From NCBI GenBank assembly GCA_001799995.1, contig MGUK01000070.1:9056-73055 (forward strand): a DNA stretch of 64,000 nucleotides. Reading direction: 5' to 3'. Made by a program: the position numbers and the translations under genes. The stretch comes from Elusimicrobia bacterium GWF2_62_30 (lineage in GTDB: Bacteria; Elusimicrobiota; Elusimicrobia; Elusimicrobiales; UBA9959). Shown here piece after piece: positions 1 to 64,000 of the stretch. The notes beneath the pieces were generated by a model, which saw only the letters and a program-made list of their open reading frames with translations, made no database searches and had not been told where the DNA came from. How positions within the stretch are numbered: position 1 is the stretch's first letter; every line of letters starts with the position of its first letter.

Positions 1-534
1 CAGTAGTTCGCGGAAGGCCTTTATGACGGTGCCCTCGTACTCCTTGGACATGGTGATGTAGGGCGCGGCCCAGGCGCCCAGCACGCCGAGGCGCTTGAAG
101 CCCTCGCGCTGTATGTCTAAGAAGCGGTTGGCGAAGTCGCGGGCCTTCTGGCGGAAAGCGGGGATGTCGTCGATGTGGCGCTTGCCCATCTTCATCTCTT
201 TGAGCAGGGCCTGCTCTATCGGCAGCCCGTGACAGTCCCAGCCCGGGACATAAGGGGTGAAGAAACCCAGGATAGCGTGGGACTTCACGACCATATCCTT
301 CAGTATCTTGTTGAGCGCGGTACCGATATGTATGGGGCCGTTGGCGTAAGGCGGGCCGTCGTGCAGGATGAAAGGCTTGGAATCGCGGCGCTTGGCCAGG
401 ATCTTGCCGTAAAGGTCCATTTTCTCCCACTCGGCCAGTATGCCGGGCTCTTTTTTAACCAGGTCCCCCCTCATGGAAAATGCCGTATTGGGGAGGAAAA
501 CGGTCTTTGAATAATCAGCGTTGGTCGTTGTCAT
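1..534 (-). CDS. ileS: Isoleucyl-tRNA synthetase, N-terminal 178 codons (gene runs off the left window edge)
   Basis: Not in the ORF track because it is open at the window edge. Hand translation of the reverse strand from ATG 534-532 gives MTTTNADYSKTVFLPNTAFSMRGDLVKKEPGILAEWEKMDLYG...LHDGPPYANGPIHIGTALNKILKD...PYVPGWDCHGLPIEQ, the IleS N-terminal/HIGH-region pattern. Confidence 0.85.
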   Translation of the reverse strand, partial: MTTTNADYSKTVFLPNTAFSMRGDLVKKEPGILAEWEKMDLYGKILAKRRDSKPFILHDGPPYANGPIHIGTALNKILKDMVVKSHAILGFFTPYVPGWDCHGLPIEQALLKEMKMGKRHIDDIPAFRQKARDFANRFLDIQREGFKRLGVLGAWAAPYITMSKEYEGTVIKAFRELL

Positions 535-566
535 GTTGAGAGCCTTGGAATACAATAATAGTATAA

Positions 567-572
567 ATTATA
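567..572 (-). promoter_or_regulatory. Possible -10 box (TATAAT on minus strand) upstream of ileS
   Basis: Reverse strand reads ttttgtagTATAATttatactatt about 33 nt upstream of the ileS ATG, inside a short AT-rich island. No convincing -35 seen. Confidence 0.25.
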
Positions 573-645
573 CTACAAAACCGCGCCCGGCGGCCTTGGG
601 TGGCGGCGGGTTTACGGTAAAACCGGGGTTTTTAGGGTAACTGCT

Positions 646-1329
646 CTATTCGGACTTCATCAGCGATATCTCGATGCGGCGGTTCTGGGCGCGGCCCACC
701 GGGGTTGCGTTATCGCCTATGGGGCGGTTCTCGCCGTAACCTATGCCGGCCAGGTTCTTGGCCGGGATGCCCTGTTCGGCGAAGAAGAGGAGCACGCTGT
801 AGGCGCGGGCCATGGAAAGCTCCCAGTTGGACTCGTACTTGCCGCTTCTTATCGGCACGTTGTCGGTGTGGCCTTCGATGATGATATCGTTGGGGACCTT
901 CTTGAGCTCAGCGGCTATGGGCGCCAGCACCTTCTTAGCCGGCTCCTTGAGGTCCGCGTGGCCCGAAGTGAAAAGCACGCCCTCGGTAAGCACCAGCTTC
1001 ACCTTGCGCTCGTTGGACTGGATGGACACCAGGTTGGCCAGGGAGTCGTTCTCCTTCAGGGTGTCTTCCACGTTCTGCTCCGCCGCCTTGGCCTTGGCCC
1101 GGTCCACCACCTTCTGGTCCTTTTTGCCGCCGAACGCGCTCTGGATATTGCTGAGCGATTCTTCGTATTTCCGGCTCTTGGTCTTATCCTGCTTGGCGAC
1201 GGCGAAGGAGAACATCATGAGGAAAAAGATCATCATGTAGCTCATCAGGTCGCCGTACGTGATCGCCCACAGCGCGCCCTTGTTGAGCTGGTTTTCCAGT
1301 TCCTCCCTGCGGTTTCGGTAGACGCCCAT
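646..1329 (-). CDS. motB: MotB-like stator protein (N-terminal TM helix with conserved Asp, C-terminal OmpA-like peptidoglycan-binding domain)
   Basis: ALWAITYGDLMSYMMIFFLMMF plug/TM region with the invariant Asp. C-terminus EGHTDNVPI...NWELSMARAYSVLLFF...GYGENRPI...NRRIEI is the OmpA/MotB signature. Last gene of the motA operon. Confidence 0.75.
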   Translation of the reverse strand: MGVYRNRREELENQLNKGALWAITYGDLMSYMMIFFLMMFSFAVAKQDKTKSRKYEESLSNIQSAFGGKKDQKVVDRAKAKAAEQNVEDTLKENDSLANLVSIQSNERKVKLVLTEGVLFTSGHADLKEPAKKVLAPIAAELKKVPNDIIIEGHTDNVPIRSGKYESNWELSMARAYSVLLFFAEQGIPAKNLAGIGYGENRPIGDNATPVGRAQNRRIEISLMKSE

Positions 1330-1330
1330 T

Positions 1331-2908
1331 TCAACGTTCCTTGAAGATGTCCCTGAATTTTTCTTCCATGCCGGCCTTTATCTCGCGCAGGCGCGATCCC
1401 TCGGCCTGCAGCGTCTTAAGGGTGGAGGCCATGGTCCCGAACTGGCGGCGCACGACGTCCCCCGAAACTCCGCCGGCTTTTTCCAGCTGCAGCGGGTCCA
1501 CTTCCTTCAGGAAGCCGGCCAGCGCTTTCTCGTAGCCTTCCAGCTTGCCGACGATCTCGGCGAGGGAGGAGCTGAAATTCTCGACGAAGGTGGCGGAAAG
1601 CAGCGCGTCCGCGTATTTGGCGCCGAACTTGTCGAACCGGGCGTCGTTCTCGGCCTTCACGGCGGAGGCCAGATCCGAGTTCATCGCGCGGATCTCCGAC
1701 TGCAGCCGCCCGGAAAAATCCTGCAGGGCCTGGGCCTGGCGGCGCGCCGCTTCGTCCAGCGCGTCCTGGACGCCCTCGGCCTTGAGGATGTTCGCCTGCG
1801 CTATCCGCTCGAACTCCAGCGTCTTTTCCGTCGCGAAGGACGCCTGCTCGCGCAGGAACTTCCTGGACTCGTCGGTGGACGCGGCGAGCTCGCGGCGCAG
1901 CGCTTCGGTTTCGGCGCCGACCTTGCTGCCGATTATCTCTATTTCCTTGCGCACGTAATTCTCGAACACATCTTTGAAGGAGGCGGAGCTTTCCTTTATC
2001 CCGCCCATCATCTCCTGGCGCGACGCTTCCTGGGCGTCGGCGCGGCGGCGCCACTCCTCGCTCATGCGGGCGAAGAACTCTTCCTGCGAGGCGCGGACCT
2101 CGCCGGCCTGCGATGACGCTGAAAGTTTCTGCATCCCGGCGAGCATTTCGGCGCGCAAAGCATCGATAGCGGCGGCCTGGGCGCGGGACTGTTCCTCGGC
2201 ACGGCGGGCGAACTCCTGCTGGGAAGCGCGCAGTTCGTCGGAGGGCTTGCTGTCGGCAAGCCTGGCCTCCAGGGAAGCCAGCCTGGCGGTAAGCGCGTCC
2301 AGGGCCGCCGTGGTGGAGGAGGAGCTGCGGTCGGCGTCCTCGCGGCGCTTGGTCTCCAGCGCCAGCACGGAGGAGTAGAACTCCATCAGCTTCTTTTCCA
2401 GCTCTTCGGCGCGCGTCCAGGCGCGCTCGAGCTGCTCGTGCATCTGCCGGTCCATCTCCGAATATTTCTGCTGGTCCCGCACGGCTTTGAGCAGGTCCTC
2501 TATCTCGCGGCGGGCGCTGATCTTGGATTCTTCTATATTGCGCAGCTGCGACGCGGACATCGCCGCCGACTGGCTGAAATCGGACAGCCTGCGGTCCATC
2601 TCCTCGAATTTGCGGACGAGCATATCCATCTCCGGTATGCGCGCCGGCGGAGGAGGCGGGGCCTGCATATACTGCTGCGGCGCGCCCGGGGCCGGCGCGG
2701 CGGCCTTGAGCTGGGCCACGATGTTCTTTTCAAGCGCGTCTATCTTAAGTTTGAGGGCGGCCAGCGCGTCGGAGTCCACCGCCGGCCTGGGAGCGGCCGC
2801 CGGCGCGGGCGCGGGCCTGGGAGCGGCCGCCGGCGCGGGCGCCGGGGCCAGGCTTCCGAAGATGGAGCCCTTCTGGGTCCCGCCAGAACCGGTGGAGCCT
2901 AAAGCCAT
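1331..2908 (-). CDS. Long coiled-coil protein with Pro/Ala-rich N-terminus, function unknown
   Basis: 525-aa ORF. Its start overlaps the upstream stop by 1 nt (TAATG) and its stop abuts the motB start. Heptad-like Glu/Arg/Ala/Leu-rich sequence throughout, no enzymatic motif. Confidence 0.6.
   Translation of the reverse strand: MALGSTGSGGTQKGSIFGSLAPAPAPAAAPRPAPAPAAAPRPAVDSDALAALKLKIDALEKNIVAQLKAAAPAPGAPQQYMQAPPPPPARIPEMDMLVRKFEEMDRRLSDFSQSAAMSASQLRNIEESKISARREIEDLLKAVRDQQKYSEMDRQMHEQLERAWTRAEELEKKLMEFYSSVLALETKRREDADRSSSSTTAALDALTARLASLEARLADSKPSDELRASQQEFARRAEEQSRAQAAAIDALRAEMLAGMQKLSASSQAGEVRASQEEFFARMSEEWRRRADAQEASRQEMMGGIKESSASFKDVFENYVRKEIEIIGSKVGAETEALRRELAASTDESRKFLREQASFATEKTLEFERIAQANILKAEGVQDALDEAARRQAQALQDFSGRLQSEIRAMNSDLASAVKAENDARFDKFGAKYADALLSATFVENFSSSLAEIVGKLEGYEKALAGFLKEVDPLQLEKAGGVSGDVVRRQFGTMASTLKTLQAEGSRLREIKAGMEEKFRDIFKER
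2784..2843. repeat. 30-bp tandem duplication (2 units, 29/30 identical) inside the coiled-coil gene
   Basis: ggcctgggagcggccgccggcgcgggcgc occurs at 2784-2812 and again at 2814-2842. It encodes the duplicated decapeptide PRPAPAPAAA in the N-terminal low-complexity region. Confidence 0.8.
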
Positions 2909-4665
2909 TACTTACCTCCCTTCGCCGCGGGCGGCTGCGGCGGCACCGAAGGTTTTCCCGGCTGCTGGGCGGGGGCCGGAGGGGCCCCGGGAGACGGCGC
3001 AGGGGGCTGCGGCGCGCCGGGCGCCGCGGGAACGGCCGCGGCTGCTTCGGGCCCCGGCAGGGAAGGCTGGGCGCCGGGCGCCGCGGCTGGCTGCGCTTTG
3101 AGCGGGTTGGCCACGCGCCCGTCCCGTACAAGCTTCATGGCCGTCAGCACTACGGCTTCCACCGCGCGCTCGGTCTTCTCCGGAGAGGGAGCGCCGTACT
3201 TCATGGTCTGCTCCAGCATCATCCAGGTCTTTTCCGTGAGCTGCGCCTTGAGTTTGTCCTTGAAGTCCTGGTCGAAATCCCAGAGCGCCATGGCCCAGTC
3301 CTCTATCTTCACGCTGGTAGCCAGCACGGAAAGGTCCTTGTCCGAGAATTTCTTGATGTCGTCCGGCAGGAAGATGCGCGGGCGCACTTTTTTCGCCACG
3401 TCCGGGTGGCGGGCTTCCAGCTGGGCCAGCATATCGCGTTTGGCCTTCAGGCTCACCTTGTCCAGGGCGTCTATCACCATGTTTACGCCGCCGAACGCGC
3501 CCGCCAGGCGCTTTTCTATCTCTTCCTTGATGGTCGATACCACATCGGGGTCCACGAAGCGCATACTGGCCATATTGGCCATTACTTCGGAAGAAACTTC
3601 CGTGGGGAGCATGCGCAGGAACTCGCTCTTCGCCTCTTCCGGCAGGTGCCCGGCTACCAGCGAAATATTCGCGGGGTCCTCACCGGACATAAGATTCACA
3701 AGGAAATCCACCTGCTCAACCTTGACGTTGAACATAGATTCGGCGTCCATTTCGATCTGGGGATGCCGTTCCTTCCTCTCCGTGATGTCCAGCTCCAGCT
3801 TGCCGCCGCCGCCCACGCCGCCCACGCTGACCCCTCCCCCTCCTCCTCCTCCCCCGGGGGCGCCTCCGGGGCCTCCGGGCCCTCCGGCTCCGCCTTTACC
3901 CAGGTCCATGGTGATCTGGTGGCTCTGCTGGGCCTTGGCCATCATGTTCATGGCGCCGGCCAGCTTCAGGAAGCCTACGGAGACCACCATCATCGAAACT
4001 ATGCCCATAAGGGTAAGTACACTGTATTTAAATATAAGGCCCACGGCTTCCGGGGTATACCAGATGGTGCGCCAGACCGGGGCGAAAGGCGTCTTTATCA
4101 CGGCCAGGTCGTCGCCGCGCTTGGCGTCCAGGCCCAGGACCTCCGAGACCACGGAGCGCACGTTCTGCGCGTCCGCATCGCTCATATTCTTATTAACAAC
4201 TACTGTTACTATTAATTTCTTTACAAAAGAGGCCGGGAAGATCAACTGCTTCTGGTACGACTGGTTTTCCGCCTCGGCGTTCATGGAAGGAAAGCCGGGC
4301 AGGAGGTATTCGTTGAAAGGCTGGCCCTCGGTGGAAGGGTTCTGCCACTTGAACATTTCGCCCGCGGCGCCATCCGCCGGCTTTTCGGCCCCGCCTTTGA
4401 CGATCTGCACCTGCTCGGTGCGCGTAAAGTCCATAGAGGCCTGCACCACCACCTTGGCCTGGTTGGGCCCCAGCAGCTTCAGCAGCACCTCGTCTATCTT
4501 TATCTCAAGGGATTTCTCGTAGCGGGCCTTGTCGTCCAGCGGCAGGCTCTGCGCCGTCAGCGCCGGGGCCGCGAGAACCTGCAGAAAAGACAGCAAAAGA
4601 GCGGCCGCCAGGATGGTCGTGACCTTCCCGGGGCGTTTGCAGTTGCTGAGAGCCGTCTTTTCCAT
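2908..4665 (-). CDS. FliF-like (YscJ/FliF ring-building) N-terminal half fused through a TM helix and a Gly-rich linker to FliG-like middle/C-terminal domains
   Basis: N-half: signal/TM, then KVVVQASMDFTRTEQ and LIVTVVVNKNMS...VLGLDAKRGDDLAVIKTPF (the FliF ...RGD.v.V...pF pattern), then a TM helix. After GGAGGPGGPGGAPGGGGGGGG the C-half follows the FliG layout: ISLVAGHLPEEAKSEFLRMLP..., RPRIFLPDDIKKFSDKDL, ALWDFDQDFKDKL, GAPSPEKTERAVEAVVLTAMKLVRDGRV. Confidence 0.6.
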   Translation of the reverse strand: MEKTALSNCKRPGKVTTILAAALLLSFLQVLAAPALTAQSLPLDDKARYEKSLEIKIDEVLLKLLGPNQAKVVVQASMDFTRTEQVQIVKGGAEKPADGAAGEMFKWQNPSTEGQPFNEYLLPGFPSMNAEAENQSYQKQLIFPASFVKKLIVTVVVNKNMSDADAQNVRSVVSEVLGLDAKRGDDLAVIKTPFAPVWRTIWYTPEAVGLIFKYSVLTLMGIVSMMVVSVGFLKLAGAMNMMAKAQQSHQITMDLGKGGAGGPGGPGGAPGGGGGGGGVSVGGVGGGGKLELDITERKERHPQIEMDAESMFNVKVEQVDFLVNLMSGEDPANISLVAGHLPEEAKSEFLRMLPTEVSSEVMANMASMRFVDPDVVSTIKEEIEKRLAGAFGGVNMVIDALDKVSLKAKRDMLAQLEARHPDVAKKVRPRIFLPDDIKKFSDKDLSVLATSVKIEDWAMALWDFDQDFKDKLKAQLTEKTWMMLEQTMKYGAPSPEKTERAVEAVVLTAMKLVRDGRVANPLKAQPAAAPGAQPSLPGPEAAAAVPAAPGAPQPPAPSPGAPPAPAQQPGKPSVPPQPPAAKGGK

Positions 4666-4680
4666 AGCCGCCTTGCCGCC

Positions 4681-5421
4681 TTAGCCGAGGTATGACTGGA
4701 GCCTGCGCTCCACCACCATGGGGATGCTGCCTTTCATTATTTCCAGGACGCCTTCGAGGATCATCGCCTTAAGCTTGATCTGGGCCACCATGCGCGAGCG
4801 TATCTTGCCGGCTATCGGGGTACAGACCATGCTGGCGAAGAAGATGCCGTAGAAAGCGGAAGTGATGGCCGTGGCCATGGCGGGCCCCACGGAGTCGGGA
4901 TCGGAGACCTGTTTGAGCACGCCGATTATGCCGATCAGCGTTCCCAGCAGGCCGAACATCGGGGACTGGATGCCGAAGGTGCGGTAGACGTTGGCTATTT
5001 CATTGAGTTCGTCGGCGCCCTGGTTTATCTCCAGCTCGATGACGTGTTTCACGAAATTGGAATCGTTGTACTCCAGCGCGGCCAGGGAGACGCGCGCCAG
5101 GAAGCCGTTGGCATGCCTGGGGTCCGCTTCCCGCAGCGCGGAAAGGCCGGTGGCGCGGCACTGTTCGGCCAGGCCCACCATTATCGGGATGGTGCGCTGG
5201 ATCTCCGCCGTTTCGTCGGCGAACATCAGCGAGCGCAGTTCCGTGACGGACTTCACCAGGTACTTGAAAGGGGTGTTGATGAGCATGGAGATACTGCCGC
5301 CGCCGAGCACGACGAAGACGGCGTGGAAGTTCACCAGGGAGGATTCGAGCTGCCCTGTCTGTACGCCCACCACGATGAACGCGATGAACGCGACTATCCC
5401 GAGAACTGTGGCGAAGTCCAT
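4681..5421 (-). CDS. motA: MotA/PomA-type stator proton-channel protein (MotA/TolQ/ExbB family)
   Basis: 246 aa with four predicted TM segments. C-terminal MFGLLGTLIGIIGVL...GPAMATAITSAFYGIFFA matches the MotA/ExbB channel core. First gene of the four-gene module. Confidence 0.8.
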   Translation of the reverse strand: MDFATVLGIVAFIAFIVVGVQTGQLESSLVNFHAVFVVLGGGSISMLINTPFKYLVKSVTELRSLMFADETAEIQRTIPIMVGLAEQCRATGLSALREADPRHANGFLARVSLAALEYNDSNFVKHVIELEINQGADELNEIANVYRTFGIQSPMFGLLGTLIGIIGVLKQVSDPDSVGPAMATAITSAFYGIFFASMVCTPIAGKIRSRMVAQIKLKAMILEGVLEIMKGSIPMVVERRLQSYLG

Positions 5422-5592
5422 AGATCAGGTATCCTTGTTCTTAATGTACGTTACTCTTCATCCTGTTAAATTATAGATATCCCATGTTTCAGAAAAGTTA
5501 TAAAGCTGTTACACTAATAGTCCGCTTCCCCCCCGGGCCTTAGGCCGCGGCCGGGTCGCGATACGGGGGATAACAGGCTTTATCCGTTATTT

Positions 5593-6534
5593 TCATGAAG
5601 TAAAAGGTATCTTGAAATAGAAAGTGGACCCTTTGCCCAGGCCCGGGCTGGTGGCCTTTATTATCCCGTTATGCCCGCGGATGATCTCGCCGGCGATGGA
5701 AAGGCCCAGGCCCCAGCCCTGCTTGCGCAGTTTCTCGTCCTTCTGGTGCTTGGCCTGGTAGAATTTCTCGAAGATCAGCGCCGTCTCGCTGCGGTGGATG
5801 CCGATGCCGGAGTCCTTAACGTAGGCGCAGGCCTTGTTCCCCTCCTGGCGCAGGGTGACCTCCACGCGCTTGCCCACCGGTGTGAACTTGATGGCGTTAT
5901 TAATAAGATTCATCAGAACCTGCGACAGCCTGAACCGGTCCCCGGTGATCATGACGCCCTCGGGCAGCGGGTTGGCCACGAACTCCACCCCGCGCTTCTG
6001 CGCGTTGATGGTCATGGCGGGCAGGATGTCCCGGGCCACGTACGCGAAATCGAAAAGGGTCTTTTCCATCTTGAGCTTGCCGGCCTCGATCATGGCCAGG
6101 TCGGTGAGGTCGGCGATCAGGTGGCCCAGCTGGTCGGTGGAGCCCACTATGTTCTTGAGGTACTGCGCCTCTTTCTCCCCCACGTTCTTCTTCATCAGCA
6201 GTTCGCTGAAGCCCCTGATGGAGGCGAGCGGGGTGCGCACGTCGTGCACGACCATCGACAGGAACTTGGACTTCATATCGTTGAGCCGGCCCAGCTCCTG
6301 GTTGGACAGGGCCAGCCTGGACGTGAGGATCTCCAGGTCCTGCGAGCGCTGGAACACCTGCGTCTGCGCCAGGGCTATCTCCATCACGTACTGCTTTATC
6401 AGGTTCTGCGAGAACTGCTCGCGCCTGCTGAAAGAGCTGTTCTGCATGAAGCCCGTCACCTGCATGACGAATATTGCGCCTGCAGCCAGGAACATGAGGA
6501 GCATCGGCCCGAGAGCTACTATCGCGAATTCCAT
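5593..6534 (-). CDS. Membrane-anchored sensor histidine kinase (HisKA + HATPase_c)
   Basis: N-terminal TM helix, coiled coil, H-box FLSMVVHDVRTPLASIRGF, N box LMNLINNAIKFT, G boxes DSGIGI and GWGLGLSIA. Confidence 0.85.
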   Translation of the reverse strand: MEFAIVALGPMLLMFLAAGAIFVMQVTGFMQNSSFSRREQFSQNLIKQYVMEIALAQTQVFQRSQDLEILTSRLALSNQELGRLNDMKSKFLSMVVHDVRTPLASIRGFSELLMKKNVGEKEAQYLKNIVGSTDQLGHLIADLTDLAMIEAGKLKMEKTLFDFAYVARDILPAMTINAQKRGVEFVANPLPEGVMITGDRFRLSQVLMNLINNAIKFTPVGKRVEVTLRQEGNKACAYVKDSGIGIHRSETALIFEKFYQAKHQKDEKLRKQGWGLGLSIAGEIIRGHNGIIKATSPGLGKGSTFYFKIPFTS

Positions 6535-6575
6535 AGTCTTATCCTACCATACAGTATAAAAAATTCGGAGCGCGT

Positions 6576-6953
6576 TCAGGCGGCCCCGAGGATCCTCCGC
6601 TCCAGCACCCTGACCCTCGCCACCAGCACCTCGTTGGCGAAAGGCTTCGCCAGGTAGTCGTCGGCGCCGCTGTCGTAGCCCTCCACCTGGTCCGTGACCG
6701 CGGAGCGCACCGTCATCATCAGCACGGGCAGCCCGGCCAGGCTGTTGCTCTCCCTGATGAGCTTGAGCAGCTCGAAGCCGCCCATCTCCGGCATGTTCAC
6801 GTCCAGCACGGCTATGTCCGCCCCCTCCGCCTGCAGGGCTTCCCAGGCGAGCTGCCCGTTCTCGTGGGCGGAGACCTCGAAGCCCTCGTCCTGCAGGATC
6901 TCGGAAAGCAGCATCCTGAAGTTGTCGTCGTCGTCGGCTAAAAGCACTTTCAT
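6576..6953 (-). CDS. Stand-alone CheY-like response-regulator receiver domain
   Basis: 125 aa. MKVLLADDDD acidic pocket, phospho-acceptor context IAVLDVNMPEMGG, PVLMMT, YLAKPF. No output domain. Confidence 0.85.
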   Translation of the reverse strand: MKVLLADDDDNFRMLLSEILQDEGFEVSAHENGQLAWEALQAEGADIAVLDVNMPEMGGFELLKLIRESNSLAGLPVLMMTVRSAVTDQVEGYDSGADDYLAKPFANEVLVARVRVLERRILGAA

Positions 6954-7015
6954 AAGAGCGCCTCCTGTGCTTCCCGCGTACTTCCGGTCGGTCTTTGCAT
7001 AGCTTTCGTCCGTCC

Positions 7016-8758
7016 TTAGTTCCAGCCCTGCGCGTCCATGAACTGGCGGGTCACGGTGTCGGAGGGGTTGAGCTCCATCACTTTCTCGTAGGCCTTGCGG
7101 GCTTTCACCTTGTCGCCCATCATGTAGTAGGCGGAACCAAGGCGGGTCCAGCCCATGGGGTTGGTCTCATCGAGGAGGACCACTTCTTCGCATTCCTTGG
7201 CGGCCATGTCGAACTGCTGGATGTAGAAGCCCTTGGCGGCTTTCTTGAGCTTCTCTTTGAGCAGGGCGGCTTTGGGCATGATCTCGTCGCGGCGGACGCT
7301 GTTGCGGGTCAGGTCGCCCAGGTTGTAGAGCAGCTCTTCGAAGAGGGCGTCGCCGCGGGGATTCTCGCCGAGGGCCGCGTGCGCCAGCAGGAAGGCTTTC
7401 AGCTCGCGGCCTTCGATGTAGGAGACCACCGCTTCGTGCGCGACGTTGGACTGCTCTTCGCTCTTCTGGAAGATCTTCTCGCGGACGGGGGTCGCTTTGA
7501 GCTGCAGGCGCTTGTTGAGCTTCTCGAGCCTGTCGGCTTTGTCGCCCCACGCGCCGTTCTTCAGCTCGGGCTCCAGGTTGAAGGCCTTGTTCAGGTTGTC
7601 GACCGCCAGGGTGTATTCGCGGGAGTCAACGTTCTTGCGGGCAAGCTCGACATAGTCATTGGCGTAGAGCTTGAGGGCTTCGATCTTTTCCTGGGGGGCG
7701 AGGATCGCGGCGCGGGCGACGCGGGCGGTGGCGCCGGCCAGGGGCTGCTTCGCGCGGGAAGAGCCGAAGCGGACGGTCGCGCCGAGCTTCTGCATGGAGC
7801 CGAGCTCGCCGAAGGGAGACATTGAGTAGTCCAGGTCCATGAAGGAGAGGCGGAAGCCCACGCCCAGGCGAAGGCCGGAACCGATGTCCTGGCCGGAAAC
7901 GTAGCCGCCGCGGACGGAGAGCAGCTGGAACATGAAGTACTCGGCGCCGAGGTTCACTTTGTACTTGTCGTAGTTGGAGATGGTCTGGTCGAGAGAAACG
8001 GTCAGCGTGTGCGCGCCGGCGGGATGGGAGATCCAGGCCAGGCCCAGGGTCTCGGACTGGGGAAGAGGGAAGGCGTCCTTATCGAACTTCATCGAAGTGC
8101 CCAGGTTCTTGACGGAGAGGGCGACGCGGAATTCCTGGGCGGGGATGTTCTTCATCCAGTACTTGGAAGGGCGGATGTGGTAGATGGCGCCCAGGTCGAT
8201 GGCCATCGCGCTGGCGGAGGCGCTGTCGAGCTTGGAGGAGATGCTCTTCACGTTCACGCCGACGTTGAGGACGGGGCGCTCGATCTCGTCTTTAATAAAC
8301 GTGCGCGCGTAAGAAGCGGCGATGGAAGTGTCGGAAGCCTGCAGCTTGCGGGTCGCCGCGCCGGCCGCGTCGTAGCCCTGGAAAGGGGCGACGCTCTGGC
8401 GCGTTATATTAACGCCGAGGGTGGAGCCGTAGCGCAGGGGATACGCGAAGGAAGCGAACTGGTTGGTCACGTCGGCGAAGGAGGCGTTGTGGGTGGCGGC
8501 CAGCTCGGGCACTTCGATGCTGGCCAGACCCGCCGGGTTCCACCAGGCGGAGTAGGCGTCCTGCGTGACGGCGGTGTAGGCTTCGCCCATCGCGGTGCCG
8601 CGGGGGCTGGGATCGAATTTCAGGAAGGCGGCCGACGTGGTGCCGGCTTCACCGGCGGAAACGCGAACAGCAAAAAAACCGCAGGCGGCGATGATTATCG
8701 CGGCCGCTGCGGCAAGAAGTTTTTTGGTGTTCGCGAGGTTCATAATATTTACATTCAT
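7016..8758 (-). CDS. PorV/UPF0164-like outer-membrane beta-barrel fused to a C-terminal TPR region (tentative)
   Basis: Signal peptide, then AAFLKFDPSPRGTAMGEAYTAVTQDAYSAWWNPAGLA, which resembles the PorV/PorQ-family N-terminal motif. Alternating beta-strand-like sequence to about residue 330, then TPR-like repeats (...GSAYYMMGDKVKARKAYEKVMELNP). Confidence 0.5.
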   Translation of the reverse strand: MNVNIMNLANTKKLLAAAAAIIIAACGFFAVRVSAGEAGTTSAAFLKFDPSPRGTAMGEAYTAVTQDAYSAWWNPAGLASIEVPELAATHNASFADVTNQFASFAYPLRYGSTLGVNITRQSVAPFQGYDAAGAATRKLQASDTSIAASYARTFIKDEIERPVLNVGVNVKSISSKLDSASASAMAIDLGAIYHIRPSKYWMKNIPAQEFRVALSVKNLGTSMKFDKDAFPLPQSETLGLAWISHPAGAHTLTVSLDQTISNYDKYKVNLGAEYFMFQLLSVRGGYVSGQDIGSGLRLGVGFRLSFMDLDYSMSPFGELGSMQKLGATVRFGSSRAKQPLAGATARVARAAILAPQEKIEALKLYANDYVELARKNVDSREYTLAVDNLNKAFNLEPELKNGAWGDKADRLEKLNKRLQLKATPVREKIFQKSEEQSNVAHEAVVSYIEGRELKAFLLAHAALGENPRGDALFEELLYNLGDLTRNSVRRDEIMPKAALLKEKLKKAAKGFYIQQFDMAAKECEEVVLLDETNPMGWTRLGSAYYMMGDKVKARKAYEKVMELNPSDTVTRQFMDAQGWN

Positions 8759-9119
8759 AGTCTACGAGGAAAAATGAGTGTAATCCCGAAGAAAAGGCGA
8801 AGTCGTAAAATTAACGATTTCAGGGGGGGGTCAGGGGCCGCCAGGCGGGCCCCAAAAAGCCGGAGGGACGGACGCCCTAACCTCAAAAAAACCGGGAGGT
8901 TTTGTCGTTTTCAATCAACTTTTCGGCCCAAAAACCGCATTGACGACAAAAACGCAAAAAAATGCAAAAAAGGCGGTTTTTTGCCTATTTTTTAACAAAA
9001 TAGTGCAAAAAACCGCCATTTCTCCGCAATTTTGAGTGATTTAAGGCCCAAACAGAAGCAAAAAATCCCAGCCAATCCCACCGTTTCCGTGAAATTCTCC
9101 AGTAGGTTGAGGAAGTTTG

Positions 9120-9136
9120 AGGGACAGTATACTTAA
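9120..9136. repeat. Left inverted repeat of the Y1-transposase element
   Basis: agggacagtatacttaa. Its exact reverse complement is found at 9967-9983. Confidence 0.85.
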
Positions 9137-9174
9137 CTAAAATTTATGCCTGCGGCAAGTTGTAAAAAAACTGG

Positions 9175-9891
9175 TCAATCAACCTCAGTATTTTCATCAC
9201 GATATCGCACTGCTGAGGCATTTTTTGCACCTTTTTGCGGGCCTGGTTTCTTTTTAAAAAGAACCTTCGGCGGGATCTTAAAATCCGCCTGCAATTTCTT
9301 CAGGAATTCAGCCCCCCCCGCCGGACGCCCGTTAGATAAATGTTCCTGGATCCCGGAGACCATCTCTTTGCCGACATCCCCGGAAAGGAACTCGTTCCAA
9401 TTCCCGATCAGCTGCCCGACTCCGGAAACATTGACGAACCCGTCGTCCTTGTTGCGCATATGGGCTCTCGCGCTGCTCCAGCGATAATCCTCCGGCTTTT
9501 TCACGAGCTTAGCGCGAACTGGGTTAAGTTCAATATACCTGGTCGCCGCCAGGAGATACCGTTCATCCATGGCGAACGACGAGAAACGCTCCTGCCACAG
9601 GTGCCCTTTCCAGCCCTCGCGGAAGTTTACGTGGAGGGTATATCTCCGGTGCGCCTCCCCTATCGCCAGCCGCAAGCTTGTTTCATCCTGAGGAACAAGG
9701 ATCAGGTGAACATGGTTGGGCATCAGGCAATACCCCCACACGTCTACCCCCCGCTTCTGGCACCATTCCCCCATCAGTTTTAGGTAGGTGCGATAATCGT
9801 TTTCCGTAAAAAAAACCGGCTGCCGCCTGTTCCCTCGCTGGGTCACATGATGCGGATACCCCGGGATAACGACACGCGCAATTCTTGGCAT
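9175..9891 (-). CDS. REP-associated/IS200-like tyrosine (HUH, Y1) transposase
   Basis: MPRIARVVIPGYPHHVTQRGNRRQPVFF..., HUH motif in CLMPNHVHLIL, catalytic-Tyr region RYIELNPVRAKLV..PEDYRWSS. This is the typical RayT/Y1_Tnp layout. Confidence 0.8.
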   Translation of the reverse strand: MPRIARVVIPGYPHHVTQRGNRRQPVFFTENDYRTYLKLMGEWCQKRGVDVWGYCLMPNHVHLILVPQDETSLRLAIGEAHRRYTLHVNFREGWKGHLWQERFSSFAMDERYLLAATRYIELNPVRAKLVKKPEDYRWSSARAHMRNKDDGFVNVSGVGQLIGNWNEFLSGDVGKEMVSGIQEHLSNGRPAGGAEFLKKLQADFKIPPKVLFKKKPGPQKGAKNASAVRYRDENTEVD

Positions 9892-9966
9892 ACTCCCTCA
9901 GAAGCGTACAATAGATTCTCGAATTAATACCCACTCGAGCACAGAAAGTATAGCAACTATGGTGAA

Positions 9967-9983
9967 TTAAGTATACTGTCCCT
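9967..9983. repeat. Right inverted repeat of the Y1-transposase element
   Basis: ttaagtatactgtccct, the exact reverse complement of 9120-9136. Confidence 0.85.
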
Positions 9984-9991
9984 TTAATTCA

Positions 9992-10000
9992 TGCTATACT
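9992..10000 (+). promoter_or_regulatory. Extended -10-like box TGcTATACT upstream of the 10033 gene
   Basis: TGCTATACT lies 33 nt upstream of the ATG at 10033, which is itself preceded by a GGGAGG Shine-Dalgarno. Confidence 0.3.
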
Positions 10001-10032
10001 AAGGGGGATGGATTATTTTGGGAGGTGTTACG

Positions 10033-10566
10033 ATGAAACGCTGCTTTATTTTTTGGGCCATACTTGCGGCCGGGACCGGTTTAGCCTTCGCGCAGGAGCT
10101 AAATATGCCTGCCGCCGATAACCCGCCGGCCGCGACAACGCCCCCCCTGCCGGCCGAGAACGCCGCGCAAAAGAATAAGCTTGAAATGGCCGAACTGGAC
10201 AAGAAACAGGCGGGAGAAATACGGGCGCTGGAAGAAAAGATGGAGCTCAACAGGAAGAAACTGCTGGAAGAGATAAAAAGCTACCAGGAACAGATAGTCC
10301 TGGTGAAAAAGAAATACAACTCCGAAAAATACGCCATAATGGACCGCCTCGAACCCGGCTCCGGCAGCAGGCTGGCCAAGCGGGACAAGGACCTTGCCGA
10401 GCTGGAGATCCAGTTAAAAAAAGACCTTAACGAGGTCAACTCCGCTCAGGGCCTGGAGGCCTCAAAGGGCTCGCTGACAAAAGAGAAGCAGGACAAATTC
10501 CAGACCGACAGGAAGAGGATAATAGACGGGCACAGCGCAAAGAAGCGCGAGCTCCTTTCTAAATAA
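10033..10566 (+). CDS. Secreted coiled-coil protein, unknown function
   Basis: The ORF-track entry starts at a TTG (10018). The ATG at 10033 follows GGGAGG and gives MKRCFIFWAILAAGTGLAFAQ (signal peptide), then a Lys/Glu-rich coiled coil. Confidence 0.55.
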   Translation: MKRCFIFWAILAAGTGLAFAQELNMPAADNPPAATTPPLPAENAAQKNKLEMAELDKKQAGEIRALEEKMELNRKKLLEEIKSYQEQIVLVKKKYNSEKYAIMDRLEPGSGSRLAKRDKDLAELEIQLKKDLNEVNSAQGLEASKGSLTKEKQDKFQTDRKRIIDGHSAKKRELLSK

Positions 10567-10590
10567 GCCGCGGTGTCCGGCCGCCGGACG

Positions 10591-10752
10591 CTAAACCCCG
10601 GCGTAGATGAAGGAAATGACGATGCCCGGGCCGATATGGAAAGCCAGCATGGCCAGCAGCGCAAGGCAGATAAGCAGCGGCAGCAGAAAATAGAATTTAT
10701 GCTTCTTAACCAGCAGCAGGCTTTCTTTTAACAGGAGTATCAGTTTTTTCAT
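10591..10752 (-). CDS. 53-aa membrane peptide resembling DUF5989 (usual companion of carbamoyltransferase/SxtJ-like genes)
   Basis: Below the ORF-track size cut-off. Hand translation: MKKLILLLKESLLLVKKHKFYFLLPLLICLALLAMLAFHIGPGIVISFIYAGV. The KKxxF(W/Y)xLLP...FIY pattern and the position after a carbamoyltransferase match my memory of DUF5989. Confidence 0.5.
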   Translation of the reverse strand: MKKLILLLKESLLLVKKHKFYFLLPLLICLALLAMLAFHIGPGIVISFIYAGV

Positions 10753-10755
10753 AGA

Positions 10756-10977
10756 TCAGGACTGTTCCGCGGCGTCCGCCGCCTCCCCTCCGCCTTTCAG
10801 CGTTTCTTTCCAGAAAGTTTTCCCGGGCGCGCACGGGCGCGGGCTAAAATGGAAGATACGGTCGAGCGCGGCCATCGCGCCGACGGCGAAGATATAAGCG
10901 AGAAAGAGGCAGCACGGCACCAGGACCCGCTGGACGGCCAGGAATACGGCGCGGGTAAACCGTTTAAACCTGTCCAT
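10756..10977 (-). CDS. Small membrane protein in the SxtJ-like position downstream of the carbamoyltransferase
   Basis: 73-aa ORF overlapping the carbamoyltransferase stop by 14 nt. One hydrophobic helix (VLVPCCLFLAYIFAVGAMAAL). The assignment rests on position only. Confidence 0.4.
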   Translation of the reverse strand: MDRFKRFTRAVFLAVQRVLVPCCLFLAYIFAVGAMAALDRIFHFSPRPCAPGKTFWKETLKGGGEAADAAEQS

Positions 10978-12658
10978 TCTTCTTCTCCAGGATATAGTTT
11001 CCCATTACCAGGGCGTCCATCTCCGTCCCAAGGAACACCTGCAGCGCTTCGCCGGGAGACCTTACTATAGGCTCCCCGCGCCTGTTGAAGGAAGTATTTA
11101 AGACCAGCGGCACACCGGTAAGTCCGCCGAAGGCCTCGATCAGGGCATAAAACCGCGGATTGGACGCCCGGTCGACCGTCTGCACGCGCGCGGTGCCGTC
11201 GTCGTGGCAGGCGGCCGGCACGCCGGGGGCCGTCTCCGCGCGCACCGGGGGCGCCATCAGCATGAAGGGAGAATCCCCGATAAGCCCGAAATATTCCTTC
11301 GCGCGCTCCGCCAGGACCGCCGGCGCGTAAGGCCGGAACGTTTCCCGGTGCTTGACCTTATCATTGAGCAGGCGCTTCATGTCCGGGTTCCGCGGGTCCC
11401 CGAGTATCGTCCGGTTCCCCAAAGCCCGCGGGCCGAATTCCATACGTCCCTGGAACCAGCCCGCCACCTTACCGCCGGCTACCAGCTTCGCCGTACGGGA
11501 CACCAGTTCTTCGTCTGAAAGTTTTTCCGCCTTCAGTCCCGCGGCGGAGACGGCCCGCTCTATTTCCCGGTCCGGGAATTCCGGCCCGAGGCAGGCGTGG
11601 GTCATCGCCCCGGGGCGCGGCTCCCCCAGGAGCCCGCACGCGGCGTAGAGCGCCGCTCCCAGCGCCCCGCCGCAATCCCCCGCGGCGGGCTGGACGAAGA
11701 TCTCGCTGAAGCCGGAAGTTTCCAGTATCTTATGGTTCGCCACGCAGTTAAGGAAGACCCCGCCGGCGAGGCAGAGGTTGCGCTGCCCCGTCCGCGCGCG
11801 CAGGTCCCGCGCCTGTTTGCTCAGGATATCTTCGGTGAATTTCTGCAGGCTGGCCGCGATGTCGGCGTGCCGCCCGTCCAGCGGGCCTTCCGGCGCCCTT
11901 GCGGGCCCGAGCAGGTCTTCAAGTTTCCTGCGGTACATGCGTTCCGCGCCATAAAAAGAGAAGTAAGCCGGGTTAAGCCTGTAGCTGCCGTCGGGCGCCA
12001 CTTCCGCCAGCTCGCCGAACTCCTTCATGAACCCGGGCTTGCCGCAGCCCGCCAGCCCCATCACCTTGCCCTCCCCTTCGTGGGCTTCGAACCCCAGGAA
12101 GGTAGTGAGAGCGGTATAGAACAGCCCGATGGAATCCGGGAAGGAGATCTCGCGCTCTATGCTGACGCTGCTGCCCGTTCCGGTCCCGCAGGTGTTGGTG
12201 GCCCATTCGCCCACGGCGTCCGCCGTAAGGATGGCGGCCGAATCGAAAGCGGAGGGCAGGAAGGCGGAAGCCGCGTGGGAAAGATGGTGCCTGAGAAAGA
12301 AGACCCGCCCGCCGTAGCCCATCTTTTCCTTGAGCGTGAGCGGCAGGGTAAGCCGGTCGTCCAGCCACAGCGGCATGGAGCGCATGAAACTCCCGAACGA
12401 GCCCGGCCAGGCTCCGATATGCCCGGTCAGCACGCGGGCGAACTTAAGAAAAGGCTTTTCGTAAAAAACCACGCAGTCCAGGTCGTCCGCCGTGATGTTT
12501 CCCGCCTGCAGGCAGTAGTTTACAGCGGCCAGCGGGAAATCGGGCGTGTTCTTCCGGCGCGAGAAGCGCTCTTCCTGCGCCGCCGCGGTTATTTTTCCGC
12601 CCTGCACCAGGCAGGCGGAAGAATCATGATAGTAGGCCGAAATGCCGAGAATGTTCAT
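10964..12658 (-). CDS. Carbamoyltransferase (NodU/CmcH family)
   Basis: MNILGISAYYHDSSACLVQGGKITAAAQEERFSRRKNTPDFP is the canonical NodU/CmcH N-terminus. The ATG at 12658 is preferred over the track TTG at 12682, which would sit on the putative -10 box. Confidence 0.85.
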   Translation of the reverse strand: MNILGISAYYHDSSACLVQGGKITAAAQEERFSRRKNTPDFPLAAVNYCLQAGNITADDLDCVVFYEKPFLKFARVLTGHIGAWPGSFGSFMRSMPLWLDDRLTLPLTLKEKMGYGGRVFFLRHHLSHAASAFLPSAFDSAAILTADAVGEWATNTCGTGTGSSVSIEREISFPDSIGLFYTALTTFLGFEAHEGEGKVMGLAGCGKPGFMKEFGELAEVAPDGSYRLNPAYFSFYGAERMYRRKLEDLLGPARAPEGPLDGRHADIAASLQKFTEDILSKQARDLRARTGQRNLCLAGGVFLNCVANHKILETSGFSEIFVQPAAGDCGGALGAALYAACGLLGEPRPGAMTHACLGPEFPDREIERAVSAAGLKAEKLSDEELVSRTAKLVAGGKVAGWFQGRMEFGPRALGNRTILGDPRNPDMKRLLNDKVKHRETFRPYAPAVLAERAKEYFGLIGDSPFMLMAPPVRAETAPGVPAACHDDGTARVQTVDRASNPRFYALIEAFGGLTGVPLVLNTSFNRRGEPIVRSPGEALQVFLGTEMDALVMGNYILEKKNGQV

Positions 12659-12683
12659 CAGAGCGCCACGCGGCGCGAACAAG

Positions 12684-12692
12684 ATTCTAGCA
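12684..12692 (-). promoter_or_regulatory. Extended -10-like box TGcTAGAAT (minus strand) upstream of the carbamoyltransferase
   Basis: The reverse strand reads cgcaaaaTGCTAGAATcttg. A near-identical cgcaaaaTGCTAAAAT occurs at 33390-33398 upstream of another minus-strand operon. Confidence 0.35.
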
Positions 12693-12761
12693 TTTTGCGC
12701 CTTTTCCGGCCGACGGCGGCCGCGGTGAATTTAGTATACTTTCATTCGGCGCCGCCTGCTT

Positions 12762-13679
12762 ATGTATACCCGCATAGACATCAAAATCACTTTCCGCTGC
12801 AATAACAAATGCGATTTCTGCGCCCAGGGGCATAAGCGGGATATCGTGACTGACCGCACGCTGGAACAGGTCCACAAAGACCTGACTTCCGCCTACGCCA
12901 ACGGCAGCCGCGACGTGGTCTTTACCGGGGGCGAACCGACCATGCACCCGCATATCATCGACTGCGTGGCTATGGCCAAGAAGCTGGGCTATCACAGGAT
13001 ACAGCTTCAGACCAACGGCCGCACTTTCGCGTATAAAGGCCTTCTCGAACGCCTCAAAGCCGCCGGCGCCAACGAAATGGGCCCCTCGCTGCATGGCGCC
13101 AAGCCGGAGACCCACGACGGGCTCACCCACGCGCCGGGCAGCTTCATGCAGACCGTTTCCGGCATAAAGAACGCGGCCAGCCTCGGGATGCACATTATCA
13201 CCAACTCCGTGATAACTTCCGCCAATTACAAAGAGCTCCCCGCCCTGGCGGCGCTGCTGGTGAAACTGGGCGTGAGGCAGTACCAGTTCGCTTTCGTGCA
13301 TATCATCGGCACCGCCCTCGAGAACAAGAAATGGATAGTGCCCAGGAAATCGGAGATAATGCCGTGGGTCAAGAAGGGCCTGGACGTGGGCATAGAAAAA
13401 GACGTCCTCTGCTTCACCGAGGCTATCCCGTTCTGCCTGATGAAAGGCTACGAGCAGTGCGTAGCGGAACGGATAATCCCCGAGGGCCCGGTGGCCGACG
13501 GCGAAAAATTCATCAAAAGCTACGGCGACTACCGCCGCAACGAAGGCAAGATCAAAGCCCCCTCCTGCAGGCCCTGCAGGTATTTCAAGATCTGCGAAGG
13601 TCCCTGGCGCGAGTACCCGGAGCTCTACGGCTGGAAGGAATTCCGGCCGGTGCCGGGAAAGCCCGTTCTCAGGAAATGA
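12762..13679 (+). CDS. Radical SAM enzyme, HxsC-like paralogue family
   Basis: CNNKCDFC (CxxxCxxC), FTGGEPT, C-terminal CRPCRYFKICEGPWREYPELYGWKEFRPV (CxxCx5CxG ... YG..E..P), the motif shared by ten genes in this window. Confidence 0.85.
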   Translation: MYTRIDIKITFRCNNKCDFCAQGHKRDIVTDRTLEQVHKDLTSAYANGSRDVVFTGGEPTMHPHIIDCVAMAKKLGYHRIQLQTNGRTFAYKGLLERLKAAGANEMGPSLHGAKPETHDGLTHAPGSFMQTVSGIKNAASLGMHIITNSVITSANYKELPALAALLVKLGVRQYQFAFVHIIGTALENKKWIVPRKSEIMPWVKKGLDVGIEKDVLCFTEAIPFCLMKGYEQCVAERIIPEGPVADGEKFIKSYGDYRRNEGKIKAPSCRPCRYFKICEGPWREYPELYGWKEFRPVPGKPVLRK

Positions 13680-14992
13680 AGAACACCGCAACGGAAATCC
13701 TGAACCCGCTGCCGGGCGTAACAATTCACGCCGACCGCGCGCGCCGCAGGGTGAGCGTCCGCGTCAGGCCCGGACCCGCCGCCCACGGCCCGCTCCGGGA
13801 ATTACTCTATCGCGTCCTCAACGCCTACGAAAAGCGCTTTACCGTATCCATAGCGGGAGTTCCCTTCTGCTTCCTGCCCGACGCCGCGGACCATATTACG
13901 GCACAGCCCGGGACTGGCGCGGGCGGGCGCCTGAATATCTGCCGGGACTGCCGCCTGAGGCACGCCTGCCCCGGGCCGGGCGGCCCGTTCTTCCGCCGCC
14001 CGGACGCCGGGCTAAGGCCGGTGCTCGCGGTCCCGTCGGAAATAGTCTTCGAGGTCAACCGCAAGTGCAACCTGGCCTGCCGCGTCTGTTCGTCCAGGCA
14101 CCTGCAGGAAGAGCTCAGCCTCCCGCGGGTAAAGCGGGAACTTGCCCGCGCCCGACGGCTGGGGATAAAGAACGTCCGCTTCACCGGCGGTGAGCCGTTC
14201 CTCCACCCGCGGCTCCTTGAAATGCTTTCGGCGGCCAGGAAGAACGGGTTCTACGTCCTCGTGAACACCAACGCCACGCTGCTGACCCCCTCCCTGATAA
14301 AAAAGGCTGCGCCCCTGATGGACAACGTGCTGGTCTCGCTGCAGGGCTGGGACGCGGCTTCGGACGCCGCGGAAACGGGCGCGGCCGGCCTTTTCGCCGC
14401 CAAGCTCCGGAACATAAAAGCGCTGCGGCGCGCGGTGACTACGCTGCGTTTAGGCACTGTGATTTCCGCCGCCCTGCCCGGCGTCCTGGACAAATATCTC
14501 GGGCTGGCAGCCGGGCTTCAGGCCGACATCTGGGAGCTGTACCGGCCGATGGCCGGCGCCTCCCCCGGCCGGGGCCGGGAAGTAACCCCCGCGCTTTTGC
14601 GCGGGCTGGCGGACCGCCTGGAAACCGCCGCCGGGACAAAGCCGCAGGTGCTTTTCGCCAACCCGGCGCCGCTCTGCCTTTTTCCCGCCAGGCAGGCGCC
14701 GCTCTTTCTCGGCGCGCGCTTCGACGACGGGCATACGCGGCTGGTGCTGGACCCGCGCGGTTTCTACAAGCCCAGTTATTACATACAGAAGGACCTGGGC
14801 CGCGACCTCATGGCGGCCTGGAACAGCCCCTGGCTGAAAAAGCTGGATAAAGCCGGGTACGCGCAAGGCTGCCGGGCCTGCGTTTTCCGCCTGCGCTGCC
14901 TTGGCGGCAGCCGGTTCCTGGCCGGCGCGGACGGCGCGCGCCGCGGCGGGCGGGACCCCTGGCTGCGCAGCGGTTTGACAGCACGGAAGTAA
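13676..14992 (+). CDS. Radical SAM enzyme with an N-terminal Cys-rich extension and a SPASM/twitch-like C-terminus
   Basis: The ATG at 13676 overlaps the upstream stop (ATGA). Core CNLACRVC and FTGGEPF. The CxxCx5CxG motif occurs twice (CRDCRLRHACPG near the N-terminus, CRACVFRLRCLG near the C-terminus). Confidence 0.75.
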   Translation: MKNTATEILNPLPGVTIHADRARRRVSVRVRPGPAAHGPLRELLYRVLNAYEKRFTVSIAGVPFCFLPDAADHITAQPGTGAGGRLNICRDCRLRHACPGPGGPFFRRPDAGLRPVLAVPSEIVFEVNRKCNLACRVCSSRHLQEELSLPRVKRELARARRLGIKNVRFTGGEPFLHPRLLEMLSAARKNGFYVLVNTNATLLTPSLIKKAAPLMDNVLVSLQGWDAASDAAETGAAGLFAAKLRNIKALRRAVTTLRLGTVISAALPGVLDKYLGLAAGLQADIWELYRPMAGASPGRGREVTPALLRGLADRLETAAGTKPQVLFANPAPLCLFPARQAPLFLGARFDDGHTRLVLDPRGFYKPSYYIQKDLGRDLMAAWNSPWLKKLDKAGYAQGCRACVFRLRCLGGSRFLAGADGARRGGRDPWLRSGLTARK

Positions 14993-15047
14993 AATTGGAG
15001 AATGGATTCCGGGCTGACGCCGGGCCGGCGGACAGCTCCCACCTAAT

Positions 15048-17378
15048 ATGAAAATCGCCTTTTTAACCCCCTCCCCGACGGTGCTCAAGCATGACTGGTA
15101 CCGGGACCTGCTCTGGCAGAAAGTGGGCATCCCCAACCTGGCCGGCTTTCTCAAGCGGGCCGGGTTCCCGGACATCACCCAGTACGATTTCAATAACCAG
15201 ATCTGCCGCGCCTACGAGAAGACCCCGGGGAAAGTCAGGCTGATGCTCTATGCCGACGAGGCTTCAGTGGCCGCCTTCCTGGGCGGGAAGACCAAAACCC
15301 CGGGAGCGCGCGAGATAAGCAGGCAGACGGCGTTCTTTATCGACGAGCTCGGGGTTAAGGAACATGACCTGTTCGGGATCTCGCTGAGCCATTTCCTCGG
15401 CGACAACAGGGAGATAGATCTCGGGATCCGCCTGGCCGAATGCCTGGCCAAGGCGCTCAAAGAACGCTTCCCGGGCGCCAAGATCATGCTTGGGGGCATG
15501 CAGAACATGTCCGGCCAGTTCCAGCGCGACAATTATAAAAAGATGCTCAGGGACTGCCCGGAGATAGATTACGCCGTCTGCGGCGAAGCCCACGCCGCCA
15601 TGCTGGAGCTCTGCCGCGCCGTAGAGGCCGGACGCGAGTTCAGGGGAACTACGCAACTGAACATAGAAAAGGCGGGCGCAGGCCTCCTGATACAAGGCGG
15701 GATCACCGGCAAGATGGATGACGCGCACAGCTATTATTTCGCCCCCCGGCTCGCCGGGGAGGTTAAGGACCCCTCTGTTCCTTTCGGCTTCCCCGCCTAC
15801 GACAAAGCCAACAGCCGGGACTTCAGCTACACCGGCCGGAGGATCAGGGAGTTCTACCATCTGCCGCCGCCGCTGGCCAGGGAGGAGAAGCGCTTTGCGC
15901 CCGACAACTACCTGACCCTGCAGGTGAGTTTCAGCGAAGGCTGCAATTTCAACTGCCTGTTCTGCAGCAACGCCGGCAGCGGGGTGTTCGCGCTGGACCT
16001 CGACGAATCCATACGGATGCTGAAGATCTTCCGGGACGAGCTGGGCTGCCGCCATTTCCTTTTTTACAATCCGAATTTCAACCCCACCTATAAATACGCC
16101 CGCGCCTTCCTCGAGCGCATAATCAAGGAGAAGCTGGACATCCTCTGGGCGGACTGCTTCAACCTGCGCAACATGGACGGCGAAATGATCGCGCTGATGC
16201 GCGAAGCCGGTGTGATCAAGGTGGTAGCCGGAGTAGAATACCCGACGCCGCGCATGCTAAAGTACATCAACAAGGGCATTACCGTCGACAAGATAAACCG
16301 CAACCTGGAAGACCTGCACAAGGCGGGCATCTGGAACCACGTCCTGCTGATAACCGGCATGCCCACGGAAACGGCCGCCGACATAAAGGAGCTGGAAGCC
16401 TGGCTCCGGGACACCAAGGACCTGATAAACGCCTATACCGTAGGCTCCTTCCACATGGCGGACGGCTCGCCGTTCAGCAAGGACCCGGAAAAATTCGGGT
16501 TCAAGCTTAAAGACGCCATGAAGCTCTACTGCCAGACGGAGTTCGACGAGGAAGGCGGGCTGGCCTGGCGCGAGAAAGCCAGGCAGAACGAGCTTAACAA
16601 CCGGCACATACGCCGCTATATCGACGACCTGAAGGGCAGCCAGAAACCTACCGCCTCCAGGATGGACGATTCCCACCTGCTGATGTACCTGTACCGCGTA
16701 CTGGGGCACGGCCGGAAAAAAGAAATTGAGCGGCTTTATGAGGACGCCTATACGGTGAACCCTCACATAGCCGAGTCCTACGCGCACCTTAACTCCCAGG
16801 TCCGGCTGCCCTCCTCCGGGCTTAACGCCGCGCTGCGCCGCGCGGGAGTGTCCATTGAGCTGGAGGGCAGCACGCCGGAGAACATAAGCTTCAGCCTGGG
16901 CAAAGGCGCCGCGCGCCTGGGCTGTTCGGTCATGGCCAGGAGCGAGGCCACCCTGATCAACCCCGGCGACGACCGCGTGCACGGCGATTTTTTCCTGCTC
17001 ACTTCGCAGGAAACGGACATGAAGGACCGCTATAACCGGGAGCTGGCGGAACTGCTGGGCTCGGCCGGGGGCAGGCTGGTAACGGAGGGTTCAGAGCCGG
17101 AGAAAGGGCGCTTCACGCTGCGCCTGGACGCGAAGAGCGGCAGCGCCCGCTTCGTGGTCTCGCTGCGCTCAAGGCCGCCCTCATGCGGCTACGCCGTGAT
17201 CTCGGGAAAACCCGGCAGGGAATTGCTGGGCCGCGCGGCGGACCTGCTGCTGGCTTCGGCCTCCGCCGGGAGCGGAGCGGGGTCGCTTGCCGGCGACCTC
17301 ACGACGGTAAAGCGCTGCCTGCCCGAAGTGCTGGCCGCCGCGGAAAGCTGGCCGGCGGCGAAAAAAGCTATTCGATAA
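15048..17378 (+). CDS. B12-binding-domain radical SAM enzyme with a long C-terminal extension
   Basis: N-terminal Rossmann-like segment (MKIAFLTPSP..., IMLGGMQ) typical of the cobalamin-binding domain of class B rSAMs, then FSEGCNFNCLFCSN. About 250 C-terminal residues are unassigned. Confidence 0.75.
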   Translation: MKIAFLTPSPTVLKHDWYRDLLWQKVGIPNLAGFLKRAGFPDITQYDFNNQICRAYEKTPGKVRLMLYADEASVAAFLGGKTKTPGAREISRQTAFFIDELGVKEHDLFGISLSHFLGDNREIDLGIRLAECLAKALKERFPGAKIMLGGMQNMSGQFQRDNYKKMLRDCPEIDYAVCGEAHAAMLELCRAVEAGREFRGTTQLNIEKAGAGLLIQGGITGKMDDAHSYYFAPRLAGEVKDPSVPFGFPAYDKANSRDFSYTGRRIREFYHLPPPLAREEKRFAPDNYLTLQVSFSEGCNFNCLFCSNAGSGVFALDLDESIRMLKIFRDELGCRHFLFYNPNFNPTYKYARAFLERIIKEKLDILWADCFNLRNMDGEMIALMREAGVIKVVAGVEYPTPRMLKYINKGITVDKINRNLEDLHKAGIWNHVLLITGMPTETAADIKELEAWLRDTKDLINAYTVGSFHMADGSPFSKDPEKFGFKLKDAMKLYCQTEFDEEGGLAWREKARQNELNNRHIRRYIDDLKGSQKPTASRMDDSHLLMYLYRVLGHGRKKEIERLYEDAYTVNPHIAESYAHLNSQVRLPSSGLNAALRRAGVSIELEGSTPENISFSLGKGAARLGCSVMARSEATLINPGDDRVHGDFFLLTSQETDMKDRYNRELAELLGSAGGRLVTEGSEPEKGRFTLRLDAKSGSARFVVSLRSRPPSCGYAVISGKPGRELLGRAADLLLASASAGSGAGSLAGDLTTVKRCLPEVLAAAESWPAAKKAIR

Positions 17379-17865
17379 GGACGAGCCCGTAGCAGTCCTG
17401 CCCGGACTTCCTGTCCCCCAGAACTTCCAGGTGCATGCCGCTCTTGCGCACCGTCGCAAAGACGTCTATCCCGCACGCTTCCATGGCGGGGCGGGCTTTC
17501 TCCGGGTGCCGGCAGGCCGGCGCGCAGGACCGGCACAGGGAACACGGGCCGGCCGCCAGCGCGAAAGCCTTATAGAAGCCGCGCAGGAAAACCTCCCGCT
17601 CCAGCAGCGGGGCTATGCGGCGTATCTCGCGGCACCGCTCAGCCCGGAACAGCAGCCCGTACTTATACCCGTCCAGCAGTTTACGGGTCACTTCCGGGGC
17701 GGGCGCGTGAGGCGGGCAGGTGAGGGCGGCCCCGAACCTGTCGCAGCCGTACCGGCAGCGCCATCTCACCCATTCGGCGGTAACTACGGAGCCGGCGCGG
17801 ATTATCTTCGCCTTGGCGGCGCCGAGAGCTTCGGCCTTTTTGAGGAATTCGGAGTATTTTTTCAT
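17368..17865 (-). CDS. DUF2284-like predicted metal-binding (Cys-rich) protein
   Basis: CRYGCDRFGAALTCPPHAP and CSLCRSCAPACRHPEKARPAMEACGIDV match the C..YG....CPP / C..C..C....RP.mEa.GiDV pattern I associate with DUF2284, a family often found next to corrinoid enzymes. Confidence 0.6.
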   Translation of the reverse strand: MKKYSEFLKKAEALGAAKAKIIRAGSVVTAEWVRWRCRYGCDRFGAALTCPPHAPAPEVTRKLLDGYKYGLLFRAERCREIRRIAPLLEREVFLRGFYKAFALAAGPCSLCRSCAPACRHPEKARPAMEACGIDVFATVRKSGMHLEVLGDRKSGQDCYGLVLIE

Positions 17866-17887
17866 CTTTCTCCCGTTACGCCCGCCG

Positions 17888-19237
17888 TCAGATGCGCGCT
17901 TTTACCGCGATCAGCTTGCGGATCGCGGCCTTCATCTCCTGTATCTCTGAAAAACCGGCCGAACAGAAATGGCCCACCCAGTCTTCGAACATCCGCCTGA
18001 AATCGAAGATATCGTCGCCGGCGTATTTCTTCTCCACGCCGAGGAGCTGGTGCCAGACGGCCGAGCCCGGGATCATGTTCATCGTGTGGATGATGGCCGT
18101 TTCCCAGGCCTGCGCCGGCAGGTCGAGGCTGTTAAGCTCCCGGAAAGTCGTCTTCAGGCTTTTAACGCTCTCGCCGGGAGCGCCGGCCAGCAGGTACATC
18201 TCCGGGACCACGCCGGCTTTGGCCAGGGTCAGTATCCCCCGCTTGTTGGTCTCGCAGGTGCAGCCCTTGTGCAGGCGGCGCAGGATCCCGTCGTCGAATG
18301 ATTCAACGCCGAGTATGGCGTTGCGGACGTTTATCGAGCGCAGGGACTTCGCGCTGCGCTCCGTCACGTCGTCCAGCCGCAGCGCCACTTTCATCACCGG
18401 CTTTTCCCGGCAGGCTGAGGCGCCCGCGCAGAAGTCCCGGAACCATTCTTTCCCGCCCATAAAATCGGCGCTGGAATCGTACAGGCCGCGTATCCCGTAG
18501 CGCTTCGTCAGGCGGGCAATGCGCTTCCAGAGCAGGTCCGGGGAGATAGTGCGATAGCCCCTGTCCTTGATGCTGCAGAAAACGCAGCGCCCGGCTTTGG
18601 AGGCCCGCATGCAGCCCCGCTGCGTGATAAAAGGGATGATCCTCCCGGCGTACGGTGACTGCCGCGAGAAATATTCCTCCAGGTCGACGAGGGAATAGTC
18701 CAGCTCGGGCAGTTCGGAGGCGTCGGGCGTCGCCACCGGGTTTTCCACGATCTGCCCGCTGCCGGCGCGGTAGACGAGATTGTTTATTTTCGAAAAAGCG
18801 GCGCCTTTCACCAGCTCCAGCAAAGCCCGCTCGCCGTCGTACTGCACCACCGCGTCGACGCAGTGGTCCGCGGAGCCGGGCCCCCTGTTGAGCAGTATCT
18901 CCCGTTTGAGAGGCGTGGCGTAGTTCCCGCCGAAAACGACGAAGGCGCCGTTGCGCTTGAGCAGCCTGGCATAACCGAGGTTATCGGCGTAAGTGAGGAA
19001 AATGGGGCTGAAGCAGGCGAAATCGTACCTGCCGGTCTTCAGCCTTTTCGCGAATTCCTCCCCCCCGAGTATCTGCTGGTCCAGGATGTCTATCCTGAGC
19101 CCGGGCAGGGCCTTCCTGAGATACGAGCCGAGGAAAAGCGCCCAGAGCGGCGGCATGGTGCCCCAGCCCTTTCTGCGCAGGAGAGTGCTCTTCAATACGG
19201 CCGGGGCGTAAACGAACGCGATCTTTTTAACGCGCAT
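17888..19237 (-). CDS. B12-binding-domain radical SAM enzyme with atypical Cys spacing
   Basis: N-terminal MRVKKIAFVYAP...VVFGGNYAT cobalamin-domain-like segment. The cluster motif reads GCMRASKAGRCVFCS (Cx8CxxC) instead of CxxxCxxC. Confidence 0.7.
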   Translation of the reverse strand: MRVKKIAFVYAPAVLKSTLLRRKGWGTMPPLWALFLGSYLRKALPGLRIDILDQQILGGEEFAKRLKTGRYDFACFSPIFLTYADNLGYARLLKRNGAFVVFGGNYATPLKREILLNRGPGSADHCVDAVVQYDGERALLELVKGAAFSKINNLVYRAGSGQIVENPVATPDASELPELDYSLVDLEEYFSRQSPYAGRIIPFITQRGCMRASKAGRCVFCSIKDRGYRTISPDLLWKRIARLTKRYGIRGLYDSSADFMGGKEWFRDFCAGASACREKPVMKVALRLDDVTERSAKSLRSINVRNAILGVESFDDGILRRLHKGCTCETNKRGILTLAKAGVVPEMYLLAGAPGESVKSLKTTFRELNSLDLPAQAWETAIIHTMNMIPGSAVWHQLLGVEKKYAGDDIFDFRRMFEDWVGHFCSAGFSEIQEMKAAIRKLIAVKARI

Positions 19238-19275
19238 ATTGAGATTGTATTAAACTATGCAGAGCGGCGCGGGCT

Positions 19276-19938
19276 TCACTCCACCGCGCGCCGCAGTTCC
19301 CAGTGCCTGTCGCCCTCTACGCGCAGCGAAAGCCCCTTCAGCCCGGCCTTCCGGGCGAAGGCCGCGGCCTCTTCCGGCAGCAGCGCCGCCAGCAGCGAGC
19401 CGCGCAGCAGTTCCCGCTGGCGGGGCGTATCGCCGCAGCAATGCCCCATGCGGTCGGCCAGTTCCCGGGCGGTCCGCGGGCGCCGGAGGTCCCTGATGAG
19501 AACGCCGCCGCCGGGGCGGAGCAGGCGGGCTATCTCCCGGAACAGCAGGCGCGGGTCCGCGATATGATGCGCCAGGTTGTTGCAGACGGCGAAATCGAAG
19601 GAGCGGGGCGGAAGGCCGGTGGCTTTGGCGTCGGCCCGCACCAGGCGTATGCAGCCGGAAAAGCCGCTGCGGGCTATCCGCCCCGAAGCGAGCTTCAGCA
19701 TCGGCAGGGCCATTTCCACGGCCGTGACCCGCGCCCCCTTTATGCGCCGGCAGATCTCGACGGGGATGCCGCAAGGGCCGGCGCCGAGGTCGATCAGCCC
19801 GCCCCGGGCGAAGCCGAGCTCTTCCGACAGGACCCTTACGAATTCCATCTCCGCGGCCGCGTGGTCGATCTTCCCGTATTCGCGGGCGTCGCGGTCCGTC
19901 TCCATCAGTTCGGGCTCAAGCACCCTTTTCAAGGCCAT
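19276..19938 (-). CDS. Class I SAM-dependent methyltransferase
   Basis: Motif I LIDLGAGPCGIP, acidic post-I residue (VTAVEMA), motif III-like FDFAVCNNLAHHI, LLRPGGGVLI. Confidence 0.8.
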   Translation of the reverse strand: MALKRVLEPELMETDRDAREYGKIDHAAAEMEFVRVLSEELGFARGGLIDLGAGPCGIPVEICRRIKGARVTAVEMALPMLKLASGRIARSGFSGCIRLVRADAKATGLPPRSFDFAVCNNLAHHIADPRLLFREIARLLRPGGGVLIRDLRRPRTARELADRMGHCCGDTPRQRELLRGSLLAALLPEEAAAFARKAGLKGLSLRVEGDRHWELRRAVE

Positions 19939-20015
19939 AGATTATAGAACGATTATATACAATTTCCCGGGAGCGGGTGCCGCTTTCCGGGCGGCGGCAC
20001 CGCGCCGGTCTTTAT

Positions 20016-20024
20016 TGTTATAAT
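20016..20024 (+). promoter_or_regulatory. Extended -10-like box TGtTATAAT upstream of the 20071 operon
   Basis: ctttatTGTTATAATttgtac, 47 nt upstream of the ATG at 20071, in the divergent intergenic region 19939-20070. Confidence 0.35.
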
Positions 20025-20070
20025 TTGTACTGTCGCCGGAGCACGCAAGCGCCTGTCCGGCGGCTGGCAT

Positions 20071-22119
20071 ATGGTCCTTAACTACATCCTATATTACGGC
20101 CTCGCCGCCTGCTGGGCGCTGAACATCTATTTCCTGGCGCTCTTCGCGCTGGAATGGCATGAGAACGAGCCGGAAAAACTGGGGGCCTGGCTGTCGATGG
20201 GGGCGCTGGCCGCGCTGGCCGTCGGCGTTATGTTCTTCCTGCCGGCGCGCGGCGGCTACGACAACAACCACGATTTCCTGTGCCTGGGCCAGGAGTTCTT
20301 CACTTCCCGCCCCGGCATACTGCTCACGTTCAAGGAGGTTTCCCCCCTGTTCACCGACGGGATCTCGGACTACGCCAGCGGCAAGTCCATTTTCGCCGTG
20401 CTGTGGAAGAACCGGCTGCTGCCGGTCTTTTCCCTATTCCTGTTCTTCACGGGCCTGCGCCGCCTGGGGGCGGGCATCCTGGTCTCCGCGGTCTCGGCGG
20501 CATTTTTCTTCCTGAATTTCCTTTCCCTTCTAAACGCCTCCTCGTTCTCCACCACCTCCTCTAACATTTTCATCATGCTGTTATGCCTGCTGTCGATCTT
20601 CGACGCCTACGCCTCGAAAGAGGGCCCGGGGGTATACGGCACCGCCTGGATAGCTTCCTCCCTGGTGCTGGTGATCGGCGCCAGGATAGAATTCTTGCCG
20701 GCCTGCCTGCTCCTTATAGCGGGCCTCATCGCCGTAAAAGCCGCCAGGGGCAACAGGTTCTTCCTTAAACCCGCCAACCTCGCGGTGATCGCGGCGGGCG
20801 TCCTGCTGGCCGCGGCCTGGGCCCGGCACACGCTCAACCCCAGCCCGGTCAGGCAGGTCGGCGGGGATATCCAGCCGCTTTTCAACCTGCTGTACCAGCT
20901 GGGGGCCAGGAACCTGGGAACGATGACGGGCTGGGCGCCGCACCTGCAGGGGATCCGCAAGCTCATAGATCACTCCATCCCCCCCGCCTGCTACGCGCTT
21001 TGCGCGGCGCTGTTCCTCTTTATTGCAGCGGGCATTGCGGCCGGCTGCCTGGCCGACCGGGAAAGCTGCAGGCGCAGGCTGGGAGCCCTCGCGCTATTGT
21101 CGGCGTGGGCGGGTTATTTTTCCGTTATTTTCCAGCCGCTGGATTTCTACCCGCTGCATTTCATGCGCCACCAGCTGTATTTTTTCCTGCCGTTCGCGTT
21201 CCTCTTCGCCGCGGGCCTGGACGGGTTCGAACGCGCCGCGGGCGCCCGCGCGAAGGGCTTTTTTACCGCGCTTTGCGTGCTGGCGGCCGCCCACTACGCC
21301 GTGCTCAACGCGCGCGCCGCGGTCGGCTTCAACCGGGAATTGCGCACCAACGACAGGGAACTGGAATTCCTGATGCAGGCGCGGCGGGAATGGCCGCCGG
21401 ACGCCCTGGCGGTGTACCCGGTACGCTCCAGGGCTAACACCCGGGCCGACGTGGTGCGGAAATATTTCCCGCTGATGCCGGACTGCGACCGCGGCGCGGG
21501 GCAAAAGCTGCTGAAGTACGTCTCGCCGGAAAACCTGGTCTTCAGGGATTCCGGGGCCGGCCCGCTCCGGCAGGCGCCGCTGCTCCCCGGCCCGCCGGGC
21601 TCCGCCTGGAAAGCCGTCGATTTCAAACATTCCTTTTACACCGCTATCGAGGGCTCTGTCACCGAAACGACGGAGCCGCTCCCGGTGACGGCTGGTTTCT
21701 TCAGCCTCGACGTTTCGGGACGCGACGCGGCTTTCCTTAAAACCATGGACGGCGCCTGCGCTTTCGACGCGGGCAATTACAGCGAAGCGGCCCTGCAGTT
21801 CGGCCGGGCGGCGGCCGCCGATCCCTCCTGCCTTAACTGCAAGTACTTCCTGGCGCTTTCCTACGCGGCGGAAAAGAAAAAGACCGCGGCGGCGGCCGAG
21901 CTGGCGAAGATAGAGAAGCTCTCCGGCGCGAAAGTTCCGCCGGAACACCGCGCCCTTATAGAAGCGCTCGCCCGGGGAGAGACCGCGGCGGCCGCGGGCC
22001 TGGCGCGCGAGCTGGGCGGCAAGGACACGGAATTCTTTTTCCGGAAGAACTTTCCGCGGGCCATAGAGGAACTGGGAACGGTCCGGCAATACCGGCCGGA
22101 GGCTCCCCCGAAGCGATGA
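20071..22119 (+). CDS. Polytopic membrane protein with C-terminal TPR domain (GT-C/ArnT-like layout, tentative)
   Basis: About 10-12 hydrophobic segments over the first ~400 aa, then a soluble region with TPR-like repeats (GNYSEAALQFGRAAAADPSCLNCKYFLALSYAA). No catalytic motif recognised. Confidence 0.5.
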   Translation: MVLNYILYYGLAACWALNIYFLALFALEWHENEPEKLGAWLSMGALAALAVGVMFFLPARGGYDNNHDFLCLGQEFFTSRPGILLTFKEVSPLFTDGISDYASGKSIFAVLWKNRLLPVFSLFLFFTGLRRLGAGILVSAVSAAFFFLNFLSLLNASSFSTTSSNIFIMLLCLLSIFDAYASKEGPGVYGTAWIASSLVLVIGARIEFLPACLLLIAGLIAVKAARGNRFFLKPANLAVIAAGVLLAAAWARHTLNPSPVRQVGGDIQPLFNLLYQLGARNLGTMTGWAPHLQGIRKLIDHSIPPACYALCAALFLFIAAGIAAGCLADRESCRRRLGALALLSAWAGYFSVIFQPLDFYPLHFMRHQLYFFLPFAFLFAAGLDGFERAAGARAKGFFTALCVLAAAHYAVLNARAAVGFNRELRTNDRELEFLMQARREWPPDALAVYPVRSRANTRADVVRKYFPLMPDCDRGAGQKLLKYVSPENLVFRDSGAGPLRQAPLLPGPPGSAWKAVDFKHSFYTAIEGSVTETTEPLPVTAGFFSLDVSGRDAAFLKTMDGACAFDAGNYSEAALQFGRAAAADPSCLNCKYFLALSYAAEKKKTAAAAELAKIEKLSGAKVPPEHRALIEALARGETAAAAGLARELGGKDTEFFFRKNFPRAIEELGTVRQYRPEAPPKR

Positions 22120-23312
22120 AGCACAGACTGCTGGCCCTTGCGCTCGGCTTCGCCGCCGCCCTGCTCCTGGCCGAGGCGGCGCTCAGGCTGACCGGCTCCG
22201 CCTGGAACAAGGCGGAGGCGCGCCCCGGCGCGCCCGGCTACAGGATCCTGTGCCTGGGGGACTCCTTCACCTATAATTTTTCGCTCAGCACGGACCAGAG
22301 CTACCCCGGGCAGCTGGAGCATCTCCTCAACCGCAACAGGGAGGGCCTGGCTTTCACCGTGATCAACGCGGGAGTCCCCGGCCAGAACACCTCGCAGATA
22401 CTGCGGGCGCTGGAGGGCGATCTTGCCGAAGCCAGACCCGCCCTGGTCCTCCTCCTGGCCGGCGGGGCGAACAGCTGGAACTATTACGGCTACCGCTCCT
22501 TCCTCTACACGGGCTGGTGGGCGCGCCTGGCGGACCGGCTTTATACCATCAGGGTGGTAAAACTGATAAGCCTGCTGCTGCCCGGCGGGGCCGGCGGCAA
22601 TCCAGCGGCGGCAGAGCCCGGCCGCGGCCGCGGGAAAATGGCCGCCGGGCAGTGCCTGCCCAAAGCCGCCGACGCCGCGATCTCGGAACATTACCGGCAG
22701 GCCGACGCGGCGGCGGGAAACGGAGACCGGCCCGGGGCCATCGACCGGTTGAAAGAAGCGGCGCTGCTGGACCCTGAGAACGCCTTTATCTGCTGGGACC
22801 TGGCCAGGCTGTACGAGGCCGCCGGGAACAGCGCCGAAGCGGCCGCCTGGCGCGCGAAGGGACTGCAGGCCCCGGCCGACTGCCCGCTGCACGCTCTCTA
22901 TCCGAACCTGCAGGGCGAACCGCAGCCCGCCCGGGACTTTTCCAGGTGGCTTTCCCACGACCTGGAAAAGATAATAGACATCTGCCGGGAAAAGGGCATC
23001 CCGGTCATCCTGCAGAATTACCCGGTGCGCAACAAGACCCTCTGGGCCTATCTCCCGGAAAACTACGCCGAGATAGCCCGGAAGAAGTCGGTGCCGCTGG
23101 TGGACAACTATTCCGTTTTCGAGAAGCTGACGGCCGGCGGCCGCAACCTGTTCAACGCGGACACGTTCGGCCATTGCACCGCCGAGGGTTACGGCATCAT
23201 GGCCGCCAACGCGGCGGATGCCATAATAAAGACCCGCATCTTCCCCCTCGCGGAGCTGCCGGTCCCCGCGCGCGCGGGGCCGCGCCCTGAAAAGGCGGCC
23301 GGCCATGACTAA
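22116..23312 (+). CDS. Membrane-anchored SGNH/GDSL-type hydrolase with an inserted TPR segment
   Basis: The start overlaps the upstream stop (ATGA). TM anchor, block I ILCLGDSFTYN, block II VINAGVPGQNTS, block III LLAGGANSWN, terminal FGHCTAEGY. TPR-like insert (DPENAFICWDLARLYEAAGN). Confidence 0.65.
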   Translation: MKHRLLALALGFAAALLLAEAALRLTGSAWNKAEARPGAPGYRILCLGDSFTYNFSLSTDQSYPGQLEHLLNRNREGLAFTVINAGVPGQNTSQILRALEGDLAEARPALVLLLAGGANSWNYYGYRSFLYTGWWARLADRLYTIRVVKLISLLLPGGAGGNPAAAEPGRGRGKMAAGQCLPKAADAAISEHYRQADAAAGNGDRPGAIDRLKEAALLDPENAFICWDLARLYEAAGNSAEAAAWRAKGLQAPADCPLHALYPNLQGEPQPARDFSRWLSHDLEKIIDICREKGIPVILQNYPVRNKTLWAYLPENYAEIARKKSVPLVDNYSVFEKLTAGGRNLFNADTFGHCTAEGYGIMAANAADAIIKTRIFPLAELPVPARAGPRPEKAAGHD

Positions 23313-24513
23313 AGGTTTAAAAAGCTTTGTCGTCAAACTGGCGGCCTTCCTGGCCGGCGCCCTGCTCCTGACGCTCTGCCTCGAAGTCTCGCTGCGGCTG
23401 TTCGGAAGCCGTTACGCGGCCCGCCTGTCCGCCCGCGGGCAGGACGGGGCCTACACCGTGCTCTGCGTGGGAGACTCCTTCACGTACGGGGCCGGAGCCC
23501 CGGCGGAGAGCAGTTACCCGCGCCAGCTCGAGAACGTGCTTAAGGAAAGATTTCCCGGGCAGGCTTTCAGCGTTGTGAACTTCGGCGAGTCCGGCCAGAA
23601 CACGGCCCAGCTCCTCGACCGGCTGCCGCAGGCGCTGGATAAAGTCCGCCCCGACGCGGTAATCCTGCTGTCCGGCCTCAACAACTTCTGGAACTACTGG
23701 GGCTACCGCGACGACAAGGGCCCGCGCCGCCCGGAGGCGCTGGACCGTGTGCGCGTAGCGCGCCTGGCAAAGCTCCTCTGGCGGGAAGTTTCGCGCCGGG
23801 CCGCGGACAGGGCCGCGCGCAGGAAAGAAGAACGCCGGCTGCGGTGCCGCGGCGTGCCGGAGCACGGCCTTTGCATAGAAAAGATGAAGGAGTTCAAGGA
23901 CATCGACGGGATACTGGAGGTCTGCAAGACCGCGGTCCGCAAATGTCCCCAGGATATGGACGCCCTGAAAAGCGTCGGCTTCACCTACCTTAACACCTTC
24001 AGGCCGGTGGAGGCGCTGGAATGGCTGAAAAAAGCGGCCGACGAGGACCCCGGCGACCCGCTCGTCTATATCGGGATAAGCAACGCCCTCGGCAAGGACC
24101 GCGCGGAGGCCGAGAGATGGATGAGGCTGGGCGCGCTGCGCACCGGCGGCGGGACCGCGGCCCTGCTATCCGGGAACTACGACGTGCCCGCCTGGATAAA
24201 GCTGGACCTGGACGAGATCTCCGGGCTGGCCTCGGCGCACGGCACGGCGCTCATCTTCCAGAACTATCCAAGCGCTGAACTTAAAGAAGCGGTCACCGCC
24301 TCGGACCTGCTGCGCCGGGCGGCCGCCGCCCGCTCGCTGCCGTTCGCGGACCAGGCTTTTGTATTCTCAAAATTCGTGGCGGCCGGCCGCCGGGACGACT
24401 ACTTCGCGTACAAGGACCCGCATTGCTCGGCGCGCGGCTACCGCATAATGGCGGAGCAGGTCGCGGACGTCCTGGCTAAAAAAGGTTTAGTGAGGCGGGG
24501 CGCGGCGAAATGA
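23305..24513 (+). CDS. Membrane-anchored SGNH/GDSL-type hydrolase with an inserted TPR segment (paralogue)
   Basis: VLCVGDSFTYGAG, VVNFGESGQNT, LLSGLNNFWNY, DPHCSARGY. Same block order as 22116-23312. Confidence 0.65.
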   Translation: MTKGLKSFVVKLAAFLAGALLLTLCLEVSLRLFGSRYAARLSARGQDGAYTVLCVGDSFTYGAGAPAESSYPRQLENVLKERFPGQAFSVVNFGESGQNTAQLLDRLPQALDKVRPDAVILLSGLNNFWNYWGYRDDKGPRRPEALDRVRVARLAKLLWREVSRRAADRAARRKEERRLRCRGVPEHGLCIEKMKEFKDIDGILEVCKTAVRKCPQDMDALKSVGFTYLNTFRPVEALEWLKKAADEDPGDPLVYIGISNALGKDRAEAERWMRLGALRTGGGTAALLSGNYDVPAWIKLDLDEISGLASAHGTALIFQNYPSAELKEAVTASDLLRRAAAARSLPFADQAFVFSKFVAAGRRDDYFAYKDPHCSARGYRIMAEQVADVLAKKGLVRRGAAK

Positions 24514-24532
24514 CCGGCCCGGGCGAAGGGCT

Positions 24533-26050
24533 TCACCTGCCGAGATAGCCGGCCAGTGCGTCGGCGGCATTGGCCGCTATCAGCTCGTTCCCGGCCCCGG
24601 TGCAGTGGCCGAAATTCCCCGCGAACATGTCCTGGAAGTAATAGGTATAGCCCTTTTCATTTACCGCCTTCCTGAAAGTCCGCTCGTTCGCGATAAAAAT
24701 AATATCGCCGGGCTCCTCGAAGAGCGCCTTCAGGGGGGCCGGGTCGCACAGGGGATACTGCATCACCGCGAGCCGGATGCCGCGTTCCTTCAGTATGCGG
24801 CGGAGTTCGCGGAAATTGGTCCGCGTCTTATACGTGAACAGGGCGCGGGTAGAAGAAAGCTTCTGCGCGTACCCGGCAGCCAGGGCGGGGCGCCCGCTCT
24901 CGGTGTAAAGGCTGGCCAGCGCGCCGGAGACCTTCTCGTTGTACGGGTCCAGCGAACGCGCTTTCTGCAGCAGTTTCTCCGCTTTTAAATAATCCTTGTC
25001 GGCGATGTACATCCAGGAAAGCTCGAGGATTGCTTCCTCCCGCACCTCCAGCGGGTTTTCGGGGGCCAGCGCCCGGAGCATCGCGGCTTCCGCTTTCTCT
25101 CGCCGGCCCTGGAATTTATAAGCCCTTCCGAGGTAGGTCCAGTTCTCCCCCGTCGGGTTAAGCTCGGCCGCCTTCTGCAGGTACGGGAGGCCGCGCCCGG
25201 CGTCATTCCGGATAAGCAGGTAATACATCCCGAGCGTCCACGCCACGAAAGAATTATTTGGTTCCAGTTTCTCCGCCCGCAGCAGCAGGTCCTTTCCCTT
25301 CCCGCTCTGGTCCGTCCCCGTCTCCCGCCAGGACTTGTGCAGCACCCAGTACCGGCCCAGCAGGTACAGGGAAGCGGCGTCGCGCGGGTCGCGCTCTATC
25401 TTCTGGAGAAGTTCCTTCTCGTGCCGGGTAATGTCCAGCGTACCGTCATGGTACGGCCCGTAAGGGTCCATCAGCGCCGGCGCGCGCGATACCTGCGGCG
25501 CCACCCGCACCGGCAGCGGCCGCTCGGCTTTTTCTTTATTGAGCAGCAGCTTGAACAGTTTGTATACACGGAGGTGCCTGAACAGGGGGCTGCCGGGATC
25601 GCTGACGCCTTCGTAATACCGGACAAAGCCGTCGTTCATGCCCATCATCGCTATCACCAGGTCCGGCCGGACCTCGTCGAGGTTCTTTTCAAGCTCGCGC
25701 AGGATGTCGGTAGTGTTGACCGCCGGGACCCCTTTATTCACCACGCTGAACCGGAGGGCCGGGTAGCGTTTTGCGAGCGTATCCTCCAGCAGGAAGGGCC
25801 AGGAGCCTTTGCCTCCGGCGGTGGTCGATTCGCCCAGGCACATGATGCGGTAACCCTCGCGCCCTACGGCAAGGCTGTTGCGCTTTTCCTGGGAGGCGCG
25901 GTAAAAGAAACCGCCCAGGCGCAGCGCCGCCTCCGCGCTGAAAAGCGCGAAAATAATTCCCAGGGCCAGCGCCAGGGCCTTCCGGGCCGCCGGCCGGGAG
26001 AGCGGCGGCTTTTTTTCCCCTGCCGGGGGAACGTGTGTTGGAGTTGTCAT
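24533..26050 (-). CDS. Membrane-anchored SGNH/GDSL-type hydrolase with TPR repeats (paralogue)
   Basis: An internal ATG at 26050 (MTTPTHV...) is preferred so that the gene does not overlap the upstream gene. IMCLGESTTAGG, VVNKGVPAVNT, AMMGMNDG, FGHCTGAGN. Several TPR-like repeats in between. Confidence 0.65.
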   Translation of the reverse strand: MTTPTHVPPAGEKKPPLSRPAARKALALALGIIFALFSAEAALRLGGFFYRASQEKRNSLAVGREGYRIMCLGESTTAGGKGSWPFLLEDTLAKRYPALRFSVVNKGVPAVNTTDILRELEKNLDEVRPDLVIAMMGMNDGFVRYYEGVSDPGSPLFRHLRVYKLFKLLLNKEKAERPLPVRVAPQVSRAPALMDPYGPYHDGTLDITRHEKELLQKIERDPRDAASLYLLGRYWVLHKSWRETGTDQSGKGKDLLLRAEKLEPNNSFVAWTLGMYYLLIRNDAGRGLPYLQKAAELNPTGENWTYLGRAYKFQGRREKAEAAMLRALAPENPLEVREEAILELSWMYIADKDYLKAEKLLQKARSLDPYNEKVSGALASLYTESGRPALAAGYAQKLSSTRALFTYKTRTNFRELRRILKERGIRLAVMQYPLCDPAPLKALFEEPGDIIFIANERTFRKAVNEKGYTYYFQDMFAGNFGHCTGAGNELIAANAADALAGYLGR

Positions 26051-26063
26051 TTGCGGGGCGGCT

Positions 26064-28004
26064 TCAGCGCGGGGAACCGTCCTCTTGGACCTCGCGGCGG
26101 GCCTTTGCGAGGCCGGGCCAGGAAGCGGGGGCGTTGGCGACGGTCCAGAGCAGGGCCTCGCGGGCCTCCTCGGCGCGGCCGAGCGCGGCAAGCAGTTTAG
26201 AGCTCTGGTACGAAGCGTCGCTTTCGAGGACGCCGGCTTCGCGCTCGTCGCGCAGCTCGCCGGAACCGGAAAGGTAAACTACCGACTGGCAGGCCTGCAG
26301 CGCGACGCCCCTGGCAGCCTTCTCCTTTGCCGGGGAGAAGCAGCTCTCGATAAGTTTTTCCCCTTTGGTCTTTTCCTTCGGCGGGGCTTCCGGTTCCAGC
26401 CGGGGGTCCGTGTCCTTATGGGCTGAAACGATGACCCCGTACGCGCGCCCGAGGGATTCGGCTTCCTTGAAATCGCCGGCGTCCAGCAGGGCGGTAAATT
26501 CCGACTCCGCTTCTTTCAGCCTTCCCATTCCGGCCAGGATCTGGGCATGCTCAAGCCTTAAAGCCGCATGACCGGGGTTCAGGAACAGGGCCCTTTTACA
26601 CAAAGCGAGGGCGCCGTCATAATTCCCGGCGCGCCTGTCCGCCTCCGCCAGGTGCGCCAGGAATAAAGGAAAAACCATCCGCAGCGCGGCCGGGTCCGGC
26701 GCGGGCCCGCTGCCGCGCACGAGGAGCCCGGCAAGAGCGCCCGCGGAAACGGCGGCCTCTTTGAGCAGGCCCGGGACTTTTTCTCCGATGTAGGAAAGCT
26801 CGGCCAAAGCCGCCTCGTTAAGTTCCTTCCCGTCTACCAGGGCGGCGGCATAGGTAAGCCTTTTGGCGGCGTCAAGCCGCGCCGGCTCGGAGGCTCCGGG
26901 GGCAAGCGGCCCGCCGAGCCCCTCAAGGCCGCAGGCGCCCGCCGCCCGGGAGATCTCCCCCCAGACCGCCTTGTTGTACCCGGGACGCCAATGCGCCTCG
27001 TCGGTGAATTCCCGGAAGCCCGGCAGCCCGTCCCAGGATAGCCTCAGGAAAAGAGCGCCGAGGTCGGCCACGCAGGCGCCCTCCGCGGCCGCCACGCGTT
27101 TTATCATGGCGTTGCGGTCGCCGGCCGTTCCCGACATGTCCAGGCGCGAGCTCAGCGCCGTCAGGTAGTGAGGCCCGGCCTCCGCGGTCCTGCCCAGCTT
27201 TTCCAGGGTTTTGGCGATGTAATAATTTACCATGGCATGCCCCGCGCCTGCCGCCGGGGAGGCGGAGAATTTATCCAGGGCGGCCTGGTATTTTTTTTCG
27301 TAAAAAAGCCTGTAGCCGTAAGCGAAGCCCTGCTCGGCCAGGGGAAGCGGTACGGCCGGGGGCATGTCCTTTATATTCACCGGCAAGGTGCAGAAGACCG
27401 CAGGTATCCCGGCTTTTTTCGCCGCCCGGGCCGACGCCTTTAGCGCCGCTTCCTGTATTTTAACCGACACCAGGGCCGAGGCCCGCCGCGGATCGTATTT
27501 CCAGGAATAATATAACTCCAGCAGCCTGTAGCCGGCGCGGCGAAGCGCGCCGGAGGAGCCGGCGCATTGCAGGCGGGCGGGCAGCTCCCGGGCGTCCCCC
27601 AGTACGACCAGCAGGTCGGGGCTGTACTTAACGGCCTCACCCAGGACGTCCTTTACCGGCGCCCCGCCGTAACCGTTTATGCCGCAGTTGATCACTTCGA
27701 CGTCCGCGCGGGCGCCGGCTTTAGCGTCCCCGGGCACCCTGCCGCCGGGCCCCAGCAGAACGGCCGCGGCCCCTCCGGCGACGAAGACCCGCTTCAGCCC
27801 GGCGGGCTTGGGCATGGAAAATTCTCCGGGAAAGGCGGAGGCCCTGACGGGCCGGAAAACGCCCGTCCCGCCCGGGGCCTCGGCGAAGAACGGGGATGCG
27901 TCCCCGCAGGGATCCCCGTCCCTGGCGGGCCCGGGCCCGCAGGACAGGAGCAGGCAGGCCCCTATCAGGCCCGGCGCGCAAGCCGATATCTTTACGTTTA
28001 TCAT
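26064..28004 (-). CDS. Lipoprotein with a degenerate SGNH-like domain and C-terminal TPR repeats
   Basis: Lipobox LLLSC. Aligns by eye with 38266-40359 (KRVFV.G..., INCG..GY, FTD..HW), but block I reads VAGGAAA (no Ser) and block III reads LGDARE (no Asn). Confidence 0.55.
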   Translation of the reverse strand: MINVKISACAPGLIGACLLLSCGPGPARDGDPCGDASPFFAEAPGGTGVFRPVRASAFPGEFSMPKPAGLKRVFVAGGAAAVLLGPGGRVPGDAKAGARADVEVINCGINGYGGAPVKDVLGEAVKYSPDLLVVLGDARELPARLQCAGSSGALRRAGYRLLELYYSWKYDPRRASALVSVKIQEAALKASARAAKKAGIPAVFCTLPVNIKDMPPAVPLPLAEQGFAYGYRLFYEKKYQAALDKFSASPAAGAGHAMVNYYIAKTLEKLGRTAEAGPHYLTALSSRLDMSGTAGDRNAMIKRVAAAEGACVADLGALFLRLSWDGLPGFREFTDEAHWRPGYNKAVWGEISRAAGACGLEGLGGPLAPGASEPARLDAAKRLTYAAALVDGKELNEAALAELSYIGEKVPGLLKEAAVSAGALAGLLVRGSGPAPDPAALRMVFPLFLAHLAEADRRAGNYDGALALCKRALFLNPGHAALRLEHAQILAGMGRLKEAESEFTALLDAGDFKEAESLGRAYGVIVSAHKDTDPRLEPEAPPKEKTKGEKLIESCFSPAKEKAARGVALQACQSVVYLSGSGELRDEREAGVLESDASYQSSKLLAALGRAEEAREALLWTVANAPASWPGLAKARREVQEDGSPR

Positions 28005-28127
28005 GGTGTTGCAGGACTTATGTTATAAGATTAAGCGCGCGCAGCACAAGGCGATTGCCATCGGCGGCGGGGGATTTTGTATACTAGGTCGCGGTGACAC
28101 CGGGGAAAGATTTCCCCGGGATCCGGC

Positions 28128-29006
28128 ATGAAGACAATAGTAGGAATTAAATCCTTCCGCGAAGCGGAATATTTCTTCGCCAACGGCGCGGACTCGGTCT
28201 ACTGCGGCCTGTTCACTATCCCGAATAACCGTCCTTTCTGCGAGAATTTCTCGAGCGCCGCCGAGATCGAGCGGGTCATACGGCTGGCGGGCGGCCTCGG
28301 CAGGAAGGTGTACCTGGCCGCGAACCTGATGCTGCGCAGGAGCGACTATCTTAAAACGCTGAGACTGCTGGCGCGGCTGACCGACAAGGGCCTGGCCGGG
28401 GCGATCATCAGCGACCCGGCGCTGCTGGCCTATTTCAAGCGCGAAAGATTCCGCACGCATTTCACGCTCAGCACGCTGGTGAACTGCTTCAACACCCCGA
28501 CCCTGGAATTCTTCGCGGGGCTGGGCATTTCGCGGGTGGTGCTGCCGATACAGATGACGCCGGACAACGCCCGCGCGCTGCTGGCCAACCGCCTGGGGAT
28601 AGAGACCGAGATCTTCTGCCTGCCGCTTTACTACAGCGTGAACGTGGATTCCCACTGCTTCCTGCCCTGCCCTCACGACGGGAGCAAAAAGACGGCCCTG
28701 TTCGAGGATTATCCCTGCCTGCTCCCGTTCATGAGCCCGCAGGGGGACTATTTCATGCCGATGCCCGGCCAGGAGTTCCGGCTCAACGCGCTATACGACT
28801 TTTACAAGGCCGGGGCCGGCTACCTGAAGGTGGCCCGCTGGCCGAACACCCGGCGGGAGGCCGACCTCTTTTTAAAGGCGCGCTACCTGCTGGACCTGCT
28901 GGACAGGGGCCTGGCGCGCGCCGCGTTCGTCAAGCGCGGGCTGGAACTGGACACGAAGCCGATGGAATATGGAAAAAGCTTTACTTATTACCCCCTCCGA
29001 GGCTGA
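28128..29006 (+). CDS. Peptidase U32 family protein (UbiU/RlhA/TrhP-type fold)
   Basis: FANGADSVYCGLF...NFS..EIERVIRLAGGLGRKVYLAANL...GLAGAIISDPALL...FTLSTLVNCFN...GISRVVLPIQM follows the U32 TIM-barrel pattern. Cys-rich segment EIFCLPLYYSVNVDSHCFLPCP. Confidence 0.65.
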   Translation: MKTIVGIKSFREAEYFFANGADSVYCGLFTIPNNRPFCENFSSAAEIERVIRLAGGLGRKVYLAANLMLRRSDYLKTLRLLARLTDKGLAGAIISDPALLAYFKRERFRTHFTLSTLVNCFNTPTLEFFAGLGISRVVLPIQMTPDNARALLANRLGIETEIFCLPLYYSVNVDSHCFLPCPHDGSKKTALFEDYPCLLPFMSPQGDYFMPMPGQEFRLNALYDFYKAGAGYLKVARWPNTRREADLFLKARYLLDLLDRGLARAAFVKRGLELDTKPMEYGKSFTYYPLRG

Positions 29007-29673
29007 AAGCCTGCTTTCCGGGCGGAAGCTGCCGGGCGCGGGCTTTGCCGCGCTCATCGTGGGGAGCGAATTCTGCCAGAACCAGGTGCCCGCCCTGTCG
29101 CTGCTCAAAAGGCTGGCGCGCGCTTTCCCGGGCGTCGGGCTCTCCCTGGCGACGTCGATACTCACTGACAGCGGCCTGCGGCGCTGGGAGACCCTCTTCA
29201 GGGCCCTCAGGGGGACGAGGCTCGTGGCGGAGGTAGTCGCTAACGACTGGGGCATCTTCCCCCTGCTGAAAAAGACCGGGCCTTTTAAATTATCGTCCGG
29301 CAGGCTGCTGACGACCGAACTTACGCGCACCGACGCGGCCTGGGCGTCAGGCTTCATCCGTGAGCACGGCCTTGCCTCCGCGGAAACCGACGCCCCGCAA
29401 CGGGCGGCCGCCGCCGCCGCGCTGGGGCTAGCCGTTTCCTGGCACCCCGGGCCGGCGTTCAGGTCCGTTACCACGTTCTGCCCGTTCGAAAAACACTACA
29501 ACTCCCGCTGCGCCCATTCCTGCGGCGGCAAGCTGGTGAAACTCTCCAACCCTCTTATCCCCTATCCGCTGCTGCTGTCGGAAAAGGCCTATTTCGCCCC
29601 GGCCGGAAAGCAGCCCGGCCGCGCGGCCCGGCCGTGGCGGACGGTCACTACTTTCAACTTCCGGGCGAATTAG
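28969..29673 (+). CDS. Divergent U32-like partner subunit (UbiV-like position)
   Basis: Overlaps the upstream U32 gene by 38 nt. ALIVGSEFCQN..., VVANDWGIF, and the C-terminal Cys group TTFCPFEKHYNSRCAHSCGG parallel the second genes of the other two U32 pairs. Confidence 0.5.
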   Translation: MEKALLITPSEAESLLSGRKLPGAGFAALIVGSEFCQNQVPALSLLKRLARAFPGVGLSLATSILTDSGLRRWETLFRALRGTRLVAEVVANDWGIFPLLKKTGPFKLSSGRLLTTELTRTDAAWASGFIREHGLASAETDAPQRAAAAAALGLAVSWHPGPAFRSVTTFCPFEKHYNSRCAHSCGGKLVKLSNPLIPYPLLLSEKAYFAPAGKQPGRAARPWRTVTTFNFRAN

Positions 29674-29676
29674 ATC

Positions 29677-31197
29677 ATGCGTACCGTCCTGCTGCGTTTT
29701 CCCACAGTGATGCCGGAAGGACAGTTCAATGTCTCCTCCGTCGCCCCCCCTTTGTCCCTGGCCTGCCTGGCGGCTTACGCCGAGCTGCACGGCTTTCCCG
29801 TAACGGTAGTGGACTGCCTGGGCGAGGCCCCTGAACACGTCGGGACCCTCGGCGGTAAAAGGCTGAAATACCGCGGTTTGTCCCCGGAAAACATGCTGGC
29901 CAGGATCCCGCCCGGAACGGACGTCATCGGCATCTCCTGCATGTTCTCTTCCGAATGGCCTTTCTACAGGGAAATGTTGGCGGGCCTGCGCCGGGCCTTT
30001 CCGGGCGCGGTCCTTATCGCCGGGGGCGAACATGTTTCGGCCCTGCCGGAACTGGTCCTCGCCCAGGCCCCGGGCCTGGACCTGGCCGTGATCGGCGAGG
30101 GCGAGGAGACCTTAAGGGAACTGCTGGAGGCCATTTCGCGCGGCGCCGGCACCGGCGGGGTGAACGGCATCGCCTTCAGGCGCGGCGCCTCGATAGTAAT
30201 AACACCGCAGAGAGAACGGCTCAGGGCCGGCGACCTGCCGCTGCCCGCCTGGGACGCCGTGCCGATAGAGAATTATTTCAAAGCCAAAGTCTCGCACGGC
30301 CCGTACCTGGGCAGGACGCTGCCCGTCCTGGCCAGCAGGGGCTGCCCGTATGCCTGCAGGTTCTGTTCCAACGCGCGGATGTGGGGCGCCCGCCACGAGC
30401 AGAGACCGCCTGAAGACGTAGTGCGGGAGATAGAGTTGTACGTGGAGAAATATAACGTGCAGTGCGTCGATTTCTACGACCCGTCCCCCGTAACGGGGCG
30501 GCAGTGGCTGCGCGACTTCTGCGGGCTGATGCTCGCGCGCAAAGTAAAAGCGCGCTGGCAGATGGCCTCGGGCACCCGCGTCGAGTCCCTCGACGAGGAA
30601 CTTGTCGCGCTGGCCGGCGCCGCCGGGTGCCGCTACCTCGGTTTCGCCCCGGAAAGCGGCTCCCCGGAGACGCTGCGGGCTGTGGACAAAAAGCTGGACC
30701 TGGCGGACCTGCACAGGGCCGTAAAAGCCGCCAGGAAACACAAGCTCGGGGTCAAGGCGAACCTGGTGATCGGCTTTCCGGGAGAAACAAGACGGCAGAT
30801 CTTCAGGACCCTGCTCCTGCAGCTGCGCCTGGCGCTGGCGGGCGTCAGCGACGCGCCCATTTTCCAGTTCTCCCCCTACCCCGGTTCGGCATATTTCGAG
30901 GACCTGCGGCGGCGCAAGCTCATCCCGGAGCTGAACGACGCCTATTTCAATTCCCTCGGGCTTAACCTTTTTTCAGGCAACAGGAACCGCTACTGCGGCG
31001 CCGCCGGGCCCCTCGAGCTTTCCCTGTACCAGCTCTCGGGCACCCTGCTCTTCTACGCGGTGCATTACCTGACGCACCCGCTGGAGTTCTGCAAGGCCGT
31101 CCTGTTCTGGAATTCCTCAAGTTCGGTCTTCGAAGCCAGGCTCAAGCAGAACCTGAAGGCTTTGCTCGGCGGGAAGCCGGAGAATGAAGTGCGGTAG
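29677..31197 (+). CDS. B12-binding-domain radical SAM enzyme
   Basis: N-terminal cobalamin-domain-like segment (DVIGISCMFS..., LIAGGEHVSALPE), then ASRGCPYACRFCSN and an Elp3/class-B-like core. Confidence 0.8.
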   Translation: MRTVLLRFPTVMPEGQFNVSSVAPPLSLACLAAYAELHGFPVTVVDCLGEAPEHVGTLGGKRLKYRGLSPENMLARIPPGTDVIGISCMFSSEWPFYREMLAGLRRAFPGAVLIAGGEHVSALPELVLAQAPGLDLAVIGEGEETLRELLEAISRGAGTGGVNGIAFRRGASIVITPQRERLRAGDLPLPAWDAVPIENYFKAKVSHGPYLGRTLPVLASRGCPYACRFCSNARMWGARHEQRPPEDVVREIELYVEKYNVQCVDFYDPSPVTGRQWLRDFCGLMLARKVKARWQMASGTRVESLDEELVALAGAAGCRYLGFAPESGSPETLRAVDKKLDLADLHRAVKAARKHKLGVKANLVIGFPGETRRQIFRTLLLQLRLALAGVSDAPIFQFSPYPGSAYFEDLRRRKLIPELNDAYFNSLGLNLFSGNRNRYCGAAGPLELSLYQLSGTLLFYAVHYLTHPLEFCKAVLFWNSSSSVFEARLKQNLKALLGGKPENEVR

Positions 31198-31236
31198 ATC
31201 CCGAAACAGTTCGTCGCAAGGACGCGGGGGCCGCGA

Positions 31237-32028
31237 TCAGGGCTCGCGCGAATAGATTATATCGTACGAATATTCTATCCCGGCGGAAGGGCCCGGAGCG
31301 GAGAGGTGTTTAGGGTTCACCAGGCATTTCAGCAAAAGGAATAATATTTCCAGCCCCTGCCGGAAAGACCTGGCATTGCTTTTCTGGTCCTCTTCGGTCC
31401 AGCTGATAGGGAAAAATACGAACTTCGCCCCGGTCCACAGGCAGTGGAACAGCAGGTACACCTCGAAAGAAAGATTGTCGGGGAAACGCAGGTAGGACCC
31501 GCCCTTTAAATACGCCGCCGAATACAGCTGCAGCCCGGAGCCCAGGTCCGTTACTTTGCGGCCCGCCGCCAGGGACGTCAGGAGATTAAGCGCTTTGTTG
31601 CCCAGGGTCCTGGTCCTGGAATAGCCGCGGAGCCTGGACCGCGTATCGAACCGGGAACCGAACGCGCAATCATACGAAAAGAATTTCTCGTCCCGCAGAT
31701 AGGGCAGGATATCCCCGATATCGGCCTGGTCGTCGCCGTGCAGCACCAGGCAATGATCGAAATTATTGTCCAGGCAATATTTAAAAGCGAGCTTCAGCGA
31801 CCCGCCCAGGCTGTAATTTTTTTTGTTCTTTATCAGCACGGTCCGGACGCCCTTTATCCCGCTCAAAGCCAGCCGGGCGCTGTCGACGGACCCGTCCGCG
31901 CTGCCGTTATCCGCTACCAGTATCTCCGTGAGATATTCCCGGACCCCGGAGTCCACCTTAGCAAGGACCCGCTTTATCTGCTTTTCGCAGTTATACATGG
32001 GGATAAAGAGCAGGAGCTTCCTCTTCAT
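31237..32028 (-). CDS. Family 2 glycosyltransferase
   Basis: LLLFIPMYNCEKQI, ILVADNGSADGS, LVLHGDDQAD (DxD-like). Typical GT2 N-terminal half. Confidence 0.8.
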   Translation of the reverse strand: MKRKLLLFIPMYNCEKQIKRVLAKVDSGVREYLTEILVADNGSADGSVDSARLALSGIKGVRTVLIKNKKNYSLGGSLKLAFKYCLDNNFDHCLVLHGDDQADIGDILPYLRDEKFFSYDCAFGSRFDTRSRLRGYSRTRTLGNKALNLLTSLAAGRKVTDLGSGLQLYSAAYLKGGSYLRFPDNLSFEVYLLFHCLWTGAKFVFFPISWTEEDQKSNARSFRQGLEILFLLLKCLVNPKHLSAPGPSAGIEYSYDIIYSREP

Positions 32029-33353
32029 ACGGCGCCGGCCCTCCCCCTGTAAACGCTCCTCGCTACTATCAGGCAGAAGGCGAGGTAGGCGGGGACCAGG
32101 TAATTGTAAGACAGCCCTATCATCACCGCCATGTTCGCCAGGTGATAGATCAGGAACAGGGAACAGATATACGCCGCGAGTACGGCCAGGTATTTCAGTT
32201 CGCCGCGCAGATAGCGCAGGTTCAGGAGGCCCGCCAGCAGGACCGCCAGCCAGGCCGCGGTCAAAAGCAGGAACAGGCCCGACCTGTATTTCAGGTTATA
32301 CCAGACGTTCCGGAGAGAAGGCTGCGGGGCGAAGTAGGCAAGCCTGACCGCGTCGACGAACTCCTGCCTGCCCATGCCCCCCCGGCTGCCGTTCTTGATA
32401 TTGGTGGCGGCGTTAAGAAGCAGGCCGTCCGCAGCCGCCACCCCAGAGAAGTCCTGCGCGCCGGGAGGCGCGGAGTAGACCTGTTCGACCAGCTCCTGGT
32501 TCCAGCTGTAGCTGAGGACCTGGTTCTCCTCGTGGGTCCAGTCGCGGTAAAGAAAAGGGAGATACAGCACCGCCCCGGCCAGCAGGCTGAGGAGCGCTTT
32601 TTTGAACAAAGCCTTCCCGGCGAAAGCCATGCCCGTGAAATATACCAGGAACAGGACCACGCTTTCCTGCCTGAACAGGGAGGCCAGCAGGATGAGGTAG
32701 ACCGGCTGCGACAAACGCAGGAAGGAAACCTCTTCCGGCGGCTTTTTAACGATAGCCAGGAGGCTGTAGAGGAACAGCGCGGAAAAGCAGAGGGCGAAAA
32801 TGGCATAGGCGGAGAAGAAGTAAAAAGTTTTCACGTGCGCTACGGCCGCCAGGCACAGCAGCGGGACCACTAACTTGTTGCTGAAGCCGAACACGTCCGA
32901 CAGTATCAGCGCCCAGACCGAGTAGAACAACCCCAGTAAGCCCCACAGCAGGACCTTCAGGACCTGGAGATTGGAGAAATACAGCACGGCGCCGAAGATC
33001 AGCGGGACTATGCGGGTCTGGCGGACGACAGGCGCAAGCTCCCCGGCGCCGACCGCGGCCGCCGCGTCGGCGAGGTTCTGCACCTCGTAGGAAGGGGCCG
33101 AATAGATATTATTGTTCCCGCCGAAGAGAAAGAAAAAAGCCGCCAACCCAAGCGCCAGCAGCAGGCAGGGGCCCGGGAACAGCTTCGGGAGCAGCTCCCT
33201 GCGGTTCTTCACCAGCAGGTAGATCAGCCCGGGCCAGAACCCGGCGAACAGCAGCGCTATATAAACGTAGTACAGGCTGACCCCGCCGAGGTCGGCGTTC
33301 ACCAGCCGCCCGATAAATTCGAATCTGCTTAAAAGTTCCCAGACGTTGGACAT
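32025..33353 (-). CDS. Polytopic membrane protein of unknown function (possible glycan polymerase/GT-C-like)
   Basis: Twelve or so hydrophobic segments. Its stop overlaps the GT2 start. The ATG at 33353 (MSNVWELL) is preferred over the track TTG at 33383, which abuts the putative -10 box. Confidence 0.5.
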   Translation of the reverse strand: MSNVWELLSRFEFIGRLVNADLGGVSLYYVYIALLFAGFWPGLIYLLVKNRRELLPKLFPGPCLLLALGLAAFFFLFGGNNNIYSAPSYEVQNLADAAAAVGAGELAPVVRQTRIVPLIFGAVLYFSNLQVLKVLLWGLLGLFYSVWALILSDVFGFSNKLVVPLLCLAAVAHVKTFYFFSAYAIFALCFSALFLYSLLAIVKKPPEEVSFLRLSQPVYLILLASLFRQESVVLFLVYFTGMAFAGKALFKKALLSLLAGAVLYLPFLYRDWTHEENQVLSYSWNQELVEQVYSAPPGAQDFSGVAAADGLLLNAATNIKNGSRGGMGRQEFVDAVRLAYFAPQPSLRNVWYNLKYRSGLFLLLTAAWLAVLLAGLLNLRYLRGELKYLAVLAAYICSLFLIYHLANMAVMIGLSYNYLVPAYLAFCLIVARSVYRGRAGAV

Positions 33354-33389
33354 ATGCGCTTTGGCCCGGCCGCTGCCCGGCAAAACTTA

Positions 33390-33398
33390 ATTTTAGCA
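33390..33398 (-). promoter_or_regulatory. Extended -10-like box TGcTAAAAT (minus strand) upstream of the membrane-protein/GT2 operon
   Basis: The reverse strand reads ccgcaaaaTGCTAAAATtaag. It shares cgcaaaaTGCTA.AAT with 12684-12700. Confidence 0.35.
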
Positions 33399-33446
33399 TT
33401 TTGCGGATTGCCGGCCGCGCGCTTGAGCCCGCCCGCTTAAACTAAG

Positions 33447-33452
33447 TATAAT
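33447..33452 (+). promoter_or_regulatory. Possible sigma70-type promoter (TTGAGC-18 nt-TATAAT) for nitrogenase-like operon 1
   Basis: gcTTGAGCccgcccgcttaaactaagTATAATtgataatt. The -10 box lies 41 nt upstream of the ATG at 33493. Confidence 0.3.
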
Positions 33453-33492
33453 TGATAATTCAGCCGCACAGCCGCCGGCCCGGAAACATCTA

Positions 33493-35991
33493 ATGGAAAA
33501 CATAGTTTTCTTCGGCAAAGGCGGCATCGGCAAAAGCACCATCGCCTCCAACGTTACCGCGGCGCTCGCCCAGGGCAGCGCCAGGATCCTCCACGTGGGC
33601 TGCGACCCGAAAATGGATTCTTCGGTCTCCCTGATGGGCCGGGGCATCCCGCCCTTCACCTCCTCCGGGCTCCTCGAGGACGAGGAGACCCTCCGCAAGA
33701 GCATCCACCCTTCCCCGGTAAACGGCGTTTTCTGCATCGAGGCCGGCGGCCCCGACCCCGGGCTGGGCTGCGCCGGCGCGGGAATAAGCGCCATGCTCGA
33801 CACCATCCGCTCCGTCGCCCTGCTGGAGAAGGACCGCTACGACGCCGTGATCTTCGACGTGCTGGGCGACGTGGTCTGCGGCGGGTTCGCGGCCCCGCTC
33901 AGGCGCGGCTTCGCGCAAAAGGCCGTGATAGTCGTCTCCGAGGAAATACTGGCCCTCTACGCCGCCAACCGCCTGGTAAAGATGGTTGAGAACTATTCCC
34001 GCAACGGGGTTTACCTGGCCGGCCTGGCCGCCAACCTCAAGAACGCGGACGGCCTTAAAATAGTGCAGGATTTCGCCAGGGCGGTAAACACGAAGGTGCT
34101 GGGCGTGGTGCTGCGCAGCGCCGAGATCACGCGCGCGGAGAAGGCCCAGCGCGTAGCGGTGCTCCACGCCCCGCACAGCGACGCCGCCAGGCGCCTGCGC
34201 GCCCTGAGCCGGGCGATCGCTTCGGCCAGGCCGCCGGCCGCCCCCTGCCGGGCCCTGTCCGACCCCGAGATCTTCGCCTTCCTCAAAGGAGAGGCCGTAA
34301 AGCGCAGGCCGCCGGCCCCGCGGGCGGGCCCCGCTGCCCCCCGGTCCGGGCTCTCCCCCGTCGAGATGCGGGAGCTGCTGGACGAAATGGGTTTCAAGCT
34401 TTCGGGCATAGCCGGCGGCCAGGTGCTCTGCCGCCTGGGGCTGGACGGCCGCGAACTTAGGGTATTCATAGTCCCCGCGGGCAGGTGCGCCGAGGGAATG
34501 CAGCTCGTCAACGACTGGGGCATCTGCGTCGCCCCCGACGAGAAGGACGTGGACGGCGAACTCACGGGCAAGGTCCAGGCGGCGGCGCGCCGGCTCCGGC
34601 CCCTGCGCTTCGACGATTTCGTGGCCGCGTTCTGCGGCAGCGAAAGCTTTTACGGCAGCGTGATGACCTACAACCTCTCCGGGAACACCGCCGGGGACGG
34701 CCCGCCGGAGCGGCCTTATTACGCCTTCGGCCAATGGCAGAAATTCCTTTTCTCGAACTGCGACGGCAAATTCATCCCGCCTGGCTTCCCGATAGTCGAG
34801 CACGGCGACATCGAATGCCGCTTCGCCTTCTATAACGTAACGCCGCTGAGCATGTTCCAGACCTGGGGCGGCCTCGCGGGCAGCCCGGGCACTTCCCCCG
34901 TCCCGCGCCTGCCCAAGCAGGAAAAGAACGTCTTCAGCACCGGTTTCGATGCCCAGGACGCGTTCGCCGGGGACGAGGCGAAGATAGAGAAAGCCCTCAA
35001 CGTCGCCGCCGGCAGGACCGGGAAAAGCGGGCACGTAGAGCTTTATATGTGCTGCCCCGCCCACATGGTAGCGGGCGACGTGCGCGCCCCGGTGGAGCGC
35101 GTTTCCGAAAGAACGGGCATAAACGTCTTCATCGAGAGCTGCAACAGCATTTCGGTCCATGCCCCCGCCAAGACGGCCGCGCGCGCGGACTTCGTGGAGA
35201 AAGAACTGTCTTCCCGCGGCCGGCGCAAGCCTTCCCGCGACGTGAATTTTATAAACTTCGGCGATCCCCGGAAGCCGCTTTCCGCGCTGCTGGAAAGCGG
35301 CGGCCTTACGATAACGGCCCCTTCGGACGACCTCTACGCCGATATCCTCTCGGCCAGGCTGCAGATCCTGCCGGAGCCTGAGCCGGTACTGGTGCGGGCT
35401 TTCGAGCGGCGCGGCATAAAGTGGGTGTCGCCGCCGGCGCCTTACGGTTTCGCGGCCACCTCCAGGTGGCTGGCCGGCGTCTACTCGGCCCTGGGCCGGC
35501 CCGCGCCGCGCCCGCCGCGCGGCGGCGCCGCCGCGGCCCTGCGGCGCGGGCTGGCGGCCGGCTGCTCCGCGTTCACCGCCGGCTTCGTCGCCGCGCCCGA
35601 CGAGCTGCCCGTCCTTCTTTCGGACAGGTTCCCCGTTCTCGGCTTCATGGCCGAGGCGGGCTTCGCCCTCAGGCTGATGCTGTACGCGCCGGACAAGGAA
35701 GCAGAAAAGAAGGCTGAGCGGCGGACGCAGGAACTCCGCGCCAGGTTCAGCCGCGCCCGCGTGACGGCCGTTCTTTTCCGGACGCCGGCCCAGCTGGCCG
35801 CCGCCCTGGCCGGAGACCGCAAAATGCGGCTGGTCTATTCGGATATCGTCGCCGACCGGCGGATAGTCTCCGCCGGCAGGAACGTGCTGTCCCCCGCCGT
35901 CTTCGAGCCGGGCTACGACGGAGCGCTGGAAACCGCCAGGCGGCTGCTCAGGCTCTGCAAATGGAATTTCAATGAACGATACCTCCGCTGA
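33493..35991 (+). CDS. Nitrogenase-like fusion protein: NifH/BchL/CfbC-type ATPase (res 1 to ~265) + linker/insert + NifD/BchN/CfbD-type component-1 domain (res ~400 to 832)
   Basis: FFGKGGIGKST (P-loop), GCDPKMDS (switch I), CIEAGGPDPGLGCAG and FDVLGDVVCGGFA (both 4Fe-4S Cys contexts). Later VEHGDIECRF and ELYMCCPAHMVAGD resemble component-1 Cys contexts. Confidence 0.8.
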   Translation: MENIVFFGKGGIGKSTIASNVTAALAQGSARILHVGCDPKMDSSVSLMGRGIPPFTSSGLLEDEETLRKSIHPSPVNGVFCIEAGGPDPGLGCAGAGISAMLDTIRSVALLEKDRYDAVIFDVLGDVVCGGFAAPLRRGFAQKAVIVVSEEILALYAANRLVKMVENYSRNGVYLAGLAANLKNADGLKIVQDFARAVNTKVLGVVLRSAEITRAEKAQRVAVLHAPHSDAARRLRALSRAIASARPPAAPCRALSDPEIFAFLKGEAVKRRPPAPRAGPAAPRSGLSPVEMRELLDEMGFKLSGIAGGQVLCRLGLDGRELRVFIVPAGRCAEGMQLVNDWGICVAPDEKDVDGELTGKVQAAARRLRPLRFDDFVAAFCGSESFYGSVMTYNLSGNTAGDGPPERPYYAFGQWQKFLFSNCDGKFIPPGFPIVEHGDIECRFAFYNVTPLSMFQTWGGLAGSPGTSPVPRLPKQEKNVFSTGFDAQDAFAGDEAKIEKALNVAAGRTGKSGHVELYMCCPAHMVAGDVRAPVERVSERTGINVFIESCNSISVHAPAKTAARADFVEKELSSRGRRKPSRDVNFINFGDPRKPLSALLESGGLTITAPSDDLYADILSARLQILPEPEPVLVRAFERRGIKWVSPPAPYGFAATSRWLAGVYSALGRPAPRPPRGGAAAALRRGLAAGCSAFTAGFVAAPDELPVLLSDRFPVLGFMAEAGFALRLMLYAPDKEAEKKAERRTQELRARFSRARVTAVLFRTPAQLAAALAGDRKMRLVYSDIVADRRIVSAGRNVLSPAVFEPGYDGALETARRLLRLCKWNFNERYLR

Positions 35992-37249
35992 CGGCGAATT
36001 TTCAAGGACCTACGTGCTCCCGTACCTGCTGGGCGTTTACCTGGCGGCCAACGCGGTCAAGGACGTCTGCGTGGTGGTGGACGGGCCTGACTGCATCATG
36101 CAGAAGGCGGACCTCATCTGGGGCAACCACGACCTTTTTTCCACGCTGCTGTCGGGCGAAGGGCGGCACAGGATCCTCTGCACGATGGCCCACCCGGTCT
36201 CTTCCGACCGCAGCCCGGACACGAAGATAACCACGCTTGTCGGGAAGGTGGCCGCCTCGGGGCAATTCGGCGCGGTAGTGCTGACGGCGCTGCCTTTCAG
36301 CAGGATCTCCGGCGTGGATTACGCGGGGATAGCCGCCGCCGCGTCCGCCAGGACGCCGGTGGCCTATGTCCCCGCCAAGTCGCTGGAGCTGGACTGGCTG
36401 GACGGCTACGACGAGACGCTGGCCGCGCTGGCCCGGTCGCTCCCCGCGCCCCGCAAAGCTATAAAGCGCCGGCGCGCGGTAGTGCTGGCCGGCTATATGC
36501 TGGACCGCAACGAATTCGACCACTCGGCCAACCTGGCCGAGCTGCGGCGGCTGCTGGCGGCGGCCGGGCTTGAGACGGTCTCTGTCTGGCCTTCCGGCGG
36601 CGATTGCGCGGAGCTCGCCCGCGCCGCGCAAGCGGGGCTGGTAGTTTCCCTGCCGCACGGCAGGAAGACGGCGAAGGCGCTGTCCGAAAGGTTCGGCGCC
36701 CCGCTCGTGGAGACAGGGCTGCCGCTGGGTCTGCAGGGGACCCTCGACTGGCTTCGGACCATAACCCGGGCGGCCGGGCTCCGCGGGGAGCTGCCGGTAG
36801 CCCTGCGCGAGGAAGCCAGGCGGACGGCCGCGGTCATCGCCCCGGCCCTGCCGGCGCTCCTCCACAAGAACATCCTTTTCACCGGCGACCCGGGCCTTTA
36901 CTCGGCCCTGGCCTCCTTCGCGGAGGAACTGTGCATGGACGCCTCCTGCGCGCTGCTTAACACCAGGCGGCGCCCGGTCCGTACGGCCGGAACGCCTGCG
37001 GTAATGCTGTTCGGCCCGGAGATCCCGGCCGCGCGCGCCGCGGTACAGGCGCTGCCGGCCTACCAGAAGCCGCATCTCGCCGTCGGCGATTCGTTCGCGC
37101 TGTCCGAGGGGCTGAACTGCGGGCTGCCTTTCATGGAGTTCGGCTTCCCTTCGTACGCGCATCACTGCCTGACGGACGAGCCCTTCCTCGGTTTTTCCGG
37201 CGCAAGGAGCCTGGCCGCGCGCCTCCTTAACTGCCTGCACTCCGGTTAG
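35972..37249 (+). CDS. Nitrogenase component-1-like partner subunit (NifK/NifN/BchB-type)
   Basis: Overlaps the fusion gene by 20 nt. YLLGVYLAANAVKDVCVVVDGPDCIMQK resembles the HGP.GC-type N-terminal region of Oxidored_nitro proteins. Rossmann-like repeats follow (RRAVVLAGY..., NILFTGDPG). Confidence 0.65.
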   Translation: MNDTSADGEFSRTYVLPYLLGVYLAANAVKDVCVVVDGPDCIMQKADLIWGNHDLFSTLLSGEGRHRILCTMAHPVSSDRSPDTKITTLVGKVAASGQFGAVVLTALPFSRISGVDYAGIAAAASARTPVAYVPAKSLELDWLDGYDETLAALARSLPAPRKAIKRRRAVVLAGYMLDRNEFDHSANLAELRRLLAAAGLETVSVWPSGGDCAELARAAQAGLVVSLPHGRKTAKALSERFGAPLVETGLPLGLQGTLDWLRTITRAAGLRGELPVALREEARRTAAVIAPALPALLHKNILFTGDPGLYSALASFAEELCMDASCALLNTRRRPVRTAGTPAVMLFGPEIPAARAAVQALPAYQKPHLAVGDSFALSEGLNCGLPFMEFGFPSYAHHCLTDEPFLGFSGARSLAARLLNCLHSG

Positions 37250-37295
37250 CTCCGGGGGAGCCGCAGGAAGTTTCTTCAGCGGCGGGAATTTTACG

Positions 37296-38249
37296 ATGAG
37301 ACAAAAACGACCTGCGGCCCGCCGGAAGATAGAGCTGAACCAGATCATCAACGTGACCGCCGCGTGCAACCAGCGCTGCCTTTTCTGCTCGAGGGACAGC
37401 TGGCTGCCCCCTCACCCCCCCAAGCTCATCCGGGCCTCGATACGGAAGTTCAAGGACTCCGTCTGCTTCGAAGGAGGCGAGCCGACCCTCTTCCCGGACA
37501 CCCTCAAATGGATACGCTTCGCGAAGAAGGAAGGGGTCAGGAACGTCGTCCTCGTCACCAACGGCTTTTCCCTGGACGACCCCGCGGCGGCGGAGAAATA
37601 CGTCGAGGCCGGCGTGGATTTTTTCAACGTGAACCTGCCGGCGCATACCCCGGCCCTTTACGACGCCCTCACCCGGACCCGGGCCAACTTCGCCCGGCGG
37701 GTCAAGGCGGTGCGCACACTCATCCGCGCCGCGGGCGGGCGCAAGGTCCGCGTCACGCTGGTAGCGACCTCCGTCATGATCCCGAAGCTGCCGGAGTACG
37801 CCCTGTTCGTGCTGCGGAATTTTCCCGAGCTGCTCTACCTGGAGATAAATTTCCCGAAGCTGCTCGGCGGCTGCGTGGAGCGCCCCTGGCTCATACCGGA
37901 CCTCGCCGCCTGCCGGCTGCCCCTGCGGACGGCGGTAAAGCTCCTGCAGGCGGGCGGGATGAAGGTGATTACCGACGGGTTCCCGCTCTGCGCGATGAAA
38001 GGCTTCGAATACTGCGCGATAGACGCGCACGCGGCGGCTTACGGCGACCTCGGCCAGGACTACCTGGCGGAAAAGGAGCAGCGCCCGCCCTGTTCAGGCT
38101 GCTCGCTGGCGGCCGTCTGCAGGGGCCCGCGCAAAGATTATGTTTCCCGTCACGGCTGGAAAGAGCTACGCCCGAGCCGGGTGACGCCGGCTTCGGTGAA
38201 GGCGAAGATAGAGAAGGTTTTCGGCAGGCGCGGCGGCGGCTCCCGCTAG
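37296..38249 (+). CDS. Radical SAM enzyme, HxsC-like paralogue family
   Basis: CNQRCLFC, FEGGEPT, C-terminal CSGCSLAAVCRGPRKDYVSRHGWKELRP. Confidence 0.85.
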   Translation: MRQKRPAARRKIELNQIINVTAACNQRCLFCSRDSWLPPHPPKLIRASIRKFKDSVCFEGGEPTLFPDTLKWIRFAKKEGVRNVVLVTNGFSLDDPAAAEKYVEAGVDFFNVNLPAHTPALYDALTRTRANFARRVKAVRTLIRAAGGRKVRVTLVATSVMIPKLPEYALFVLRNFPELLYLEINFPKLLGGCVERPWLIPDLAACRLPLRTAVKLLQAGGMKVITDGFPLCAMKGFEYCAIDAHAAAYGDLGQDYLAEKEQRPPCSGCSLAAVCRGPRKDYVSRHGWKELRPSRVTPASVKAKIEKVFGRRGGGSR

Positions 38250-38265
38250 GCCGCCGCGGGAAGGT

Positions 38266-40359
38266 TTACGGGGCCTTTTGCCCCAGCAGCTTCCTGGCTT
38301 CGGCCAGTTTCGGCCAGGAAGGAGACGCGTTCTCCACGGTCCAGAGCAGGGCTTCCCCGGCCTCCTCGTTACGGCCCAGGGCCGTGAGCAGCCTGTAACT
38401 TTCAAAAGAAGCTTCGCTTCCGAGGTACGGGTTCCCGCCACCGGGTTTCCCCGGGCCCGCCGCATAAGCCGCTCCCTGGCAGGCTTGCAGCGCCCTTTCC
38501 TTCCCCCCTTCCCCTGAAGCGTCAAGACACTGTTCCATAAGCGCCTCGACGCCCTCTTTAGGCGCGGGCCTGGGAGCGCCGTCAAACGGAACGGCTTTCA
38601 AAACGCTGTGCTTGCCGGGACCAGGGGTTAGGGAAGTATTACCGGGCGGCCTGGCCTGCCCGACCGGCGGCGGAGTTTTTTTCCCGGCCAGCGGACCGGG
38701 CCCGCCGCCTGCGGGCCGGGGGCCGGCGGCCTGCGTCTCAAAACCATAAGCGAGCCCCAGGCCGCGGGCTTCCCGCACCAGCCCTGACCCGTTAAATTCC
38801 CGCTCCGCTTCCTTCTTATTTCCCTGGCCGGCCAGGATCTGGGCCCGCAGAAGCTTCAGGAAGCCGCGCGCGGGGTCCAGGGCCAGGGCCCTGTCGCACA
38901 ATATCATAGCGGCGCCGTAATTTCCCTGGCGCCGCTCGACCTCGGAGAGATGCCCCAGGAAAAGCGGGAAAAGCGCTTCGAGCTGGACGACCTTGCCGAT
39001 AGACCAGAAATTGCGGAGGATCGCTTTATCCAGGGCCTGGGCGGAAACCGCGGCGTTCTCCAGCAGCCCGGGCGCCTCCTGCCGGACATAGGCGAGTTCC
39101 GCCAGCGAAGCCTCGTTAAAGGACCTGTCCCCCGGGTTCAGCCAGGTAGCCGCGTAACTGAGCCGCTTGAGCGCGTCCTCCCGGGCCGTCTCCTTCCACG
39201 TCGGGCTGTCCGCGGCCCTGAACTTCTCGAAGCCCTTCAGCCCGCAGGCGGAGGCCGAGCGGAAGATCTCGTTCCAGACCGCACGGTTGTAGGAAGTGCG
39301 CCAATGCATGCCGTCGGTGAATTCGCGGAAGCCGGGAAGCCCGCTGTCCGCCACGCCGCGGAAAAGCTTGTCGAGGTCGGCCACGCACGCGCCTTCGGCG
39401 GCGGCCGCGCCGCGGATGCTGTCGTTGCGGGCCTCGCTGGCCCGGGCCATATCCGCGTCCACGTCCACCGCCTTCCGGTAATAGGCCGCGGCCTCGGCGG
39501 CGCGCCCCAGCTTGTCCAGGGTCCTGGCCGTATAGAAATTCAGCAGGCTGTCGTACGGCTGCGCCGCCAGCCCCGCGCGGAATTTTTCGAGGGCGGCCTT
39601 GTGGTCGTTCTCGTAAAAAAGTTTATACCCGGCGGCGAACTGCGGGTCCTCCAGTAAAAGCTGGGTCCGCGAAGGCATATCCCTGACGTTGGCCGGCAGC
39701 GTGCAGAAAACCACCGGCACGCCGGCTTTCCGGGCCGCGGCGGACATATCGGAGACCATGGCGGCATGTATCTTCAGCGAGGCTTTTTTAACGGCCTGCT
39801 GCGGCACGTCCGTGCGCGAATAATATTTCTCAAAGAGGCGGAATTTCCTGCGCTTCAGCTCGAAATCCAGGCCCGGGCAGTTCTGGTCGGGCGAGCCCTC
39901 GTGGTTCCCGCTCAGTATAACGAGCAGGTCCGGGTCATAGCGCAGGACCTCCTTGAAAATGCCGTAGATCCTTACGCTTTCGTAGCCGCCCATACCGCAG
40001 TTTATGATCTCGAAACCGGAGTTATCCACTGCGTCCGCGCCCTTCTCCCAGGGCAGGTCGGCGCAGCTGGAGAGCGCGCAGACACCCCTGTCCAGCAGGG
40101 CGGCGACGGACTCCCCCAGGACGAAAACCCTTTTTACCCCGGCGGGCTTCGGCATAGTGAACTTTTCAGGCATGGCCAGTTTTCGCTGCGCCGCGAATTC
40201 CCCTTTAGCGGTTTCGGCGAAGAACGGTTTTTTTATGTCGCCGCAATAATAGCCGGCCTGCCCGTCGTCCCTGGCGGCGCCGCTCCCCGGCGCGGCCCCG
40301 GCCCGCCGCGGCGCGGACAGCAGCAGGAACACCGGCAGGACCAAGAATAATTTGATCAT
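38266..40359 (-). CDS. Secreted SGNH-like hydrolase domain protein with TPR repeats and a Pro/Gly-rich spacer
   Basis: The ATG at 40359 (MIKLFLVLPVFLLLSA, signal peptide) overlaps the upstream stop (TGATG). KRVFVLGESVAAL (block I), IINCGMGGYES, ILSGNHEG (block III), FTDGMHW (block V). Paralogue of 26064-28004. Confidence 0.55.
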   Translation of the reverse strand: MIKLFLVLPVFLLLSAPRRAGAAPGSGAARDDGQAGYYCGDIKKPFFAETAKGEFAAQRKLAMPEKFTMPKPAGVKRVFVLGESVAALLDRGVCALSSCADLPWEKGADAVDNSGFEIINCGMGGYESVRIYGIFKEVLRYDPDLLVILSGNHEGSPDQNCPGLDFELKRRKFRLFEKYYSRTDVPQQAVKKASLKIHAAMVSDMSAAARKAGVPVVFCTLPANVRDMPSRTQLLLEDPQFAAGYKLFYENDHKAALEKFRAGLAAQPYDSLLNFYTARTLDKLGRAAEAAAYYRKAVDVDADMARASEARNDSIRGAAAAEGACVADLDKLFRGVADSGLPGFREFTDGMHWRTSYNRAVWNEIFRSASACGLKGFEKFRAADSPTWKETAREDALKRLSYAATWLNPGDRSFNEASLAELAYVRQEAPGLLENAAVSAQALDKAILRNFWSIGKVVQLEALFPLFLGHLSEVERRQGNYGAAMILCDRALALDPARGFLKLLRAQILAGQGNKKEAEREFNGSGLVREARGLGLAYGFETQAAGPRPAGGGPGPLAGKKTPPPVGQARPPGNTSLTPGPGKHSVLKAVPFDGAPRPAPKEGVEALMEQCLDASGEGGKERALQACQGAAYAAGPGKPGGGNPYLGSEASFESYRLLTALGRNEEAGEALLWTVENASPSWPKLAEARKLLGQKAP

Positions 40360-41174
40360 CAGGGAAAAGGGCAATAGACCAGCCGGTCGATACGCAGCTC
40401 CCGCAGTTCTTCGGCCGTGGAATAGAACTTTTCGGGGAACTCGAGGAAGACGGTGTTGCCCCGCACCGCGAGCTTTTCCTTTATCCAGGGATGGTCGACG
40501 GTGAAGGCGCAGGCCCGGCATTCCTGGCGGCACTCGATACCGCGCATGGAATCCTCCGGGCCGATATACGGCATCCCGACCATGCAGGTCCGCGTGGTCG
40601 TCAGGGGAAGGTAAGGGTAATAAAGAGTAAGGCTGAATTTCTCCCGGACGAACGGGCTGTCGTCCGACACGTAGTTGGCTACGGGCCTGGTGCCGGTGGA
40701 GGAGAACTCGTAGCGGCTTATCCCGCGTTTCGCCAGGAACGCCAGCGACAGGCTGTTCAGGACGGCTATGCCGTGGGCCTGCCTGACGAAGGCGTTGAGG
40801 GAGAACTGCCGTCCGGCGTTAAGCGTGAAGGGCAGCTTTTCGCGCGCGGCGAGCGCCAGCGCGCCGAAGTCGTTCACTGTTATCTCCAGCCTGTCCGCTG
40901 CCAGGCGCCCGGCGCGGTGCAGCTTCTTCAGCCCCTTGAAGACGGCCGACAGGCTTTCGACGCCCCTCTCCGTCAGGAGCGGGGTGAGCAGGCAGACTTT
41001 CTTGCCCAGCTCCTGGTACCCGGCCGCTTCGGCGCAGACGGACGCGTCCAGGAGGTTCTCGCAGAATTCCGAACCGATATAGACCCAGTCGAACCGCTTC
41101 AGCGCGTCCTTCACCCTGGTCTCCGGGAAGACGGAGCCGCCGAGCCTGATGCCGTGTTCGACGCGCCCCGTCAT
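40359..41174 (-). CDS. Divergent U32-like partner subunit (UbiV-like position)
   Basis: Only the last 271 codons of track ORF 40359..42050 are used; the ATG at 41174 overlaps the upstream stop (ATGA). FDWVYIGSEFCENLL, ITVNDFGAL, Cys group TTTRTCMVG...IECRQECRACAF. Confidence 0.5.
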   Translation of the reverse strand: MTGRVEHGIRLGGSVFPETRVKDALKRFDWVYIGSEFCENLLDASVCAEAAGYQELGKKVCLLTPLLTERGVESLSAVFKGLKKLHRAGRLAADRLEITVNDFGALALAAREKLPFTLNAGRQFSLNAFVRQAHGIAVLNSLSLAFLAKRGISRYEFSSTGTRPVANYVSDDSPFVREKFSLTLYYPYLPLTTTRTCMVGMPYIGPEDSMRGIECRQECRACAFTVDHPWIKEKLAVRGNTVFLEFPEKFYSTAEELRELRIDRLVYCPFP

Positions 41175-42124
41175 AGCTTGGGCTCCCGCCACCCGGACAT
41201 CTTTTCGATGAACCGCCGCCTGGCCTCGGCGGGCGGGAGGCAAGCGCGCAGCTCTTCGGCCAGGTCCAGCATAAGCCGCATCTCGCGCACCTTTTTGAAC
41301 TTTTGCGCGGAGGGGTCCTGGCGTATCCCGTACTTGAGGTAGCCGAGCCCGCCCGCGAAGAAGTCGAAGAAAGACGCCGCGTTGGCTATGCGCGGGGTGG
41401 TGCCGCAGCCGAACCTTTCGGAAAAGCGTTTTATGATCCCGCCCAGCCGCGGCTTCCACGCCGGGGAGAGGTTTATCACTCCCGGCGCGGGCATGCCGCA
41501 GGCCCCCATATCGGGGTGGCACATGGAGCCGCCTTTGTATTTGCGGGTGGCGCTGTAATATTCCGGCCTGTGCATATGGCAGCGGCCGTTCAGGTAGGAG
41601 CAGCCGAAGAACCGGTAGTCGAACATCTCCGTCTCTATCTTCTTCCGGCGGCAAAGGGCGAAGAGCTTCTTCGCTTCGTAAGGGGAAAGCTGGTTCGGGA
41701 GGATTATCCGCTTTATCCCAAGCCTTATGAAAAAATCCGCCGTCAGGCTGTTGAAGCAGGGCTGTAAAGAACTGAGATGAAGCCCCGCCCGGAGCCGCTT
41801 CAGCCTTGAGAAAAGCGTGAACATGGCGGGGTTCGCCACGATGAAATAATCCACCCCGAGCCCGTCGGCCTCCCCCAGGAGTTCGACCATGGAGGCCTCG
41901 CTGCGGGGATCGAAGTTCAGCGTCACGCTGTTGACCGCGAGGGAGATCTTCAGGCCCTCGGCGTGCGCGCTGCGCACGGCGTCCCCTAGCGCCTTCATGT
42001 CCGGCAGGGATTCCTGCGGCCCGAAGGAGGGCAGCTGGGCCACGCCGCAATAAAGCTCGTCCGCGCCGGCTTTAGCCAGCGCCCGGATCTCCGCGGGGTC
42101 AACGAAGCAGGAAACTATCTTCAT
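41171..42124 (-). CDS. Peptidase U32 family protein (UbiU-like)
   Basis: KAGADELYCGV..., GLKISLAVNS, GVDYFIVANPAM, LHLSSLQPCFN, GIKRIILPNQLS, and EMFDYRFFGCSYLNGRCHMH, which resembles the U32 E.F..G..C....G.C signature. Confidence 0.7.
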   Translation of the reverse strand: MKIVSCFVDPAEIRALAKAGADELYCGVAQLPSFGPQESLPDMKALGDAVRSAHAEGLKISLAVNSVTLNFDPRSEASMVELLGEADGLGVDYFIVANPAMFTLFSRLKRLRAGLHLSSLQPCFNSLTADFFIRLGIKRIILPNQLSPYEAKKLFALCRRKKIETEMFDYRFFGCSYLNGRCHMHRPEYYSATRKYKGGSMCHPDMGACGMPAPGVINLSPAWKPRLGGIIKRFSERFGCGTTPRIANAASFFDFFAGGLGYLKYGIRQDPSAQKFKKVREMRLMLDLAEELRACLPPAEARRRFIEKMSGWREPKL

Positions 42125-43044
42125 CAGAATCTTTCGGGCTCTATGGAAGCGGGGTCTTTTTTAGACGCCTTAAGTTCGCCGGACCCGTGCGCTTGCAGGT
42201 AATCGGCCCGGGCGCCGCAGCAGGCGGGCTCCAGCGCGCAGCGGGAGCAGGCCGGGCAGGCGGCTTTCGCGTCCACCCCGCCTTCCAGCACCTTGTCTCC
42301 CCGCCGCCAGCGGTGGAACTCGAAGGAAAAGCCCTCGGTGCCTTTCAGTTGGCAGAGGGGCACGTTCTGCGCCACGGTCTTGAGGCCGTTCATTTTCAGC
42401 GTAGCCAGGGCCATGTTCAGGAAAGGGGCCACCTGGGAGTAGCGCGGGATGATGGCGGGAGTTTTCAGCGCCCTGCCCTTGTTGCGGACGAAAGTGAAAT
42501 TGACCAGGGCCGCGCGGGGAAAATTCCTGGAAGCCCAGAGCGCGAATTCCGGCAGGAACCTGTAGTTAAGGCTGGAGATAATATGAAAGAGCCGGAGCTT
42601 TTCCTCCGCCCCGGCGGCCTTGAGGTTGGCCAGCCCCCTGACGGCCAGCTGGAACTTGACGCTGCGGGTGGCCCGCGCGTAAACCTCGGGCCGGTGGGAA
42701 GGGAAGTTAACGGTGAAATACTCTATTTCCTTTACCGATTTTTTACAGAAAGCGGGATCGGAAAGAGCCACCGCGTTGGTGGAAAGCATGAAATTCCTGA
42801 CCCCGGCGGCTTTAAGGGTTTTTATCCAGGTGAAAAAGTCACCACTGGCCGTGGGTTCGCCCCCGCCCTCCAGGCTTACGGCTTTGATCCCCGTTCTTTT
42901 AAGCTCCGCGGCGGTTTCGGGGAGGCCGCGCCTTTCGCCGGTGGGCGGGTTATGGCAATAGACGCAGTACAGGTTGCAGGTGCGCGCCATGCTGACGCAG
43001 GCCTGCTCGCTTATCCATTTCTTTTTCACGCCGGGATTCGCCAT
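42124..43044 (-). CDS. Radical SAM enzyme, HxsC-like paralogue family
   Basis: CNLYCVYC, LEGGGEPT, C-terminal CSRCALEPACCGARADYLQAHGSGELK. Its stop overlaps the U32 start (TGATG). Confidence 0.85.
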   Translation of the reverse strand: MANPGVKKKWISEQACVSMARTCNLYCVYCHNPPTGERRGLPETAAELKRTGIKAVSLEGGGEPTASGDFFTWIKTLKAAGVRNFMLSTNAVALSDPAFCKKSVKEIEYFTVNFPSHRPEVYARATRSVKFQLAVRGLANLKAAGAEEKLRLFHIISSLNYRFLPEFALWASRNFPRAALVNFTFVRNKGRALKTPAIIPRYSQVAPFLNMALATLKMNGLKTVAQNVPLCQLKGTEGFSFEFHRWRRGDKVLEGGVDAKAACPACSRCALEPACCGARADYLQAHGSGELKASKKDPASIEPERF

Positions 43045-43182
43045 ATGGCACGCTTTTATTATACCATTATAGCAGGAGACGGGAATTTAAGGGAAAACCC
43101 GCCCGGAACCGGGAAAAGCGCCCTCTGCCGGGCCCCGGCAGACTACCCGCGGACACCGTTCACCGTTGAGCAAACCACCCAG

Positions 43183-45714
43183 ATGGAAAGCATCGTATTC
43201 TTCGGCAAAGGCGGCATAGGCAAGAGCACCATTGCCGCCAGCGTCACGTCCCTCCTCGCGGCCGGGGGCAAGAAGGTCCTGCATATCGGCTGCGACCCCA
43301 AGATGGACTGCACCCTTTCCCTCATGGGCAGGCATATCGAGCCTTTCGCCATCCTGGGCGGCAGTTCCGGCCGCCCCGGCCTGCGCGACAGCATTTACCA
43401 GTCCCCGGTCCGCGGCGTCCACTGCATCGAGGCCGGCGGCCCGCAGCCCGGCGTAGGCTGCGGCGGCACCGCCATAGGCTCCATGCTGGACGCGATGAAG
43501 GACGAGGCCCTGCTCGAAAAAGACGGCTACGGCGCCGCCGTGTTCGACGTGCTCGGCGACGTGGTCTGCGGCGGCTTCGCGGCCCCGCTCCGGCGCGGCT
43601 TCGCGAAAAAGATGGTGATAGTCACGTCGGAAGAGATCCTTTCCCTTTACGCGGCCAACAGGCTGATAATGATGGCCGCCAACTACGCGCGCAACGGCGT
43701 CTACCTGGCCGGGCTCGCGGTGAACCTGAAGGACCAGACCCGCCTTAAGACCGTGGAGGAGTTCGCCCGCGCCGTGAACACCCGCATCCTGGGAGTGATG
43801 CTGCAGGACCCGGCCGTCTCCTCCGCCGAGCGCGAGCACAGGCCCGCGGCCATCGCCTACCCCAAGAGCGGCTTCGCGCGCCGGGTCTGGGCGCTGACGC
43901 AGGAGATACGGACGGCCAGGCCGCCGGCCACGCCGCCGCGCGCCCTGCCGGACCCGGATTTTTTCGCTTTCGCCGAAGGCAGGAGGACGGCCGTGCCCGC
44001 GGGCGCGCCCGCCGGGAAGGGCAGGAAGCAGGCCGTGAGATCCGCCAAGGCCCTTTTTTCCGCCGCCGGCTTCAAACCGGCCGGCATGGAAGACAGCCAG
44101 ATAATCTGCGACTGGAAATGCGGGCAGTCCCTTTACAAGGTAGTGATAGCGCCGGGCTCCTCGGCGAAGGGCGACATGCCCCGCATCTCGGACTGGGCCG
44201 TCTGCTTCCACCCGACGACCCCGCAGGAACCGCCCCCCCCGGGAGGCGCGCTGATGAAAGCCGCCGGGACCCTGGCCGGGCTGCGCTTCGACGAGATGCT
44301 GTCCGTTTTCACCGGGTCCAGGGATTTTTACGGGCCGCTCCTTAACCTGTCCGGCCCGGAAGACACGACCCTGGCCGCCCCCGACACGCCGCGGCGGCCG
44401 CACATGGGCTTCGGCCAGTGGCAGCGCTTCATCTTCCCCGCCGGGCTGAGCCAGGCCTACATCCCCCCCGGCTCGGTCATGGTCGAGCACGGCGATATCG
44501 AATGCCGCTTCTGCTCCTCCGAAAGCGGCATCCTGAACATGTTCAACGACAACCCCGGCATCAAGACCCCCGGCAAGGCCCTGAACATGCCGGTGCTGCC
44601 GAGGATAGACAAGCGCATCGTCAACACGGGCTTTTCCTCCGACGACGCGCTCTTCGGCGACGAGAAGAAAGTGGCGCGGTCCCTGGAAGCCGCGGCGGAT
44701 AAGGCCGGCCCCGGCGGGCTCGTGGAATTCTACGTCGGCTGCTCCCCCATCATGCTCGCCGGCGACACTTCCTCCCTGGCCGCGCGGGTCGAGCGGGAGA
44801 AGGGCGTAAAGATCATGCTGGAGCGCTTCAACAGTTTTTACGAGCACGGCAGCGCCAAGGGCGCCGTGCGCGTTTCGTACATGGCCCACAAACTTTCCAA
44901 GGCTGGCGCCGCGAAGGACCGCGACGTCTACCTGGCGGACTCTCACGACCCCACGGGCGTCCTGGACAAGCTGCTGGCCGAACACGGGATCTCCACCGTG
45001 GACCGCCGCAAGGATTTTTACCGCGAGGCGGCCTCGGCGCGCCTGCAGGTGCTCTCCCATCCCGATACCGTGCTGACCCCGGCTTTCGACAAGGCGGGCC
45101 TGAAGTGGATAATGCCGCCCCAACCCTACGGTTTCGGCGGCACGCACAAGTGGCTCGGCGCCATTGCCTCGGCGCTGGGCAGGAAAAAAGCCCCCGCGGG
45201 CCCCTCGGCGGCCCAGAAGGCGCTGGCGGCGGGGCTTTGGGCCCGCGCCAGCCGCTATACGGCGGCTTTCGTCCTGGCCACCGAGGAGATCGGCCTTCTT
45301 TCCGGGAGCACCGCGCTTAAAATGGTGCCCGTGCTGCCGGTGCTGGCCGAAGCCGGTTTCAAGGTGCGCCTGCTCCTGATGACCGCGGAAGGCCGGGACG
45401 GGAAGGCCGGCAAGCCCGGGCTCCCTGCCGAAGCGGCGGCGCAGCTCCGGGCGCTGAAAGCCTCCCTGCCGGGCACGCACCTCTCCACGGACACCTTCTC
45501 GAAGCAGGAAGAGCTGGCCAGGCTGCTGCGGGCTGACCCGCCCACGCGCCTGGTCTACTCGGACATACGCCGCGACCCGCGCGTGGTCTCCGCCGGGAAA
45601 TATCCGTTTTCGACCTCGCTCTTTGAACCGGGCTACGACGGCGCGCTGGAAACCTGGCGCAGGCTGCTGGCCCTCTGCGAATGGGATTTCAATGAAAGAT
45701 ACCTCCGGAACTGA
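43183..45714 (+). CDS. Second nitrogenase-like NifH-type/NifD-type fusion protein (843 aa)
   Basis: The ATG at 43183 (MESIVFFGKGGIGKST) lies inside track ORF 42187..45714. GCDPKMDC, CIEAGGPQPGVGCGG, FDVLGDVVCGGFA, later VEHGDIECRF and EFYVGCSPIMLAGD. 31 of the first 42 residues are identical to copy 1 (hand count). Confidence 0.8.
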   Translation: MESIVFFGKGGIGKSTIAASVTSLLAAGGKKVLHIGCDPKMDCTLSLMGRHIEPFAILGGSSGRPGLRDSIYQSPVRGVHCIEAGGPQPGVGCGGTAIGSMLDAMKDEALLEKDGYGAAVFDVLGDVVCGGFAAPLRRGFAKKMVIVTSEEILSLYAANRLIMMAANYARNGVYLAGLAVNLKDQTRLKTVEEFARAVNTRILGVMLQDPAVSSAEREHRPAAIAYPKSGFARRVWALTQEIRTARPPATPPRALPDPDFFAFAEGRRTAVPAGAPAGKGRKQAVRSAKALFSAAGFKPAGMEDSQIICDWKCGQSLYKVVIAPGSSAKGDMPRISDWAVCFHPTTPQEPPPPGGALMKAAGTLAGLRFDEMLSVFTGSRDFYGPLLNLSGPEDTTLAAPDTPRRPHMGFGQWQRFIFPAGLSQAYIPPGSVMVEHGDIECRFCSSESGILNMFNDNPGIKTPGKALNMPVLPRIDKRIVNTGFSSDDALFGDEKKVARSLEAAADKAGPGGLVEFYVGCSPIMLAGDTSSLAARVEREKGVKIMLERFNSFYEHGSAKGAVRVSYMAHKLSKAGAAKDRDVYLADSHDPTGVLDKLLAEHGISTVDRRKDFYREAASARLQVLSHPDTVLTPAFDKAGLKWIMPPQPYGFGGTHKWLGAIASALGRKKAPAGPSAAQKALAAGLWARASRYTAAFVLATEEIGLLSGSTALKMVPVLPVLAEAGFKVRLLLMTAEGRDGKAGKPGLPAEAAAQLRALKASLPGTHLSTDTFSKQEELARLLRADPPTRLVYSDIRRDPRVVSAGKYPFSTSLFEPGYDGALETWRRLLALCEWDFNERYLRN

Positions 45715-46987
45715 GTTCCCCAAGACCTTCAACCTGCCCTACCAGCTGGGAGTCTACCTGGCGGCGAACGCCGTATCGGATTCCTGCGCGTTCATGGACG
45801 GCTCGAACTGCGTGATGCCGAAGATAGATTTCATCGCGGGCAATCACGACCTGTATTCCACGCTGCTCTCCCCCGCCGGCACGCACAGGGTCATCTGCAA
45901 CATGGCGGGCCCGCTCCCGCAGAAGAGCAACCCCGAAAAAGCCCTTTCGGGCATGCTTTCCGGCGTGGCCGGCTCCGGCCTTTACTCGGTGATCATGGTG
46001 ACCGGCCTTCCCTTCCAGAAGCTGGCCGGCATGGATTACGAAGGGATAGCCGCCGGGATCAAGGGCCCGGTGCCGGTAGTGGACGTGCCCCCCTCTTCGC
46101 TCGAAGGCGACTGGCTCGACGGCTATGCCGGCGCCCTGGACGCGCTGGCCCGCGCCCTGCCGGAGCGGAAGCTGAAAAAACGCAGGCGCACGGTGGCGCT
46201 AGCCGGCTACCTGCTGGACCGCAACGAGGGCGACCATAAGGCGAACATCGCGGAGCTGCGGCGGCTGCTCGGCCTCTGCGGGCTGGAGCTGGTCTGCGTT
46301 TTCCCCTCCGGCGGCACTTTTGCGGAACTCTCGCGCGCCCTGGAGGCCGAAGTGGTGGTCTCGCTGCCGTACGGGCGCAAGGCCGCCGCCAGGCTGGCGC
46401 AGCGGTCCGGCGCCGTCCTGGTGGAGACCGGGCTGCCGCTGGGCCTCAAAGGCACCGCCGGCTGGCTTAAGGACATCTGCGCGGCCGCGGGGATAAAGGG
46501 CGGGCTCCCGCAGGCCGTAAAGGACCTTGAGCGGCAGGCCGCCGCCGACATCGCCCCCCTGCTCGACGCCATAGCCCACCTGAGCCTGGTCTACGCCGGC
46601 GATCCCTATCTCTTCTCCGGGCTTTCCGCCTTTACCGCCGAGCTCGGCATGCGGCTGCCGCTGGCCATCATAGATTCTTTTCCCAAACCCCTAGGCACCG
46701 GGAAAGTCCCGGAAAGCCTCCTTTTTTCGCCCGGCACCGGGGAGGCCGCCGCGGCGATAGCCGCTTTGTCCGGCTATTCCAGGCCGGCCCTGCTCGCCGG
46801 GAACACGTTCGCCCTCACGGAAGGTTATTCCAGGGGGATCGCCTTCCTGGAGATCGGGTTCCCGTCCTACAGCCACCATTGCCTCGGCCCGGAGCCGTAC
46901 TTCGGCTTCGCGGGAGCGGCGACCCTGGCGGGCCGCATCCTGAACTCCGTCTGCGGCCCCATGACCGAACTGGGCAAGCTGGGCTGA
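45692..46987 (+). CDS. Second nitrogenase component-1-like partner subunit
   Basis: The ATG at 45692 (MKDTSGTEFPKTFNLPYQLGVYLAANAVSDSCAFMDGSNCVMPK) overlaps the fusion gene by 23 nt. It is collinear with 35972-37249. Confidence 0.65.
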   Translation: MKDTSGTEFPKTFNLPYQLGVYLAANAVSDSCAFMDGSNCVMPKIDFIAGNHDLYSTLLSPAGTHRVICNMAGPLPQKSNPEKALSGMLSGVAGSGLYSVIMVTGLPFQKLAGMDYEGIAAGIKGPVPVVDVPPSSLEGDWLDGYAGALDALARALPERKLKKRRRTVALAGYLLDRNEGDHKANIAELRRLLGLCGLELVCVFPSGGTFAELSRALEAEVVVSLPYGRKAAARLAQRSGAVLVETGLPLGLKGTAGWLKDICAAAGIKGGLPQAVKDLERQAAADIAPLLDAIAHLSLVYAGDPYLFSGLSAFTAELGMRLPLAIIDSFPKPLGTGKVPESLLFSPGTGEAAAAIAALSGYSRPALLAGNTFALTEGYSRGIAFLEIGFPSYSHHCLGPEPYFGFAGAATLAGRILNSVCGPMTELGKLG

Positions 46988-47034
46988 CGGAAGGGCCGGC
47001 GCAAGAACCACGCCGGAGGCGGTCTGAAAAAATC

Positions 47035-48234
47035 GTGAAAACATTTTACCTGTCCCTGCTCTGGGACTGCAACGAGAACTGCGTGTTCTGCCTTAAGAAG
47101 GCCCCCCCCGAGCAGGAGAACTCCGTCCCCCCGCTGCTGGAATGCCTGGCGGCCCTGAAGCGCCAGCGCGCCAGGGGGTTCGCCTCGGTCTCCCTCGACG
47201 GCGGCGAGCCTACGCTCAGGCGTGACCTGCCGCGCATCCTGAAGTACGCCCTTTTGCTCGGCTACAAAAAAATAATGGTCATGACCAACGGCGCCGCGCT
47301 GAGCGCGGAGAACGTCCGGCGGCTGGCCGCGCCGGAAGGCGGCCGCCCCTCGCGAATTTCTTTCTGCGTCTCGCTCCACTCCCATAAACGGGCCGTCTCC
47401 GAAAAGCTGACGCGCTCCCGCGGGACCTTCCGGCGGACCGTGGACGGAATAAAGAACCTGCTGGCCGCCGGCTTCGACGTCTCGGTCTATCACGTCATAA
47501 CGCGCCAGAACTACCGCGCTCTCCCGGGCTTCGCAGATTTCGCCGCGCGGGAATTAAAGGGCGTTTCAAAGGTGGTCTTTTCGCACATTTACCCCGTGCA
47601 GCACAACCTGGCCGCCATGCGCGGCGTCTACCCCAGATTTTCAAGCGCCCTGCCTTTCCTGGCCGGGGCCATAAGCCGGCTTGAGCGCGCGGGGGTAACG
47701 CCCATGCTGGGCAATTCCGGCATGATGCCGGTCTGCCTGCTGCGGGGACAGGAAAGTTTTTTCACGCAGGCCTATCTCAAGCATGACGGGGACGCCGTCA
47801 CCTTCGACAGGAACAAGTGGGATACGCGCGACAGCCGGAAGCTGGAGCTGCTCCCCTTTTTCCGGGACGATTTCAACGAGCGCAACCGGGTCAAGGCCGC
47901 GGCCTGCGGGAAGTGCGCCCTCAGGGACGTCTGCAGCGGGATCTGGCGTTTTTACGAGGAGCTCTACGGCGCCGGAGAGCTCAAGCCCTACAAAAAAGAC
48001 GCTTTCAGCGGCATCCCGGCGGACGGCCCCCGGGCCGTGATACGGGCGGCCGGGAGCCGCGCGGCCGGCCTGCAGCCCCTCCTGGTGCGGTTGCTCGACG
48101 CGAGGCTTAAGGGGCACGGCTCGGCGCTGGTCCCGGGCCTGCACGGCAAAAGCCGGAAGACCGCGGCGGCTGAATTCGCGCGGGGCATCGGGATGAAATT
48201 ATATTTCGGAAGAACTCAGGGCCGCGGGCAATAG
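47035..48234 (+). CDS. Radical SAM enzyme, HxsC-like family, with a C-terminal extension
   Basis: CNENCVFC, LDGGEPT, CGKCALRDVCSGIWRFYEELYGAGELKP. There is no in-frame ATG after the upstream stop, so a GTG at 47035 is inferred as the start. About 80 extra C-terminal residues. Confidence 0.7.
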   Translation: MKTFYLSLLWDCNENCVFCLKKAPPEQENSVPPLLECLAALKRQRARGFASVSLDGGEPTLRRDLPRILKYALLLGYKKIMVMTNGAALSAENVRRLAAPEGGRPSRISFCVSLHSHKRAVSEKLTRSRGTFRRTVDGIKNLLAAGFDVSVYHVITRQNYRALPGFADFAARELKGVSKVVFSHIYPVQHNLAAMRGVYPRFSSALPFLAGAISRLERAGVTPMLGNSGMMPVCLLRGQESFFTQAYLKHDGDAVTFDRNKWDTRDSRKLELLPFFRDDFNERNRVKAAACGKCALRDVCSGIWRFYEELYGAGELKPYKKDAFSGIPADGPRAVIRAAGSRAAGLQPLLVRLLDARLKGHGSALVPGLHGKSRKTAAAEFARGIGMKLYFGRTQGRGQ

Positions 48235-49025
48235 ACCAGCCTGTCCACGCCCAGCTTTGCCAGTTCGCTTTCCTTCGCGTAGAACTTCTCCGGGAAATAC
48301 AGGAAAGTGGTATTCCCCTTCACTATCAGCCTCTCCCTCACCCTCGGGTGCGAAAGCTCCAGGGCGCAGGCGCCGCATTCCCTGCCGCAGGAGTCAGGGT
48401 CCGGCTCTTTGCCTGCGGCCGGCGCGGCAAGCCCCGGCAGGCAGGCCCTGGTGCTGGTCAGGTTCAGGTAAGGGTAGTACAGGGAAATAGCGAACTTGCC
48501 GCCGGCGCGGCCCAGGTCCGCCCGGAAGCGCCGCCCCGGTGAAGAAAGCTCGAAGCGGCTCACCCCGGCCTTGAGGAAGAAATCGAGAGCGGCGCGGCTC
48601 GTCAGCAGCAGCCTGCCGGCGCTGAACATGAAAAGATTATCGTAGAGCAGCCTGCCCAGGTTCAGCTTCAGGGGCAGCTTCAGCTGCGCCGCCAGCTCCA
48701 GCGCCCCGAAATCGTTCACGGTCAACTCAAGCGTTCCCTTTTGCCGGCCCGGCCGGGAGAGGCGCGAGAGGGCCTTCAGTACGGCCTTCAGCTTGGGCAG
48801 CCCCGCCGGGCCGGACATGGGCGTAAGGAAGGTGACCTTCTTCCCCCTTGAAAGGAAGAACGCGGCCTGGGCGCGGGCGGTTTCCGGGGAAGGCAGCAGG
48901 TTCGCGCAGAATTCGGCCCCCAGGTAAACCCTGTCGAACCTTGCGAGGACGGCGCGGAGCTTTTCCGGGGAGGCGGCCGTCGCGGCGGCCGCGGCTTCCA
49001 GCCGCACGGCTTTTTCAAGCTTCAT
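48216..49025 (-). CDS. Divergent U32-like partner subunit (UbiV-like position)
   Basis: FDRVYLGAEFCANLL, LTVNDFGAL, TSTRACLPG...DSCGRECGACAL. Collinear with 40359-41174. Its ATG overlaps the upstream stop (ATGA). Confidence 0.5.
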   Translation of the reverse strand: MKLEKAVRLEAAAAATAASPEKLRAVLARFDRVYLGAEFCANLLPSPETARAQAAFFLSRGKKVTFLTPMSGPAGLPKLKAVLKALSRLSRPGRQKGTLELTVNDFGALELAAQLKLPLKLNLGRLLYDNLFMFSAGRLLLTSRAALDFFLKAGVSRFELSSPGRRFRADLGRAGGKFAISLYYPYLNLTSTRACLPGLAAPAAGKEPDPDSCGRECGACALELSHPRVRERLIVKGNTTFLYFPEKFYAKESELAKLGVDRLVYCPRP

Positions 49026-49975
49026 AGGGAAAGCCTCGCCGGGTCCCAGGCGCGCATTCTAGAGACGAACGCCGCGCGGGCCTTTTCCGGGCCCAGTTCC
49101 CCCTTCAGTTCTTCCGCCAGCAGGATCATCTGCCGCATGGCCGCGACCTTGCGGACCTTGAGCGGGGAGGGGTCGGAGCGCGTCCCGTACTTGAGGAAAC
49201 CGGCCCCGGCCGCGAAGGCGTCGAAGAACGCCCCGGCCCCGGACAACCGCAGCGGCCCGCCCGAGTTCACGCGCACGGCCACGCGGGCGGTAATGGCGGA
49301 CAGCTCCCGCTTCCCGGCGGGATCGGCGTCGAGCGTTTTTACGCTGACCTCTCCCCCGCAGCCGCCTATGCGGCACAGCTCGCCCGCCTGGCTCATATCG
49401 TTGAAGGTGTGGAAGACGGGGCGGTGCAGCTTGCAGCGCCCGTTGACGTAGCCGCAGCCGAAGAACCTGTAGTCGAAGAGCTCGGTCTCGGCCCCGGCCC
49501 TGCGGCAGGCGCGGACCATCAGCGCGGTCTCCGGGCCGGTAAGCTGGACGGGGAAGATCACGCGGGAGGCCCCGAGGCGCATGAAGAAGGCCGCGGCGGC
49601 CGGGTTGAAGCAGGGCTGGACGGAACTCAGGTGGATGGCGGCTTTGAACGGGCCCGCCTTGCGCGCGAGCGCGAAGAAGGCCGGGCTCGAGACGATGAAG
49701 GAGTCCAGACCCGCGCGGTCCAGCTTCAGGAGTTCCTCCCCGAAACGCCTCCAGCCGGGAGCGTCGAAATCCAGGTAGAGGGAATTTACGGCGAGCGAGA
49801 GCTTAACGCCCAGCTCGTGCGCCCTCTTCACGGCGGGAAGCAGCCGGCGCGTCCCGAGCCTGGCGGCCAGCCCGTAGCTGGGAAAGGCGGGCACGGCGCA
49901 ATACAGCTCGCCGGCCCCGGCCGCCACGAGCGGGGCCATTTCCGCGGTATCGGTAAAACAGGAAACGACCTTCAT
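49022..49975 (-). CDS. Peptidase U32 family protein (UbiU-like)
   Basis: 317 aa, the same length as and collinear with 41171-42124. AAGAGELYCAV, GVKLSLAVNS, IHLSSVQPCFN, ELFDYRFFGCGYVNGRCKLH. Confidence 0.7.
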   Translation of the reverse strand: MKVVSCFTDTAEMAPLVAAGAGELYCAVPAFPSYGLAARLGTRRLLPAVKRAHELGVKLSLAVNSLYLDFDAPGWRRFGEELLKLDRAGLDSFIVSSPAFFALARKAGPFKAAIHLSSVQPCFNPAAAAFFMRLGASRVIFPVQLTGPETALMVRACRRAGAETELFDYRFFGCGYVNGRCKLHRPVFHTFNDMSQAGELCRIGGCGGEVSVKTLDADPAGKRELSAITARVAVRVNSGGPLRLSGAGAFFDAFAAGAGFLKYGTRSDPSPLKVRKVAAMRQMILLAEELKGELGPEKARAAFVSRMRAWDPARLSL

Positions 49976-50916
49976 CAGAAATTCTCCGGCTTTACCGAGC
50001 CCGGGGCGACAGCGGAAGCCTTCAGCTCCCCGCTGCCGTGCACGGCCAGATAATCCGGCCTGGCCCCGCAGCAGGCGGGCTCGAGGCGGCAGCGGCGGCA
50101 GGCGGGGACGGCGGCCTTGGGCGCCGCGTTAGGCGGCAGCACCGGGTCGCCCCGGCGCCAGCGGTGCAGCTCGAAGGCGAAGCCCTTGAACCTGCCAAGC
50201 ACGCAGAGCGGCGTGTTCTGTATGACCGCTTTTATCCCGCTTAGTTTCAGGTAGGCCAGCGCCGTCCGTATGTACGGCACCGCCTGCGTGTAGCTGGGCA
50301 GCAGCGGCTCGGGGCTGACCGCCGCGCGGCCGACATTGCGCATGAAGATGAAATTGACGAAGCCTATATCGGGATGATGCCGGGCCACCCAGCCCGCGAA
50401 AGCGGGCAGCCGGCGGTAATTATGCCGGAAGATTATGTGAAAAAGCCGCGTTTTCCCGGCGGCGCCCAGTTTTTCCAGGTTCTCCAGGCCTTTCAGGGCC
50501 GCCTGGAATTTCACGCTGCGGGTCGCCAGCCGGTAAGTCCTTTCGTCGCAGGCCGGCAGGTTCAGGATGAAGGAATCCACGCTCCCGGCCAGCCTGCGCG
50601 CCAGCCGCATGTCGGCCAGGGCCACGCCGTTGGTGGAAAGCATGAAGGTTTTAACGCCCCGCGCTTTCAGGAATTTTATCCAGCCCTGCAGGCCGGGGCT
50701 GATGGTAGGCTCCCCGCCCCCCTCCAGGCAGACGGCGCCGGCCCCGGTCCTGCCGAGGGCCGCGCGCACTTCAGCGCGGGTCATGGCGCGCCCCGTGGGC
50801 GGGCACTGGCAATAGACGCAGGCAAGGTTGCAGGAAGCCGCCAGGTGCACGGAAAGCTGCCTGCGGACGACCTTCTCCTCGCGCGGTGTCTTACATCTTC
50901 CTGTATGCATGTTCAT
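49975..50916 (-). CDS. Radical SAM enzyme, HxsC-like paralogue family
   Basis: CNLACVYC, LEGGGEPT, CRRCRLEPACCGARPDYLAVHGSGELK. Close paralogue of 42124-43044, with the same TGATG junction to the U32 gene. Confidence 0.85.
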   Translation of the reverse strand: MNMHTGRCKTPREEKVVRRQLSVHLAASCNLACVYCQCPPTGRAMTRAEVRAALGRTGAGAVCLEGGGEPTISPGLQGWIKFLKARGVKTFMLSTNGVALADMRLARRLAGSVDSFILNLPACDERTYRLATRSVKFQAALKGLENLEKLGAAGKTRLFHIIFRHNYRRLPAFAGWVARHHPDIGFVNFIFMRNVGRAAVSPEPLLPSYTQAVPYIRTALAYLKLSGIKAVIQNTPLCVLGRFKGFAFELHRWRRGDPVLPPNAAPKAAVPACRRCRLEPACCGARPDYLAVHGSGELKASAVAPGSVKPENF

Positions 50917-51010
50917 GGGAACCCGCCGCGGGTGCCGGCCGGGAAGGGCCCGGCGGCCCGGAGCGGGAAATACCGGGAGGCAAGTTCTGTCCGGGAACCT
51001 CCCCGGACGG

Positions 51011-51679
51011 TCAGTAGACTATGACCTGGTAGTTCCCCTTTACGAACGGGGCCAGATCCACGAAACCGACCGGGTCGGGGGAAAGCGGCAGGCCCAGCGC
51101 CTTGAGCTTGGCGTGCATCCCGAGCATGGTCGCCGAGCGGGAACACAGCGTATAAGGGATCTTGGCGGCGGTAAAATCGGTCATCGTCAGCCAGAAATAT
51201 TCCTCGCGCGTGCTGGTGAAAGGGCTGCCGAAAGTAAAGCCGGCCGCCGTCTTGACCAGCCTCCCGGGGAACTTGAACTCCTTCTCGACTATCGGGGCGC
51301 CGGGGGCCTCGCCCGCGGGGCGGGGATTTTCCTGCGGCAGGATATAGGTGGTGGTGTCTCCCAGCAGCAGCGGGACCGGCTTGACCTGGGAGAGCACCGG
51401 ATTGGAAGAAACAACGACCGCGCCGGTCGGGATGTTGCGGTAGGACTCCAGGGTGGCCTTGCCCAGGAAGAAAAGCACCGCTTCCCCCTCGAACAGGGCA
51501 TGGACCTCCACGCCGGCCACCTTCAGCTGCATGATATGCTGCACGGCCATCAGGAAGCCGAACCGGTCGTCCACGCTGGAGCGTACGACGACCAGCGCCT
51601 TTTTCGGGTCCTGCTGCGCGTAAGCCTGCGCCGAGAAAAGCGTAAAGAGCGTAAACACCAAAAGTATTTTCTTCAGCAT
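51011..51679 (-). CDS. Secreted protein, weakly DsrE/DsrF-like (tentative)
   Basis: The ATG at 51679 follows AGGAGGGGGG 16 nt after the hxsA stop. MLKKILLVFTLFTLFSAQAYA is a signal peptide. ALVVVRSS...VEVHALFEGEAVLFF and YTLCSRSATMLGM recall the DsrE-fold layout. The upstream RTARTA extension in the track is the repeat read in another frame. Confidence 0.4.
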   Translation of the reverse strand: MLKKILLVFTLFTLFSAQAYAQQDPKKALVVVRSSVDDRFGFLMAVQHIMQLKVAGVEVHALFEGEAVLFFLGKATLESYRNIPTGAVVVSSNPVLSQVKPVPLLLGDTTTYILPQENPRPAGEAPGAPIVEKEFKFPGRLVKTAAGFTFGSPFTSTREEYFWLTMTDFTAAKIPYTLCSRSATMLGMHAKLKALGLPLSPDPVGFVDLAPFVKGNYQVIVY

Positions 51680-51695
51680 TGTCCCCCCTCCTGTC

Positions 51696-52133
51696 CTAAT
51701 ATGACCCGTGCGAGCCGTGCGAGCCGTGCGAGCCGTGCGACCCATGCGAGCCGTGCGAGCCGTGCGAAGCATGCGAGCCGTGCGAAGAATGAGACCCGTG
51801 CGAGGTGTGCGAGCCGTGCGAGGCGTGGGAGCCGTGCGACCCGTGCGAAGAATGAGACGAGTGCGAGGTGTGCGAGCCGTGCGAGGCATGCGACGAGTGC
51901 GAAGCGTGCGACGAGTGCGAGCCGTGCGAGCCGTGCGAGGAATGCGAGCAGGCGGCTTCGGTGGATTTGACCGAAACCAGCAGCGCGCCGAGCCCCATGC
52001 CCAGGCCGATGGTGGCCCCGGCCATGTTGCCGATCTTCGTCTTGGTTATGCGTCCCTCCTCGCAGGTGAGGAACTTTTGAAGGCTCTTTTTAAGACGGGG
52101 AAGCTCGTCTTTTGGTTTTTTGCGTTCAGGCAT
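51696..52133 (-). CDS. hxsA: His-Xaa-Ser repeat protein (precursor/scaffold of the Hxs system)
   Basis: 145 aa. Basic N-region, hydrophobic GNMAGATIGLGMGLGALLVSV, then 27 uninterrupted S-H-x triplets (SHSSHGSHGSHSSHA...SHGSHGSY) running to the C-terminus. It lies immediately downstream of two rSAM maturase-like genes. Confidence 0.8.
   Translation of the reverse strand: MPERKKPKDELPRLKKSLQKFLTCEEGRITKTKIGNMAGATIGLGMGLGALLVSVKSTEAACSHSSHGSHGSHSSHASHSSHASHGSHTSHSSHSSHGSHGSHASHGSHTSHGSHSSHGSHASHGSHGSHGSHGSHGSHGSHGSY
51699..51947. repeat. Degenerate 9-bp-periodic tandem repeat encoding the H-x-S array
   Basis: The plus strand reads (gtgcgagcc/gtgcgaagc/gtgcgaccc...)n. All alternative frames are open, which creates several spurious track ORFs. 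Confidence 0.9.
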
Positions 52134-52155
52134 ATCGTCCCCTCATCCTTCGTCG

Positions 52156-52174
52156 GCGGGACCGCTTGTCCCGC
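52156..52174 (-). other. GC-rich hairpin in the hxsB-hxsA spacer (7-bp stem, 5-nt loop)
   Basis: Minus-strand RNA GCGGGAC-AAGCG-GTCCCGC, 23 nt upstream of the hxsA ATG. There is no following U-run, so it is not a classical terminator. Confidence 0.4.
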
Positions 52175-52183
52175 TCCGGTAAC

Positions 52184-53680
52184 TCACTTTTTGAACACGT
52201 CCTTATACCAGCCCTCGTTAAGCCAGGAGGCCAGGACCTTCCGGTCCTCCGGGCGCGAAAGCTTTTCGAAAATTATCTTCAGTATGCCCTTGTTCATCAT
52301 GCAGCGCTGGTCGTTGGCCTTCTGCGGGAACAGGCTGCCGGAAAAATAGCTGTTGATGGGGCAGACCCCGCAGAACGGCTTGAAAGCGCAGTCGGAGCAG
52401 CCCGGCAGGCTTTCGAGGCAGGAGGAGACGCACAAGGTCTTGGTGACGGGGCTTTCCAGCACCTGGGTATAGGAGGTGTCGGCCACGTTGCCCAGCCGAA
52501 AGCTCTCGTCCCCCATCACGGAAAGCATGCGGCCCTCGTCGCAGGTGTAGATGTCGCCGTTGTAGTTATAGGCCAACTGCCCTATGGCGGCGCCGCAGAT
52601 CATGCGGCAGTCCATATGCGCGGGATCGGAGCCGGACAGGATCTTGGTAAGCAGGGTCTGCGCCGTCTTCTCGCGGATCTTGACGCCCTTGAGGTTAAGG
52701 GTTATCAGGTACTCCAGCAGTTCCCGGTAGAACGCCAGGTACTCCGCCGCGCCGTAGCCGATGCGCTGCCAGTTGGCCGCGGTAAAGCCGAAAGGGTTCA
52801 GCGGGCGCGCGTAGATCTCGCGCAGGCCCAGGCGCAGGTATTCGTCCACCAGCGCGCGGGCGGAGCCGAGCGCCTGCCTGGTGACGGTGGCGAGGGCCGT
52901 TATCCTGTAGATGTAGCCCTTCTTGAGATAGCGCGGCCGGGCCTTGTTGAACTTCTTGATCCAGGAAACGACCTGCGCGTGGCTGGAGCCGCGGCTGTAG
53001 ACGCGCTGCGCGTCGTGCAGCTTGGCCGGGCCGTCGAGCGAGGTGGCGACGCCGATATTGTTGCGGAAGATGAAATGCAGCTTTTCCTCGTCCAGCGAAG
53101 AGAGGTTGGAGACCAGTTTGAAATCCACGCTCTTTTTGAGCTTGGCGGCCTTGTCCTGGGCGTACTTGACCGAGAAAAGCAGGGTCTCCCAGTTCAGGAA
53201 GGGTTCGCCGCCCTGGAACTCTATGACCAGATTCTTCCCGGCGGAGGCGAAAATGAAGTCCAGCGTCTTGCGGGCCGTCTCCACGTCCATGTCGAAGCGC
53301 TTGTCCTCCTCGCCCTTGGCGGAGGCGTGGCAGTACACGCATTTCTGGTTGCAGCGTATCGTGAGGATCATGATATGCAGCGTAGTGCCGGCGAACACCG
53401 AGGAATGGAGGTTGGCGAACTTCTCCGCGCAGGACGCGAAGCCGGCCGATTCCACGAAGAAGCCGCTCTCGGACAGCTCCGCGTATTTGGGATGGCCGCA
53501 GTCCAGCTTCCCGGAGGAGAAAGCCGTGAATTCGTTCTTGTCGAGCACGGCCCAGCCGCCCCAGTCGTTGGTGACCAGCATGCGGCCGAGGCCCATCGGC
53601 TCGAAATAATAAGCGCCGGTCTCGGGAGCGGGCACCACTTCCGTCACGGCCGCGGCGGGCTTGGTTTTCTTGGTCTTCAT
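52184..53680 (-). CDS. hxsB: Radical SAM/SPASM-like maturase (HxsB-like)
   Basis: CNQKCVYCHAS, FQGGEPF, C-terminal Cys clusters (...CDEG..., CSDCAFKPFCGVCPINS), an anSME/SPASM-type layout. The ATG at 53680 overlaps the upstream stop (ATGA); the track start at 53692 is a GTG. Confidence 0.7.
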   Translation of the reverse strand: MKTKKTKPAAAVTEVVPAPETGAYYFEPMGLGRMLVTNDWGGWAVLDKNEFTAFSSGKLDCGHPKYAELSESGFFVESAGFASCAEKFANLHSSVFAGTTLHIMILTIRCNQKCVYCHASAKGEEDKRFDMDVETARKTLDFIFASAGKNLVIEFQGGEPFLNWETLLFSVKYAQDKAAKLKKSVDFKLVSNLSSLDEEKLHFIFRNNIGVATSLDGPAKLHDAQRVYSRGSSHAQVVSWIKKFNKARPRYLKKGYIYRITALATVTRQALGSARALVDEYLRLGLREIYARPLNPFGFTAANWQRIGYGAAEYLAFYRELLEYLITLNLKGVKIREKTAQTLLTKILSGSDPAHMDCRMICGAAIGQLAYNYNGDIYTCDEGRMLSVMGDESFRLGNVADTSYTQVLESPVTKTLCVSSCLESLPGCSDCAFKPFCGVCPINSYFSGSLFPQKANDQRCMMNKGILKIIFEKLSRPEDRKVLASWLNEGWYKDVFKK

Positions 53681-53916
53681 ATTGAATTGCACAGCGCCAT
53701 GTTCACAAATTCCGCTTCTACGCGCTCGGCCGGCACCCCGCCCTTGGGCGTTATGACCGCCGTGATATAGGCGCCGCTGCCGGAAATGGAAAAGTCCGCC
53801 AGGGCGGAATATTCACGCGCCGCCTCTTTAACGGCGGCTTCCTTGTAGATCTCCCGGTGCAGCTTAATGCTTAGCTTTTTTAAGCTTGTCTTTTTGGGGC
53901 TTTTCTTTGTCGCCAT
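53677..53916 (-). CDS. Small protein resembling the N-terminal two-thirds of HxsD (second HxsD-like module)
   Basis: 79 aa. IKLHREIYKEAAVKEAAREYSALADFSIS...ITAVITPKGGVPAERVEAEFVNMAL parallels LNLDTYSLESVYQAAYSMLDKLYFYF...LMVEIKSKENLPMPALEKLKGEFLNELL of the upstream gene. Its stop is coupled to hxsB (ATGA). Confidence 0.4.
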   Translation of the reverse strand: MATKKSPKKTSLKKLSIKLHREIYKEAAVKEAAREYSALADFSISGSGAYITAVITPKGGVPAERVEAEFVNMALCNSI

Positions 53917-54274
53917 ATTTTTCTTCCCAGGGCAGCGCTATGCCCAGCGGGTCCTCGATGTAATCGGCCTTGTCGGCGGAGGCGCCTATCAGCGCCTGGG
54001 CTATCAGAGCTTCGCGGACCTTCCTGGTGCGCTTGGCCACGGAAACGCGCAGCTCGGAGTTGAGCAGCTCGTTGAGAAATTCTCCCTTCAGCTTTTCAAG
54101 GGCCGGCATGGGGAGGTTTTCCTTGGATTTTATCTCCACCATGAGGGTTTTGGCGTTGCGCTTGTCGAAATAGAAATAGAGCTTGTCCAGCATGGAATAA
54201 GCCGCCTGATAGACGCTTTCCAGGCTATAGGTGTCGAGGTTGAGGTTGAAGACCGATTTATTCATTTTATCCAT
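53864..54274 (-). CDS. hxsD: HxsD-like protein
   Basis: FLNELLNSELRVSVAKRTRKVREALIAQAL fits the LLNDYxLRE-type motif I recall for the HxsD family. The ATG at 54274 (MDKMNK) is preferred over the longer track ORF. Confidence 0.55.
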   Translation of the reverse strand: MDKMNKSVFNLNLDTYSLESVYQAAYSMLDKLYFYFDKRNAKTLMVEIKSKENLPMPALEKLKGEFLNELLNSELRVSVAKRTRKVREALIAQALIGASADKADYIEDPLGIALPWEEKYGDKEKPQKDKLKKAKH

Positions 54275-54440
54275 ACATTTTATACAAAAAAAGCCGCAGC
54301 GGGCGCACCATCTCCTGCTATATGTATACCACATTCTCCCTCGTGTTCGCAAGGAAAAATTGCCGCCCGTTCGCACGGGGCGTTCGCTAATTATATTATA
54401 TACCGGCCGGAGGCCGAAGTCCCGAAGAAATCATGAATGC

Positions 54441-55373
54441 TCAGCGCTTTTTGCCGGCAGCCGGCGCGCGGCCTTTCAGCACAGGGCGGAGCTCCCCGGC
54501 GCCGTACAGGTCCAGGTACTGCGGCCGGATGCCGGCGCATTCCCCCCCCAGCGCGCAGCCGGAGCAGACCGGCGGCTTCACCTTGTCTATCTGGATGTTC
54601 TTCTGGTTGAGCATCATATACCTGTCTATCGAAGCGTGCTCGAACCCCTTCATGAAGCAGATGGGGATATCGTCCACAATGTACTTTATGTCGTTCTTGT
54701 CGCAGACCCGCGCGGCCGCGGCCAGGTGGGGCCCTACCTTTTCAAAGCGGGGCACCAGCGAAAGCCGCTTGGGGACCATGCCGAGGATGCAGACCATGTT
54801 GAAAAGGACGTTGAGCACCCCGGGGAATTTTTCCGCCACGAAGGAGGCGTACTCCTCCATCGTATCGTAGTTGAGGGTGGTGATCACCATCAGGATACAC
54901 ATCGTCTTCTCGCCGCCGAGCTTCACGATGTTCTCCATGCCTTTGAGCCGGCGGAGGTATGACCCCTTGCTCTGCGTTATGCGGTCGGACAGCGCCGGCA
55001 GGTGCGACGGGAAATTGACGTGGAAAGTGGTGACGCCCGCGTCCAGCAGGGACCGGGTGAAAGCCAGGTCGGAAAGCCGGACGCCGTTGGTGCGCAGCAG
55101 CACTTTTTCAAAGCCGCTCTTGCGGGCGAAGCGCACCAGGTCCGGCAGCTTGTCGGACAGCGTGGGCTCCCAGAGGCCTATGCGCAGGGTGTCGGCGCCC
55201 GAAGCCAGCAGCTTCTTTATCTGGTCGGGCGCGGAAGGGATGTTATCGGGGAGATTGCTGCAGAACAGGCACTTCTGGTTGCACCTGGTGACCAGGTCCA
55301 CGATGGGATAGACGCTGTTTATCGTATCGTTCTTTTTCCGGCCCGCCGCGCCGCCGCCTTGTTTTTTCATCAT
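54441..55373 (-). CDS. hxsC: Radical SAM maturase (HxsC-like)
   Basis: The ATG at 55373 lies just after the upstream stop. CNQKCLFCSN, C-terminal CSGCALGGECAGIRPQYLDLYGAGELRPV. Its position in the hxs cassette supports the call. Confidence 0.65.
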   Translation of the reverse strand: MMKKQGGGAAGRKKNDTINSVYPIVDLVTRCNQKCLFCSNLPDNIPSAPDQIKKLLASGADTLRIGLWEPTLSDKLPDLVRFARKSGFEKVLLRTNGVRLSDLAFTRSLLDAGVTTFHVNFPSHLPALSDRITQSKGSYLRRLKGMENIVKLGGEKTMCILMVITTLNYDTMEEYASFVAEKFPGVLNVLFNMVCILGMVPKRLSLVPRFEKVGPHLAAAARVCDKNDIKYIVDDIPICFMKGFEHASIDRYMMLNQKNIQIDKVKPPVCSGCALGGECAGIRPQYLDLYGAGELRPVLKGRAPAAGKKR

Positions 55374-55377
55374 AATA

Positions 55378-56388
55378 TCAGCGGTGCCCGGCCGCCCGCT
55401 CCCCCGGGCCCTTTCGCCGGGCCGGTAATTTTTCAAAATTGAGCACGAAAGGCCTCGCGGCCAGCGTGGAGAACAGCGGTTTCCCGCCCCGGAAAGGCTC
55501 CGCCCTGCCGCCGGACACCCGGATCTCGTCCGAGAGCGCCAGCCGCCTGTAGAGCCCGTCGTCGAGCAGGGAGCGCGGCAGGGAGACGGCCGGGCCGGCG
55601 ATGCGCCCGTCCTTAAGGCGCCCGTCCACGAAGGCGTAGCGGTACTTCCCCCAGAAAAGGACGGGCTTGGCCAGCGCGGCTTCCAGCGCGGCCGCGTATT
55701 CCGGCGCGTAATGTTTTATGAAGGCGAAGATGTCCGCGGCCTTGCGGAGGCTTCTGGGGCAGTCATAGGAACAGGGATGCCAGCCTATGACGTGCAGCGT
55801 CTGGAAGACGTACCCGCTGTTGTACTTTTCCACCTTCGCGTAGCTGCGCTGGTCCGCGGCGTTGTCGTTATGGATGCGGGAGGAATAATTGTAGACGTTG
55901 TTCATCCTGAAATCCAGCTTCTCTTTTCCCGCCGTGCCCTTGTACGCCATCTCCACCAGGTCCTGCCCCTGCCCCATCGTGTCGAGCCACTGCCGGTACA
56001 TGCGGATGCAGCATTCCGGGTAGCCCAGCATCACGGACCAGCGCTCGTTGTTCTTCGGGTCCTTCCAGGTCAGCGCCGCCTTCGTCAGCAGTTTCTCGTC
56101 GCGGCCGATGAAGAAGATCTCTTTGCTGCCCTCCATGTGAAAGCAGCTCCTGCCGGCGAACTTTTCGGCCGGGATGCATTTAAGCTTCAGCCTGGCGCAA
56201 AGGTCCTGCAGGAGGGGCAGCCTTTCGTGCGAACAGGAGGTATAGGTGACGGGCTTGGCGCCGGTAAGCACGCCGGCCAGGTCGGAAAAGGTCGGGTCCG
56301 TGATGTTGACGCGGGAGACCCCGGGCGCCAGCGGCCTGGCCAGCCTGATGGTCCCTCCCTCGTAATTGCGGCTTAACAGCGCTTCCAT
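55378..56388 (-). CDS. Cys-motif protein (DUF483-like, tentative), unknown function
   Basis: MLGYPECCIRMY and IGWHPCSYDCPRS form a GYP.CC ... H.PCS..C pair that I associate with DUF483-type proteins. No other motif recognised. Confidence 0.4.
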   Translation of the reverse strand: MEALLSRNYEGGTIRLARPLAPGVSRVNITDPTFSDLAGVLTGAKPVTYTSCSHERLPLLQDLCARLKLKCIPAEKFAGRSCFHMEGSKEIFFIGRDEKLLTKAALTWKDPKNNERWSVMLGYPECCIRMYRQWLDTMGQGQDLVEMAYKGTAGKEKLDFRMNNVYNYSSRIHNDNAADQRSYAKVEKYNSGYVFQTLHVIGWHPCSYDCPRSLRKAADIFAFIKHYAPEYAAALEAALAKPVLFWGKYRYAFVDGRLKDGRIAGPAVSLPRSLLDDGLYRRLALSDEIRVSGGRAEPFRGGKPLFSTLAARPFVLNFEKLPARRKGPGERAAGHR

Positions 56389-56398
56389 TGACGGCTCC

Positions 56399-57364
56399 TC
56401 AGAAAAATATCAGGTACAGGAACGAACCTTTTATCAGCATCGTGGACGCCAGCCCGATCGTGATCCAGGCGGCGAAAGGCATGTCGTCCGCGCCTATCCC
56501 GTACTTGGCGGCCAGCGAAGGCAGTATCCCCACCAGCAGGTAAAGCACGAAGAACGTGGCCATCATGATGAGGGCCATGTGCAGGAACTGCAGGCGCACC
56601 GGCGACAGGAGCAGGGCCGAGAAGAACAGCCCGGCGAACACGCGGAACCGCCGCCTGAACGGCTCCTCCTCCAGCTTCCGCCCGGCGTCCCCCCCCCAGA
56701 AAAGCAGCGCTATCATGGCCGCCAGGGTCAGCATGGTGGAGACCCGCTTGTCGAAATGGAAGAACCAGGTAACGCACATCAGCACGCTGAAGAGCACCCC
56801 GGCGAGCAGCATCAGCCCGGCGGCGTTCTTCAGCTTTTCCAGCGAGGCCCCGGCCATTTCCCGCCAGAGGTTCTTTTCCGTGCTGGCCCGCGCGAACCGG
56901 ACCAGCTTCCAGGCGGTGTCCGCCCAGACGAAGACCGCGGCCACGGTGATGGTGTTGAGAAAAAGGTTGAAGGCGGGGAACAGCGGGATGTAATGGCGGA
57001 AATAATATTTCAGCGGGAGCAGGAGCACCAGCACGAAAAAGAGCTTGGCGTCGCCGGCCGACCACAGGTTGAAATGGAACAGCAGGAAACCGCAGACCAG
57101 CGCGAAGAGCGAGTTTACCGCGGTGAGCAGCAGCAGGCGCGGCCAGCTGCCCGCGAAAAGAGTGTTGAGCAGGAGCTCCTCGGTAACATAGGGGGCGTAC
57201 AGCCTGTAAAGAGAAACTCCGCCGTAAGCCAGCACCGCCCAGGCGAGCCCCGCGAGTATCCAGAAATTGCGGATCTTCCCCTCCCGGGAATCGGAGAAGG
57301 AGGTGGCCGCGCAGATAACGGCGAGGGCCGGGACCAGGGCCAGGTCGAGGATGTCGGGCTTCAT
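56399..57364 (-). CDS. A24-family (prepilin/preflagellin-type) aspartic membrane peptidase with extra C-terminal TM segments
   Basis: First Asp motif SDSREGKIRN (D-x5-I-x-N) in TM1-2, second Asp motif WSAGDAKLFFVL (G.GD.KL). About 190 additional polytopic residues follow. Confidence 0.6.
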   Translation of the reverse strand: MKPDILDLALVPALAVICAATSFSDSREGKIRNFWILAGLAWAVLAYGGVSLYRLYAPYVTEELLLNTLFAGSWPRLLLLTAVNSLFALVCGFLLFHFNLWSAGDAKLFFVLVLLLPLKYYFRHYIPLFPAFNLFLNTITVAAVFVWADTAWKLVRFARASTEKNLWREMAGASLEKLKNAAGLMLLAGVLFSVLMCVTWFFHFDKRVSTMLTLAAMIALLFWGGDAGRKLEEEPFRRRFRVFAGLFFSALLLSPVRLQFLHMALIMMATFFVLYLLVGILPSLAAKYGIGADDMPFAAWITIGLASTMLIKGSFLYLIFF

Positions 57365-57383
57365 AACAGGGGAGCGGGGAATT

Positions 57384-58334
57384 TCATGCCGCCTTCTTCC
57401 CGGCCGGCGGCTTTTTCCGGGGCGCCTTGATCTCCGAGAGGCCGAACACGGCGGCGTAAGTTTTCCAGATGCCGCCGCAGTCCTCCAGCTTGGGACAGGC
57501 CGCGCAGGCCTTCGGGCGGAGCTTGGAGCCCTGGGAGTTCAGGAAAACGTTCTCCTCCACCTGGCCGGGGGAGTTGACCTTCAGCTTCAGCCTGCCGCCG
57601 GGGATGAGGTCGTGCAGCTCCGCGTCGAAAAGGCAGTAGGGCATATTGAAAACTATGTGGCGGTCGATGAGGACCCCGCGCGCCAGGGCCAGGGCCTCTG
57701 TCACGTAAGGCAGCGCCTCCGACATCTTCACGCCCAGCCAGTCCGCGTTGGCGCGCATGGAGCCTTCGTAGATGGGGTAGATGAAACCGATGCCGCTGAC
57801 CCCTTCGCGGAGGGCGAAAGTTTCCACGTACTGCGGCAGGAAGCGGTAGTTCGGCCGCGTTATCACTATATCCACGCTGGTCCGCGCCCCCAGGGCCCGG
57901 ACATTGCGCAGCCCGCCCAGCGCGCGCGCGAAAGAGCCCTCTACCATGGTCAGGCGGTCGTGGATGGCGGCGTTGTGGCCGTGGATGGAGAACTTGAAGT
58001 AATCGGCGCCGGCCTCGACGAGACGGCGGGCGAAGTCCTTGTAGGAAAGCATGATGCCGTTGGTCTGCACGCGGATGGTGTCGAAGCCGGATTTGCGGGC
58101 GAAGGAGGTGAGCGAGAGTATATCCGGCCTTATCGTAGGCTCCCCGCCGCCGAAGCCGATGGTGCGGAAGCCTTCGCGGCGCGCCTGGGCGATATCCGCC
58201 AGCGCCTCGGCCGTATTTTTAGGCGGGCGCAGTTTCTTGTCCGTGATCGAGCAGAAGGCGCAATTGCAGTTGCAGGCGTAGCCGAGCGTCAGCTCGTAAA
58301 CCCGTTTGGAATTCTCCTTCCTGTCGAAGCTCAT
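57384..58334 (-). CDS. Radical SAM enzyme, HxsC-like paralogue family
   Basis: CNCNCAFC, FGGGEPT, C-terminal CAACPKLEDCGGIWKTYAAVFGLSEIK. Confidence 0.85.
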   Translation of the reverse strand: MSFDRKENSKRVYELTLGYACNCNCAFCSITDKKLRPPKNTAEALADIAQARREGFRTIGFGGGEPTIRPDILSLTSFARKSGFDTIRVQTNGIMLSYKDFARRLVEAGADYFKFSIHGHNAAIHDRLTMVEGSFARALGGLRNVRALGARTSVDIVITRPNYRFLPQYVETFALREGVSGIGFIYPIYEGSMRANADWLGVKMSEALPYVTEALALARGVLIDRHIVFNMPYCLFDAELHDLIPGGRLKLKVNSPGQVEENVFLNSQGSKLRPKACAACPKLEDCGGIWKTYAAVFGLSEIKAPRKKPPAGKKAA

Positions 58335-58343
58335 AGGCGGAGG

Positions 58344-58907
58344 TCAGTCGAGACGCTGGGCCTCCACCCGCCAGCTGGCGGTGGAGATATCCAGCCCGAT
58401 GGTAAAATCCTCGCCGGTGGTCAGGCAGACGTTCACCACCCCGAAAGCCCCCTCGTCCGCGGGGATCATGTCCTTGTTTATGCCCTGCAGGTATTTGGGG
58501 TCAGAAGGCGAGCGCACCTCCATCTTGAACGCGGTCTTTTCCTTTTTTTCCGTGATAGCGACTTTCCAGAGGACCCGCCAGTGCGCGCCTTCCGTCACTT
58601 TCAGTTTAAAGGTCTCCCTGACGGCCGACTCGCCCTTATAGACCGCGATGCTTTTAAAGCGTGAATACGGCTTGTCCGGCTCCAGCTCGTCGGCCATGTC
58701 GTTCATCGCCTTCTGCTTGAAACTCTTGCCGGTAGGCAAGGAACCCCCGCCCTGGTCGGGGATGCCCAGCGGCCAGTCATAAGGGGACATGCCGTTAAAA
58801 GTGGTCGTAGAAGTATCGGCATAAGGAAAACCTTTCCAGCCCTGGGCGTGCGCCGCGCAGGCGAACAGCAGGAGCGACGCCGCGATCAACCAGTTTTTTT
58901 TGTCCAT
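58344..58907 (-). CDS. Secreted protein, unknown function
   Basis: MDKKNWLIAASLLLFACAAHAQG signal peptide, beta-rich remainder, no motif recognised. Confidence 0.5.
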   Translation of the reverse strand: MDKKNWLIAASLLLFACAAHAQGWKGFPYADTSTTTFNGMSPYDWPLGIPDQGGGSLPTGKSFKQKAMNDMADELEPDKPYSRFKSIAVYKGESAVRETFKLKVTEGAHWRVLWKVAITEKKEKTAFKMEVRSPSDPKYLQGINKDMIPADEGAFGVVNVCLTTGEDFTIGLDISTASWRVEAQRLD

Positions 58908-59446
58908 ATGTATACCCCTCCGCGGTATTCCTTCGCGACCAGGCCCATGCGGATAAGCCGCTCGGCCGCCCTGAAAACCTCGCCCTCGTTGGAGCAGGAA
59001 GCGCAGATCTTTATCCCTTTGGCCAGCTTGAGCACCTGCGCGGTGGTGATCTTATTCTTCCGCGCCAGGACCGCCAGCATGCATTTCTCCAGGTCCGTCA
59101 GCGGGCGCGCCGGGGGTTTGAACGCCGCGGCGACGCCCGAATGCGCGGCCGGTATCCCGGCGCAGGCCCCCTGCAGGAAACAGCGCTCTTTCGCCGGGCA
59201 GGGCAGGGAGCGGCGGGAGGCCGACAAGTAGCGGGTATAGCCCGGGAGCAGGCAGGGGGTCACCCCTTCTATACTGAGGCCGGCCCCCTTTTCGATGCAG
59301 AGGTCCGCCGCCTCGCGCAGCAGGTCCAGCCCGCCCGGGGCGGCAAGCAGGGCGCTGTCCGGCACAAGCACGAACTTTTTATCCCCTGAACGCTTCAGGG
59401 CCCTCAGGGCCGCGGGCGCGCCGGCAAGCTTGAATTCCAGTTTCAT
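58886..59446 (-). CDS. Two-domain protein: rSAM-C-terminal-like Cys-rich module + winged-helix domain
   Basis: The ATG at 59446 overlaps the upstream stop (ATGA). GVTPCLLPGY...CPAKERCFLQGACAGIP mimics the C-terminal domain of the HxsC-like rSAMs but lacks the CxxxCxxC core. C-terminus LTDLEKCMLAVLARKNKITTAQVLKLA...ERLIRMGLVAKEYRGGVYIW is wHTH-like. Confidence 0.5.
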   Translation of the reverse strand: MKLEFKLAGAPAALRALKRSGDKKFVLVPDSALLAAPGGLDLLREAADLCIEKGAGLSIEGVTPCLLPGYTRYLSASRRSLPCPAKERCFLQGACAGIPAAHSGVAAAFKPPARPLTDLEKCMLAVLARKNKITTAQVLKLAKGIKICASCSNEGEVFRAAERLIRMGLVAKEYRGGVYIWTKKTG

Positions 59447-60696
59447 CTTTTCCCGCCGGTGCCGGCAAGATAGCCCTCCAGGGCGTCGCAAAAAAGCCGG
59501 ATTTCGCTTTCAGTATTATAGACAAAAAAGGACAGCCGCAACGACTGCTTCACCCCGCGGCTGCGGTGCAGCGGGATGGCGCAATGGTTGCCGCAGCGCG
59601 CGCAGATCACGTGCCCGGGCAGCTCGTTGTTGAGGAAAAGGTTGAAGTCCTGGGCGAAGACGCGCCGGTCCCTGAAAGAGAAGGAAACTATCGGGGAGCC
59701 GGGCAGGTCCGCCGGGCCGAGCAGCTCCACCGCCTCCACGCCGGCAAGGCGGCGCCGGCAGGAGGCCGCCAGCGCGGCCGTGCGCTCCTTTATCAGGCCG
59801 AGCCCGGTCCGGGAAAGGAAGTCTATGGCGGCGCCGAGGCCGATGATCCCGGCGTAGTTCTGGATGCCGGCCTCGAAGCGCCGGCAATCCCCGAAGTAAT
59901 GCGCCTCGGGGAGACCGCCTGCAAGGGTCACGTCGGAAACGGTGCCGCCGCCCACTTTGAAATTCTTCAGCCGGCGCATCAGGTCCGCGCGGCAGTAGAG
60001 CGCCCCTATGCCGGGAGGCGCGCCCAGCTTGTGGCCGGAAAAGGCCAGCATGTCGATGCCGGCGGCGCGCACGTCCTCGCGGCTGGTGGAAAGGTACTGC
60101 GCCGCGTCAGCCAGCACCACCGCGCCGCGGCGGTGCGCTTCGCGCGCCACTTCTTCCACCGGGAAGAACTGCCCGGTCACGTTGGAGGCGCGCGGCAGGC
60201 TCACCAGGGCCGTGCGGGAATTGATAAGCGGGCAGATGCGGTCCGCGTCCAGCTTCCAGCCGCCGTCCAGGCCGGCGATGCGGACCTTGAGGTTCCCGCG
60301 CTTCTGCTCCTCCAGGAAGGGCAGCAGGTTGCTGTGATGGTCGAAAGCGGTCACCACCACCTCGTTCTTCCCCTTCGTGAACGGGAAGCTGCGCGCGGCC
60401 AGGTTGATGCCTTCGGTGGTGTTGGAGGTGAAGATGATCTCCGAAGCGGACGCGGCGTTGACGAAAGCCGCGGTCTTGGCGCGCGCCTCGTGGCACAGCT
60501 CCTCCACGGCCGCGCTCAGCGCGTGGCCGGAGCGCCCCCCCGCGCAGGCGCCCAGCGCCGACAGGTAATGGTTCACCGCCTTGATGACCGGGCGGGGCTT
60601 GAGCACGCTGCAGGCGTTGTCGAGGTAGACGAGTTTCTTGCCGCCCACCTTGCGCGCCAGCGCCGGGAACGATGCCCGTATATCCGTTAATCCCAT
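59443..60696 (-). CDS. Class V aminotransferase-fold cysteine desulfurase (SufS/CsdA-like)
   Basis: YLDNACSVLKP, FSGHKLGAPPGIGALY (PLP Lys), C-terminal ARCGNHCAIPLH (catalytic Cys loop R.G.HCA.P). Confidence 0.8.
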   Translation of the reverse strand: MGLTDIRASFPALARKVGGKKLVYLDNACSVLKPRPVIKAVNHYLSALGACAGGRSGHALSAAVEELCHEARAKTAAFVNAASASEIIFTSNTTEGINLAARSFPFTKGKNEVVVTAFDHHSNLLPFLEEQKRGNLKVRIAGLDGGWKLDADRICPLINSRTALVSLPRASNVTGQFFPVEEVAREAHRRGAVVLADAAQYLSTSREDVRAAGIDMLAFSGHKLGAPPGIGALYCRADLMRRLKNFKVGGGTVSDVTLAGGLPEAHYFGDCRRFEAGIQNYAGIIGLGAAIDFLSRTGLGLIKERTAALAASCRRRLAGVEAVELLGPADLPGSPIVSFSFRDRRVFAQDFNLFLNNELPGHVICARCGNHCAIPLHRSRGVKQSLRLSFFVYNTESEIRLFCDALEGYLAGTGGKR

Positions 60697-60700
60697 ATGG

Positions 60701-61573
60701 TCAGCCCGCCTTTCCCGGCAGCTTGGTTACAGGGCGGATGAACTCCGCCCCCTTGAGCATAGCCACATGTTCCTTGCGCGGGCCGAAGCAGTTCGCCTTG
60801 AGCAGGCAGGGGCGGCAGCCCGGCAGGCGCTTCTTCTCCAGCTTTGAAAGCGAAGTGTCCCAGCCGGCGGCGCACTTGATGAAATCGATGTGCCGGCCGT
60901 AGAAGGGGCCGAGGAAACAGGGCGGGATATGGTCTACCACGGTCTCTATACCGGCCCTGGCGCAAAGCCCCAGTGCTTTGACCAGGTGCGGTGAGACTTT
61001 CGCGTAGGCGGGCAGCAGCCAGGAGTTCTCCTGCGCGGCCCCCATCCCCTTGAGGTAGCTGAACTGTATGTATTTCACGCCGGGGAAATTTTTGGCCGCG
61101 TAGGTTATGAAGGCGGGCAGGCTGCGGTAATTCAGGGAGGAGATGATATGCGTAAGGCGCACCCGCCCCCCGGCCCTGAGCAGGTTCTTCACGCCGGCGG
61201 CGCGCAGCTTCAGCGTGCCCTTGGTGCCGGTGATGCGGTCGTTGCCGGCGCTCTCGTGGGAAGGGAAGTTGATATTGAAAAGTTCCACGCCCAGCCCGAC
61301 GAGCCAGGCGGCTTTTTCGGGATAGCAGGAGGTGAGGGCGTTGGTCTGGAGCTCTATTTTCAGGCCGAGCTTCTTCGCGAACAGCACTATCCGCTCCAGG
61401 TCCGGAGAGAACGTGGTCTCCCCCCCGGAAAGTATCACGGTGCCGGCGCCGGCGGCGGCCTGTCTTTTTATTTCCTTGAGCACCCAGGGCAGGGACGGGG
61501 TATCCCCCCGGCCCTGGGCCGAGCAGAACAGGCAGCGCTGGTTGCAGGCGGTTATCAGCGGTATCAGGGACAT
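60701..61573 (-). CDS. Radical SAM enzyme, HxsC-like paralogue family
   Basis: CNQRCLFC, LSGGETT, C-terminal CRPCLLKANCFGPRKEHVAMLKGAEFIRPV. Confidence 0.85.
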   Translation of the reverse strand: MSLIPLITACNQRCLFCSAQGRGDTPSLPWVLKEIKRQAAAGAGTVILSGGETTFSPDLERIVLFAKKLGLKIELQTNALTSCYPEKAAWLVGLGVELFNINFPSHESAGNDRITGTKGTLKLRAAGVKNLLRAGGRVRLTHIISSLNYRSLPAFITYAAKNFPGVKYIQFSYLKGMGAAQENSWLLPAYAKVSPHLVKALGLCARAGIETVVDHIPPCFLGPFYGRHIDFIKCAAGWDTSLSKLEKKRLPGCRPCLLKANCFGPRKEHVAMLKGAEFIRPVTKLPGKAG

Positions 61574-62493
61574 TTTTCCCCCGTGACCCCGATTATGGGA
61601 TGGCAGACGTTGGGAGAAAGTTTCAGGCGCGGCGCCGACGCCAGCGGAACGAACCCGGCCGCGCCGAAATGCCTGAGGTAGTCCTTGTGGACGCCGAGGC
61701 AGTATTTTTTAACGGCGCAGCGGGAGCAGACCGCCGGGAAGGAGACCTCCTTGCGCGGCAGGGTGCGCCAGGCGTACTTCCAAAGCCCCTGCGGGAGAGT
61801 GCAGAGCGGGAAATGGTACAGCTTCAGTTCGAACGGCGCTTTGCCCCGGGCGCCTTCCAGCCGCGAGAAGAACTTTTCCACGGGCCCGCGGGCCTGGCCG
61901 TACGTCAGGCCGACGGACTTCAGGTTGACCCCGGCGTGGCCCTCCATCTCCATGAAGATGAAGACCAGCGATTTTATGCCCTGGAGCGAGCCGGAGACCA
62001 GCCGGTAAACCCCGTCCAGGTTGCCCAGGCTGAGCCTGGTCAGCACGAACCGCACCTCCACGTCGATGCCGGCGCCCTTGAGCGCCAGGAGGTTCTTGAT
62101 GCCCGCCAGGGCCTGCTTGAAACTGCCGGGAGTGCGCGTGACCCCGTCGTGCGCCGCCGGGGTGTGGCCGCAGAGCGAAACCTGGAATTCAATATTGCCC
62201 AAAGCCGCGCAGCCGGCGGCGAACGCCGGGTAGGAGAACATCCGGCCGTTGGTATCCATCATTATCCTGGCCCGCGGGAGCCGTTTGCGGATGTGGGCGA
62301 GCAGGGGCAGCAGCGCCGGGGAAAGCGACGGCTCCCCCCCGGTCAGGTAGATCTCCGTCTCCCCGGCCTTGATGCGGTTTATCCTGGCCTTAAGGCTGGC
62401 GAGGTCGTACTTCCCGAACCTGTGGTAGTCCGGCGGGTTCGAGCACATGGCGCATTTGTTGTTGCAGCGGTTCCAGACGGGGATACATCTCAT
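61564..62493 (-). CDS. Radical SAM enzyme, HxsC-like paralogue family
   Basis: CNNKCAMC, LTGGEPS, C-terminal CSRCAVKKYCLGVHKDYLRHFGAAGFVP. Overlaps the next rSAM gene by 10 nt. Confidence 0.85.
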   Translation of the reverse strand: MRCIPVWNRCNNKCAMCSNPPDYHRFGKYDLASLKARINRIKAGETEIYLTGGEPSLSPALLPLLAHIRKRLPRARIMMDTNGRMFSYPAFAAGCAALGNIEFQVSLCGHTPAAHDGVTRTPGSFKQALAGIKNLLALKGAGIDVEVRFVLTRLSLGNLDGVYRLVSGSLQGIKSLVFIFMEMEGHAGVNLKSVGLTYGQARGPVEKFFSRLEGARGKAPFELKLYHFPLCTLPQGLWKYAWRTLPRKEVSFPAVCSRCAVKKYCLGVHKDYLRHFGAAGFVPLASAPRLKLSPNVCHPIIGVTGEKCP

Positions 62494-62533
62494 AAAAGCG
62501 AAGGCCCTAGATAAACGCGTGTCACGCGGATAA

Positions 62534-63550
62534 TTATATTATTTTTTTAGCGCCGGGTTTTTTTACCGGCTTGAGCTCGCCGCCCCCGTAGACCCGCAGG
62601 TATTCCTTCCAGATGCCTTCGCAGCCGGCGTAAAGGGCGCAGCCCCGGCACTTGGGCGGCTTGGCGCGGCCCAGTTCCCGGCGGCCCTTGATATAGTCGA
62701 GGCTGACATAGTCCGGTGCCACGTGCTGCACGTTGCGGTAGATCAGGAGCTCGCGGGCTTCGCTGACCTGCAGCGGGTAATAGCCTTCGAAATAACACAG
62801 CGGCACGTAGCGCGCGGACCAGTTGCAGGAGGCCAGGGCGTTGGTGGCCCCCGCCAGGCGCGGGGCGGCGATGTCGAGGCAGTCGCGCATGTACGGGGCG
62901 CAGTCGGAAATGCGCGGCATAAGTTCCTTGAAATTGTCGTGCACGCCGCCATAGCTGGGGTCGGCGAAAATGAACTCGGCGTTATAAAGGCCCAGGCCGG
63001 CTATGAATTTGCCGGTGGCGGGCAGGGAGCGGTAGTTGAGCCGCGTCACGGCGGTGTTGGTGGCTATTATCCCCTTGAAGATCTTCCTGACGTTCTCTAT
63101 GCCCTTGAGCAGCTGGCGGAAGCTGCCTTCCACCCGGGTAAGGGCGTCGTGCACCCGGGCGTCCGGGCCGTGGATGGAGAAGATTATCTCGCTCAGGCCG
63201 CTGTCCACCGCGGCGCGCGCGAAAGCGGGGTAGGAGAAGAGGCGCCCGTTGGTGGCTATGGCCACCCGCTTGAAACCGGAGCGGCGCGCGAAAGCGACGA
63301 GGCGGAAGAAATCGGGGTTGATGGTATTCTCGCCGCCGGCGAACTCCAGGTAGTCGCAGCCCCGGGCCGCGGCTTCCTTTATCTCCAGCCTGAGCTCGAA
63401 GATGGTCTTGGGCTTGATATCCCTTTTGCCGGAATTAATGCAGAAGACGCAGCGGTTGTTGCACTGGTAGCCGGGCACCAGCACGACTTTTTTAAAGGAG
63501 ATCTCATTTGCCATTACAGGTAGCGGGAGGGCGGCGGCGGCGCGGGTCAC
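62534..63550 (-). CDS. Radical SAM enzyme, HxsC-like paralogue family
   Basis: CNNRCVFC, FAGGENT, C-terminal CRGCALYAGCEGIWKEYLRVYGGGELKP. The start is either a GTG at 63550 (GTGA overlap with the upstream stop) or an ATG at 63514. Confidence 0.8.
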   Translation of the reverse strand: MTRAAAALPLPVMANEISFKKVVLVPGYQCNNRCVFCINSGKRDIKPKTIFELRLEIKEAAARGCDYLEFAGGENTINPDFFRLVAFARRSGFKRVAIATNGRLFSYPAFARAAVDSGLSEIIFSIHGPDARVHDALTRVEGSFRQLLKGIENVRKIFKGIIATNTAVTRLNYRSLPATGKFIAGLGLYNAEFIFADPSYGGVHDNFKELMPRISDCAPYMRDCLDIAAPRLAGATNALASCNWSARYVPLCYFEGYYPLQVSEARELLIYRNVQHVAPDYVSLDYIKGRRELGRAKPPKCRGCALYAGCEGIWKEYLRVYGGGELKPVKKPGAKKII

Positions 63551-64000
63551 CTTACCGCGGCGGGCGCGGAGGGCGGCGCGGCTTTAGGCGTCGGCACGTT
63601 CAGGTACCCGGTGGAAGCGGGAGGGAGCGCGGCCGGGCCCAGGTCGCTCAGAGCCTTGAGCCTGATCTGGATATCCGCCTTGATAACCGGGTCCTTGGCC
63701 TTCAGGAGCAGCCCGGTAAGCAATACCGAGGCGCCGCTCTTGTTGCCCTGCTGAAAATAGACGGAAGACAGCGTGGGGCCGAGACATTGGTCGCCGTTGG
63801 GGACTTTCGCCATGCCCGCCTCCAGCGTCCTTGCCGCTTCGTCATATTTCTTCTCCTGGAAATACAGGTCGGCCAGGAGCTGGTAATCGGAACACTGCGG
63901 GTCCAGCCTGATAACCTTCTTGACGGTCTCCTCGGCTTTCCAGTCGTTAAGCCCGCGCTGGATGACGGACATCTGCCGGAGCAGGGTCACGTTGTCGGGA
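63547..64000 (-). CDS. TPR-repeat protein, C-terminal part (ORF remains open to the right window edge)
   Basis: TPR-like DYQLLADLYFQEKKYDEAARTLEAGMAKVP and LSSVYFQQGNKSGA. There is no stop between 63990 and 64000 in frame, so the N-terminus is probably outside the window. Confidence 0.55.
   Translation of the reverse strand, partial: PDNVTLLRQMSVIQRGLNDWKAEETVKKVIRLDPQCSDYQLLADLYFQEKKYDEAARTLEAGMAKVPNGDQCLGPTLSSVYFQQGNKSGASVLLTGLLLKAKDPVIKADIQIRLKALSDLGPAALPPASTGYLNVPTPKAAPPSAPAAVR

Follow-up and report, generated by a model that had tools for sequence, protein, structure and literature searches.

Organization of the locus

The window, by which we mean the whole analysed stretch of 64,000 nt (GCA_001799995.1, contig MGUK01000070.1, forward strand, positions 9,056-73,055), comes from Elusimicrobia bacterium GWF2_62_30 (UBA9959), a groundwater bacterium. 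Its minus strand carries the following genes, given from the first gene of the conserved unit onwards.

7016..8758, minus strand: PorV/PorQ-family outer-membrane (OM) beta-barrel with a C-terminal periplasmic TPR (PorV-TPR), 580 aa; NF033709, Pfam TPR
6576..6953, minus strand: stand-alone CheY-like receiver (REC-only) regulator, 125 aa; Pfam Response_reg 5e-30
5593..6534, minus strand: membrane histidine kinase (HK), 313 aa; Pfam HisKA 2.5e-18, HATPase_c 1e-22
4681..5421, minus strand: flagellar-type MotA/PomA stator A subunit, 246 aa; PDB alignment, NCBIfam, Pfam
2908..4665, minus strand: FliF-FliG fusion (rotor protein), 585 aa; Pfam PF08345, PF14841 and PF01706, AF2 and Foldseek
1331..2908, minus strand: cytoplasmic all-helical (coiled-coil) protein, 525 aa; AF2 model all helix
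646..1329, minus strand: MotB-type stator B subunit, 227 aa; Pfam MotB_plug 5e-12, OmpA 1.5e-19

The four-gene core of motA, the fusion gene, the coiled-coil gene and motB is tightly packed: the TAA stop of motA is followed after 15 nt by the ATG of the fusion gene, the fusion and coiled-coil genes overlap by 1 nt (TAATG), and a single nucleotide separates the TGA of the coiled-coil gene from the ATG of motB, with ileS lying 90 nt further downstream. The initial annotation had recorded the same reading frames and gaps, which were borne out in the sequence. Its description of a minimal four-gene module was right about the four genes but not about the limits of the module, to which the kinase, receiver and PorV-TPR genes upstream also belong; these partners had been overlooked, as had two more modules, paralogous to this one, that the genome contains. 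The gene string PorV-TPR, (RR), HK, motA, fusion, coiled-coil, motB is kept in synteny in ~40 species. All reading frames at the locus are intact, and dN/dS was 0.06-0.30 for all six genes assayed. No adhesin gene adjoins this locus, which is of type 1 among the module types described below.

The rotor protein joins an S-ring domain of FliF to FliG middle and C-terminal domains

Pfam searches of the fusion protein identified YscJ_FliF_C at residues 62-194 (2.3e-10), FliG_M at 322-389 (3.8e-12, 46.7 bits) and FliG_C at 415-518 (1.2e-13, 51.7 bits), all three exceeding the gathering cut-offs. When the AF2 model was compared with solved structures by Foldseek, FliG_C superimposed on 1qc7 with a TM score of 0.93 and an rmsd of 1.0 A, FliG_M matched solved FliG structures at 0.82-0.85 (4qrm at 0.82), and the FliF part matched the RBM3/collar region of the S-ring (6sd1, 7cg7, 8z4d) at 0.50-0.56 with E ~1e-3. 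A sequence search of the PDB agreed with these domains, retrieving FliF (9yh6) at 1.9e-4. The protein can be divided as follows.

4558..4623, minus strand: N-terminal hydrophobic segment, residues 15-36, TM1 or signal anchor; sequence, AF2 helix
4084..4539, minus strand: periplasmic ring-building domain, residues 43-194; PF08345 at 62-194, AF2, Foldseek, PDB 9yh6
3895..4026, minus strand: TM2 (~214-233) and juxtamembrane helix (228-257); alignment of 35 sequences, AF2
3796..3894, minus strand: Gly-rich flexible linker, residues 258-290, where FliG_N would stand; sequence, pLDDT <50
3496..3720, minus strand: FliG middle domain, residues 316-390; PF14841 3.8e-12, Foldseek 4qrm TM 0.82
3118..3450, minus strand: FliG C-terminal (torque) domain, residues 406-516; PF01706 1.2e-13, Foldseek 1qc7
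2911..3108, minus strand: Pro/Ala-rich C-terminal tail, residues 520-585; sequence, pLDDT <50

The segment at residues 15-36 is probably an uncleaved TM helix, because its equivalent in type-2 proteins is internal, lying between the kinase and the ring domain. The ring-building domain has an RBM3-like alpha-beta-beta-alpha-beta fold in the AF2 secondary structure, in which residues 82-143 form an insertion where the beta-collar would be expected; the monomer model leaves this insertion disordered (pLDDT <50). It is the single alpha/beta domain of the AF2 model, and PF01514 gave no match in the fusion: FliF RBM1/2 are missing and only the PF08345 part is present. Residues 205-255 are modelled as a single long helix, and the columns of the juxtamembrane motif GFLKLAGAMNxMAKAQQSHQITMDLGKG are invariant across the 35 aligned sequences (alignment A1). 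FliG_N was not found in the fusion by Pfam, the sole PF14842 match being sub-threshold and overlapping FliG_M; its place is taken by the 33-residue Gly-rich linker, whose coding sequence contains in-frame 9-bp repeats at 3807-3887. In FliG_M, EDPAN stands instead of the FliM-binding EHPQR motif, with E329, P331 and N333 invariant or nearly so in A1. The torque helix lies at ~474-497, where hardly any variation is seen at K479 (E. coli R281), E485 (D288) or Q486 (D289); nothing equivalent to K264 and R297 remains, and only two of the five classical charged residues of the helix are retained. The C-terminal tail is poorly conserved, column consensus being lost there in A1.

The assignment of FliF and FliG domains in the initial annotation, including the FliG middle and torque domains (TM 0.82-0.93) and the Gly-rich linker at the join, is supported by Pfam, PDB and Foldseek alike, and the profile searches it had proposed (YscJ_FliF, FliG_M, FliG_C, MotA_ExbB) all gave significant matches. 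What it called a shortened FliF/YscJ-type region is indeed FliF, but represents RBM3 and the beta-collar of the S-ring rather than the YscJ-type RBM1/2. The same architecture is common to >120 protein clusters (90% identity) and 62 genomic loci, and a frameshift artefact is excluded because the fusion is so widely conserved and under purifying selection, an argument that rests on conservation and not on reads.

MotA and MotB have the features of a flagellar-type stator

MotA matched Pfam MotA_ExbB at 2.8e-19, aligned over residues 1-245 with solved flagellar MotA/PomA structures (9luc, 2.6e-32; 8brd, 2e-29), and scored 141 bits against the NCBIfam PomA model compared to 23 bits against TolQ. 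Judged from these matches it is a divergent flagellar-type member, since its scores do not reach the NCBIfam equivalog cut-offs. P154 and P202 never vary (55/55), and charged positions are kept at R89 (41/55), K/R97 (52/55), D/E98 (43/55) and D100 (52/55). MotB combines a D27-bearing TM helix with a plug and, for binding peptidoglycan, an OmpA-like domain; D27, the ion-binding Asp, is invariant in 42/42 orthologues, and motB dN/dS was 0.06-0.19. Flagellar-type stators (MotAB/PomAB) reportedly make up the 'FIT' group of Puente-Lelievre 2025. The locus qualifies as encoding such a stator, with a full-length MotA that has the expanded cytoplasmic torque interface, the TM3/TM4 prolines, and a MotB with Asp, plug and OmpA-like domain. 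A comparison of charges between MotA and FliG revealed no clean covariation in support of the canonical interface: in type 2, MotA positions 89 and 98 are uncharged, yet FliG K479/E485 persist.

Conserved partners of the rotor-stator genes

PorV-TPR comprises a barrel (residues ~40-328) and TPR_1/TPR_2 at 536-567 (Pfam). It scored 144 bits against NCBIfam NF033709 PorV_fam (cut-off 90) and fell under the cut-offs of the specific PorV and PorQ equivalogs. In virtually every related locus, whether of type 1, 2 or 3, its gene directly precedes that of the HK or the rotor; its dN/dS was 0.21-0.28. The receiver gene occupies an identical position in the nearest relatives (L005, L006, L039), and REC genes are found upstream of PorV-TPR in others. 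The kinase lacks a sensor domain: a single TM helix at the N-terminus leads into HisKA and HATPase_c. Across 38 orthologues, conservation of its H-box and ATP-binding boxes exceeds 90%. Many relatives carry extra HK and REC genes beside the conserved unit.

The coiled-coil gene always directly follows the rotor gene in types 1 and 2. Its product, composed of an N-terminal KKDSIFS-type motif, a Pro/Ala spacer, a conserved helix (104-175) and a variable rod, had no family match in Pfam or NCBIfam, and its PDB profile matches were solely compositional (apolipoprotein-like). A 30-bp tandem duplication in the part of the gene encoding the spacer (2780-2845) comprises 2.2 copies at 94% identity (TRF).

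Rotor and stator paralogues

The source genome encodes three rotor paralogues and three flagellar-type MotA proteins, and the rotor family numbers 3-6 paralogues per genome. In type 2, the sister type, kinase and rotor are a single polypeptide: one 819-aa example (L041) is 51% identical over residues 1-310 to the full length of the window's kinase and 37% identical to its rotor protein. In a paralogous module of the source genome (C39), the coiled-coil protein bears a HATPase domain. Type 3 has a CTD-like giant protein upstream, and in a paralogous type from the same genus a surface protein of >2,000 aa is followed by PorV-TPR. The trees of the FliG domains and of MotA are congruent; therefore, as far as the trees can tell, stator and rotor have co-diversified. 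Canonical FliGs form a separate clade (100/99), apart from the fusion clades. Across the phylum, FliG_C was found in 87 of 251 genomes and FlhA in only 6 of 251, these six also having a canonical FliG of ~340 aa.

Flagellar genes were not detected in the genome or its genus

We searched for flagellar components with profiles that gave matches in the control genomes of E. coli, B. subtilis, Caulobacter and Thermotoga. FHIPEP/FlhA was found neither in the source genome nor in four sampled genomes of the same genus, and Flg_bb_rod, FliMN_C and Flagellin_N were not found in the source genome and 10-20 relatives from the genus or family. PF00460 (rod/hook) was absent from 20 of 21 family genomes, including the source genome, and neither PF01052 (FliM/FliN) nor PF00669 (flagellin) was detected in any of 11 genus genomes. 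The source genome is 84% complete, and the 4-10 genus members searched are 90-100% complete. The genome search that the initial annotation had called for thus returned no export, rod/hook, FliM/N or flagellin genes and no regulon elsewhere. One of its two proposals, that of a pared-down device driven by MotAB and having nothing to do with a filament, fits this absence of flagellar profiles; the other, a divergent flagellar paralogue, applies in the evolutionary sense but not otherwise. Of the three outcomes that it had named as refuting, two were put to a direct test and the frameshift artefact to a substitute one, and none went against it.

Discussion

On balance we lean, without being certain, towards reading these genes as those of a rotor-stator machine in the cell envelope, self-contained and not flagellar, whose mechanism is deduced from genomics only. 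Our best reading is that a MotAB-driven ring would act on, or sense load from, an outer-membrane partner. The fusion protein is inferred to assemble into an inner-membrane ring, as FliF and engineered FliF-FliG fusions do, with peptidoglycan-anchored MotA5B2 units pushing the torque helix of FliG_C and ion flow as the drive. The coiled-coil protein would probably stand in for FliM/FliN below FliG_M. Rotation or torque could then reach the PorV-like barrel by way of the periplasmic collar and the barrel's TPR arm, and from the barrel the surface proteins that it would hold, so that adhesins might be moved or tensioned, or surface motility produced. The kinase is inferred to sit on the rotor, to which it is literally fused in the sister lineage, and would either inform the receiver of how the motor is loaded or what state it is in, as a way of sensing a surface or load, or set the state of the motor.

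Several observations speak for such a machine: the domains, the coupling residues, the synteny, the HK-rotor fusion, dN/dS, the three rotors and three flagellar-type MotA of the genome, the congruent trees, the absence of flagellar genes, the rings and rotation obtained with engineered FliF-FliG fusions, and the paralogous sister type tied to a >2,000-aa surface protein and PorV-TPR. Against it, the evidence is all genomic, with no ring, rotation, phenotype or expression shown; two of five torque-helix charges are kept and MotA-FliG charges do not covary cleanly; the collar is modelled at pLDDT <50 and the RBM3 fold matches are modest (TM ~0.5); a ring without an axle has no obvious route for torque to an OM barrel; and the type-1 locus has no adjoining adhesin gene.

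A wider claim seems to us possible but doubtful, namely that these loci represent an undescribed class of envelope-spanning rotary machine in free-living Elusimicrobiota and at least Saganbacteria, with an axle-less fusion ring turned by its own co-evolved MotAB, surface proteins mechanically coupled through PorV-TPR, and a rotor-borne kinase whose phosphorelay would read out motor load or set motor state. The ring would be homo-oligomeric, of FliF(S-ring)-FliG(MC) composition and without an export gate. If this holds, the module would count as an ancient sister of the flagellar motor rather than something left over recently, because its paralogue types (kinase separate, fused, or adhesin-linked) are mutually as distant as they are from canonical FliG.

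Alternatively, the locus might encode mainly a signalling device, in which a FliG-like ring and MotAB sense load, ion-motive force or envelope stress, and the sole output is phosphorylation of the kinase and receiver, without mechanical work at the OM. Flagellar motors are known load sensors, and the sensor-less kinase is always by the rotor gene or fused to the rotor (type 2) or to the coiled-coil protein (C39), with the additional HK and REC genes flanking the unit in many relatives pointing the same way. However, this leaves the strictly conserved PorV-like barrel with its TPR, the peptidoglycan-anchored stator and the giant-adhesin linkage of the sister type unexplained, and it is not obvious why sensing alone should call for three rotor-stator pairs that have co-diversified; we consider this reading unlikely.

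The constant presence of an adjoining PorV/PorQ-family gene raises another alternative, an energiser of T9SS-like secretion or attachment that replaces GldLM/PorLM for PorV-type shuttles and a SprA/Sov-like translocon. A divergent SprA/Sov-like protein of ~1,805 aa is encoded on contig C95 (TIGR04189, 143 bits, E 6e-42, three collinear stretches), GldL/GldM had no match in 11 genus genomes, and type 3 has its CTD-like giant protein upstream. The SprA match is, however, under the curated cut-off of 200 bits, and no control genome was positive for GldL/GldM either. Moreover, the SprA-like protein occurs in 211 of 251 phylum genomes regardless of the module, and the translocon is independent of the module because reduced host-associated lineages without any FliG fusion also have it. 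We regard this alternative as quite improbable.

Finally, the idea that the genes are left over from an ancestral flagellum and decaying, or that they supply an ordinary motor, with a gene fusion, to a flagellum encoded elsewhere, is effectively refuted already and merits almost no credence: flagella do exist in the phylum and the source genome is incomplete, but near-complete genus members likewise lack FlhA, rod, FliMN and flagellin, the frames are intact and under purifying selection, the family is expanded, and canonical FliGs keep to their own clade.

FliG together with MotAB is the textbook torque generator, and to our knowledge this rotor-stator pair is known only inside flagella. If the conserved version at these loci works without an export apparatus, rod or filament, then the torque core is a portable module, which matters for how the flagellum arose step by step, since a ring with a stator could have been useful before there was any axle. 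A non-flagellar machine of this kind would also explain the 'enigmatic' motAB/fliG of non-flagellated, possibly surface-motile or magnetotactic Elusimicrobiota, and would give structural and single-molecule studies a minimal rotor-stator system of only two proteins.

Comparison with known systems

Homologues of motAB and fliG have been reported in non-flagellated free-living Elusimicrobiota (Uzun et al., 2022 preprint, 10.1101/2022.07.08.499144), and 'rotor proteins without filament' in 11% of non-motile species (Philip, 2025, PMC12199754), the role being called unclear or enigmatic. The presence of these genes in non-flagellated Elusimicrobiota is therefore already in print, and the machine itself is undescribed: both studies concern the same genes without flagellar structural genes, but as KEGG-type hits only; neither describes the FliF-FliG fusion or its operon, the partners encoded with it (PorV-TPR, kinase, coiled-coil protein) or the different types of paralogue.

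The window shares with the flagellar motor core (FliF, FliG, MotA5B2/PomA5B2) homologous RBM3/collar, FliG_M and FliG_C domains, a full-length MotA, a MotB with plug, Asp and OmpA-like anchor, and a torque helix and MotA loop that carry conserved basic and acidic residues. It differs in having no export gate, rod, hook, filament or FliM/N and no FliF RBM1/2 or FliG_N, in joining FliF and FliG as one polypeptide through a Gly linker, in the reduced set of torque-helix charges, and in its partners, a PorV-like OM barrel, a coiled-coil protein and a histidine kinase.

Engineered Vibrio/Salmonella FliF-FliG fusions form rings (PDB 8Z4D/8Z4G, PMC11481574), and a Salmonella fusion supports rotation according to Francis 1992 as cited in PMC4768692. 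They share the 1:1 covalent join, an architecture thereby shown able to work; in contrast to the minimal window protein from a genome without a flagellum, they retain FliG_N and the whole of FliF and operate within a complete flagellum. The Chlamydiaceae have a natural fusion in a non-flagellated bacterium, consisting of a shortened, RBM2-like FliF and a FliG_M-like part only, which occurs with FlhA, FliI and an injectisome and without dedicated MotAB (Bergeron, 2016, PMC4768692). The window protein is not a fusion of this chlamydial type, being ruled out as such by its RBM3/collar and FliG_C, its dedicated MotAB and the absence of FlhA.

T9SS/gliding systems of Bacteroidota (GldLM/PorLM motor, PorV shuttle, SprA translocon, SprB adhesin) likewise combine an ion-driven 5:2-type inner-membrane motor with OM PorV-family proteins and, as in the sister type of the module, giant surface proteins with a C-terminal sorting-like domain. 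Their motor, however, is GldLM acting via the periplasmic GldM shaft, whereas that of the window is flagellar MotAB on a FliG ring, and the window's PorV-like protein carries its own TPR arm.

A rotor and stator encoded beside a kinase and an outer-membrane barrel protein

The window's minus strand carries the whole module, which consists of seven collinear genes:

8758..7016, minus strand: PorV/PorQ-family outer-membrane barrel with a C-terminal TPR region (PorV-TPR; NF033709, 144 bits, cut-off 90)
6953..6576, minus strand: stand-alone receiver domain (REC)
6534..5593, minus strand: sensor-less histidine kinase of 313 aa with a single TM helix at the N-terminus
5421..4681, minus strand: motA, separated from the kinase gene by 171 nt
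4665..2908, minus strand: FliF-FliG fusion of 585 aa
2908..1331, minus strand: coiled-coil protein of 525 aa without a family match
1329..646, minus strand: motB, followed by ileS

A check of the sequence showed that the junctions between motA, the fusion gene, the coiled-coil gene and motB are exactly those given in the initial annotation: a 15-nt gap, a TAATG overlap and TGA-A-ATG. The 171-nt gap between the kinase gene and motA had no Rfam match and a folding z-score of -0.19, and its minus strand showed no promoter or terminator consensus; with all of these searches empty, a regulatory RNA or terminator at this site was rejected. Just upstream of the PorV-TPR gene (9175-9891, minus strand) lies a REP-associated tyrosine transposase-like gene of the IS200/RAYT type (protein MPRIARVVIPGYPHHVTQRGNRRQ...), a close homologue of which occupies the equivalent position in two relatives carrying related modules (L006, 4740-5450; L019, 3361-4035).

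The rotor protein is a natural FliF-FliG fusion

The 585-aa protein is built as follows:

Residues 15-36: hydrophobic segment
Residues 43-194: periplasmic domain
Residues about 214-233: TM2
Directly after TM2: near-invariant juxtamembrane helix, GFLKLAGAMNxMAKAQQSHQITMDLGKG
Residues 258-290: Gly-rich linker
Residues 316-390: FliG_M
Residues 406-516: FliG_C
C-terminal end, after FliG_C: Pro/Ala tail

YscJ_FliF_C, FliG_M and FliG_C all exceeded their Pfam cut-offs, while Pfam searches found neither PF01514 (RBM1/2) nor FliG_N as a separate domain. In an AF2 model computed with 35 homologues as input, FliG_MC was modelled with high confidence and the periplasmic domain had the order alpha-beta-beta-alpha-beta, split by an insertion of 60 residues for which the monomer model shows disorder; the predicted topology is that of FliF RBM3 with its beta-collar. 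Foldseek comparison of the model with the PDB returned only three kinds of hit, namely FliG_MC (1lkv, E 2e-10), FliG_M (4qrm, TM 0.82) and FliF RBM3/collar S-rings (6sd1, 7cg7 and 8z4d, TM 0.50-0.56), and FliG_C matched 1qc7 (TM 0.93, rmsd 1.0 A). In the torque helix, K479, E485 and Q486 correspond to E. coli R281, D288 and D289 and are nearly invariant in the family; W and S stand where K264 and R297 would be. In FliG_M, EDPAN takes the place of the FliM-binding EHPQR motif, and its E, P and N are conserved.

More than 120 clusters came back from a homologue search; every one had the three Pfam domains of the fusion, and any with a named source was from Elusimicrobia. A profile search of 1.84 billion representatives gave 133 clusters at E<=1e-30; ten were looked up, and one came from Candidatus Saganbacteria. 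Six of the module genes are under purifying selection, with dN/dS of 0.06-0.30 against three relatives, although these values are approximate because dS is near saturation. A frameshift or assembly artefact was rejected, since the architecture recurs in the more than 120 clusters and in 62 loci, the frames are intact and dN/dS is low; the fusion is natural, as had been proposed.

Gene partnerships are fixed across several module types

Comparison of 62 loci showed that the arrangement of the window (type 1) recurs in about 40 species in the order PorV-TPR, [REC], kinase, motA, fusion, coiled-coil, [second coiled-coil], motB, with ileS downstream in near relatives only. Type 2 has the order PorV-TPR, a single protein of 810-840 aa, coiled-coil, motA, motB. 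Residues 1-310 of this single protein are 51% identical to the window kinase and residues 340-819 are 37% identical to the window fusion, making it a Rosetta-stone fusion of the two, which argues that kinase and rotor would be physical partners in the window type too. Type 3, found in the same genus, starts with the gene for a surface protein exceeding 2,000 aa; PorV-TPR comes next, then a fusion of 640 aa and a Pro-rich coiled-coil protein of 800 aa, with motA and motB last. No adhesin gene adjoins the type-1 module of the window. Among the neighbours of the rotor gene only the PorV-like gene is constant, being present at essentially all loci of types 1, 2 and 3. A close paralogue of PorV-TPR (582 aa; 973 bits in phmmer, where the self-score is 1284) is an orphan on another contig of the source genome (C95:139263-141011, minus strand), with no motor gene near. 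In one subclade the motB end of the module is directly followed by a tandem array of five paralogous genes of 190-345 aa with a near-identical N-terminus (L019:14808-19509; MKTKITAVALIAVTAGVFAYTRPHNAVPSDLRDAVAD...).

Flagellar-type stators co-diversified with the rotors

MotA aligned end to end with solved flagellar MotA/PomA and scored 141 bits on PomA/MotA models versus 23 bits on TolQ/ExbB. Ion-pathway and interface residues are conserved: P154 and P202 of MotA in all 55 orthologues, D27 of MotB in 42 of 42, and, again among 55 MotA orthologues, R89 in 41, K/R97 in 52, D/E98 in 43 and D100 in 52. MotB carries a plug and an OmpA-like domain. By every available sequence criterion MotAB is a working flagellar-type stator. 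Charges at MotA 89, 97, 98 and 100 showed no clean compensatory covariation with the FliG torque helix across types; type-2 stators have lost R89 and E98, yet FliG K479 and E485 are retained.

Flagellar-type MotA genes number exactly three in the source genome, and two of them directly adjoin a FliG fusion gene. Besides the window module, contig C39 (95757-107686) encodes PorV-TPR (674 aa), a HAMP-type histidine kinase (442 aa), a fusion of 476 aa and a coiled-coil protein with a C-terminal HATPase domain, with motA and motB about 6 kb from the fusion gene on the opposite strand; on contig C94 (61025-65695) a fusion gene (545 aa) is followed by motA, a tandem pair of motB-like genes and the gene for a TPR protein of 302 aa. 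The FliG domains of both form very long branches. Maximum-likelihood trees computed separately for the FliG_MC region and MotA both divided into (type 3 + type 4 + C94) and (C39 + (types 1, 1b, 2, 5)), with identical sub-pairs. Because the two trees share this deep structure, the stators have co-diversified with the rotors. In the FliG_MC tree, canonical FliGs of flagellated Elusimicrobiota formed their own clade (100/99), placed between the fusion groups. Judging from phylogeny, the fusions are old paralogues and not recent derivatives of the flagellar FliG of the phylum.

The module occurs without a flagellum

The source genome (2.9 Mb, 84% complete) contains three FliG_C-bearing ORFs of 476-585 aa, and FlhA was not found in it. 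Four sampled genomes of the same genus (94-100% complete) have 3-5 FliG_C copies each, and FlhA is absent from all four. Across the phylum, FliG_C-bearing ORFs were present at one to six per genome in 87 of 251 Elusimicrobiota genomes (58 of 85 genera), and FlhA in only six of the 251; these six include each of the five genomes whose canonical FliG ORF is complete (about 340 aa, tree input). Rod and hook domains were absent in 20 of 21 genomes of the family, and FliM/N and flagellin in 11 of 11 of the genus. E. coli, B. subtilis, Caulobacter and Thermotoga served as positive controls. An ordinary flagellum encoded elsewhere was rejected on the basis of these genus and family searches, in which the controls were positive, and the module does not belong to a flagellum.

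The coiled-coil protein is a candidate FliM-like partner

The coiled-coil protein was modelled as all-helical (AF2), with a conserved KKDSIFS-type motif at its N-terminus, a Pro/Ala spacer, a conserved helix at 104-175 and a variable rod beyond it. Pfam, NCBIfam and profile searches revealed no homology to FliH, FliJ, FliM or any known family; the sole matches, to apolipoproteins and one ZorA tail, were compositional, and such identities were rejected. Since its gene invariably comes after the rotor gene, and since the FliG_M surface motif is conserved in the absence of FliM/N, we infer that it is the best candidate for a FliM-like partner. The spacer contains an in-frame 30-bp tandem duplication (2780-2845, 2.2 copies, 94% identity), and in-frame 9-bp repeats occur in the Gly-linker coding region of the fusion (3807-3887); the lengths of both segments seem to have been altered by slippage.

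Discussion

The initial annotation had described a minimal module of motA, a FliF-FliG fusion, a coiled-coil gene and motB without flagellar genes nearby; this description is confirmed, and the domains, the conserved operon and the absent flagellar genes support its first reading overall. In the module a flagellar torque core stands outside any flagellum, in a context linked to the outer membrane and to a kinase; how it works is inferred. We prefer, with modest confidence, to read it as a mechanical envelope machine, a mechanism deduced wholly from sequence. That the fusion would form a ring is inferred from the analogous FliF and from engineered FliF-FliG fusions, which assemble into 34/35-mer rings (PMC11481574); MotAB would generate torque on FliG_C, and the collar may pass force to the TPR arm of the PorV-like barrel, which would hand it on to surface proteins. 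The kinase would read or set the state of the motor, and a module that is purely sensory remains conceivable, if unlikely.

We consider it more doubtful still that the module energises a type IX secretion system (T9SS). In its favour, a divergent SprA/Sov-like protein, about 1,805 aa long and bearing a signal peptide, is encoded in the source genome outside the window (C95:112723-118140, minus strand); it aligns with TIGR04189 over three collinear segments (143 bits, E 6e-42) without reaching the cut-off of 200 bits. However, 211 of the 251 Elusimicrobiota genomes have a SprA-like ORF (about 1,750-1,950 aa), among them those of reduced host-associated lineages that lack any FliG fusion, so the module cannot be their general motor. 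Searches for GldL and GldM gave no match, but lacked a positive control and could have missed matches. The source genome also encodes more than 25 PorV/PorQ-family paralogues. Together with the SprA/Sov-like protein, these suggest a putative T9SS-like outer-membrane system outside the FCB group in Elusimicrobiota, of which we found no published account. Finally, a decaying flagellar remnant is scarcely tenable given dN/dS of 0.06-0.30, a canonical FliG clade separate from the fusions and the lack of flagellar genes.

We lean against the tentative proposition that the mechanical machine that we favour belongs to an entirely new class of envelope machines. A literature search for a description of it found passing notes only. 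Uzun et al. (2022 preprint; 10.1101/2022.07.08.499144) reported 'numerous homologues' of motAB and fliG in free-living, non-flagellated Elusimicrobiota and called their role 'enigmatic', and Philip et al. (2025; PMC12199754) listed rotor proteins lacking a filament in 11% of non-motile species; neither they nor Uzun et al. nor Bergeron 2016 give the architecture, operon or partners of the Elusimicrobia fusion. New here are the kinase-separate subtype with a coiled-coil gene between the rotor gene and motB, the kinase-rotor Rosetta stone, the congruent rotor and stator trees, the genus-wide absence of the flagellar gene set and the negative result on SprA co-distribution. Chlamydiaceae also carry a natural fusion, of FliF with FliG(M) (Bergeron 2016), and it is different from that of Elusimicrobia.

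Follow-up and report, generated by a model that had tools for sequence, protein, structure and literature searches.

HxsC-like radical SAM paralogues and an HxsA4-type precursor within a nitrogenase-like gene cluster of an Elusimicrobia bacterium

The window analysed here, a whole stretch of 64,000 nucleotides from Elusimicrobia bacterium GWF2_62_30, holds a composite gene cluster of ~53 kb. This is the group VI nitrogenase-like (Nfl) cluster already described from the Elusimicrobia, with its "extensive rSAM suite" (Méheust 2020), and the HxsD/HxsD_rel/HxsB/HxsA4 cassette embedded in it is new here. Judging from sequence comparison, we lean towards an expanded HXS-type maturation system that would act on HxsA4 and that has, in the Elusimicrobia, merged with Nfl modules. 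A first-pass annotation had counted fifteen radical SAM (rSAM) genes in 51 kb, and this count holds: between 12762 and 63550 there are 14 canonical CX3CX2C genes and one atypical gene, all 15 with rSAM family HMM support, and all 14 CxxxCxxC strings that had been quoted were located in their ORFs. What that annotation overlooked was the main setting given in the literature, namely a group VI nitrogenase-like cluster and its U32 pairs.

Ten of these genes encode proteins of ~290-400 aa whose top NCBIfam match was in every case HxsC or HxsC4:

12762..13679, plus strand: HxsC-like rSAM, 305 aa, with CNNKCDFC and CRPCRYFKICEG; HxsC4 top NCBIfam match, 150 bits (cut-off 500)
37296..38249, plus strand: HxsC-like rSAM, 317 aa, with CNQRCLFC and CSGCSLAAVCRG; HxsC4 top, 89 bits
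42124..43044, minus strand: HxsC-like rSAM, 306 aa, with CNLYCVYC and CSRCALEPACCG; HxsC top, 64.5 bits
47035..48234, plus strand: HxsC-like rSAM, 399 aa, with CNENCVFC and CGKCALRDVCSG; HxsC4 top, 109 bits
49975..50916, minus strand: HxsC-like rSAM, 313 aa, with CNLACVYC and CRRCRLEPACCG; HxsC top, 67 bits
54441..55373, minus strand: HxsC-like rSAM adjoining HxsD, with CNQKCLFC and CSGCALGGECAG; HxsC4 71.5 and HxsC 67.6 bits
57384..58334, minus strand: HxsC-like rSAM, 316 aa, with CNCNCAFC and CAACPKLEDCGG; HxsC4 110 bits
60701..61573, minus strand: HxsC-like rSAM, 290 aa, with CNQRCLFC and CRPCLLKANCFG; HxsC 65.5 bits
61564..62493, minus strand: HxsC-like rSAM nearest canonical HxsC, 309 aa; TIGR03977 166 bits (cut-off 267.9)
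62534..63514, minus strand: HxsC-like rSAM, 326 aa, with CNNRCVFC and CRGCALYAGCEG; HxsC4 129 bits

HxsC4 was the top match for six of the ten, and none of the ten reached the NCBIfam cut-off for HxsC or HxsC4; because no HxsC4 (NF038332) score went above 150 bits, with the cut-off at 500, there is no true HxsC4 in the window. The ~90-aa domain at the N-terminus of canonical HxsC is missing from all ten, and AhbD, NirJ and AhbC, the first two being tetrapyrrole enzymes, are secondary NCBIfam matches of the HxsC-like proteins. The PxC...CxxCx5CxG C-terminus is common to canonical HxsC and all ten paralogues, and the conservation of this Cys motif, as first proposed for the ten, extends to canonical HxsC of Klebsiella, Agrobacterium and Microvirga. 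The pattern C..C.....C.G was found 12 times in the six frames of the window, compared to about 0.02 (0.017) expected from composition, and always in rSAM genes: once in each of the ten paralogues and twice in 13676. In the alignment of the ten, CNxxCxxC, the E of GGE, TN, T, PxC and CxxCx5CxG are invariant, GGE being replaced in 54441 (LWE), 60701 (GET) and 62534 (GEN), and the earlier motif YG..E(L/F)(K/R)P reappears as a near-invariant Y..(4)..G..E.......P. The likeness of the C-terminus to a truncated SPASM, as first suggested, is putative; SPASM is absent from the precomputed Pfam entries listed for HxsC-like proteins, which give PF04055 alone.

The view that the ten are one sequence family was supported by similarity clustering, which at 60-80 bits puts them together with canonical HxsC in one cluster and leaves MoaA, 13676, HxsB and the B12 enzymes outside. 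At 100 bits nine of the ten stay clustered and 61564, which scores 70-80 bits against Klebsiella and Microvirga HxsC, links to canonical HxsC. In a neighbour-joining tree the family is not resolved from MoaA/13676 as a clade of its own (23-34% bootstrap). Pairwise identity among the ten is 23-35%, with one pair (42124/49975) at 53%. Since several paralogues have 1:1 orthologues in other species, in orthogroups with 100% bootstrap (the orthologue of 12762 at locus L028 scores 587 bits), sequence relationships indicate an ancient paralogy and not a recent amplification. The expansion is shared by related loci of other species.

Besides HxsB, the window encodes four rSAM proteins of other types, three of which (15048, 29677 and 17888) belong to the B12-binding class-B group:

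13676..14992, plus strand: rSAM of another type, 438 aa; Cys mini-domain at the N-terminus, CxxCx5CxG at the C-terminus; Pfam Radical_SAM 66 bits
15048..17378, plus strand: class-B-type rSAM, 776 aa, with CNFNCLFC; PhpK/RiPP C-methyltransferase/BchE-like, all below cut-off
17888..19237, minus strand: B12-binding rSAM with atypical Cx8Cx2C; Pfam Radical_SAM 40 bits (cut-off 29.5), B12-binding weak at 28 bits
29677..31197, plus strand: B12-binding class-B rSAM, 506 aa; Sden_1168/BchE/ApyD-like at 143-152 bits, below cut-off

The top NCBIfam matches of 13676 are AhbD/ScmF/PqqE-like and not HxsC, it scores at most 46 bits against any of the ten, and its pairing with 12762 is kept in L028 and L046. 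The rSAM genes are intact in frame, with a GC3 of 0.75-0.88 in 14 of the 15 (12762 being absent from that list). For 13676 the start is an ATG inside ORF 13331-14992, and for 47035 it is a GTG; gene calls in other assemblies give 54441-55373 (310 aa), 62534-63514 (326 aa) and, for HxsB, 52184-53680 (498 aa).

The region 48216-63990 is a single co-directional array in which neighbouring genes overlap or stand apart by ~100 bp at most, and the Hxs cassette is placed within it, not at its side:

51696..52133, minus strand: HxsA4-type precursor, 145 aa; NF038313 (HxsA4) 87.7 bits (cut-off 55)
52184..53680, minus strand: HxsB, SPASM-type rSAM, 498 aa; TIGR03978 467 bits (cut-off 370)
53677..53916, minus strand: HxsD_rel; NF038315 59 bits (cut-off 41)
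53864..54334, minus strand: HxsD; TIGR03976 59.5 bits (cut-off 50)
55378..56388, minus strand: conserved protein with no family above threshold; homologue in Patescibacteria operon L048
56399..57364, minus strand: polytopic membrane protein with no family above threshold; homologues in L048 and L049
59443..60696, minus strand: class-V aminotransferase/cysteine-desulfurase-like; Pfam Aminotran_5 315 bits

HxsB, HxsD, HxsD_rel and HxsA4 alike exceed their curated cut-offs. The HxsA4 precursor is built of a leader with the motif FLxxEEG(K/R)I, a hydrophobic stretch and then HxS triplets, of which we counted exactly the 27 already reported. Read along the minus strand, the genes run HxsC-like(54441)-HxsD-HxsD_rel-HxsB-HxsA, compared to the canonical D-B-C-A (PMC13128918); the statement that one paralogue sits in the HxsC position was wrong, the canonical slot being unoccupied by any of them. 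The homologues of 55378 and 56399 in L048 score 26 and 88 bits, while L049 has a homologue of the membrane protein only (67 bits), and the aminotransferase gene is shared by the equivalent arrays of L008, L033, the P0085 locus and L052. The window also encodes a GT2, a carbamoyltransferase and six SGNH+TPR proteins, and the L046 locus has DegT, an epimerase and deacetylases. PADLOC returned only generic rSAM-core matches to pVip on the locus.

Along with the three B12-type rSAMs, the cluster has two NflH-D fusion plus NflK pairs and three U32 pairs:

28128..29006, plus strand: U32-family protein, upstream of B12-rSAM 29677; Pfam Peptidase_U32 45 bits
28969..29673, plus strand: U32 partner, upstream of B12-rSAM 29677
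33493..35991, plus strand: NflH-NflD fusion; Pfam Fer4_NifH 217 bits plus Oxidored_nitro
35972..37249, plus strand: NflK-like; Pfam Oxidored_nitro 139 bits
40359..41174, minus strand: U32 partner (start corrected), beside 41171
41171..42124, minus strand: U32-family protein; Pfam Peptidase_U32 45 bits
43183..45714, plus strand: second NflH-NflD fusion (Pfam)
45692..46987, plus strand: second NflK-like (Pfam)
48216..49025, minus strand: U32 partner, beside 49022
49022..49975, minus strand: U32-family protein; Pfam U32 39 bits, weak UbiU/TrhP/UbiV matches

The second NflH-NflD/NflK copy is 47% identical to the first. The trio of U32 protein, partner and B12-rSAM (28128-31197) also occurs in L046, and the module of U32 pair and 42124 beside NflHD is kept in L011, L014 and L047. 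By position, 37296, 47035, 42124 and 49975 are tied to Nfl or U32 genes and not to the Hxs cassette. The three pairs of a U32 protein and a shorter Cys-containing partner resemble UbiU-UbiV, which like TrhP are U32-family Fe-S, O2-independent hydroxylases; the U32 proteins pass the Pfam U32 cut-off but score just 17-28 bits in NCBIfam (cut-offs 275-534) and are 15-21% identical to E. coli UbiU and UbiV, any hydroxylase role being putative.

For this kind of locus in the same phylum, Méheust 2020 reports, in its passages on the cluster, multicopy NifH/D/K paralogues next to as many as 13 rSAM genes, of which some are fused to B12 domains. Those passages hold no rSAM classification, and the main text mentions neither U32 nor His-Xaa-Ser and uses "fused" solely of B12-rSAMs and a hydrogenase; compared to that account, the rSAMs here are mostly HxsC-like, and HxsC-like proteins also occur without Nfl. 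Modules are reshuffled between species, and their combinations recur in at least four differently arranged Elusimicrobia loci. Four other Elusimicrobia genomes have HxsA4-type genes close to NflHD, at 10 kb or less in L008, L020 and L033 and on the same contig in L046/47. At most NflHD loci no HxsA was found within 10 kb. In five of the six non-Elusimicrobia contexts examined, HxsD-(HxsD_rel)-HxsB-HxsA4 is followed by 2-10 HxsC-like domains in a single operon. These are L048 (Patescibacteria), where the operon is flanked by ftsZ and nrdD, and L049, the P0085 locus, L052 and L053, which are metagenomic contigs, tentatively archaeal or of uncertain origin; no Nfl genes were found in the 16.5-22 kb examined on these five contigs. 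A 12762-like gene is solitary in L050. The leader motif is kept in all HxsA4-type precursors seen. HxsC-like domains are also found as fusions of 2-5 domains, which unite different paralogue types (37296-like with 60701-like, 47035-like with 62534-like, 47035-like with 12762-like).

The HXS anti-phage system (HxsA-D; Li et al., Nat Commun 2026, PMC13128918) likewise has an HxS-repeat protein, a SPASM rSAM HxsB and a small HxsD, and in E. coli HxsB and HxsC mature HxsA and HxsC binds HxsD (PMC13128918). It has one HxsC, whereas this locus has ten sub-cut-off HxsC-like proteins and an additional HxsD_rel. Canonical HxsA carries 5-7 repeats and a peptidoglycan-binding domain, while the repeats of the window HxsA run to the C-terminus with no such domain. 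Known HXS systems are 99.7% from Pseudomonadota, and any defence role in this Elusimicrobia host is putative. The window proteins do pass the cut-offs of the "rare" NCBIfam variants HxsA4 (NF038313) and HxsD_rel (NF038315); a paper using the names HxsA4, HxsC4 or HxsD_rel was not found in the literature. The AF2 model of 12762 (pLDDT 95.9) has as its top PDB fold BlsE (cytosylglucuronate decarboxylase, PDB 7vob), which leads both the full-length fold matches (TM 0.68, E 5e-16) and, over the rSAM core only, the sequence matches to solved structures (97 bits). However, identity is only 24%, the substrate of BlsE is a nucleoside sugar and not a peptide, and the four-Cys motif at the C-terminus sets the HxsC family apart from BlsE and other SPASM/twitch-type rSAMs (MoaA, SkfB, SuiB, GDGT-MAS).

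We consider unlikely the published interpretation, in which the rSAM suite helps the group VI nitrogenase-like reductases to make or modify a cofactor of tetrapyrrole type, with a small molecule as the substrate of the HxsC-like enzymes and an Hxs cassette that adjoins them without being related. The proposal, as given in the passages of Méheust 2020 on the cluster, is based on a NifH paralogue adjoining the DPOR and CfbCD groups and also invokes B12- and HemN_C-fused rSAMs; in a review of 2026 the function is still entered as unknown and tetrapyrrole-linked. The three B12-type rSAMs, the secondary matches to AhbD, NirJ and AhbC, the small-molecule enzyme BlsE as top fold match and the conserved 42124-U32 module beside NflHD are consistent with it. 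However, none of the 46 window gene products scanned matched a tetrapyrrole synthesis enzyme or chelatase, the same HxsC-like orthogroups accompany HxsA4/B/D without Nfl on the five non-Elusimicrobia contigs, and the cassette lies inside the co-directional rSAM array.

We also give little credence to a mosaic of independent neighbours, in which an HXS-type anti-phage cassette, Nfl, U32 hydroxylases and envelope/glycan genes stand side by side and the paralogues serve unrelated substrates. The anti-phage role of HXS in E. coli, the shuffling of modules, the sugar and envelope genes intermixed in the window and L046, and the solitary gene in L050 would fit this, yet the recurrent combinations, the tight co-directional packing, the fusions of different paralogue types and the merely generic PADLOC matches argue against it. 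That we are dealing with chance Cys motifs or pseudogenised duplicates instead of 15 working enzymes is extremely improbable: the non-canonical cluster motif of 17888 and the altered GGE of three paralogues point that way, but it is contradicted by the HMM support, the intact frames and their GC3, orthologues conserved across species and phyla, and a motif count far above chance. Counted against the HXS-type reading that we favour are the sub-cut-off HxsC/HxsC4 scores, the missing N-terminal domain, the BlsE fold match, the AhbD/NirJ secondary matches, the Nfl/U32-tied paralogues, the solitary L050 gene, the low tree support for monophyly and the lack of HxsA within 10 kb at most NflHD loci.

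In the HXS-type maturation system that we propose, the anciently diverged HxsC-like rSAMs would each use an N-terminal CNxxCxΦC cluster for SAM cleavage, and the four further invariant Cys (PxC plus CxxCx5C-x-G) probably serve to bind an auxiliary, second Fe-S cluster. Their partners would be HxsB, HxsD, HxsD_rel, the class-V aminotransferase and the conserved membrane protein. As HxsC-like copies travel with HxsA4 in several phyla, this ribosomal pre-protein with its 27 His-x-Ser triplets is their likely target; for the earlier suggestion of HxsA as substrate there is now comparative support in the recurrent operon and the fusions. Iterative action, which had also been suggested, is less likely than distinct steps because identity among the paralogues is only 23-35% and for several of them separate orthologues exist. 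Each would be a non-redundant copy with its own radical step, or its own part in a multi-enzyme assembly, and in the Elusimicrobia the NflH-D/NflK proteins, the UbiU/V-like U32 pairs and the B12-type rSAMs may, more tentatively, act on the same product.

All 14 CxxxCxxC strings listed in the first-pass annotation were recovered in their reading frames, and each of the 15 radical SAM (rSAM) genes has family HMM support, 14 with the canonical CX3CX2C and one with a Cx8Cx2C variant; PF04055 is listed for the called rSAM genes. Sorting by NCBIfam models divides the 15, named here by gene start, into four kinds:

HxsC-type: 12762, 37296, 42124, 47035, 49975, 54441, 57384, 60701, 61564 and 62534
Class-B/B12-type: 15048, 17888 and 29677; 17888-19237 (minus strand) is the C-x8-C-x2-C variant, with a Pfam Radical_SAM match and a weak B12-binding match
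13676, plus strand: a separate rSAM enzyme, neither HxsC- nor B12-type
HxsB, 52184-53680: SPASM-type rSAM of the His-Xaa-Ser cassette, 467 bits (cut-off 370)

The ten HxsC-type proteins (290-399 aa) always have HxsC (TIGR03977) or HxsC4 (NF038332) as their NCBIfam top match. Their scores against the TIGR03977 equivalog are 64.5-166 bits, with 61564 the highest at 166, compared to a cut-off of 267.9, and their maximum for NF038332 is 150 bits (12762) compared to 500, and on these sequence scores the ten are not HxsC equivalogs. Canonical HxsC also has an N-terminal region of ~90-115 aa before CX3CX2C (motif at residue 96-117), which the ten lack (residue 10-52). That the ten belong to one family, as originally proposed, was borne out by similarity clustering. 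In an all-against-all phmmer comparison with three canonical HxsC proteins (Klebsiella, Agrobacterium and Microvirga), E. coli MoaA, 13676, HxsB and the B12 enzymes, the ten and the three canonical HxsC formed a single cluster at 60-80 bits; at 100 bits the cluster still included nine of the ten, alignments spanned nearly whole proteins, and 61564 bridged to canonical HxsC. The best score to the ten was 38 bits for E. coli MoaA and 46 bits for 13676, and HxsB and the B12 enzymes fell apart from the cluster. A neighbour-joining tree (100 bootstraps) of the ten, their orthologues, the three canonical HxsC, HxsB, MoaA and 13676 recovered the cross-species orthogroups at 100% bootstrap, yet separated the whole family from MoaA and 13676 at only 23-34%; as the tree does not demonstrate a single clade, family membership rests on HMM top matches, full-length pairwise scores and the shared C-terminal domain. 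Pairwise identity among the ten is 23-35%, except for 42124 and 49975 at 53%, and identities of 23-35% do not agree with a recent tandem amplification.

The C-terminal cysteine motif, PxC...CxxCx5CxG, is conserved and is also present in the three canonical HxsC, which indicates a hallmark of the HxsC family and not a feature that arose locally. A full-length alignment of the ten has invariant CNxxCxxC, E of GGE, TN, T, PxC and CxxCx5CxG, followed by almost invariant Y, G, E and P, and the invariant columns were unchanged after 46 homologues were added (56 sequences). The pattern C..C.....C.G occurs 12 times in the six frames of the window, always inside rSAM genes, compared to ~0.017 expected from composition, a count that chance Cys motifs do not account for. 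A PxC...C-x(2/5)-C-x5-C-x-G mini-domain is carried by a stand-alone 186-aa protein (58886-59446, minus strand) and by the N-terminal ~115 aa of 13676 (13676-14020, plus strand); when the other window proteins were searched with an HMM of the C-terminal domain, these two matched weakly, resembling that domain. The solved structure that best matches the AlphaFold model of 12762 (pLDDT 95.9) is BlsE, along the full length; next come GDGT-MAS, SkfB, SuiB, viperins and MoaA. PF13186 (SPASM) is absent from the Pfam matches listed for the HxsC-like proteins. The four invariant cysteines and the BlsE-like fold are compatible with a twitch-like site, and these extra cysteines point to a putative auxiliary Fe-S cluster.

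Between 63990 and 48216 all genes lie on the minus strand, overlapping or separated by short gaps, and this array contains the His-Xaa-Ser cassette:

63990 to 48216, minus strand, in order: TPR protein, 62534, 61564, 60701, aminotransferase, small Cys protein, secreted protein, 57384, membrane protein, unknown protein, 54441, HxsD, HxsD_rel, HxsB, HxsA4, secreted protein, 49975, U32, U32 partner
51696-52133, minus strand: HxsA4, repeat precursor of 145 aa with 27 HxS triplets, 87.7 bits to NF038313 (cut-off 55)
HxsD: small cassette protein, 59.5 bits (cut-off 50)
HxsD_rel: related protein, 59 bits (cut-off 41)

The HxS-repeat protein originally read in this array is real, whereas the placing of one paralogue in the HxsC position did not hold: the gene order is HxsC-like-D-Drel-B-A, with HxsB and HxsA having no rSAM gene between them, compared to D-B-C-A in 99.6% of HXS systems (PMC13128918). 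HXS (HxsD-HxsB-HxsC-HxsA) is an E. coli anti-phage system (Li et al. 2026, PMC13128918), and 99.7% of HXS systems are from Pseudomonadota. HxsA is matured there by HxsB and HxsC, which leave it N-terminally processed and with +8 Da on one HxS motif; HxsC also binds HxsD. The E. coli HxsA carries five repeats plus a C-terminal peptidoglycan-binding domain, and HxsA of Klebsiella, Agrobacterium and Microvirga has 5-7 repeats followed by long C-terminal regions, whereas the window HxsA ends in the repeat array (...GSHGSY) and, judged by this end, lacks such a domain. A leader motif FLxxEEG(K/R)(I/M), then a hydrophobic stretch, then the repeats are common to every HxsA4-type precursor sequence read. 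The names HxsA4 and HxsC4 were not found in any paper in our literature search. In the NCBI record the HxsA gene is uncalled (locus L001, 16193-16636) and an 89-aa opposite-strand ORF is called instead; the 145-aa product is called in other assemblies of the same sequence. Identical protein copies are found in GCA_003488765.1 (contig DNKL01000157.1) and other assemblies, one of them from groundwater project PRJNA268031.

The C-terminal part of HxsA4 (51696-51900) is a perfect (Gly-Ser-His)n triplet with collagen-like G-X-Y periodicity, and it weakly matches collagen-like adhesin models. Its occurrence beside three genes of the U32 'collagenase' family (28128, 41171 and 49022) may be coincidence or may be a clue. 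Each of these three U32 proteins is paired with a shorter Cys-containing partner. Two of the partners (48216-49025 and 40359-41174) end in CxxECxAC ... VYCP(R/F)P and have no Pfam or NCBIfam family match; they align loosely with E. coli UbiV at 15-21% identity, a likeness that is only suggestive. Further genes of the window include:

20071-28004 and 38266-40533: six paralogues, each with TPR repeats, four of them also with an SGNH/GDSL hydrolase domain
Carbamoyltransferase, DUF2284, SAM methyltransferase, GT2 and class-V aminotransferase genes
646-9891, outside the cluster: MotA/MotB-like genes, a FliF-C/FliG-like fusion, a histidine kinase with response regulator and, at 9175-9891, an IS200-type Y1 transposase

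Two further modules encode nitrogenase-like (Nfl) proteins, probably of group VI, with Pfam Fer4_NifH at 186-217 bits and Oxidored_nitro at 41-139 bits:

33493-38249 and 43183-48234: NflH-NflD fusion (NflHD), then an NflK-like gene, then an HxsC-like rSAM

Both NflHD copies (33493-35991 and 43183-45714) keep GKGGIGKST, ...GCxG and DVVCGGF, in line with a NifH-like ATPase that has a P-loop and a pair of cluster cysteines, and their NifD/K-like partners are divergent. Méheust et al. (2020) described NifH/D/K paralogues of groundwater Elusimicrobia as a new group VI with 0-13 adjacent rSAM genes, some B12-fused, and proposed a role in a tetrapyrrole cofactor; in a review from 2026 the function of group VI continues to be given as unknown. 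The density of rSAM genes at these loci is already published. The nifH and nifD genes are separate in what we saw of that account, whereas in the window and in 27 of 27 Elusimicrobia loci (L007-L033) they form one fusion of ~830 aa (matches span residues 1-830). The terms U32 and His-Xaa-Ser were not found in the main text of that paper. The closest relatives of NflHD are from Elusimicrobia, at 39-48% identity over the full length, with weaker ones in Myxococcota, in agreement with the published distribution of NifH group VI.

These 27 loci and the Myxococcota relatives were found by querying species-representative genomes with both window NflHD proteins, and the window proteins, together with an HMM built from the ten, then served as queries against their reading frames. 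Ten of the 27 have full-length HxsC-like genes no more than 10 kb from NflHD. L008 and L033 have 1:1 orthologues of 60701, 57384, 62534, 61564 and the aminotransferase; L028 has 12762 and 13676 orthologues as a pair, L014 a 42124 orthologue with a U32 pair, and L011, a short contig, a 42124 orthologue alone adjoining NflHD. HxsB with an HxsA4-type gene is found in L008, L020 and L033, and a further Elusimicrobia contig (GCA_026388155.1) has the same modules over ~37 kb plus sugar-modifying genes. The expansion is therefore present in related loci, and the 1:1 orthologues indicate that it is shared and old, with each paralogue having its own lineage. A gene like 38266 lies directly upstream of NflHD in L008-L010, L012 and L033.

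The array recurs outside Elusimicrobia. In L048, a Patescibacteria locus (GCA_030018805.1), it is one operon between ftsZ and nrdR/nrdD:

L048 operon, in order: HxsD, HxsD_rel, HxsB (496 bits), HxsA4-type precursor, Cys-rich secreted protein, two SPASM rSAMs flanking a 55378-like gene, 12762-like, double HxsC-like fusion, 61564-like, 62534-like, 56399-like membrane protein

There are no Nfl, U32 or B12 genes in the L048 operon, and the HxsC-like tandem fusion lies at 10918-12891. This layout was found again at four places (L049, the locus of protein P0085, L052 and L053), in some with a class-V aminotransferase; the P0085 locus is known from a gene table without DNA and its small ORF is putative. 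L053 (5658-10492) is a minimal form with HxsD, HxsD_rel, HxsB, an HxS/HSSC-repeat precursor and one double HxsC-like fusion; its neighbours, a Cdc6-type ATPase, an ELP3-like rSAM and a CCA-adding enzyme, tentatively look archaeal, and its precursor is mis-called in another frame. At L050 (10001-10906) a 69%-identical 12762 orthologue stands alone among housekeeping genes (ileS, lspA), so the 12762 type can exist without the rest of the system. An HMM search of 1.84 billion representatives found 5137 HxsC-like proteins at E<=1e-30, and among the best 150 of these, 146 are fusions with at least two matched HxsC-like stretches and up to five. Public metagenomes yield proteins of up to 1580 aa in which two to five HxsC-like domains are fused in tandem (P0121-P0129, P0001 and P0004), and some fusions pair different window types, for example 37296-like with 60701-like or 47035-like with 62534-like.

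The HxsC-like array is best read as belonging with the HxsA4/HxsB/HxsD cassette, as an expanded HXS-type maturation system that in Elusimicrobia is combined with Nfl, U32 and B12-rSAM modules, to which 37296, 47035, 42124 and 49975 are tied by position. The earlier suggestion that HxsA is the substrate is partly supported, and sharpened, by synteny, the fusions and the E. coli precedent, from which the enzymes of the array would act jointly on the repeat protein HxsA4; the same three lines favour separate roles over repeated action of redundant copies. A small-molecule role, to which the BlsE-like fold of the 12762 model points, is possible, and so is the tetrapyrrole reading for the Nfl part, for which the published hint draws partly on the adjacent rSAM genes. 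Both leave unexplained why the array recurs with HxsA4 where no Nfl is nearby. A role in defence, as for E. coli HXS, is possible for the window system as well; in a PADLOC scan ten proteins gave pVip similarity at the generic rSAM core only, and there was no specific defence match.

We consider it unlikely that the Nfl proteins of Elusimicrobia act not on a tetrapyrrole but on rSAM-modified HxsA4 or on units released from it. If they did, they would be the first nitrogenase-family enzymes with a peptide-derived substrate, and the multi-HxsC array would be a new, widespread multi-step protein/RiPP maturation machine spanning Elusimicrobia, Patescibacteria and further uncultured lineages. Three points appear to be new here: the rSAM suite is classed as HxsC-like, an HxsA4 cassette is embedded in the cluster, and the array recurs independently of Nfl in more than one phylum. 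Most rSAMs beside group VI Nfl are of HxsC type and accompany an HxS-repeat precursor even where no Nfl was found nearby, which makes HxsA4 a small, expressible candidate substrate. The HxsC-like family is large and uncharacterised, with many members being fusions of 2-5 domains. It was only in 2026 that HXS of Proteobacteria was shown to be an anti-phage effector matured by rSAM enzymes; the present finding adds a much larger HXS version, which has as many as about ten maturase domains and occurs in small-genome uncultured lineages.

Follow-up and report, generated by a model that had tools for sequence, protein, structure and literature searches.

The nitrogenase-like (NFL) family designated Group VI has been named but is uncharacterised. 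As published, it occurs in groundwater Elusimicrobia, Gracilibacteria and Myxococcales, retains NifH-type motifs and both cluster cysteines, has highly divergent D and K subunits in which no more than four of six P-cluster cysteines remain, lacks FeMo-co ligands and NifB, and lies in a dense radical SAM (rSAM) neighbourhood (Méheust et al. 2020; Chem Rev 2026 section 7). In methylthio-alkane reductase (MAR), H, D and K are separate proteins, and a complex cofactor is assembled by MarB (Chem Rev 2026 review). IsrBHDK, a nitrogenase-like HDK system genetically dependent on an adjacent radical SAM protein (PMC11423573), is a precedent for the dependence of an NFL on an rSAM partner; IsrB itself is a NifB homologue with a radical SAM domain only (Chem Rev 2026 review). 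Fusions of NifH to NifD/E have been mentioned in passing, as ‘data not shown’ (Dos Santos et al. 2012, BMC Genomics 13:162).

Among rSAM-dependent systems, the E. coli His-Xaa-Ser (Hxs) system consists of four genes, with an HxsA precursor that carries a peptidoglycan-binding domain in addition to five repeats, and the system is 99.7% confined to Pseudomonadota (Haft & Basu 2011, as cited in PMC9062424; Li et al. 2026, PMC13128918).

The window analysed here, a whole stretch of 64,000 nucleotides (64 kb) from Elusimicrobia bacterium GWF2_62_30, contains the following gene unit:

33493 to 35991, forward strand: HD1, an 832-aa single-chain fusion of a NifH-type module, a linker, an accessory domain and a NifD/MarD-type module
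33493 to 34287, forward strand: H module (residues 1-265), a P-loop ATPase with [4Fe-4S] ligands C93 and C129 (Pfam, Foldseek)
34288 to 34356, forward strand: Pro/Ala/Arg-rich linker (residues ~266-288), of low conservation, pLDDT about 51-70
34357 to 34635, forward strand: accessory alpha/beta domain (residues ~289-381; stand-alone AF2 model)
34723 to 35991, forward strand: D module (residues ~411-832), component-1 alpha-type fold (Pfam, profile search)
35972 to 37249, forward strand: K1, a NifK/BchB-type partner of 425 aa
37296 to 38249, forward strand: HxsC-like radical SAM gene at the end of the HD1-K1 unit (Pfam Radical_SAM), with best NCBIfam matches to HxsC4 and HxsC, each under cut-off

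A sequence-only reading had proposed a NifH-type ATPase fused to a NifD-type domain, with a NifK-type partner gene overlapping the fusion by 20 nt, and this is borne out by the ORFs, Pfam and the length of relatives. Pfam profiles place Fer4_NifH at the N-terminal end of HD1 (residues 3-264, E 3.7e-64) and Oxidored_nitro in its C-terminal part (residues 475-673, partial, E 1.2e-10), and Oxidored_nitro spans residues 21-422 of K1 (E 3e-40); the motifs quoted in that reading were all found, and their key residues are invariant across 97 aligned family members. Relatives aligning over the full query length share 26-75% identity with HD1, almost all containing both PF00142 and PF00148, and the named organisms among those listed are all Elusimicrobia. 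Were the fusion a pseudogene or an artefact of assembly or of a frameshift, one would expect the true genes to be separate nifH-like and nifD-like ORFs, as in the unfused arrangement of Myxococcales-type loci, and in one relative (L002) the first HD copy is split over two frames. However, the HD1 frame is continuous, with uniform in-frame GC3 (0.79-0.93 per 100-codon window, H/D junction included); 95 of 120 relatives among the database matches listed, drawn from numerous samples and sources, have lengths of 780-900 aa; two paralogous fusions occur within the window; and both linker and accessory domain are conserved, with a confident fold in the model. The artefact reading, whose chances we consider very slim, is effectively refuted, and the fusion is almost certainly real.

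The fusion is nevertheless lineage-specific rather than obligatory. Myxococcales-type loci encode H and an extended D in two separate, adjacent genes that overlap by 4 nt, which indicates that the two parts belong together even when unfused, and H-H-D and H-x-D architectures also occur. These architectures and the fusions of Dos Santos et al. 2012 contradict the implication of the sequence-only reading that such a fusion is unprecedented. The latter share the gene logic of HD1 (reductase and alpha-type subunit fused, beta-type gene next), but they came from Archaea, Firmicutes and Deltaproteobacteria, not Elusimicrobia, and they had been filtered out and never analysed. For Elusimicrobia, a one-polypeptide H-D is not mentioned in the Méheust et al. 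preprint, its supplements or the Chem Rev 2026 review, in which ‘fused’ and ‘fusion’ do not appear in this sense.

The H part retains the invariant P-loop lysines K9 and K14, switch I D38 and D42, and ligands C93 and C129. Its best Foldseek match is 9fmg_D, which is the Fe protein in the structure of the methylthio-alkane reductase complex (TM 0.92, rmsd 1.7 A, 40% identity). At the position equivalent to NifH Arg100, HD1 has A96; A, T, V and Y are among the commonest residues there in the 97 aligned family members, none of which has Arg. This equivalent appears from the alignment to have been lost in the HD1 family, which we count among the new points.

The compositional bias of the linker begins at about residue 245 (10 Ala, 10 Pro and 6 Arg among the 46 residues 245-290). 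The ~95-aa accessory domain that follows is modelled with pLDDT >90 across the stretch in the stand-alone AF2 model, and D341, W342 and P348 are conserved, as are C313 and C345 in 74-81% of members. Foldseek found no PDB fold match for it (best E 0.09, TM <0.4). This predicted domain, unmentioned in the Group VI publications (Méheust et al. 2020; Chem Rev 2026), appears to be new, and it is missing from some fused relatives (L003, 744 aa; L002, 768 aa). The single-chain AF2 model of HD1 has a mean pLDDT of 84 and a pTM of 0.54, the latter leaving domain packing undefined.

In the D module, the invariant columns are D439, C442 (in HGDIEC), C521 (in MCCPAHMVAGD), G652, Y782, S783, D788 and R790. 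A profile built with 28 unfused relatives matched 9d9u_A/9fmg_A (2e-33; labelled ‘Nitrogenase’, the D-type chain of methylthio-alkane reductase), NifE (2e-26), NifD (1e-22) and BchN (2e-12), and MarHDK (PDB 9fmg, 9d9u) provides the closest solved structures for both the H module and the D-type profile. HD1 differs from MAR in the fusion of H and D and in having no conserved cofactor ligands, and no NifB/MarB-type gene was seen in the 64-kb window. For K1, BchB was the best hit in a PDB sequence search (4e-9), and a K homologue was found in 17/17 Group VI loci examined. C442 corresponds to NifD C88, C521 to NifD C154 and K1 Cys41 to NifK C95; Cys41 aligns with BchB Asp36 to within one residue and is kept in 10/11 partners. 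Three of the six P-cluster Cys positions are thus kept, two in D and one in K, and the aligned family has no invariant Cys or His downstream of C521. A predicted inter-subunit [4Fe-4S] cluster with fewer than four Cys ligands recalls DPOR (BchL/BchNB), where the ligands divide three (N) plus one (B), versus two (D) plus one (K) here, with only a candidate for the fourth. The HD/K proteins fail the BchL and BchN/BchB equivalog cut-offs, and no chlorophyll genes are present around HD1.

Taxa, motifs, cysteine counts and neighbourhood all agree with the published description of Group VI in Chem Rev 2026, and two of the genomes that Méheust et al. 2020 scored as positive for Group VI, RBG_16_66_12 and HGW-Elusimicrobia-3, contain full-length fused homologues. 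HD1 is very probably a member of this family, the group of Elusimicrobia nitrogenase paralogues to which the sequence-only reading had suggested that the locus may belong. A conventional N2-reducing nitrogenase with an odd gene layout would share the intact NifH-type motifs, but the H module scores under every NCBIfam equivalog cut-off (NifH, CfbC, BchL, BchX; 217 versus 394 for NifH), half of the P-cluster Cys positions are absent, no equivalents of the FeMo-co ligands Cys275 and His442 are conserved in the family alignment, and neither nifB nor nifEN was seen in the 64-kb window (Pfam, NCBIfam). The chance of this alternative is negligible: judged from its sequence, as had been proposed, HD1 is not an N2-fixing nitrogenase.

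In the mechanism that we propose, the H module, a complete NifH-type ATPase, would pair with a second H module, like all Fe proteins, so that the pair holds one [4Fe-4S] on C93/C129. Linker and accessory domain tether it to the D module; together, D and the translationally coupled K would make up the alpha/beta unit responsible for catalysis. Between the two subunits, the most likely cluster is not a P-cluster/FeMo-co pair but a simple [4Fe-4S], held by at most three Cys (C442, C521, C41) and an O/N ligand as in DPOR, for which the invariant D439 is a candidate. The tethered H2 dimer, on binding and hydrolysing ATP, would push electrons of low potential onto the cluster of D/K, from which they would pass to the bound organic substrate; such ATP-driven transfer to a simple Fe-S cluster is probable. 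Fixed stoichiometry is a reasonable inference from the covalent tether, and an (HD)2K2 assembly would give one H2 dimer per two catalytic halves, with built-in half-site or alternating docking.

Downstream, the window contains a second HD-K-rSAM cassette (43183-48234), a new observation, and an Hxs system:

41171 to 43044, reverse strand: U32 gene (41171-42124) and HxsC-like radical SAM gene (42124-43044), divergent from HD2
43183 to 45714, forward strand: HD2, a second fusion of 843 aa, 46% identical to HD1
45692 to 46987, forward strand: K2, 431 aa, 53% identical to K1, with a 23-nt overlap with HD2
46879 to 48234, forward strand: HxsC-like radical SAM gene, start codon uncertain
51696 to 52133, reverse strand: hxsA4, a 145-aa precursor (NCBIfam NF038313, 87.4 bits versus cut-off 55)
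52184 to 53692, reverse strand: hxsB, a radical SAM/SPASM maturase (TIGR03978, 467 bits versus cut-off 370, E 4.6e-140)
53864 to 54376, reverse strand: hxsD (TIGR03976, 59.5 bits versus cut-off 50)
54441 to 55436, reverse strand: HxsC-like radical SAM gene adjoining hxsD, best matches HxsC4/HxsC, under cut-off

Domain searches of the window confirmed the neighbours named earlier (B12-rSAMs, a methyltransferase, U32 genes and many rSAMs): there are 15 radical SAM genes, one SAM methyltransferase and three U32 genes. A B12-binding domain was detected in two of the 15, and a third rSAM gene (15048-17378) resembles B12-rSAM methyltransferases. A cysteine desulfurase-like gene lies at 59443-60696, and the divergent U32/HxsC-like arrangement beside HD recurs in another locus (L090).

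What had not been recognised earlier, and is not drawn from the rSAM neighbours in the Group VI publications (Méheust et al. 2020; Chem Rev 2026), is that the rSAM genes around HD1 form an expanded His-Xaa-Ser system. By a repeat scan, HxsA4 has a basic N-terminus, a hydrophobic segment, 27 His-Xaa-Ser repeats and a C-terminal GSY. The likeness to the published HxsABCD system extends to the HxsA, HxsB and HxsD families, shared above NCBIfam cut-offs, and to an rSAM-matured repeat precursor with an N-terminal export-like segment. The island differs from the E. coli system in its 27 repeats, its dozen or so HxsC-like paralogues (none attaining the HxsC cut-off), and the addition of B12-rSAMs, U32 proteins and two nitrogenase-like cassettes; it differs from IsrBHDK in that Isr subunits are unfused, the rSAMs adjoining HD/K being HxsC/MoaA-like. 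HxsB orthologues occur in 6/17 Group VI loci versus 0/74 other NifH-family loci (Fisher p 1.9e-5), and HxsA in 4/17 versus 0/74 (p 8.9e-4), although the loci are related and both p values overstate the support. Gene order is HxsD-HxsB-H-Dext-K-HxsA in L005 and, on a single strand, H-Dext-K-x-HxsD-HxsB-HxsA in L159. The link is partial, since H/D/K lie within 10 kb at only 1/35 metagenomic HxsB loci (loci of 10 kb or more), and the HD-K pairs without a neighbouring rSAM in L083 and L089 also weigh against it.

HD/K might instead be no substrate reductase at all, serving either to prime the [4Fe-4S] clusters of the many rSAM neighbours, as a low-potential electron pump driven by ATP, or as a NifEN-like metallocluster scaffold. 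The 15 rSAM genes and desulfurase-like gene of the island would suit such a role, as would a D profile that fits NifE nearly as well as the MAR D-type chain and the extra D/K-like pairs without their own H in L086 and L088. We consider it improbable: HD-K pairs stand alone in L083 and L089, with no rSAM nearby, most HxsB systems function without an NFL, NCBIfam searches detected no NifB-type or NifX-type domain, and the cofactor ligand pair is not conserved.

Reductive tailoring of a tetrapyrrole-like substrate, suggested by the sequence-only reading, was put forward for the family by Méheust et al. 2020 and restated in Chem Rev 2026. By analogy with DPOR, COR and CfbCD, HD/K would yield a new cofactor by reducing a porphyrinoid C=C bond, with the rSAM and B12-rSAM neighbours tailoring the macrocycle. 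The K partner is nearest to BchB, but the H and D modules are nearer methylthio-alkane reductase chains and NifE than BchL/BchN. The weak matches of B12-rSAM genes in the window to BchE are far under cut-off (143 versus 481 bits) and equalled by peptide- and P-methyltransferase models. In L084 (two genes) and L086, PF00590 TP_methylase genes adjoin the HD locus, lending weak support, although this family also includes methylases that do not act on tetrapyrroles, such as diphthine synthase. The 64-kb window yielded no gene of a tetrapyrrole pathway, and the rSAM suite is of HxsB/HxsC type, with a bona fide HxsA4 precursor. A tetrapyrrole substrate is thus unlikely, though less so than an electron pump or scaffold.

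To our knowledge, the characterised NFL substrates are all small molecules, none of them peptides. Nevertheless, because the rSAM neighbours are mainly HxsB/HxsC-type maturases accompanied by HxsA4 and HxsD, a peptide-derived substrate is favoured at least as strongly as a tetrapyrrole, and is a serious rival to the published guess. In our preferred reading, HD/K would reductively tailor a product derived from HxsA, as an optional step; such an Hxs-linked substrate is a tentative proposal, while we moderately favour the wider view of HD1 as a single-chain Group VI enzyme with an Hxs-linked role, in which the tethered H would drive D/K catalysis. The Hxs island around HD/K provides a testable lead to the Group VI substrate.

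HD1, the fused H-D protein of 832 aa, and K1, its K-type partner of 425 aa, are encoded by two plus-strand genes of the window that share 20 nt:

33493-35991, plus strand: HD1 (Fer4_NifH, residues 3-264, E 3.7e-64; Oxidored_nitro, residues 475-673, E 1.2e-10, profile positions 39-250 of 399)
35972-37249, plus strand: K1 (Oxidored_nitro over residues 21-422, the whole partner, E 3e-40)

The sequence-only reading had proposed that a nitrogenase Fe-protein-type ATPase and a component-1 domain are covalently joined in one open reading frame, overlapping a second component-1 gene, and the Pfam assignments confirm both points. In-frame third-position GC lies between 0.79 and 0.93 in all 100-codon windows of HD1, including the H/D junction, and therefore gives no sign of a change of frame. 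Conservation among relatives served as the evidence for a single polypeptide across 34250-34700: among 5.8 billion protein clusters, 1496 matches were found, of which 120 were listed, and 95 of these 120 are 780-900 aa long. Listed relatives with 95-100% query coverage are 26-75% identical to HD1, and nearly all carry both PF00142 and PF00148; among the matches listed, the named full-coverage relatives all come from Elusimicrobia/Elusimicrobiota metagenome-assembled genomes, where they are annotated simply as 'AAA family ATPase', 'nitrogenase component 1' or 'hypothetical'. This demonstrates that the fusion is a conserved state in Elusimicrobia. The family is rare, since an exhaustive HMMER comparison of residues 266-832 with 1.84 billion representatives recovered only 419 proteins at E<=1e-3; fused proteins gave the top scores, and many unfused D-like proteins of 560-730 aa with N-terminal extensions were also found.

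An AlphaFold2 model of HD1 (mean pLDDT 84, pTM 0.54) resolves the chain as follows:

Modules of HD1 in the AlphaFold2 model
Residues 1 to ~265: H module
Residues 245-290 (biased stretch): Pro/Ala/Arg-rich linker, low confidence (10 A, 10 P and 6 R out of 46)
Residues ~289-381: middle (accessory) domain, compact alpha/beta
Residues 388-406: disordered stretch
From residue ~411: D module

Structural comparison matches the H module to the Fe-protein chain of methylthio-alkane reductase (9fmg_D; TM 0.92, rmsd 1.7 A, 40% identity) and to numerous NifH structures. The D fold was not visible when the whole model was searched with Foldseek, because Fe proteins filled the list (the best 50 matches were Fe proteins alone). 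It was tested instead with a profile built from the D part and 28 unfused relatives, searched against PDB sequences, for which the best matches were the D-type chains of methylthio-alkane reductase (9d9u_A/9fmg_A, 2e-33), followed by NifE (2e-26), NifD (~1e-22) and BchN (2e-12). Residues 400-832 are therefore a bona fide component-1 region of the alpha type, as had been supposed from the sequence, and K1 is closest to BchB (4e-9) and NifK in a PDB sequence search. Modelled in isolation, the middle domain reaches pLDDT >90; it has no significant Foldseek match in the PDB (best E 0.09, TM <0.4), and no Pfam family was found for it. As modelled, this predicted domain would be a fold orphan, new for Group VI, the nitrogenase-like (NFL) paralogues discussed below.

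Membership of known families was judged by NCBIfam cut-offs. HD1 scores 225 bits against the CfbC equivalog (cut-off 402), 217 against NifH (TIGR01287, 394), 163 against BchL (345) and 137 against BchX (331), while K1 scores 59 against both BchB (490) and BchN (324); no cut-off was reached for the equivalogs of the DPOR, COR and CfbCD systems (BchL, BchX, CfbC, BchN/B, BchY/Z). Group VI NifH paralogues were described by Méheust et al. (2020) in Elusimicrobia lineages IV/V, Gracilibacteria and Myxococcales, amid radical SAM (rSAM) genes. Two genomes, RBG_16_66_12 and HGW-Elusimicrobia-3, count in their metabolic table as having Group VI and lacking Groups I-V. Both of these genomes carry full-length fused HD1 homologues with 24-50% identity (L002; P0071 and P0072). 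By sequence, and placed indirectly through these homologue-bearing genomes, HD1 is very probably a new member of Group VI, the group to which the sequence-only reading had pointed as nitrogenase paralogues among rSAM genes of Elusimicrobia. Many rSAM genes also surround the HD genes in four of the loci compared (L084, L087, L088 and L091); such a neighbourhood was not seen at L083 or L089.

Alignments of 43-97 family members were used to define invariant residues. In the H module, all 97 aligned sequences keep GKGGIGKS, DPKxD, DVLGDVVCGGF and the [4Fe-4S] cysteines C93 and C129 (Av C97 and C132), so that the P-loop, switch I and both cluster cysteines noted from the sequence as Fe-protein hallmarks, and switch II as well, are family features. 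At the equivalent of Arg100, a docking residue of NifH, the commonest residues are Ala, Thr, Val and Tyr, with no Arg among these, and this loss suggests an altered docking surface. The D module retains D439, C442, C521, G652, Y782, S783, D788 and R790. The HGDxEC442 motif fits the HG-x-x-x-C context of NifD Cys88, and C521, within (T/C)C-P-x-x-x-GDD, matches NifD Cys154 in the alignment with 9d9u_A/9fmg_A; NifD Cys62 has no conserved equivalent in the D-module family. The sole conserved cysteine of K is Cys41 (DGPDC, in 10 of 11 partners), which aligns within one residue of BchB Asp36, itself corresponding to the position of NifK Cys95. Three of the six P-cluster cysteine positions are thus retained (C442 and C521 of D, C41 of K), as assigned from the HG-x-x-x-C and C-P-x-x-x-GDD contexts and the BchB alignment. 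This pattern points to a simple [4Fe-4S] cluster at the inter-subunit site, which would be held by three cysteines and a fourth, non-cysteine ligand, for which the invariant D439 is a candidate. The three cysteines of HD1/K1 fit the 'at most four cysteines' ascribed to Group VI in a 2026 Chem Rev review.

Neither family alignment contains an invariant Cys or His after C521, and the FeMo-co ligand pair (NifD C275 and H442) is therefore absent. Nitrogenase proper (Nif, Vnf or Anf) is ruled out by the NifH score (217 against 394), the three of six P-cluster cysteines and the missing FeMo-co ligands; no NifB-, NifX- or NifEN-type match was found among the scanned window genes, and the earlier view that the locus does not serve N2 fixation stands.

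The H-D architecture is not mentioned in the preprint and supplements of Méheust et al., in the 2026 Chem Rev review or in Pi et al. (2022). Dos Santos et al. (2012) noted H-D/E fusions, and removed these 'NifHD/E' fusions from their analysis. The architecture is hence not new, having been noted once before and never studied: the unusual fused enzyme proposed from the sequence is real, and it is not without precedent. The same review (PMC13474568, section 7) puts at about one third the share of Elusimicrobia Group VI genomes in which NflH and NflD occur alone, a count that may be an annotation effect in which the fused HD is scored as H, and K as D.

Other gene layouts bear on the origin of the fusion. 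In Myxococcales-type loci (L005, L019 and L159), separate genes encode H (270-286 aa) and an extended D, Dext (~630-700 aa), followed by K, with a 4-nt overlap between H and Dext in L005 and L019; L015 has separate genes in the order D-K-H. Shorter Elusimicrobia fusions lack the middle domain (744 aa in L003, 768 aa in the second copy of L002). The separate, overlapping H and Dext genes of relatives indicate, at the level of gene sequence, that the fusion arose by lineage-specific joining of neighbouring, translationally coupled H and D genes. Further architectures include H-H-D triple fusions of ~1090 aa (P0088, P0092 and L036:2627-5884), tandem H-H proteins of ~585-635 aa (P0090 and P0096) and proteins of ~1000 aa in which ~350 aa separate H from D (P0143 and P0205). 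Downstream of the H-H-D gene in L036, which is from Myxococcota, lie a K-like gene and genes for a TonB-dependent receptor, a Peripla_BP_2 binding protein, a FecCD permease and an ABC ATPase. In L002 (Elusimicrobia RBG_16_66_12), one HD copy is split over two frames (9995-12507; 579 + 319 aa), either by a frameshift or by an assembly error, and the intact 768-aa copy follows at 13783-16089.

The window holds a divergent second cassette, HD2-K2-HxsC-like rSAM (43183-48234):

43183-45714: HD2, 843 aa, 46% identical to HD1
45692-46987: K2, 431 aa, 53% identical to K1, with a 23-nt overlap with HD2

Upstream of it lie a divergently transcribed U32 gene and an rSAM gene (41171-43044), a layout that recurs in L090. 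L085 (10001-17803) carries HD (852 aa), rSAM, HD (830 aa) and K, with one K gene for two fusions, and extra D/K-like Oxidored_nitro pairs without an H of their own occur near HD-K in Elusimicrobia (L086:12106-14392 and L088:1-2776); in loci such as the latter two, the tethered H module might additionally act in trans on other components.

The tether matters for mechanism, as characterised systems use transient Fe-protein docking. Cluster binding would need a dimer of two H modules, and with one H per D this would give an (HD)2K2 tetramer with one Fe-protein dimer per two catalytic halves. Access of the H dimer to either of these halves could be provided by the ~40-residue linker, the accessory domain and a disordered stretch of ~25 residues; an alternative solution would be that of the natural H-H-D fusions, with both H copies on a single chain. 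Electron flow to the D/K cluster, and from there to the substrate, would be gated by ATP hydrolysis.

From ~10.9 kb onward, the window forms one island. An IS200/Y1-type transposase gene (9175-9891, minus strand) lies between motility/regulatory genes and the island start, and motA and motB-like genes flank a 585-aa open reading frame (2908-4665, minus strand), an apparent FliF-FliG fusion in which the C-terminal domain of FliF is joined to the middle and C-terminal domains of FliG. The island contains 15 rSAM genes (a B12-binding domain was detected in two), three U32 genes, a SAM methyltransferase, a carbamoyltransferase, a DUF2284 gene, a cysteine desulfurase-like gene, a GT2, a polytopic membrane protein, six GDSL/TPR or TPR proteins and two HD-K-rSAM cassettes; the B12-rSAM, methyltransferase, U32 and rSAM neighbours named in the sequence-only reading are all among them. 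The six TPR or GDSL-lipase/TPR paralogues (398-755 aa) are encoded at 20071-28004 and 38266-40533, and a homologue of the latter (55% identical) lies directly upstream of HD in L087.

Three genes of the His-Xaa-Ser (Hxs) system were identified in the island:

51696-52133, minus strand: HxsA4, the repeat precursor, 145 aa (NF038313, 87.4 bits, cut-off 55)
52184-53692, minus strand: HxsB, an rSAM protein (TIGR03978, 467 bits, cut-off 370)
53864-54376, minus strand: HxsD (TIGR03976, 59.5 bits, cut-off 50)

The HxsA4 gene, found by a repeat scan, encodes 27 His-Xaa-Ser repeats, and no peptidoglycan-binding domain was detected in it. An adjoining HxsC-like rSAM gene extends the group to 51696-55436 on the minus strand, giving the order HxsC-like, HxsD, HxsB, HxsA; the canonical four-gene order is HxsD-HxsB-HxsC-HxsA. 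HxsC or HxsC4 is the best match of eleven rSAM proteins of ~300-450 aa, none of which reaches the cut-off (the top HxsC score is 166 against 268, at 61564-62493, with the ten other paralogues lower). The Hxs genes lie inside an operon-like minus-strand run of ~16 kb (about 48.2-64.0 kb), which also holds rSAM genes, a U32 gene, the cysteine desulfurase-like gene and unknowns. In E. coli, HXS is an antiphage system in which HxsA gains 8 Da (+8 Da) through maturation by HxsB, HxsC and HxsD; 99.7% of HXS systems were found in Pseudomonadota, and nitrogenase homologues are not mentioned (PMC13128918). PADLOC made no defence-system assignment, returning generic rSAM/viperin similarity only. HxsD-HxsB-HxsA triads are widespread in metagenomes (L092-L171), with long (His-Gly-Ser)n precursors of up to ~150 repeats (L113) that end in Y, W, QW or WC and are far more elaborate than E. 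coli HxsA with its five repeats.

The strength of the link between NFL and Hxs genes was assessed in both directions. In the forward test, 17 distinct Group VI loci were compared with 74 other NifH-family loci from the same scan, which used generic NifH patterns, so that ordinary NifH genes made up most of its 80 loci and served as the negative control. A K homologue is present in all 17 Group VI loci. HxsB orthologues (39-43% identity) occur in 6 of the 17 and in none of the 74 others (Fisher p 1.9e-5), and an HxsA with HGS repeats in 4 of 17 against 0 of 74 (p 8.9e-4), p-values that are indicative only, because the loci are not phylogenetically independent. The gene order is HxsD-HxsB-H-Dext-K-HxsA in L005 and H-Dext-K-x-HxsD-HxsB-HxsA, all on one strand, in L159. 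In the reverse test, among 80 metagenomic loci with HxsB relatives, HxsD is present in 57 and an HGS-repeat HxsA in 46, and H, D or K was found in only one of the 35 HxsB loci of at least 10 kb. This rarity lowers confidence in an obligatory Hxs-NFL coupling; HD-K pairs also occur without companions (L083 and L089). We conclude that, if the NFL enzyme has a role in HxsA4-type systems, it is that of an optional accessory, and in a minority of them.

A possible reading, which we hold tentatively and with some doubt, is that Group VI enzymes, including the tethered HD/K, are accessory tailoring reductases of HxsA4-type systems, reducing a His/Ser-derived structure generated by rSAM enzymes. ATP-driven low-potential electrons would be the reductant, and the structure to be reduced might reside on the ribosomally made (His-Gly-Ser)n peptide or itself be a small molecule cut from it. 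In the literature searched, we found no report of RiPP precursors linked to nitrogenase-like enzymes. The tetrapyrrole-like substrate suggested by the sequence-only reading is kept alive by PF00590 methylase genes that adjoin HD in L084 and L086; in the window itself, the context is one of HxsA4, HxsB and HxsD, which speaks against it. Were the tailoring-reductase reading true, HD/K would be the first case of a nitrogenase homologue that acts in peptide (RiPP-like) maturation, and the tetrapyrrole hypothesis for Group VI would give way to this role.

Beyond the literature, the conserved fusion in Elusimicrobia, the putative fold-orphan domain, the ligand pattern and the Hxs context are new for Group VI, the sole named branch of the nitrogenase superfamily without a known reaction. 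The HD and H-H-D fusions, together with their unfused orthologues, provide a comparative series for the coupling of docking, ATP hydrolysis and half-site reactivity, and HD plus K is a simplified, two-gene system for expression studies. The link to HxsA4, HxsB and HxsD turns the substrate question into a concrete experiment, and joins two poorly understood systems.
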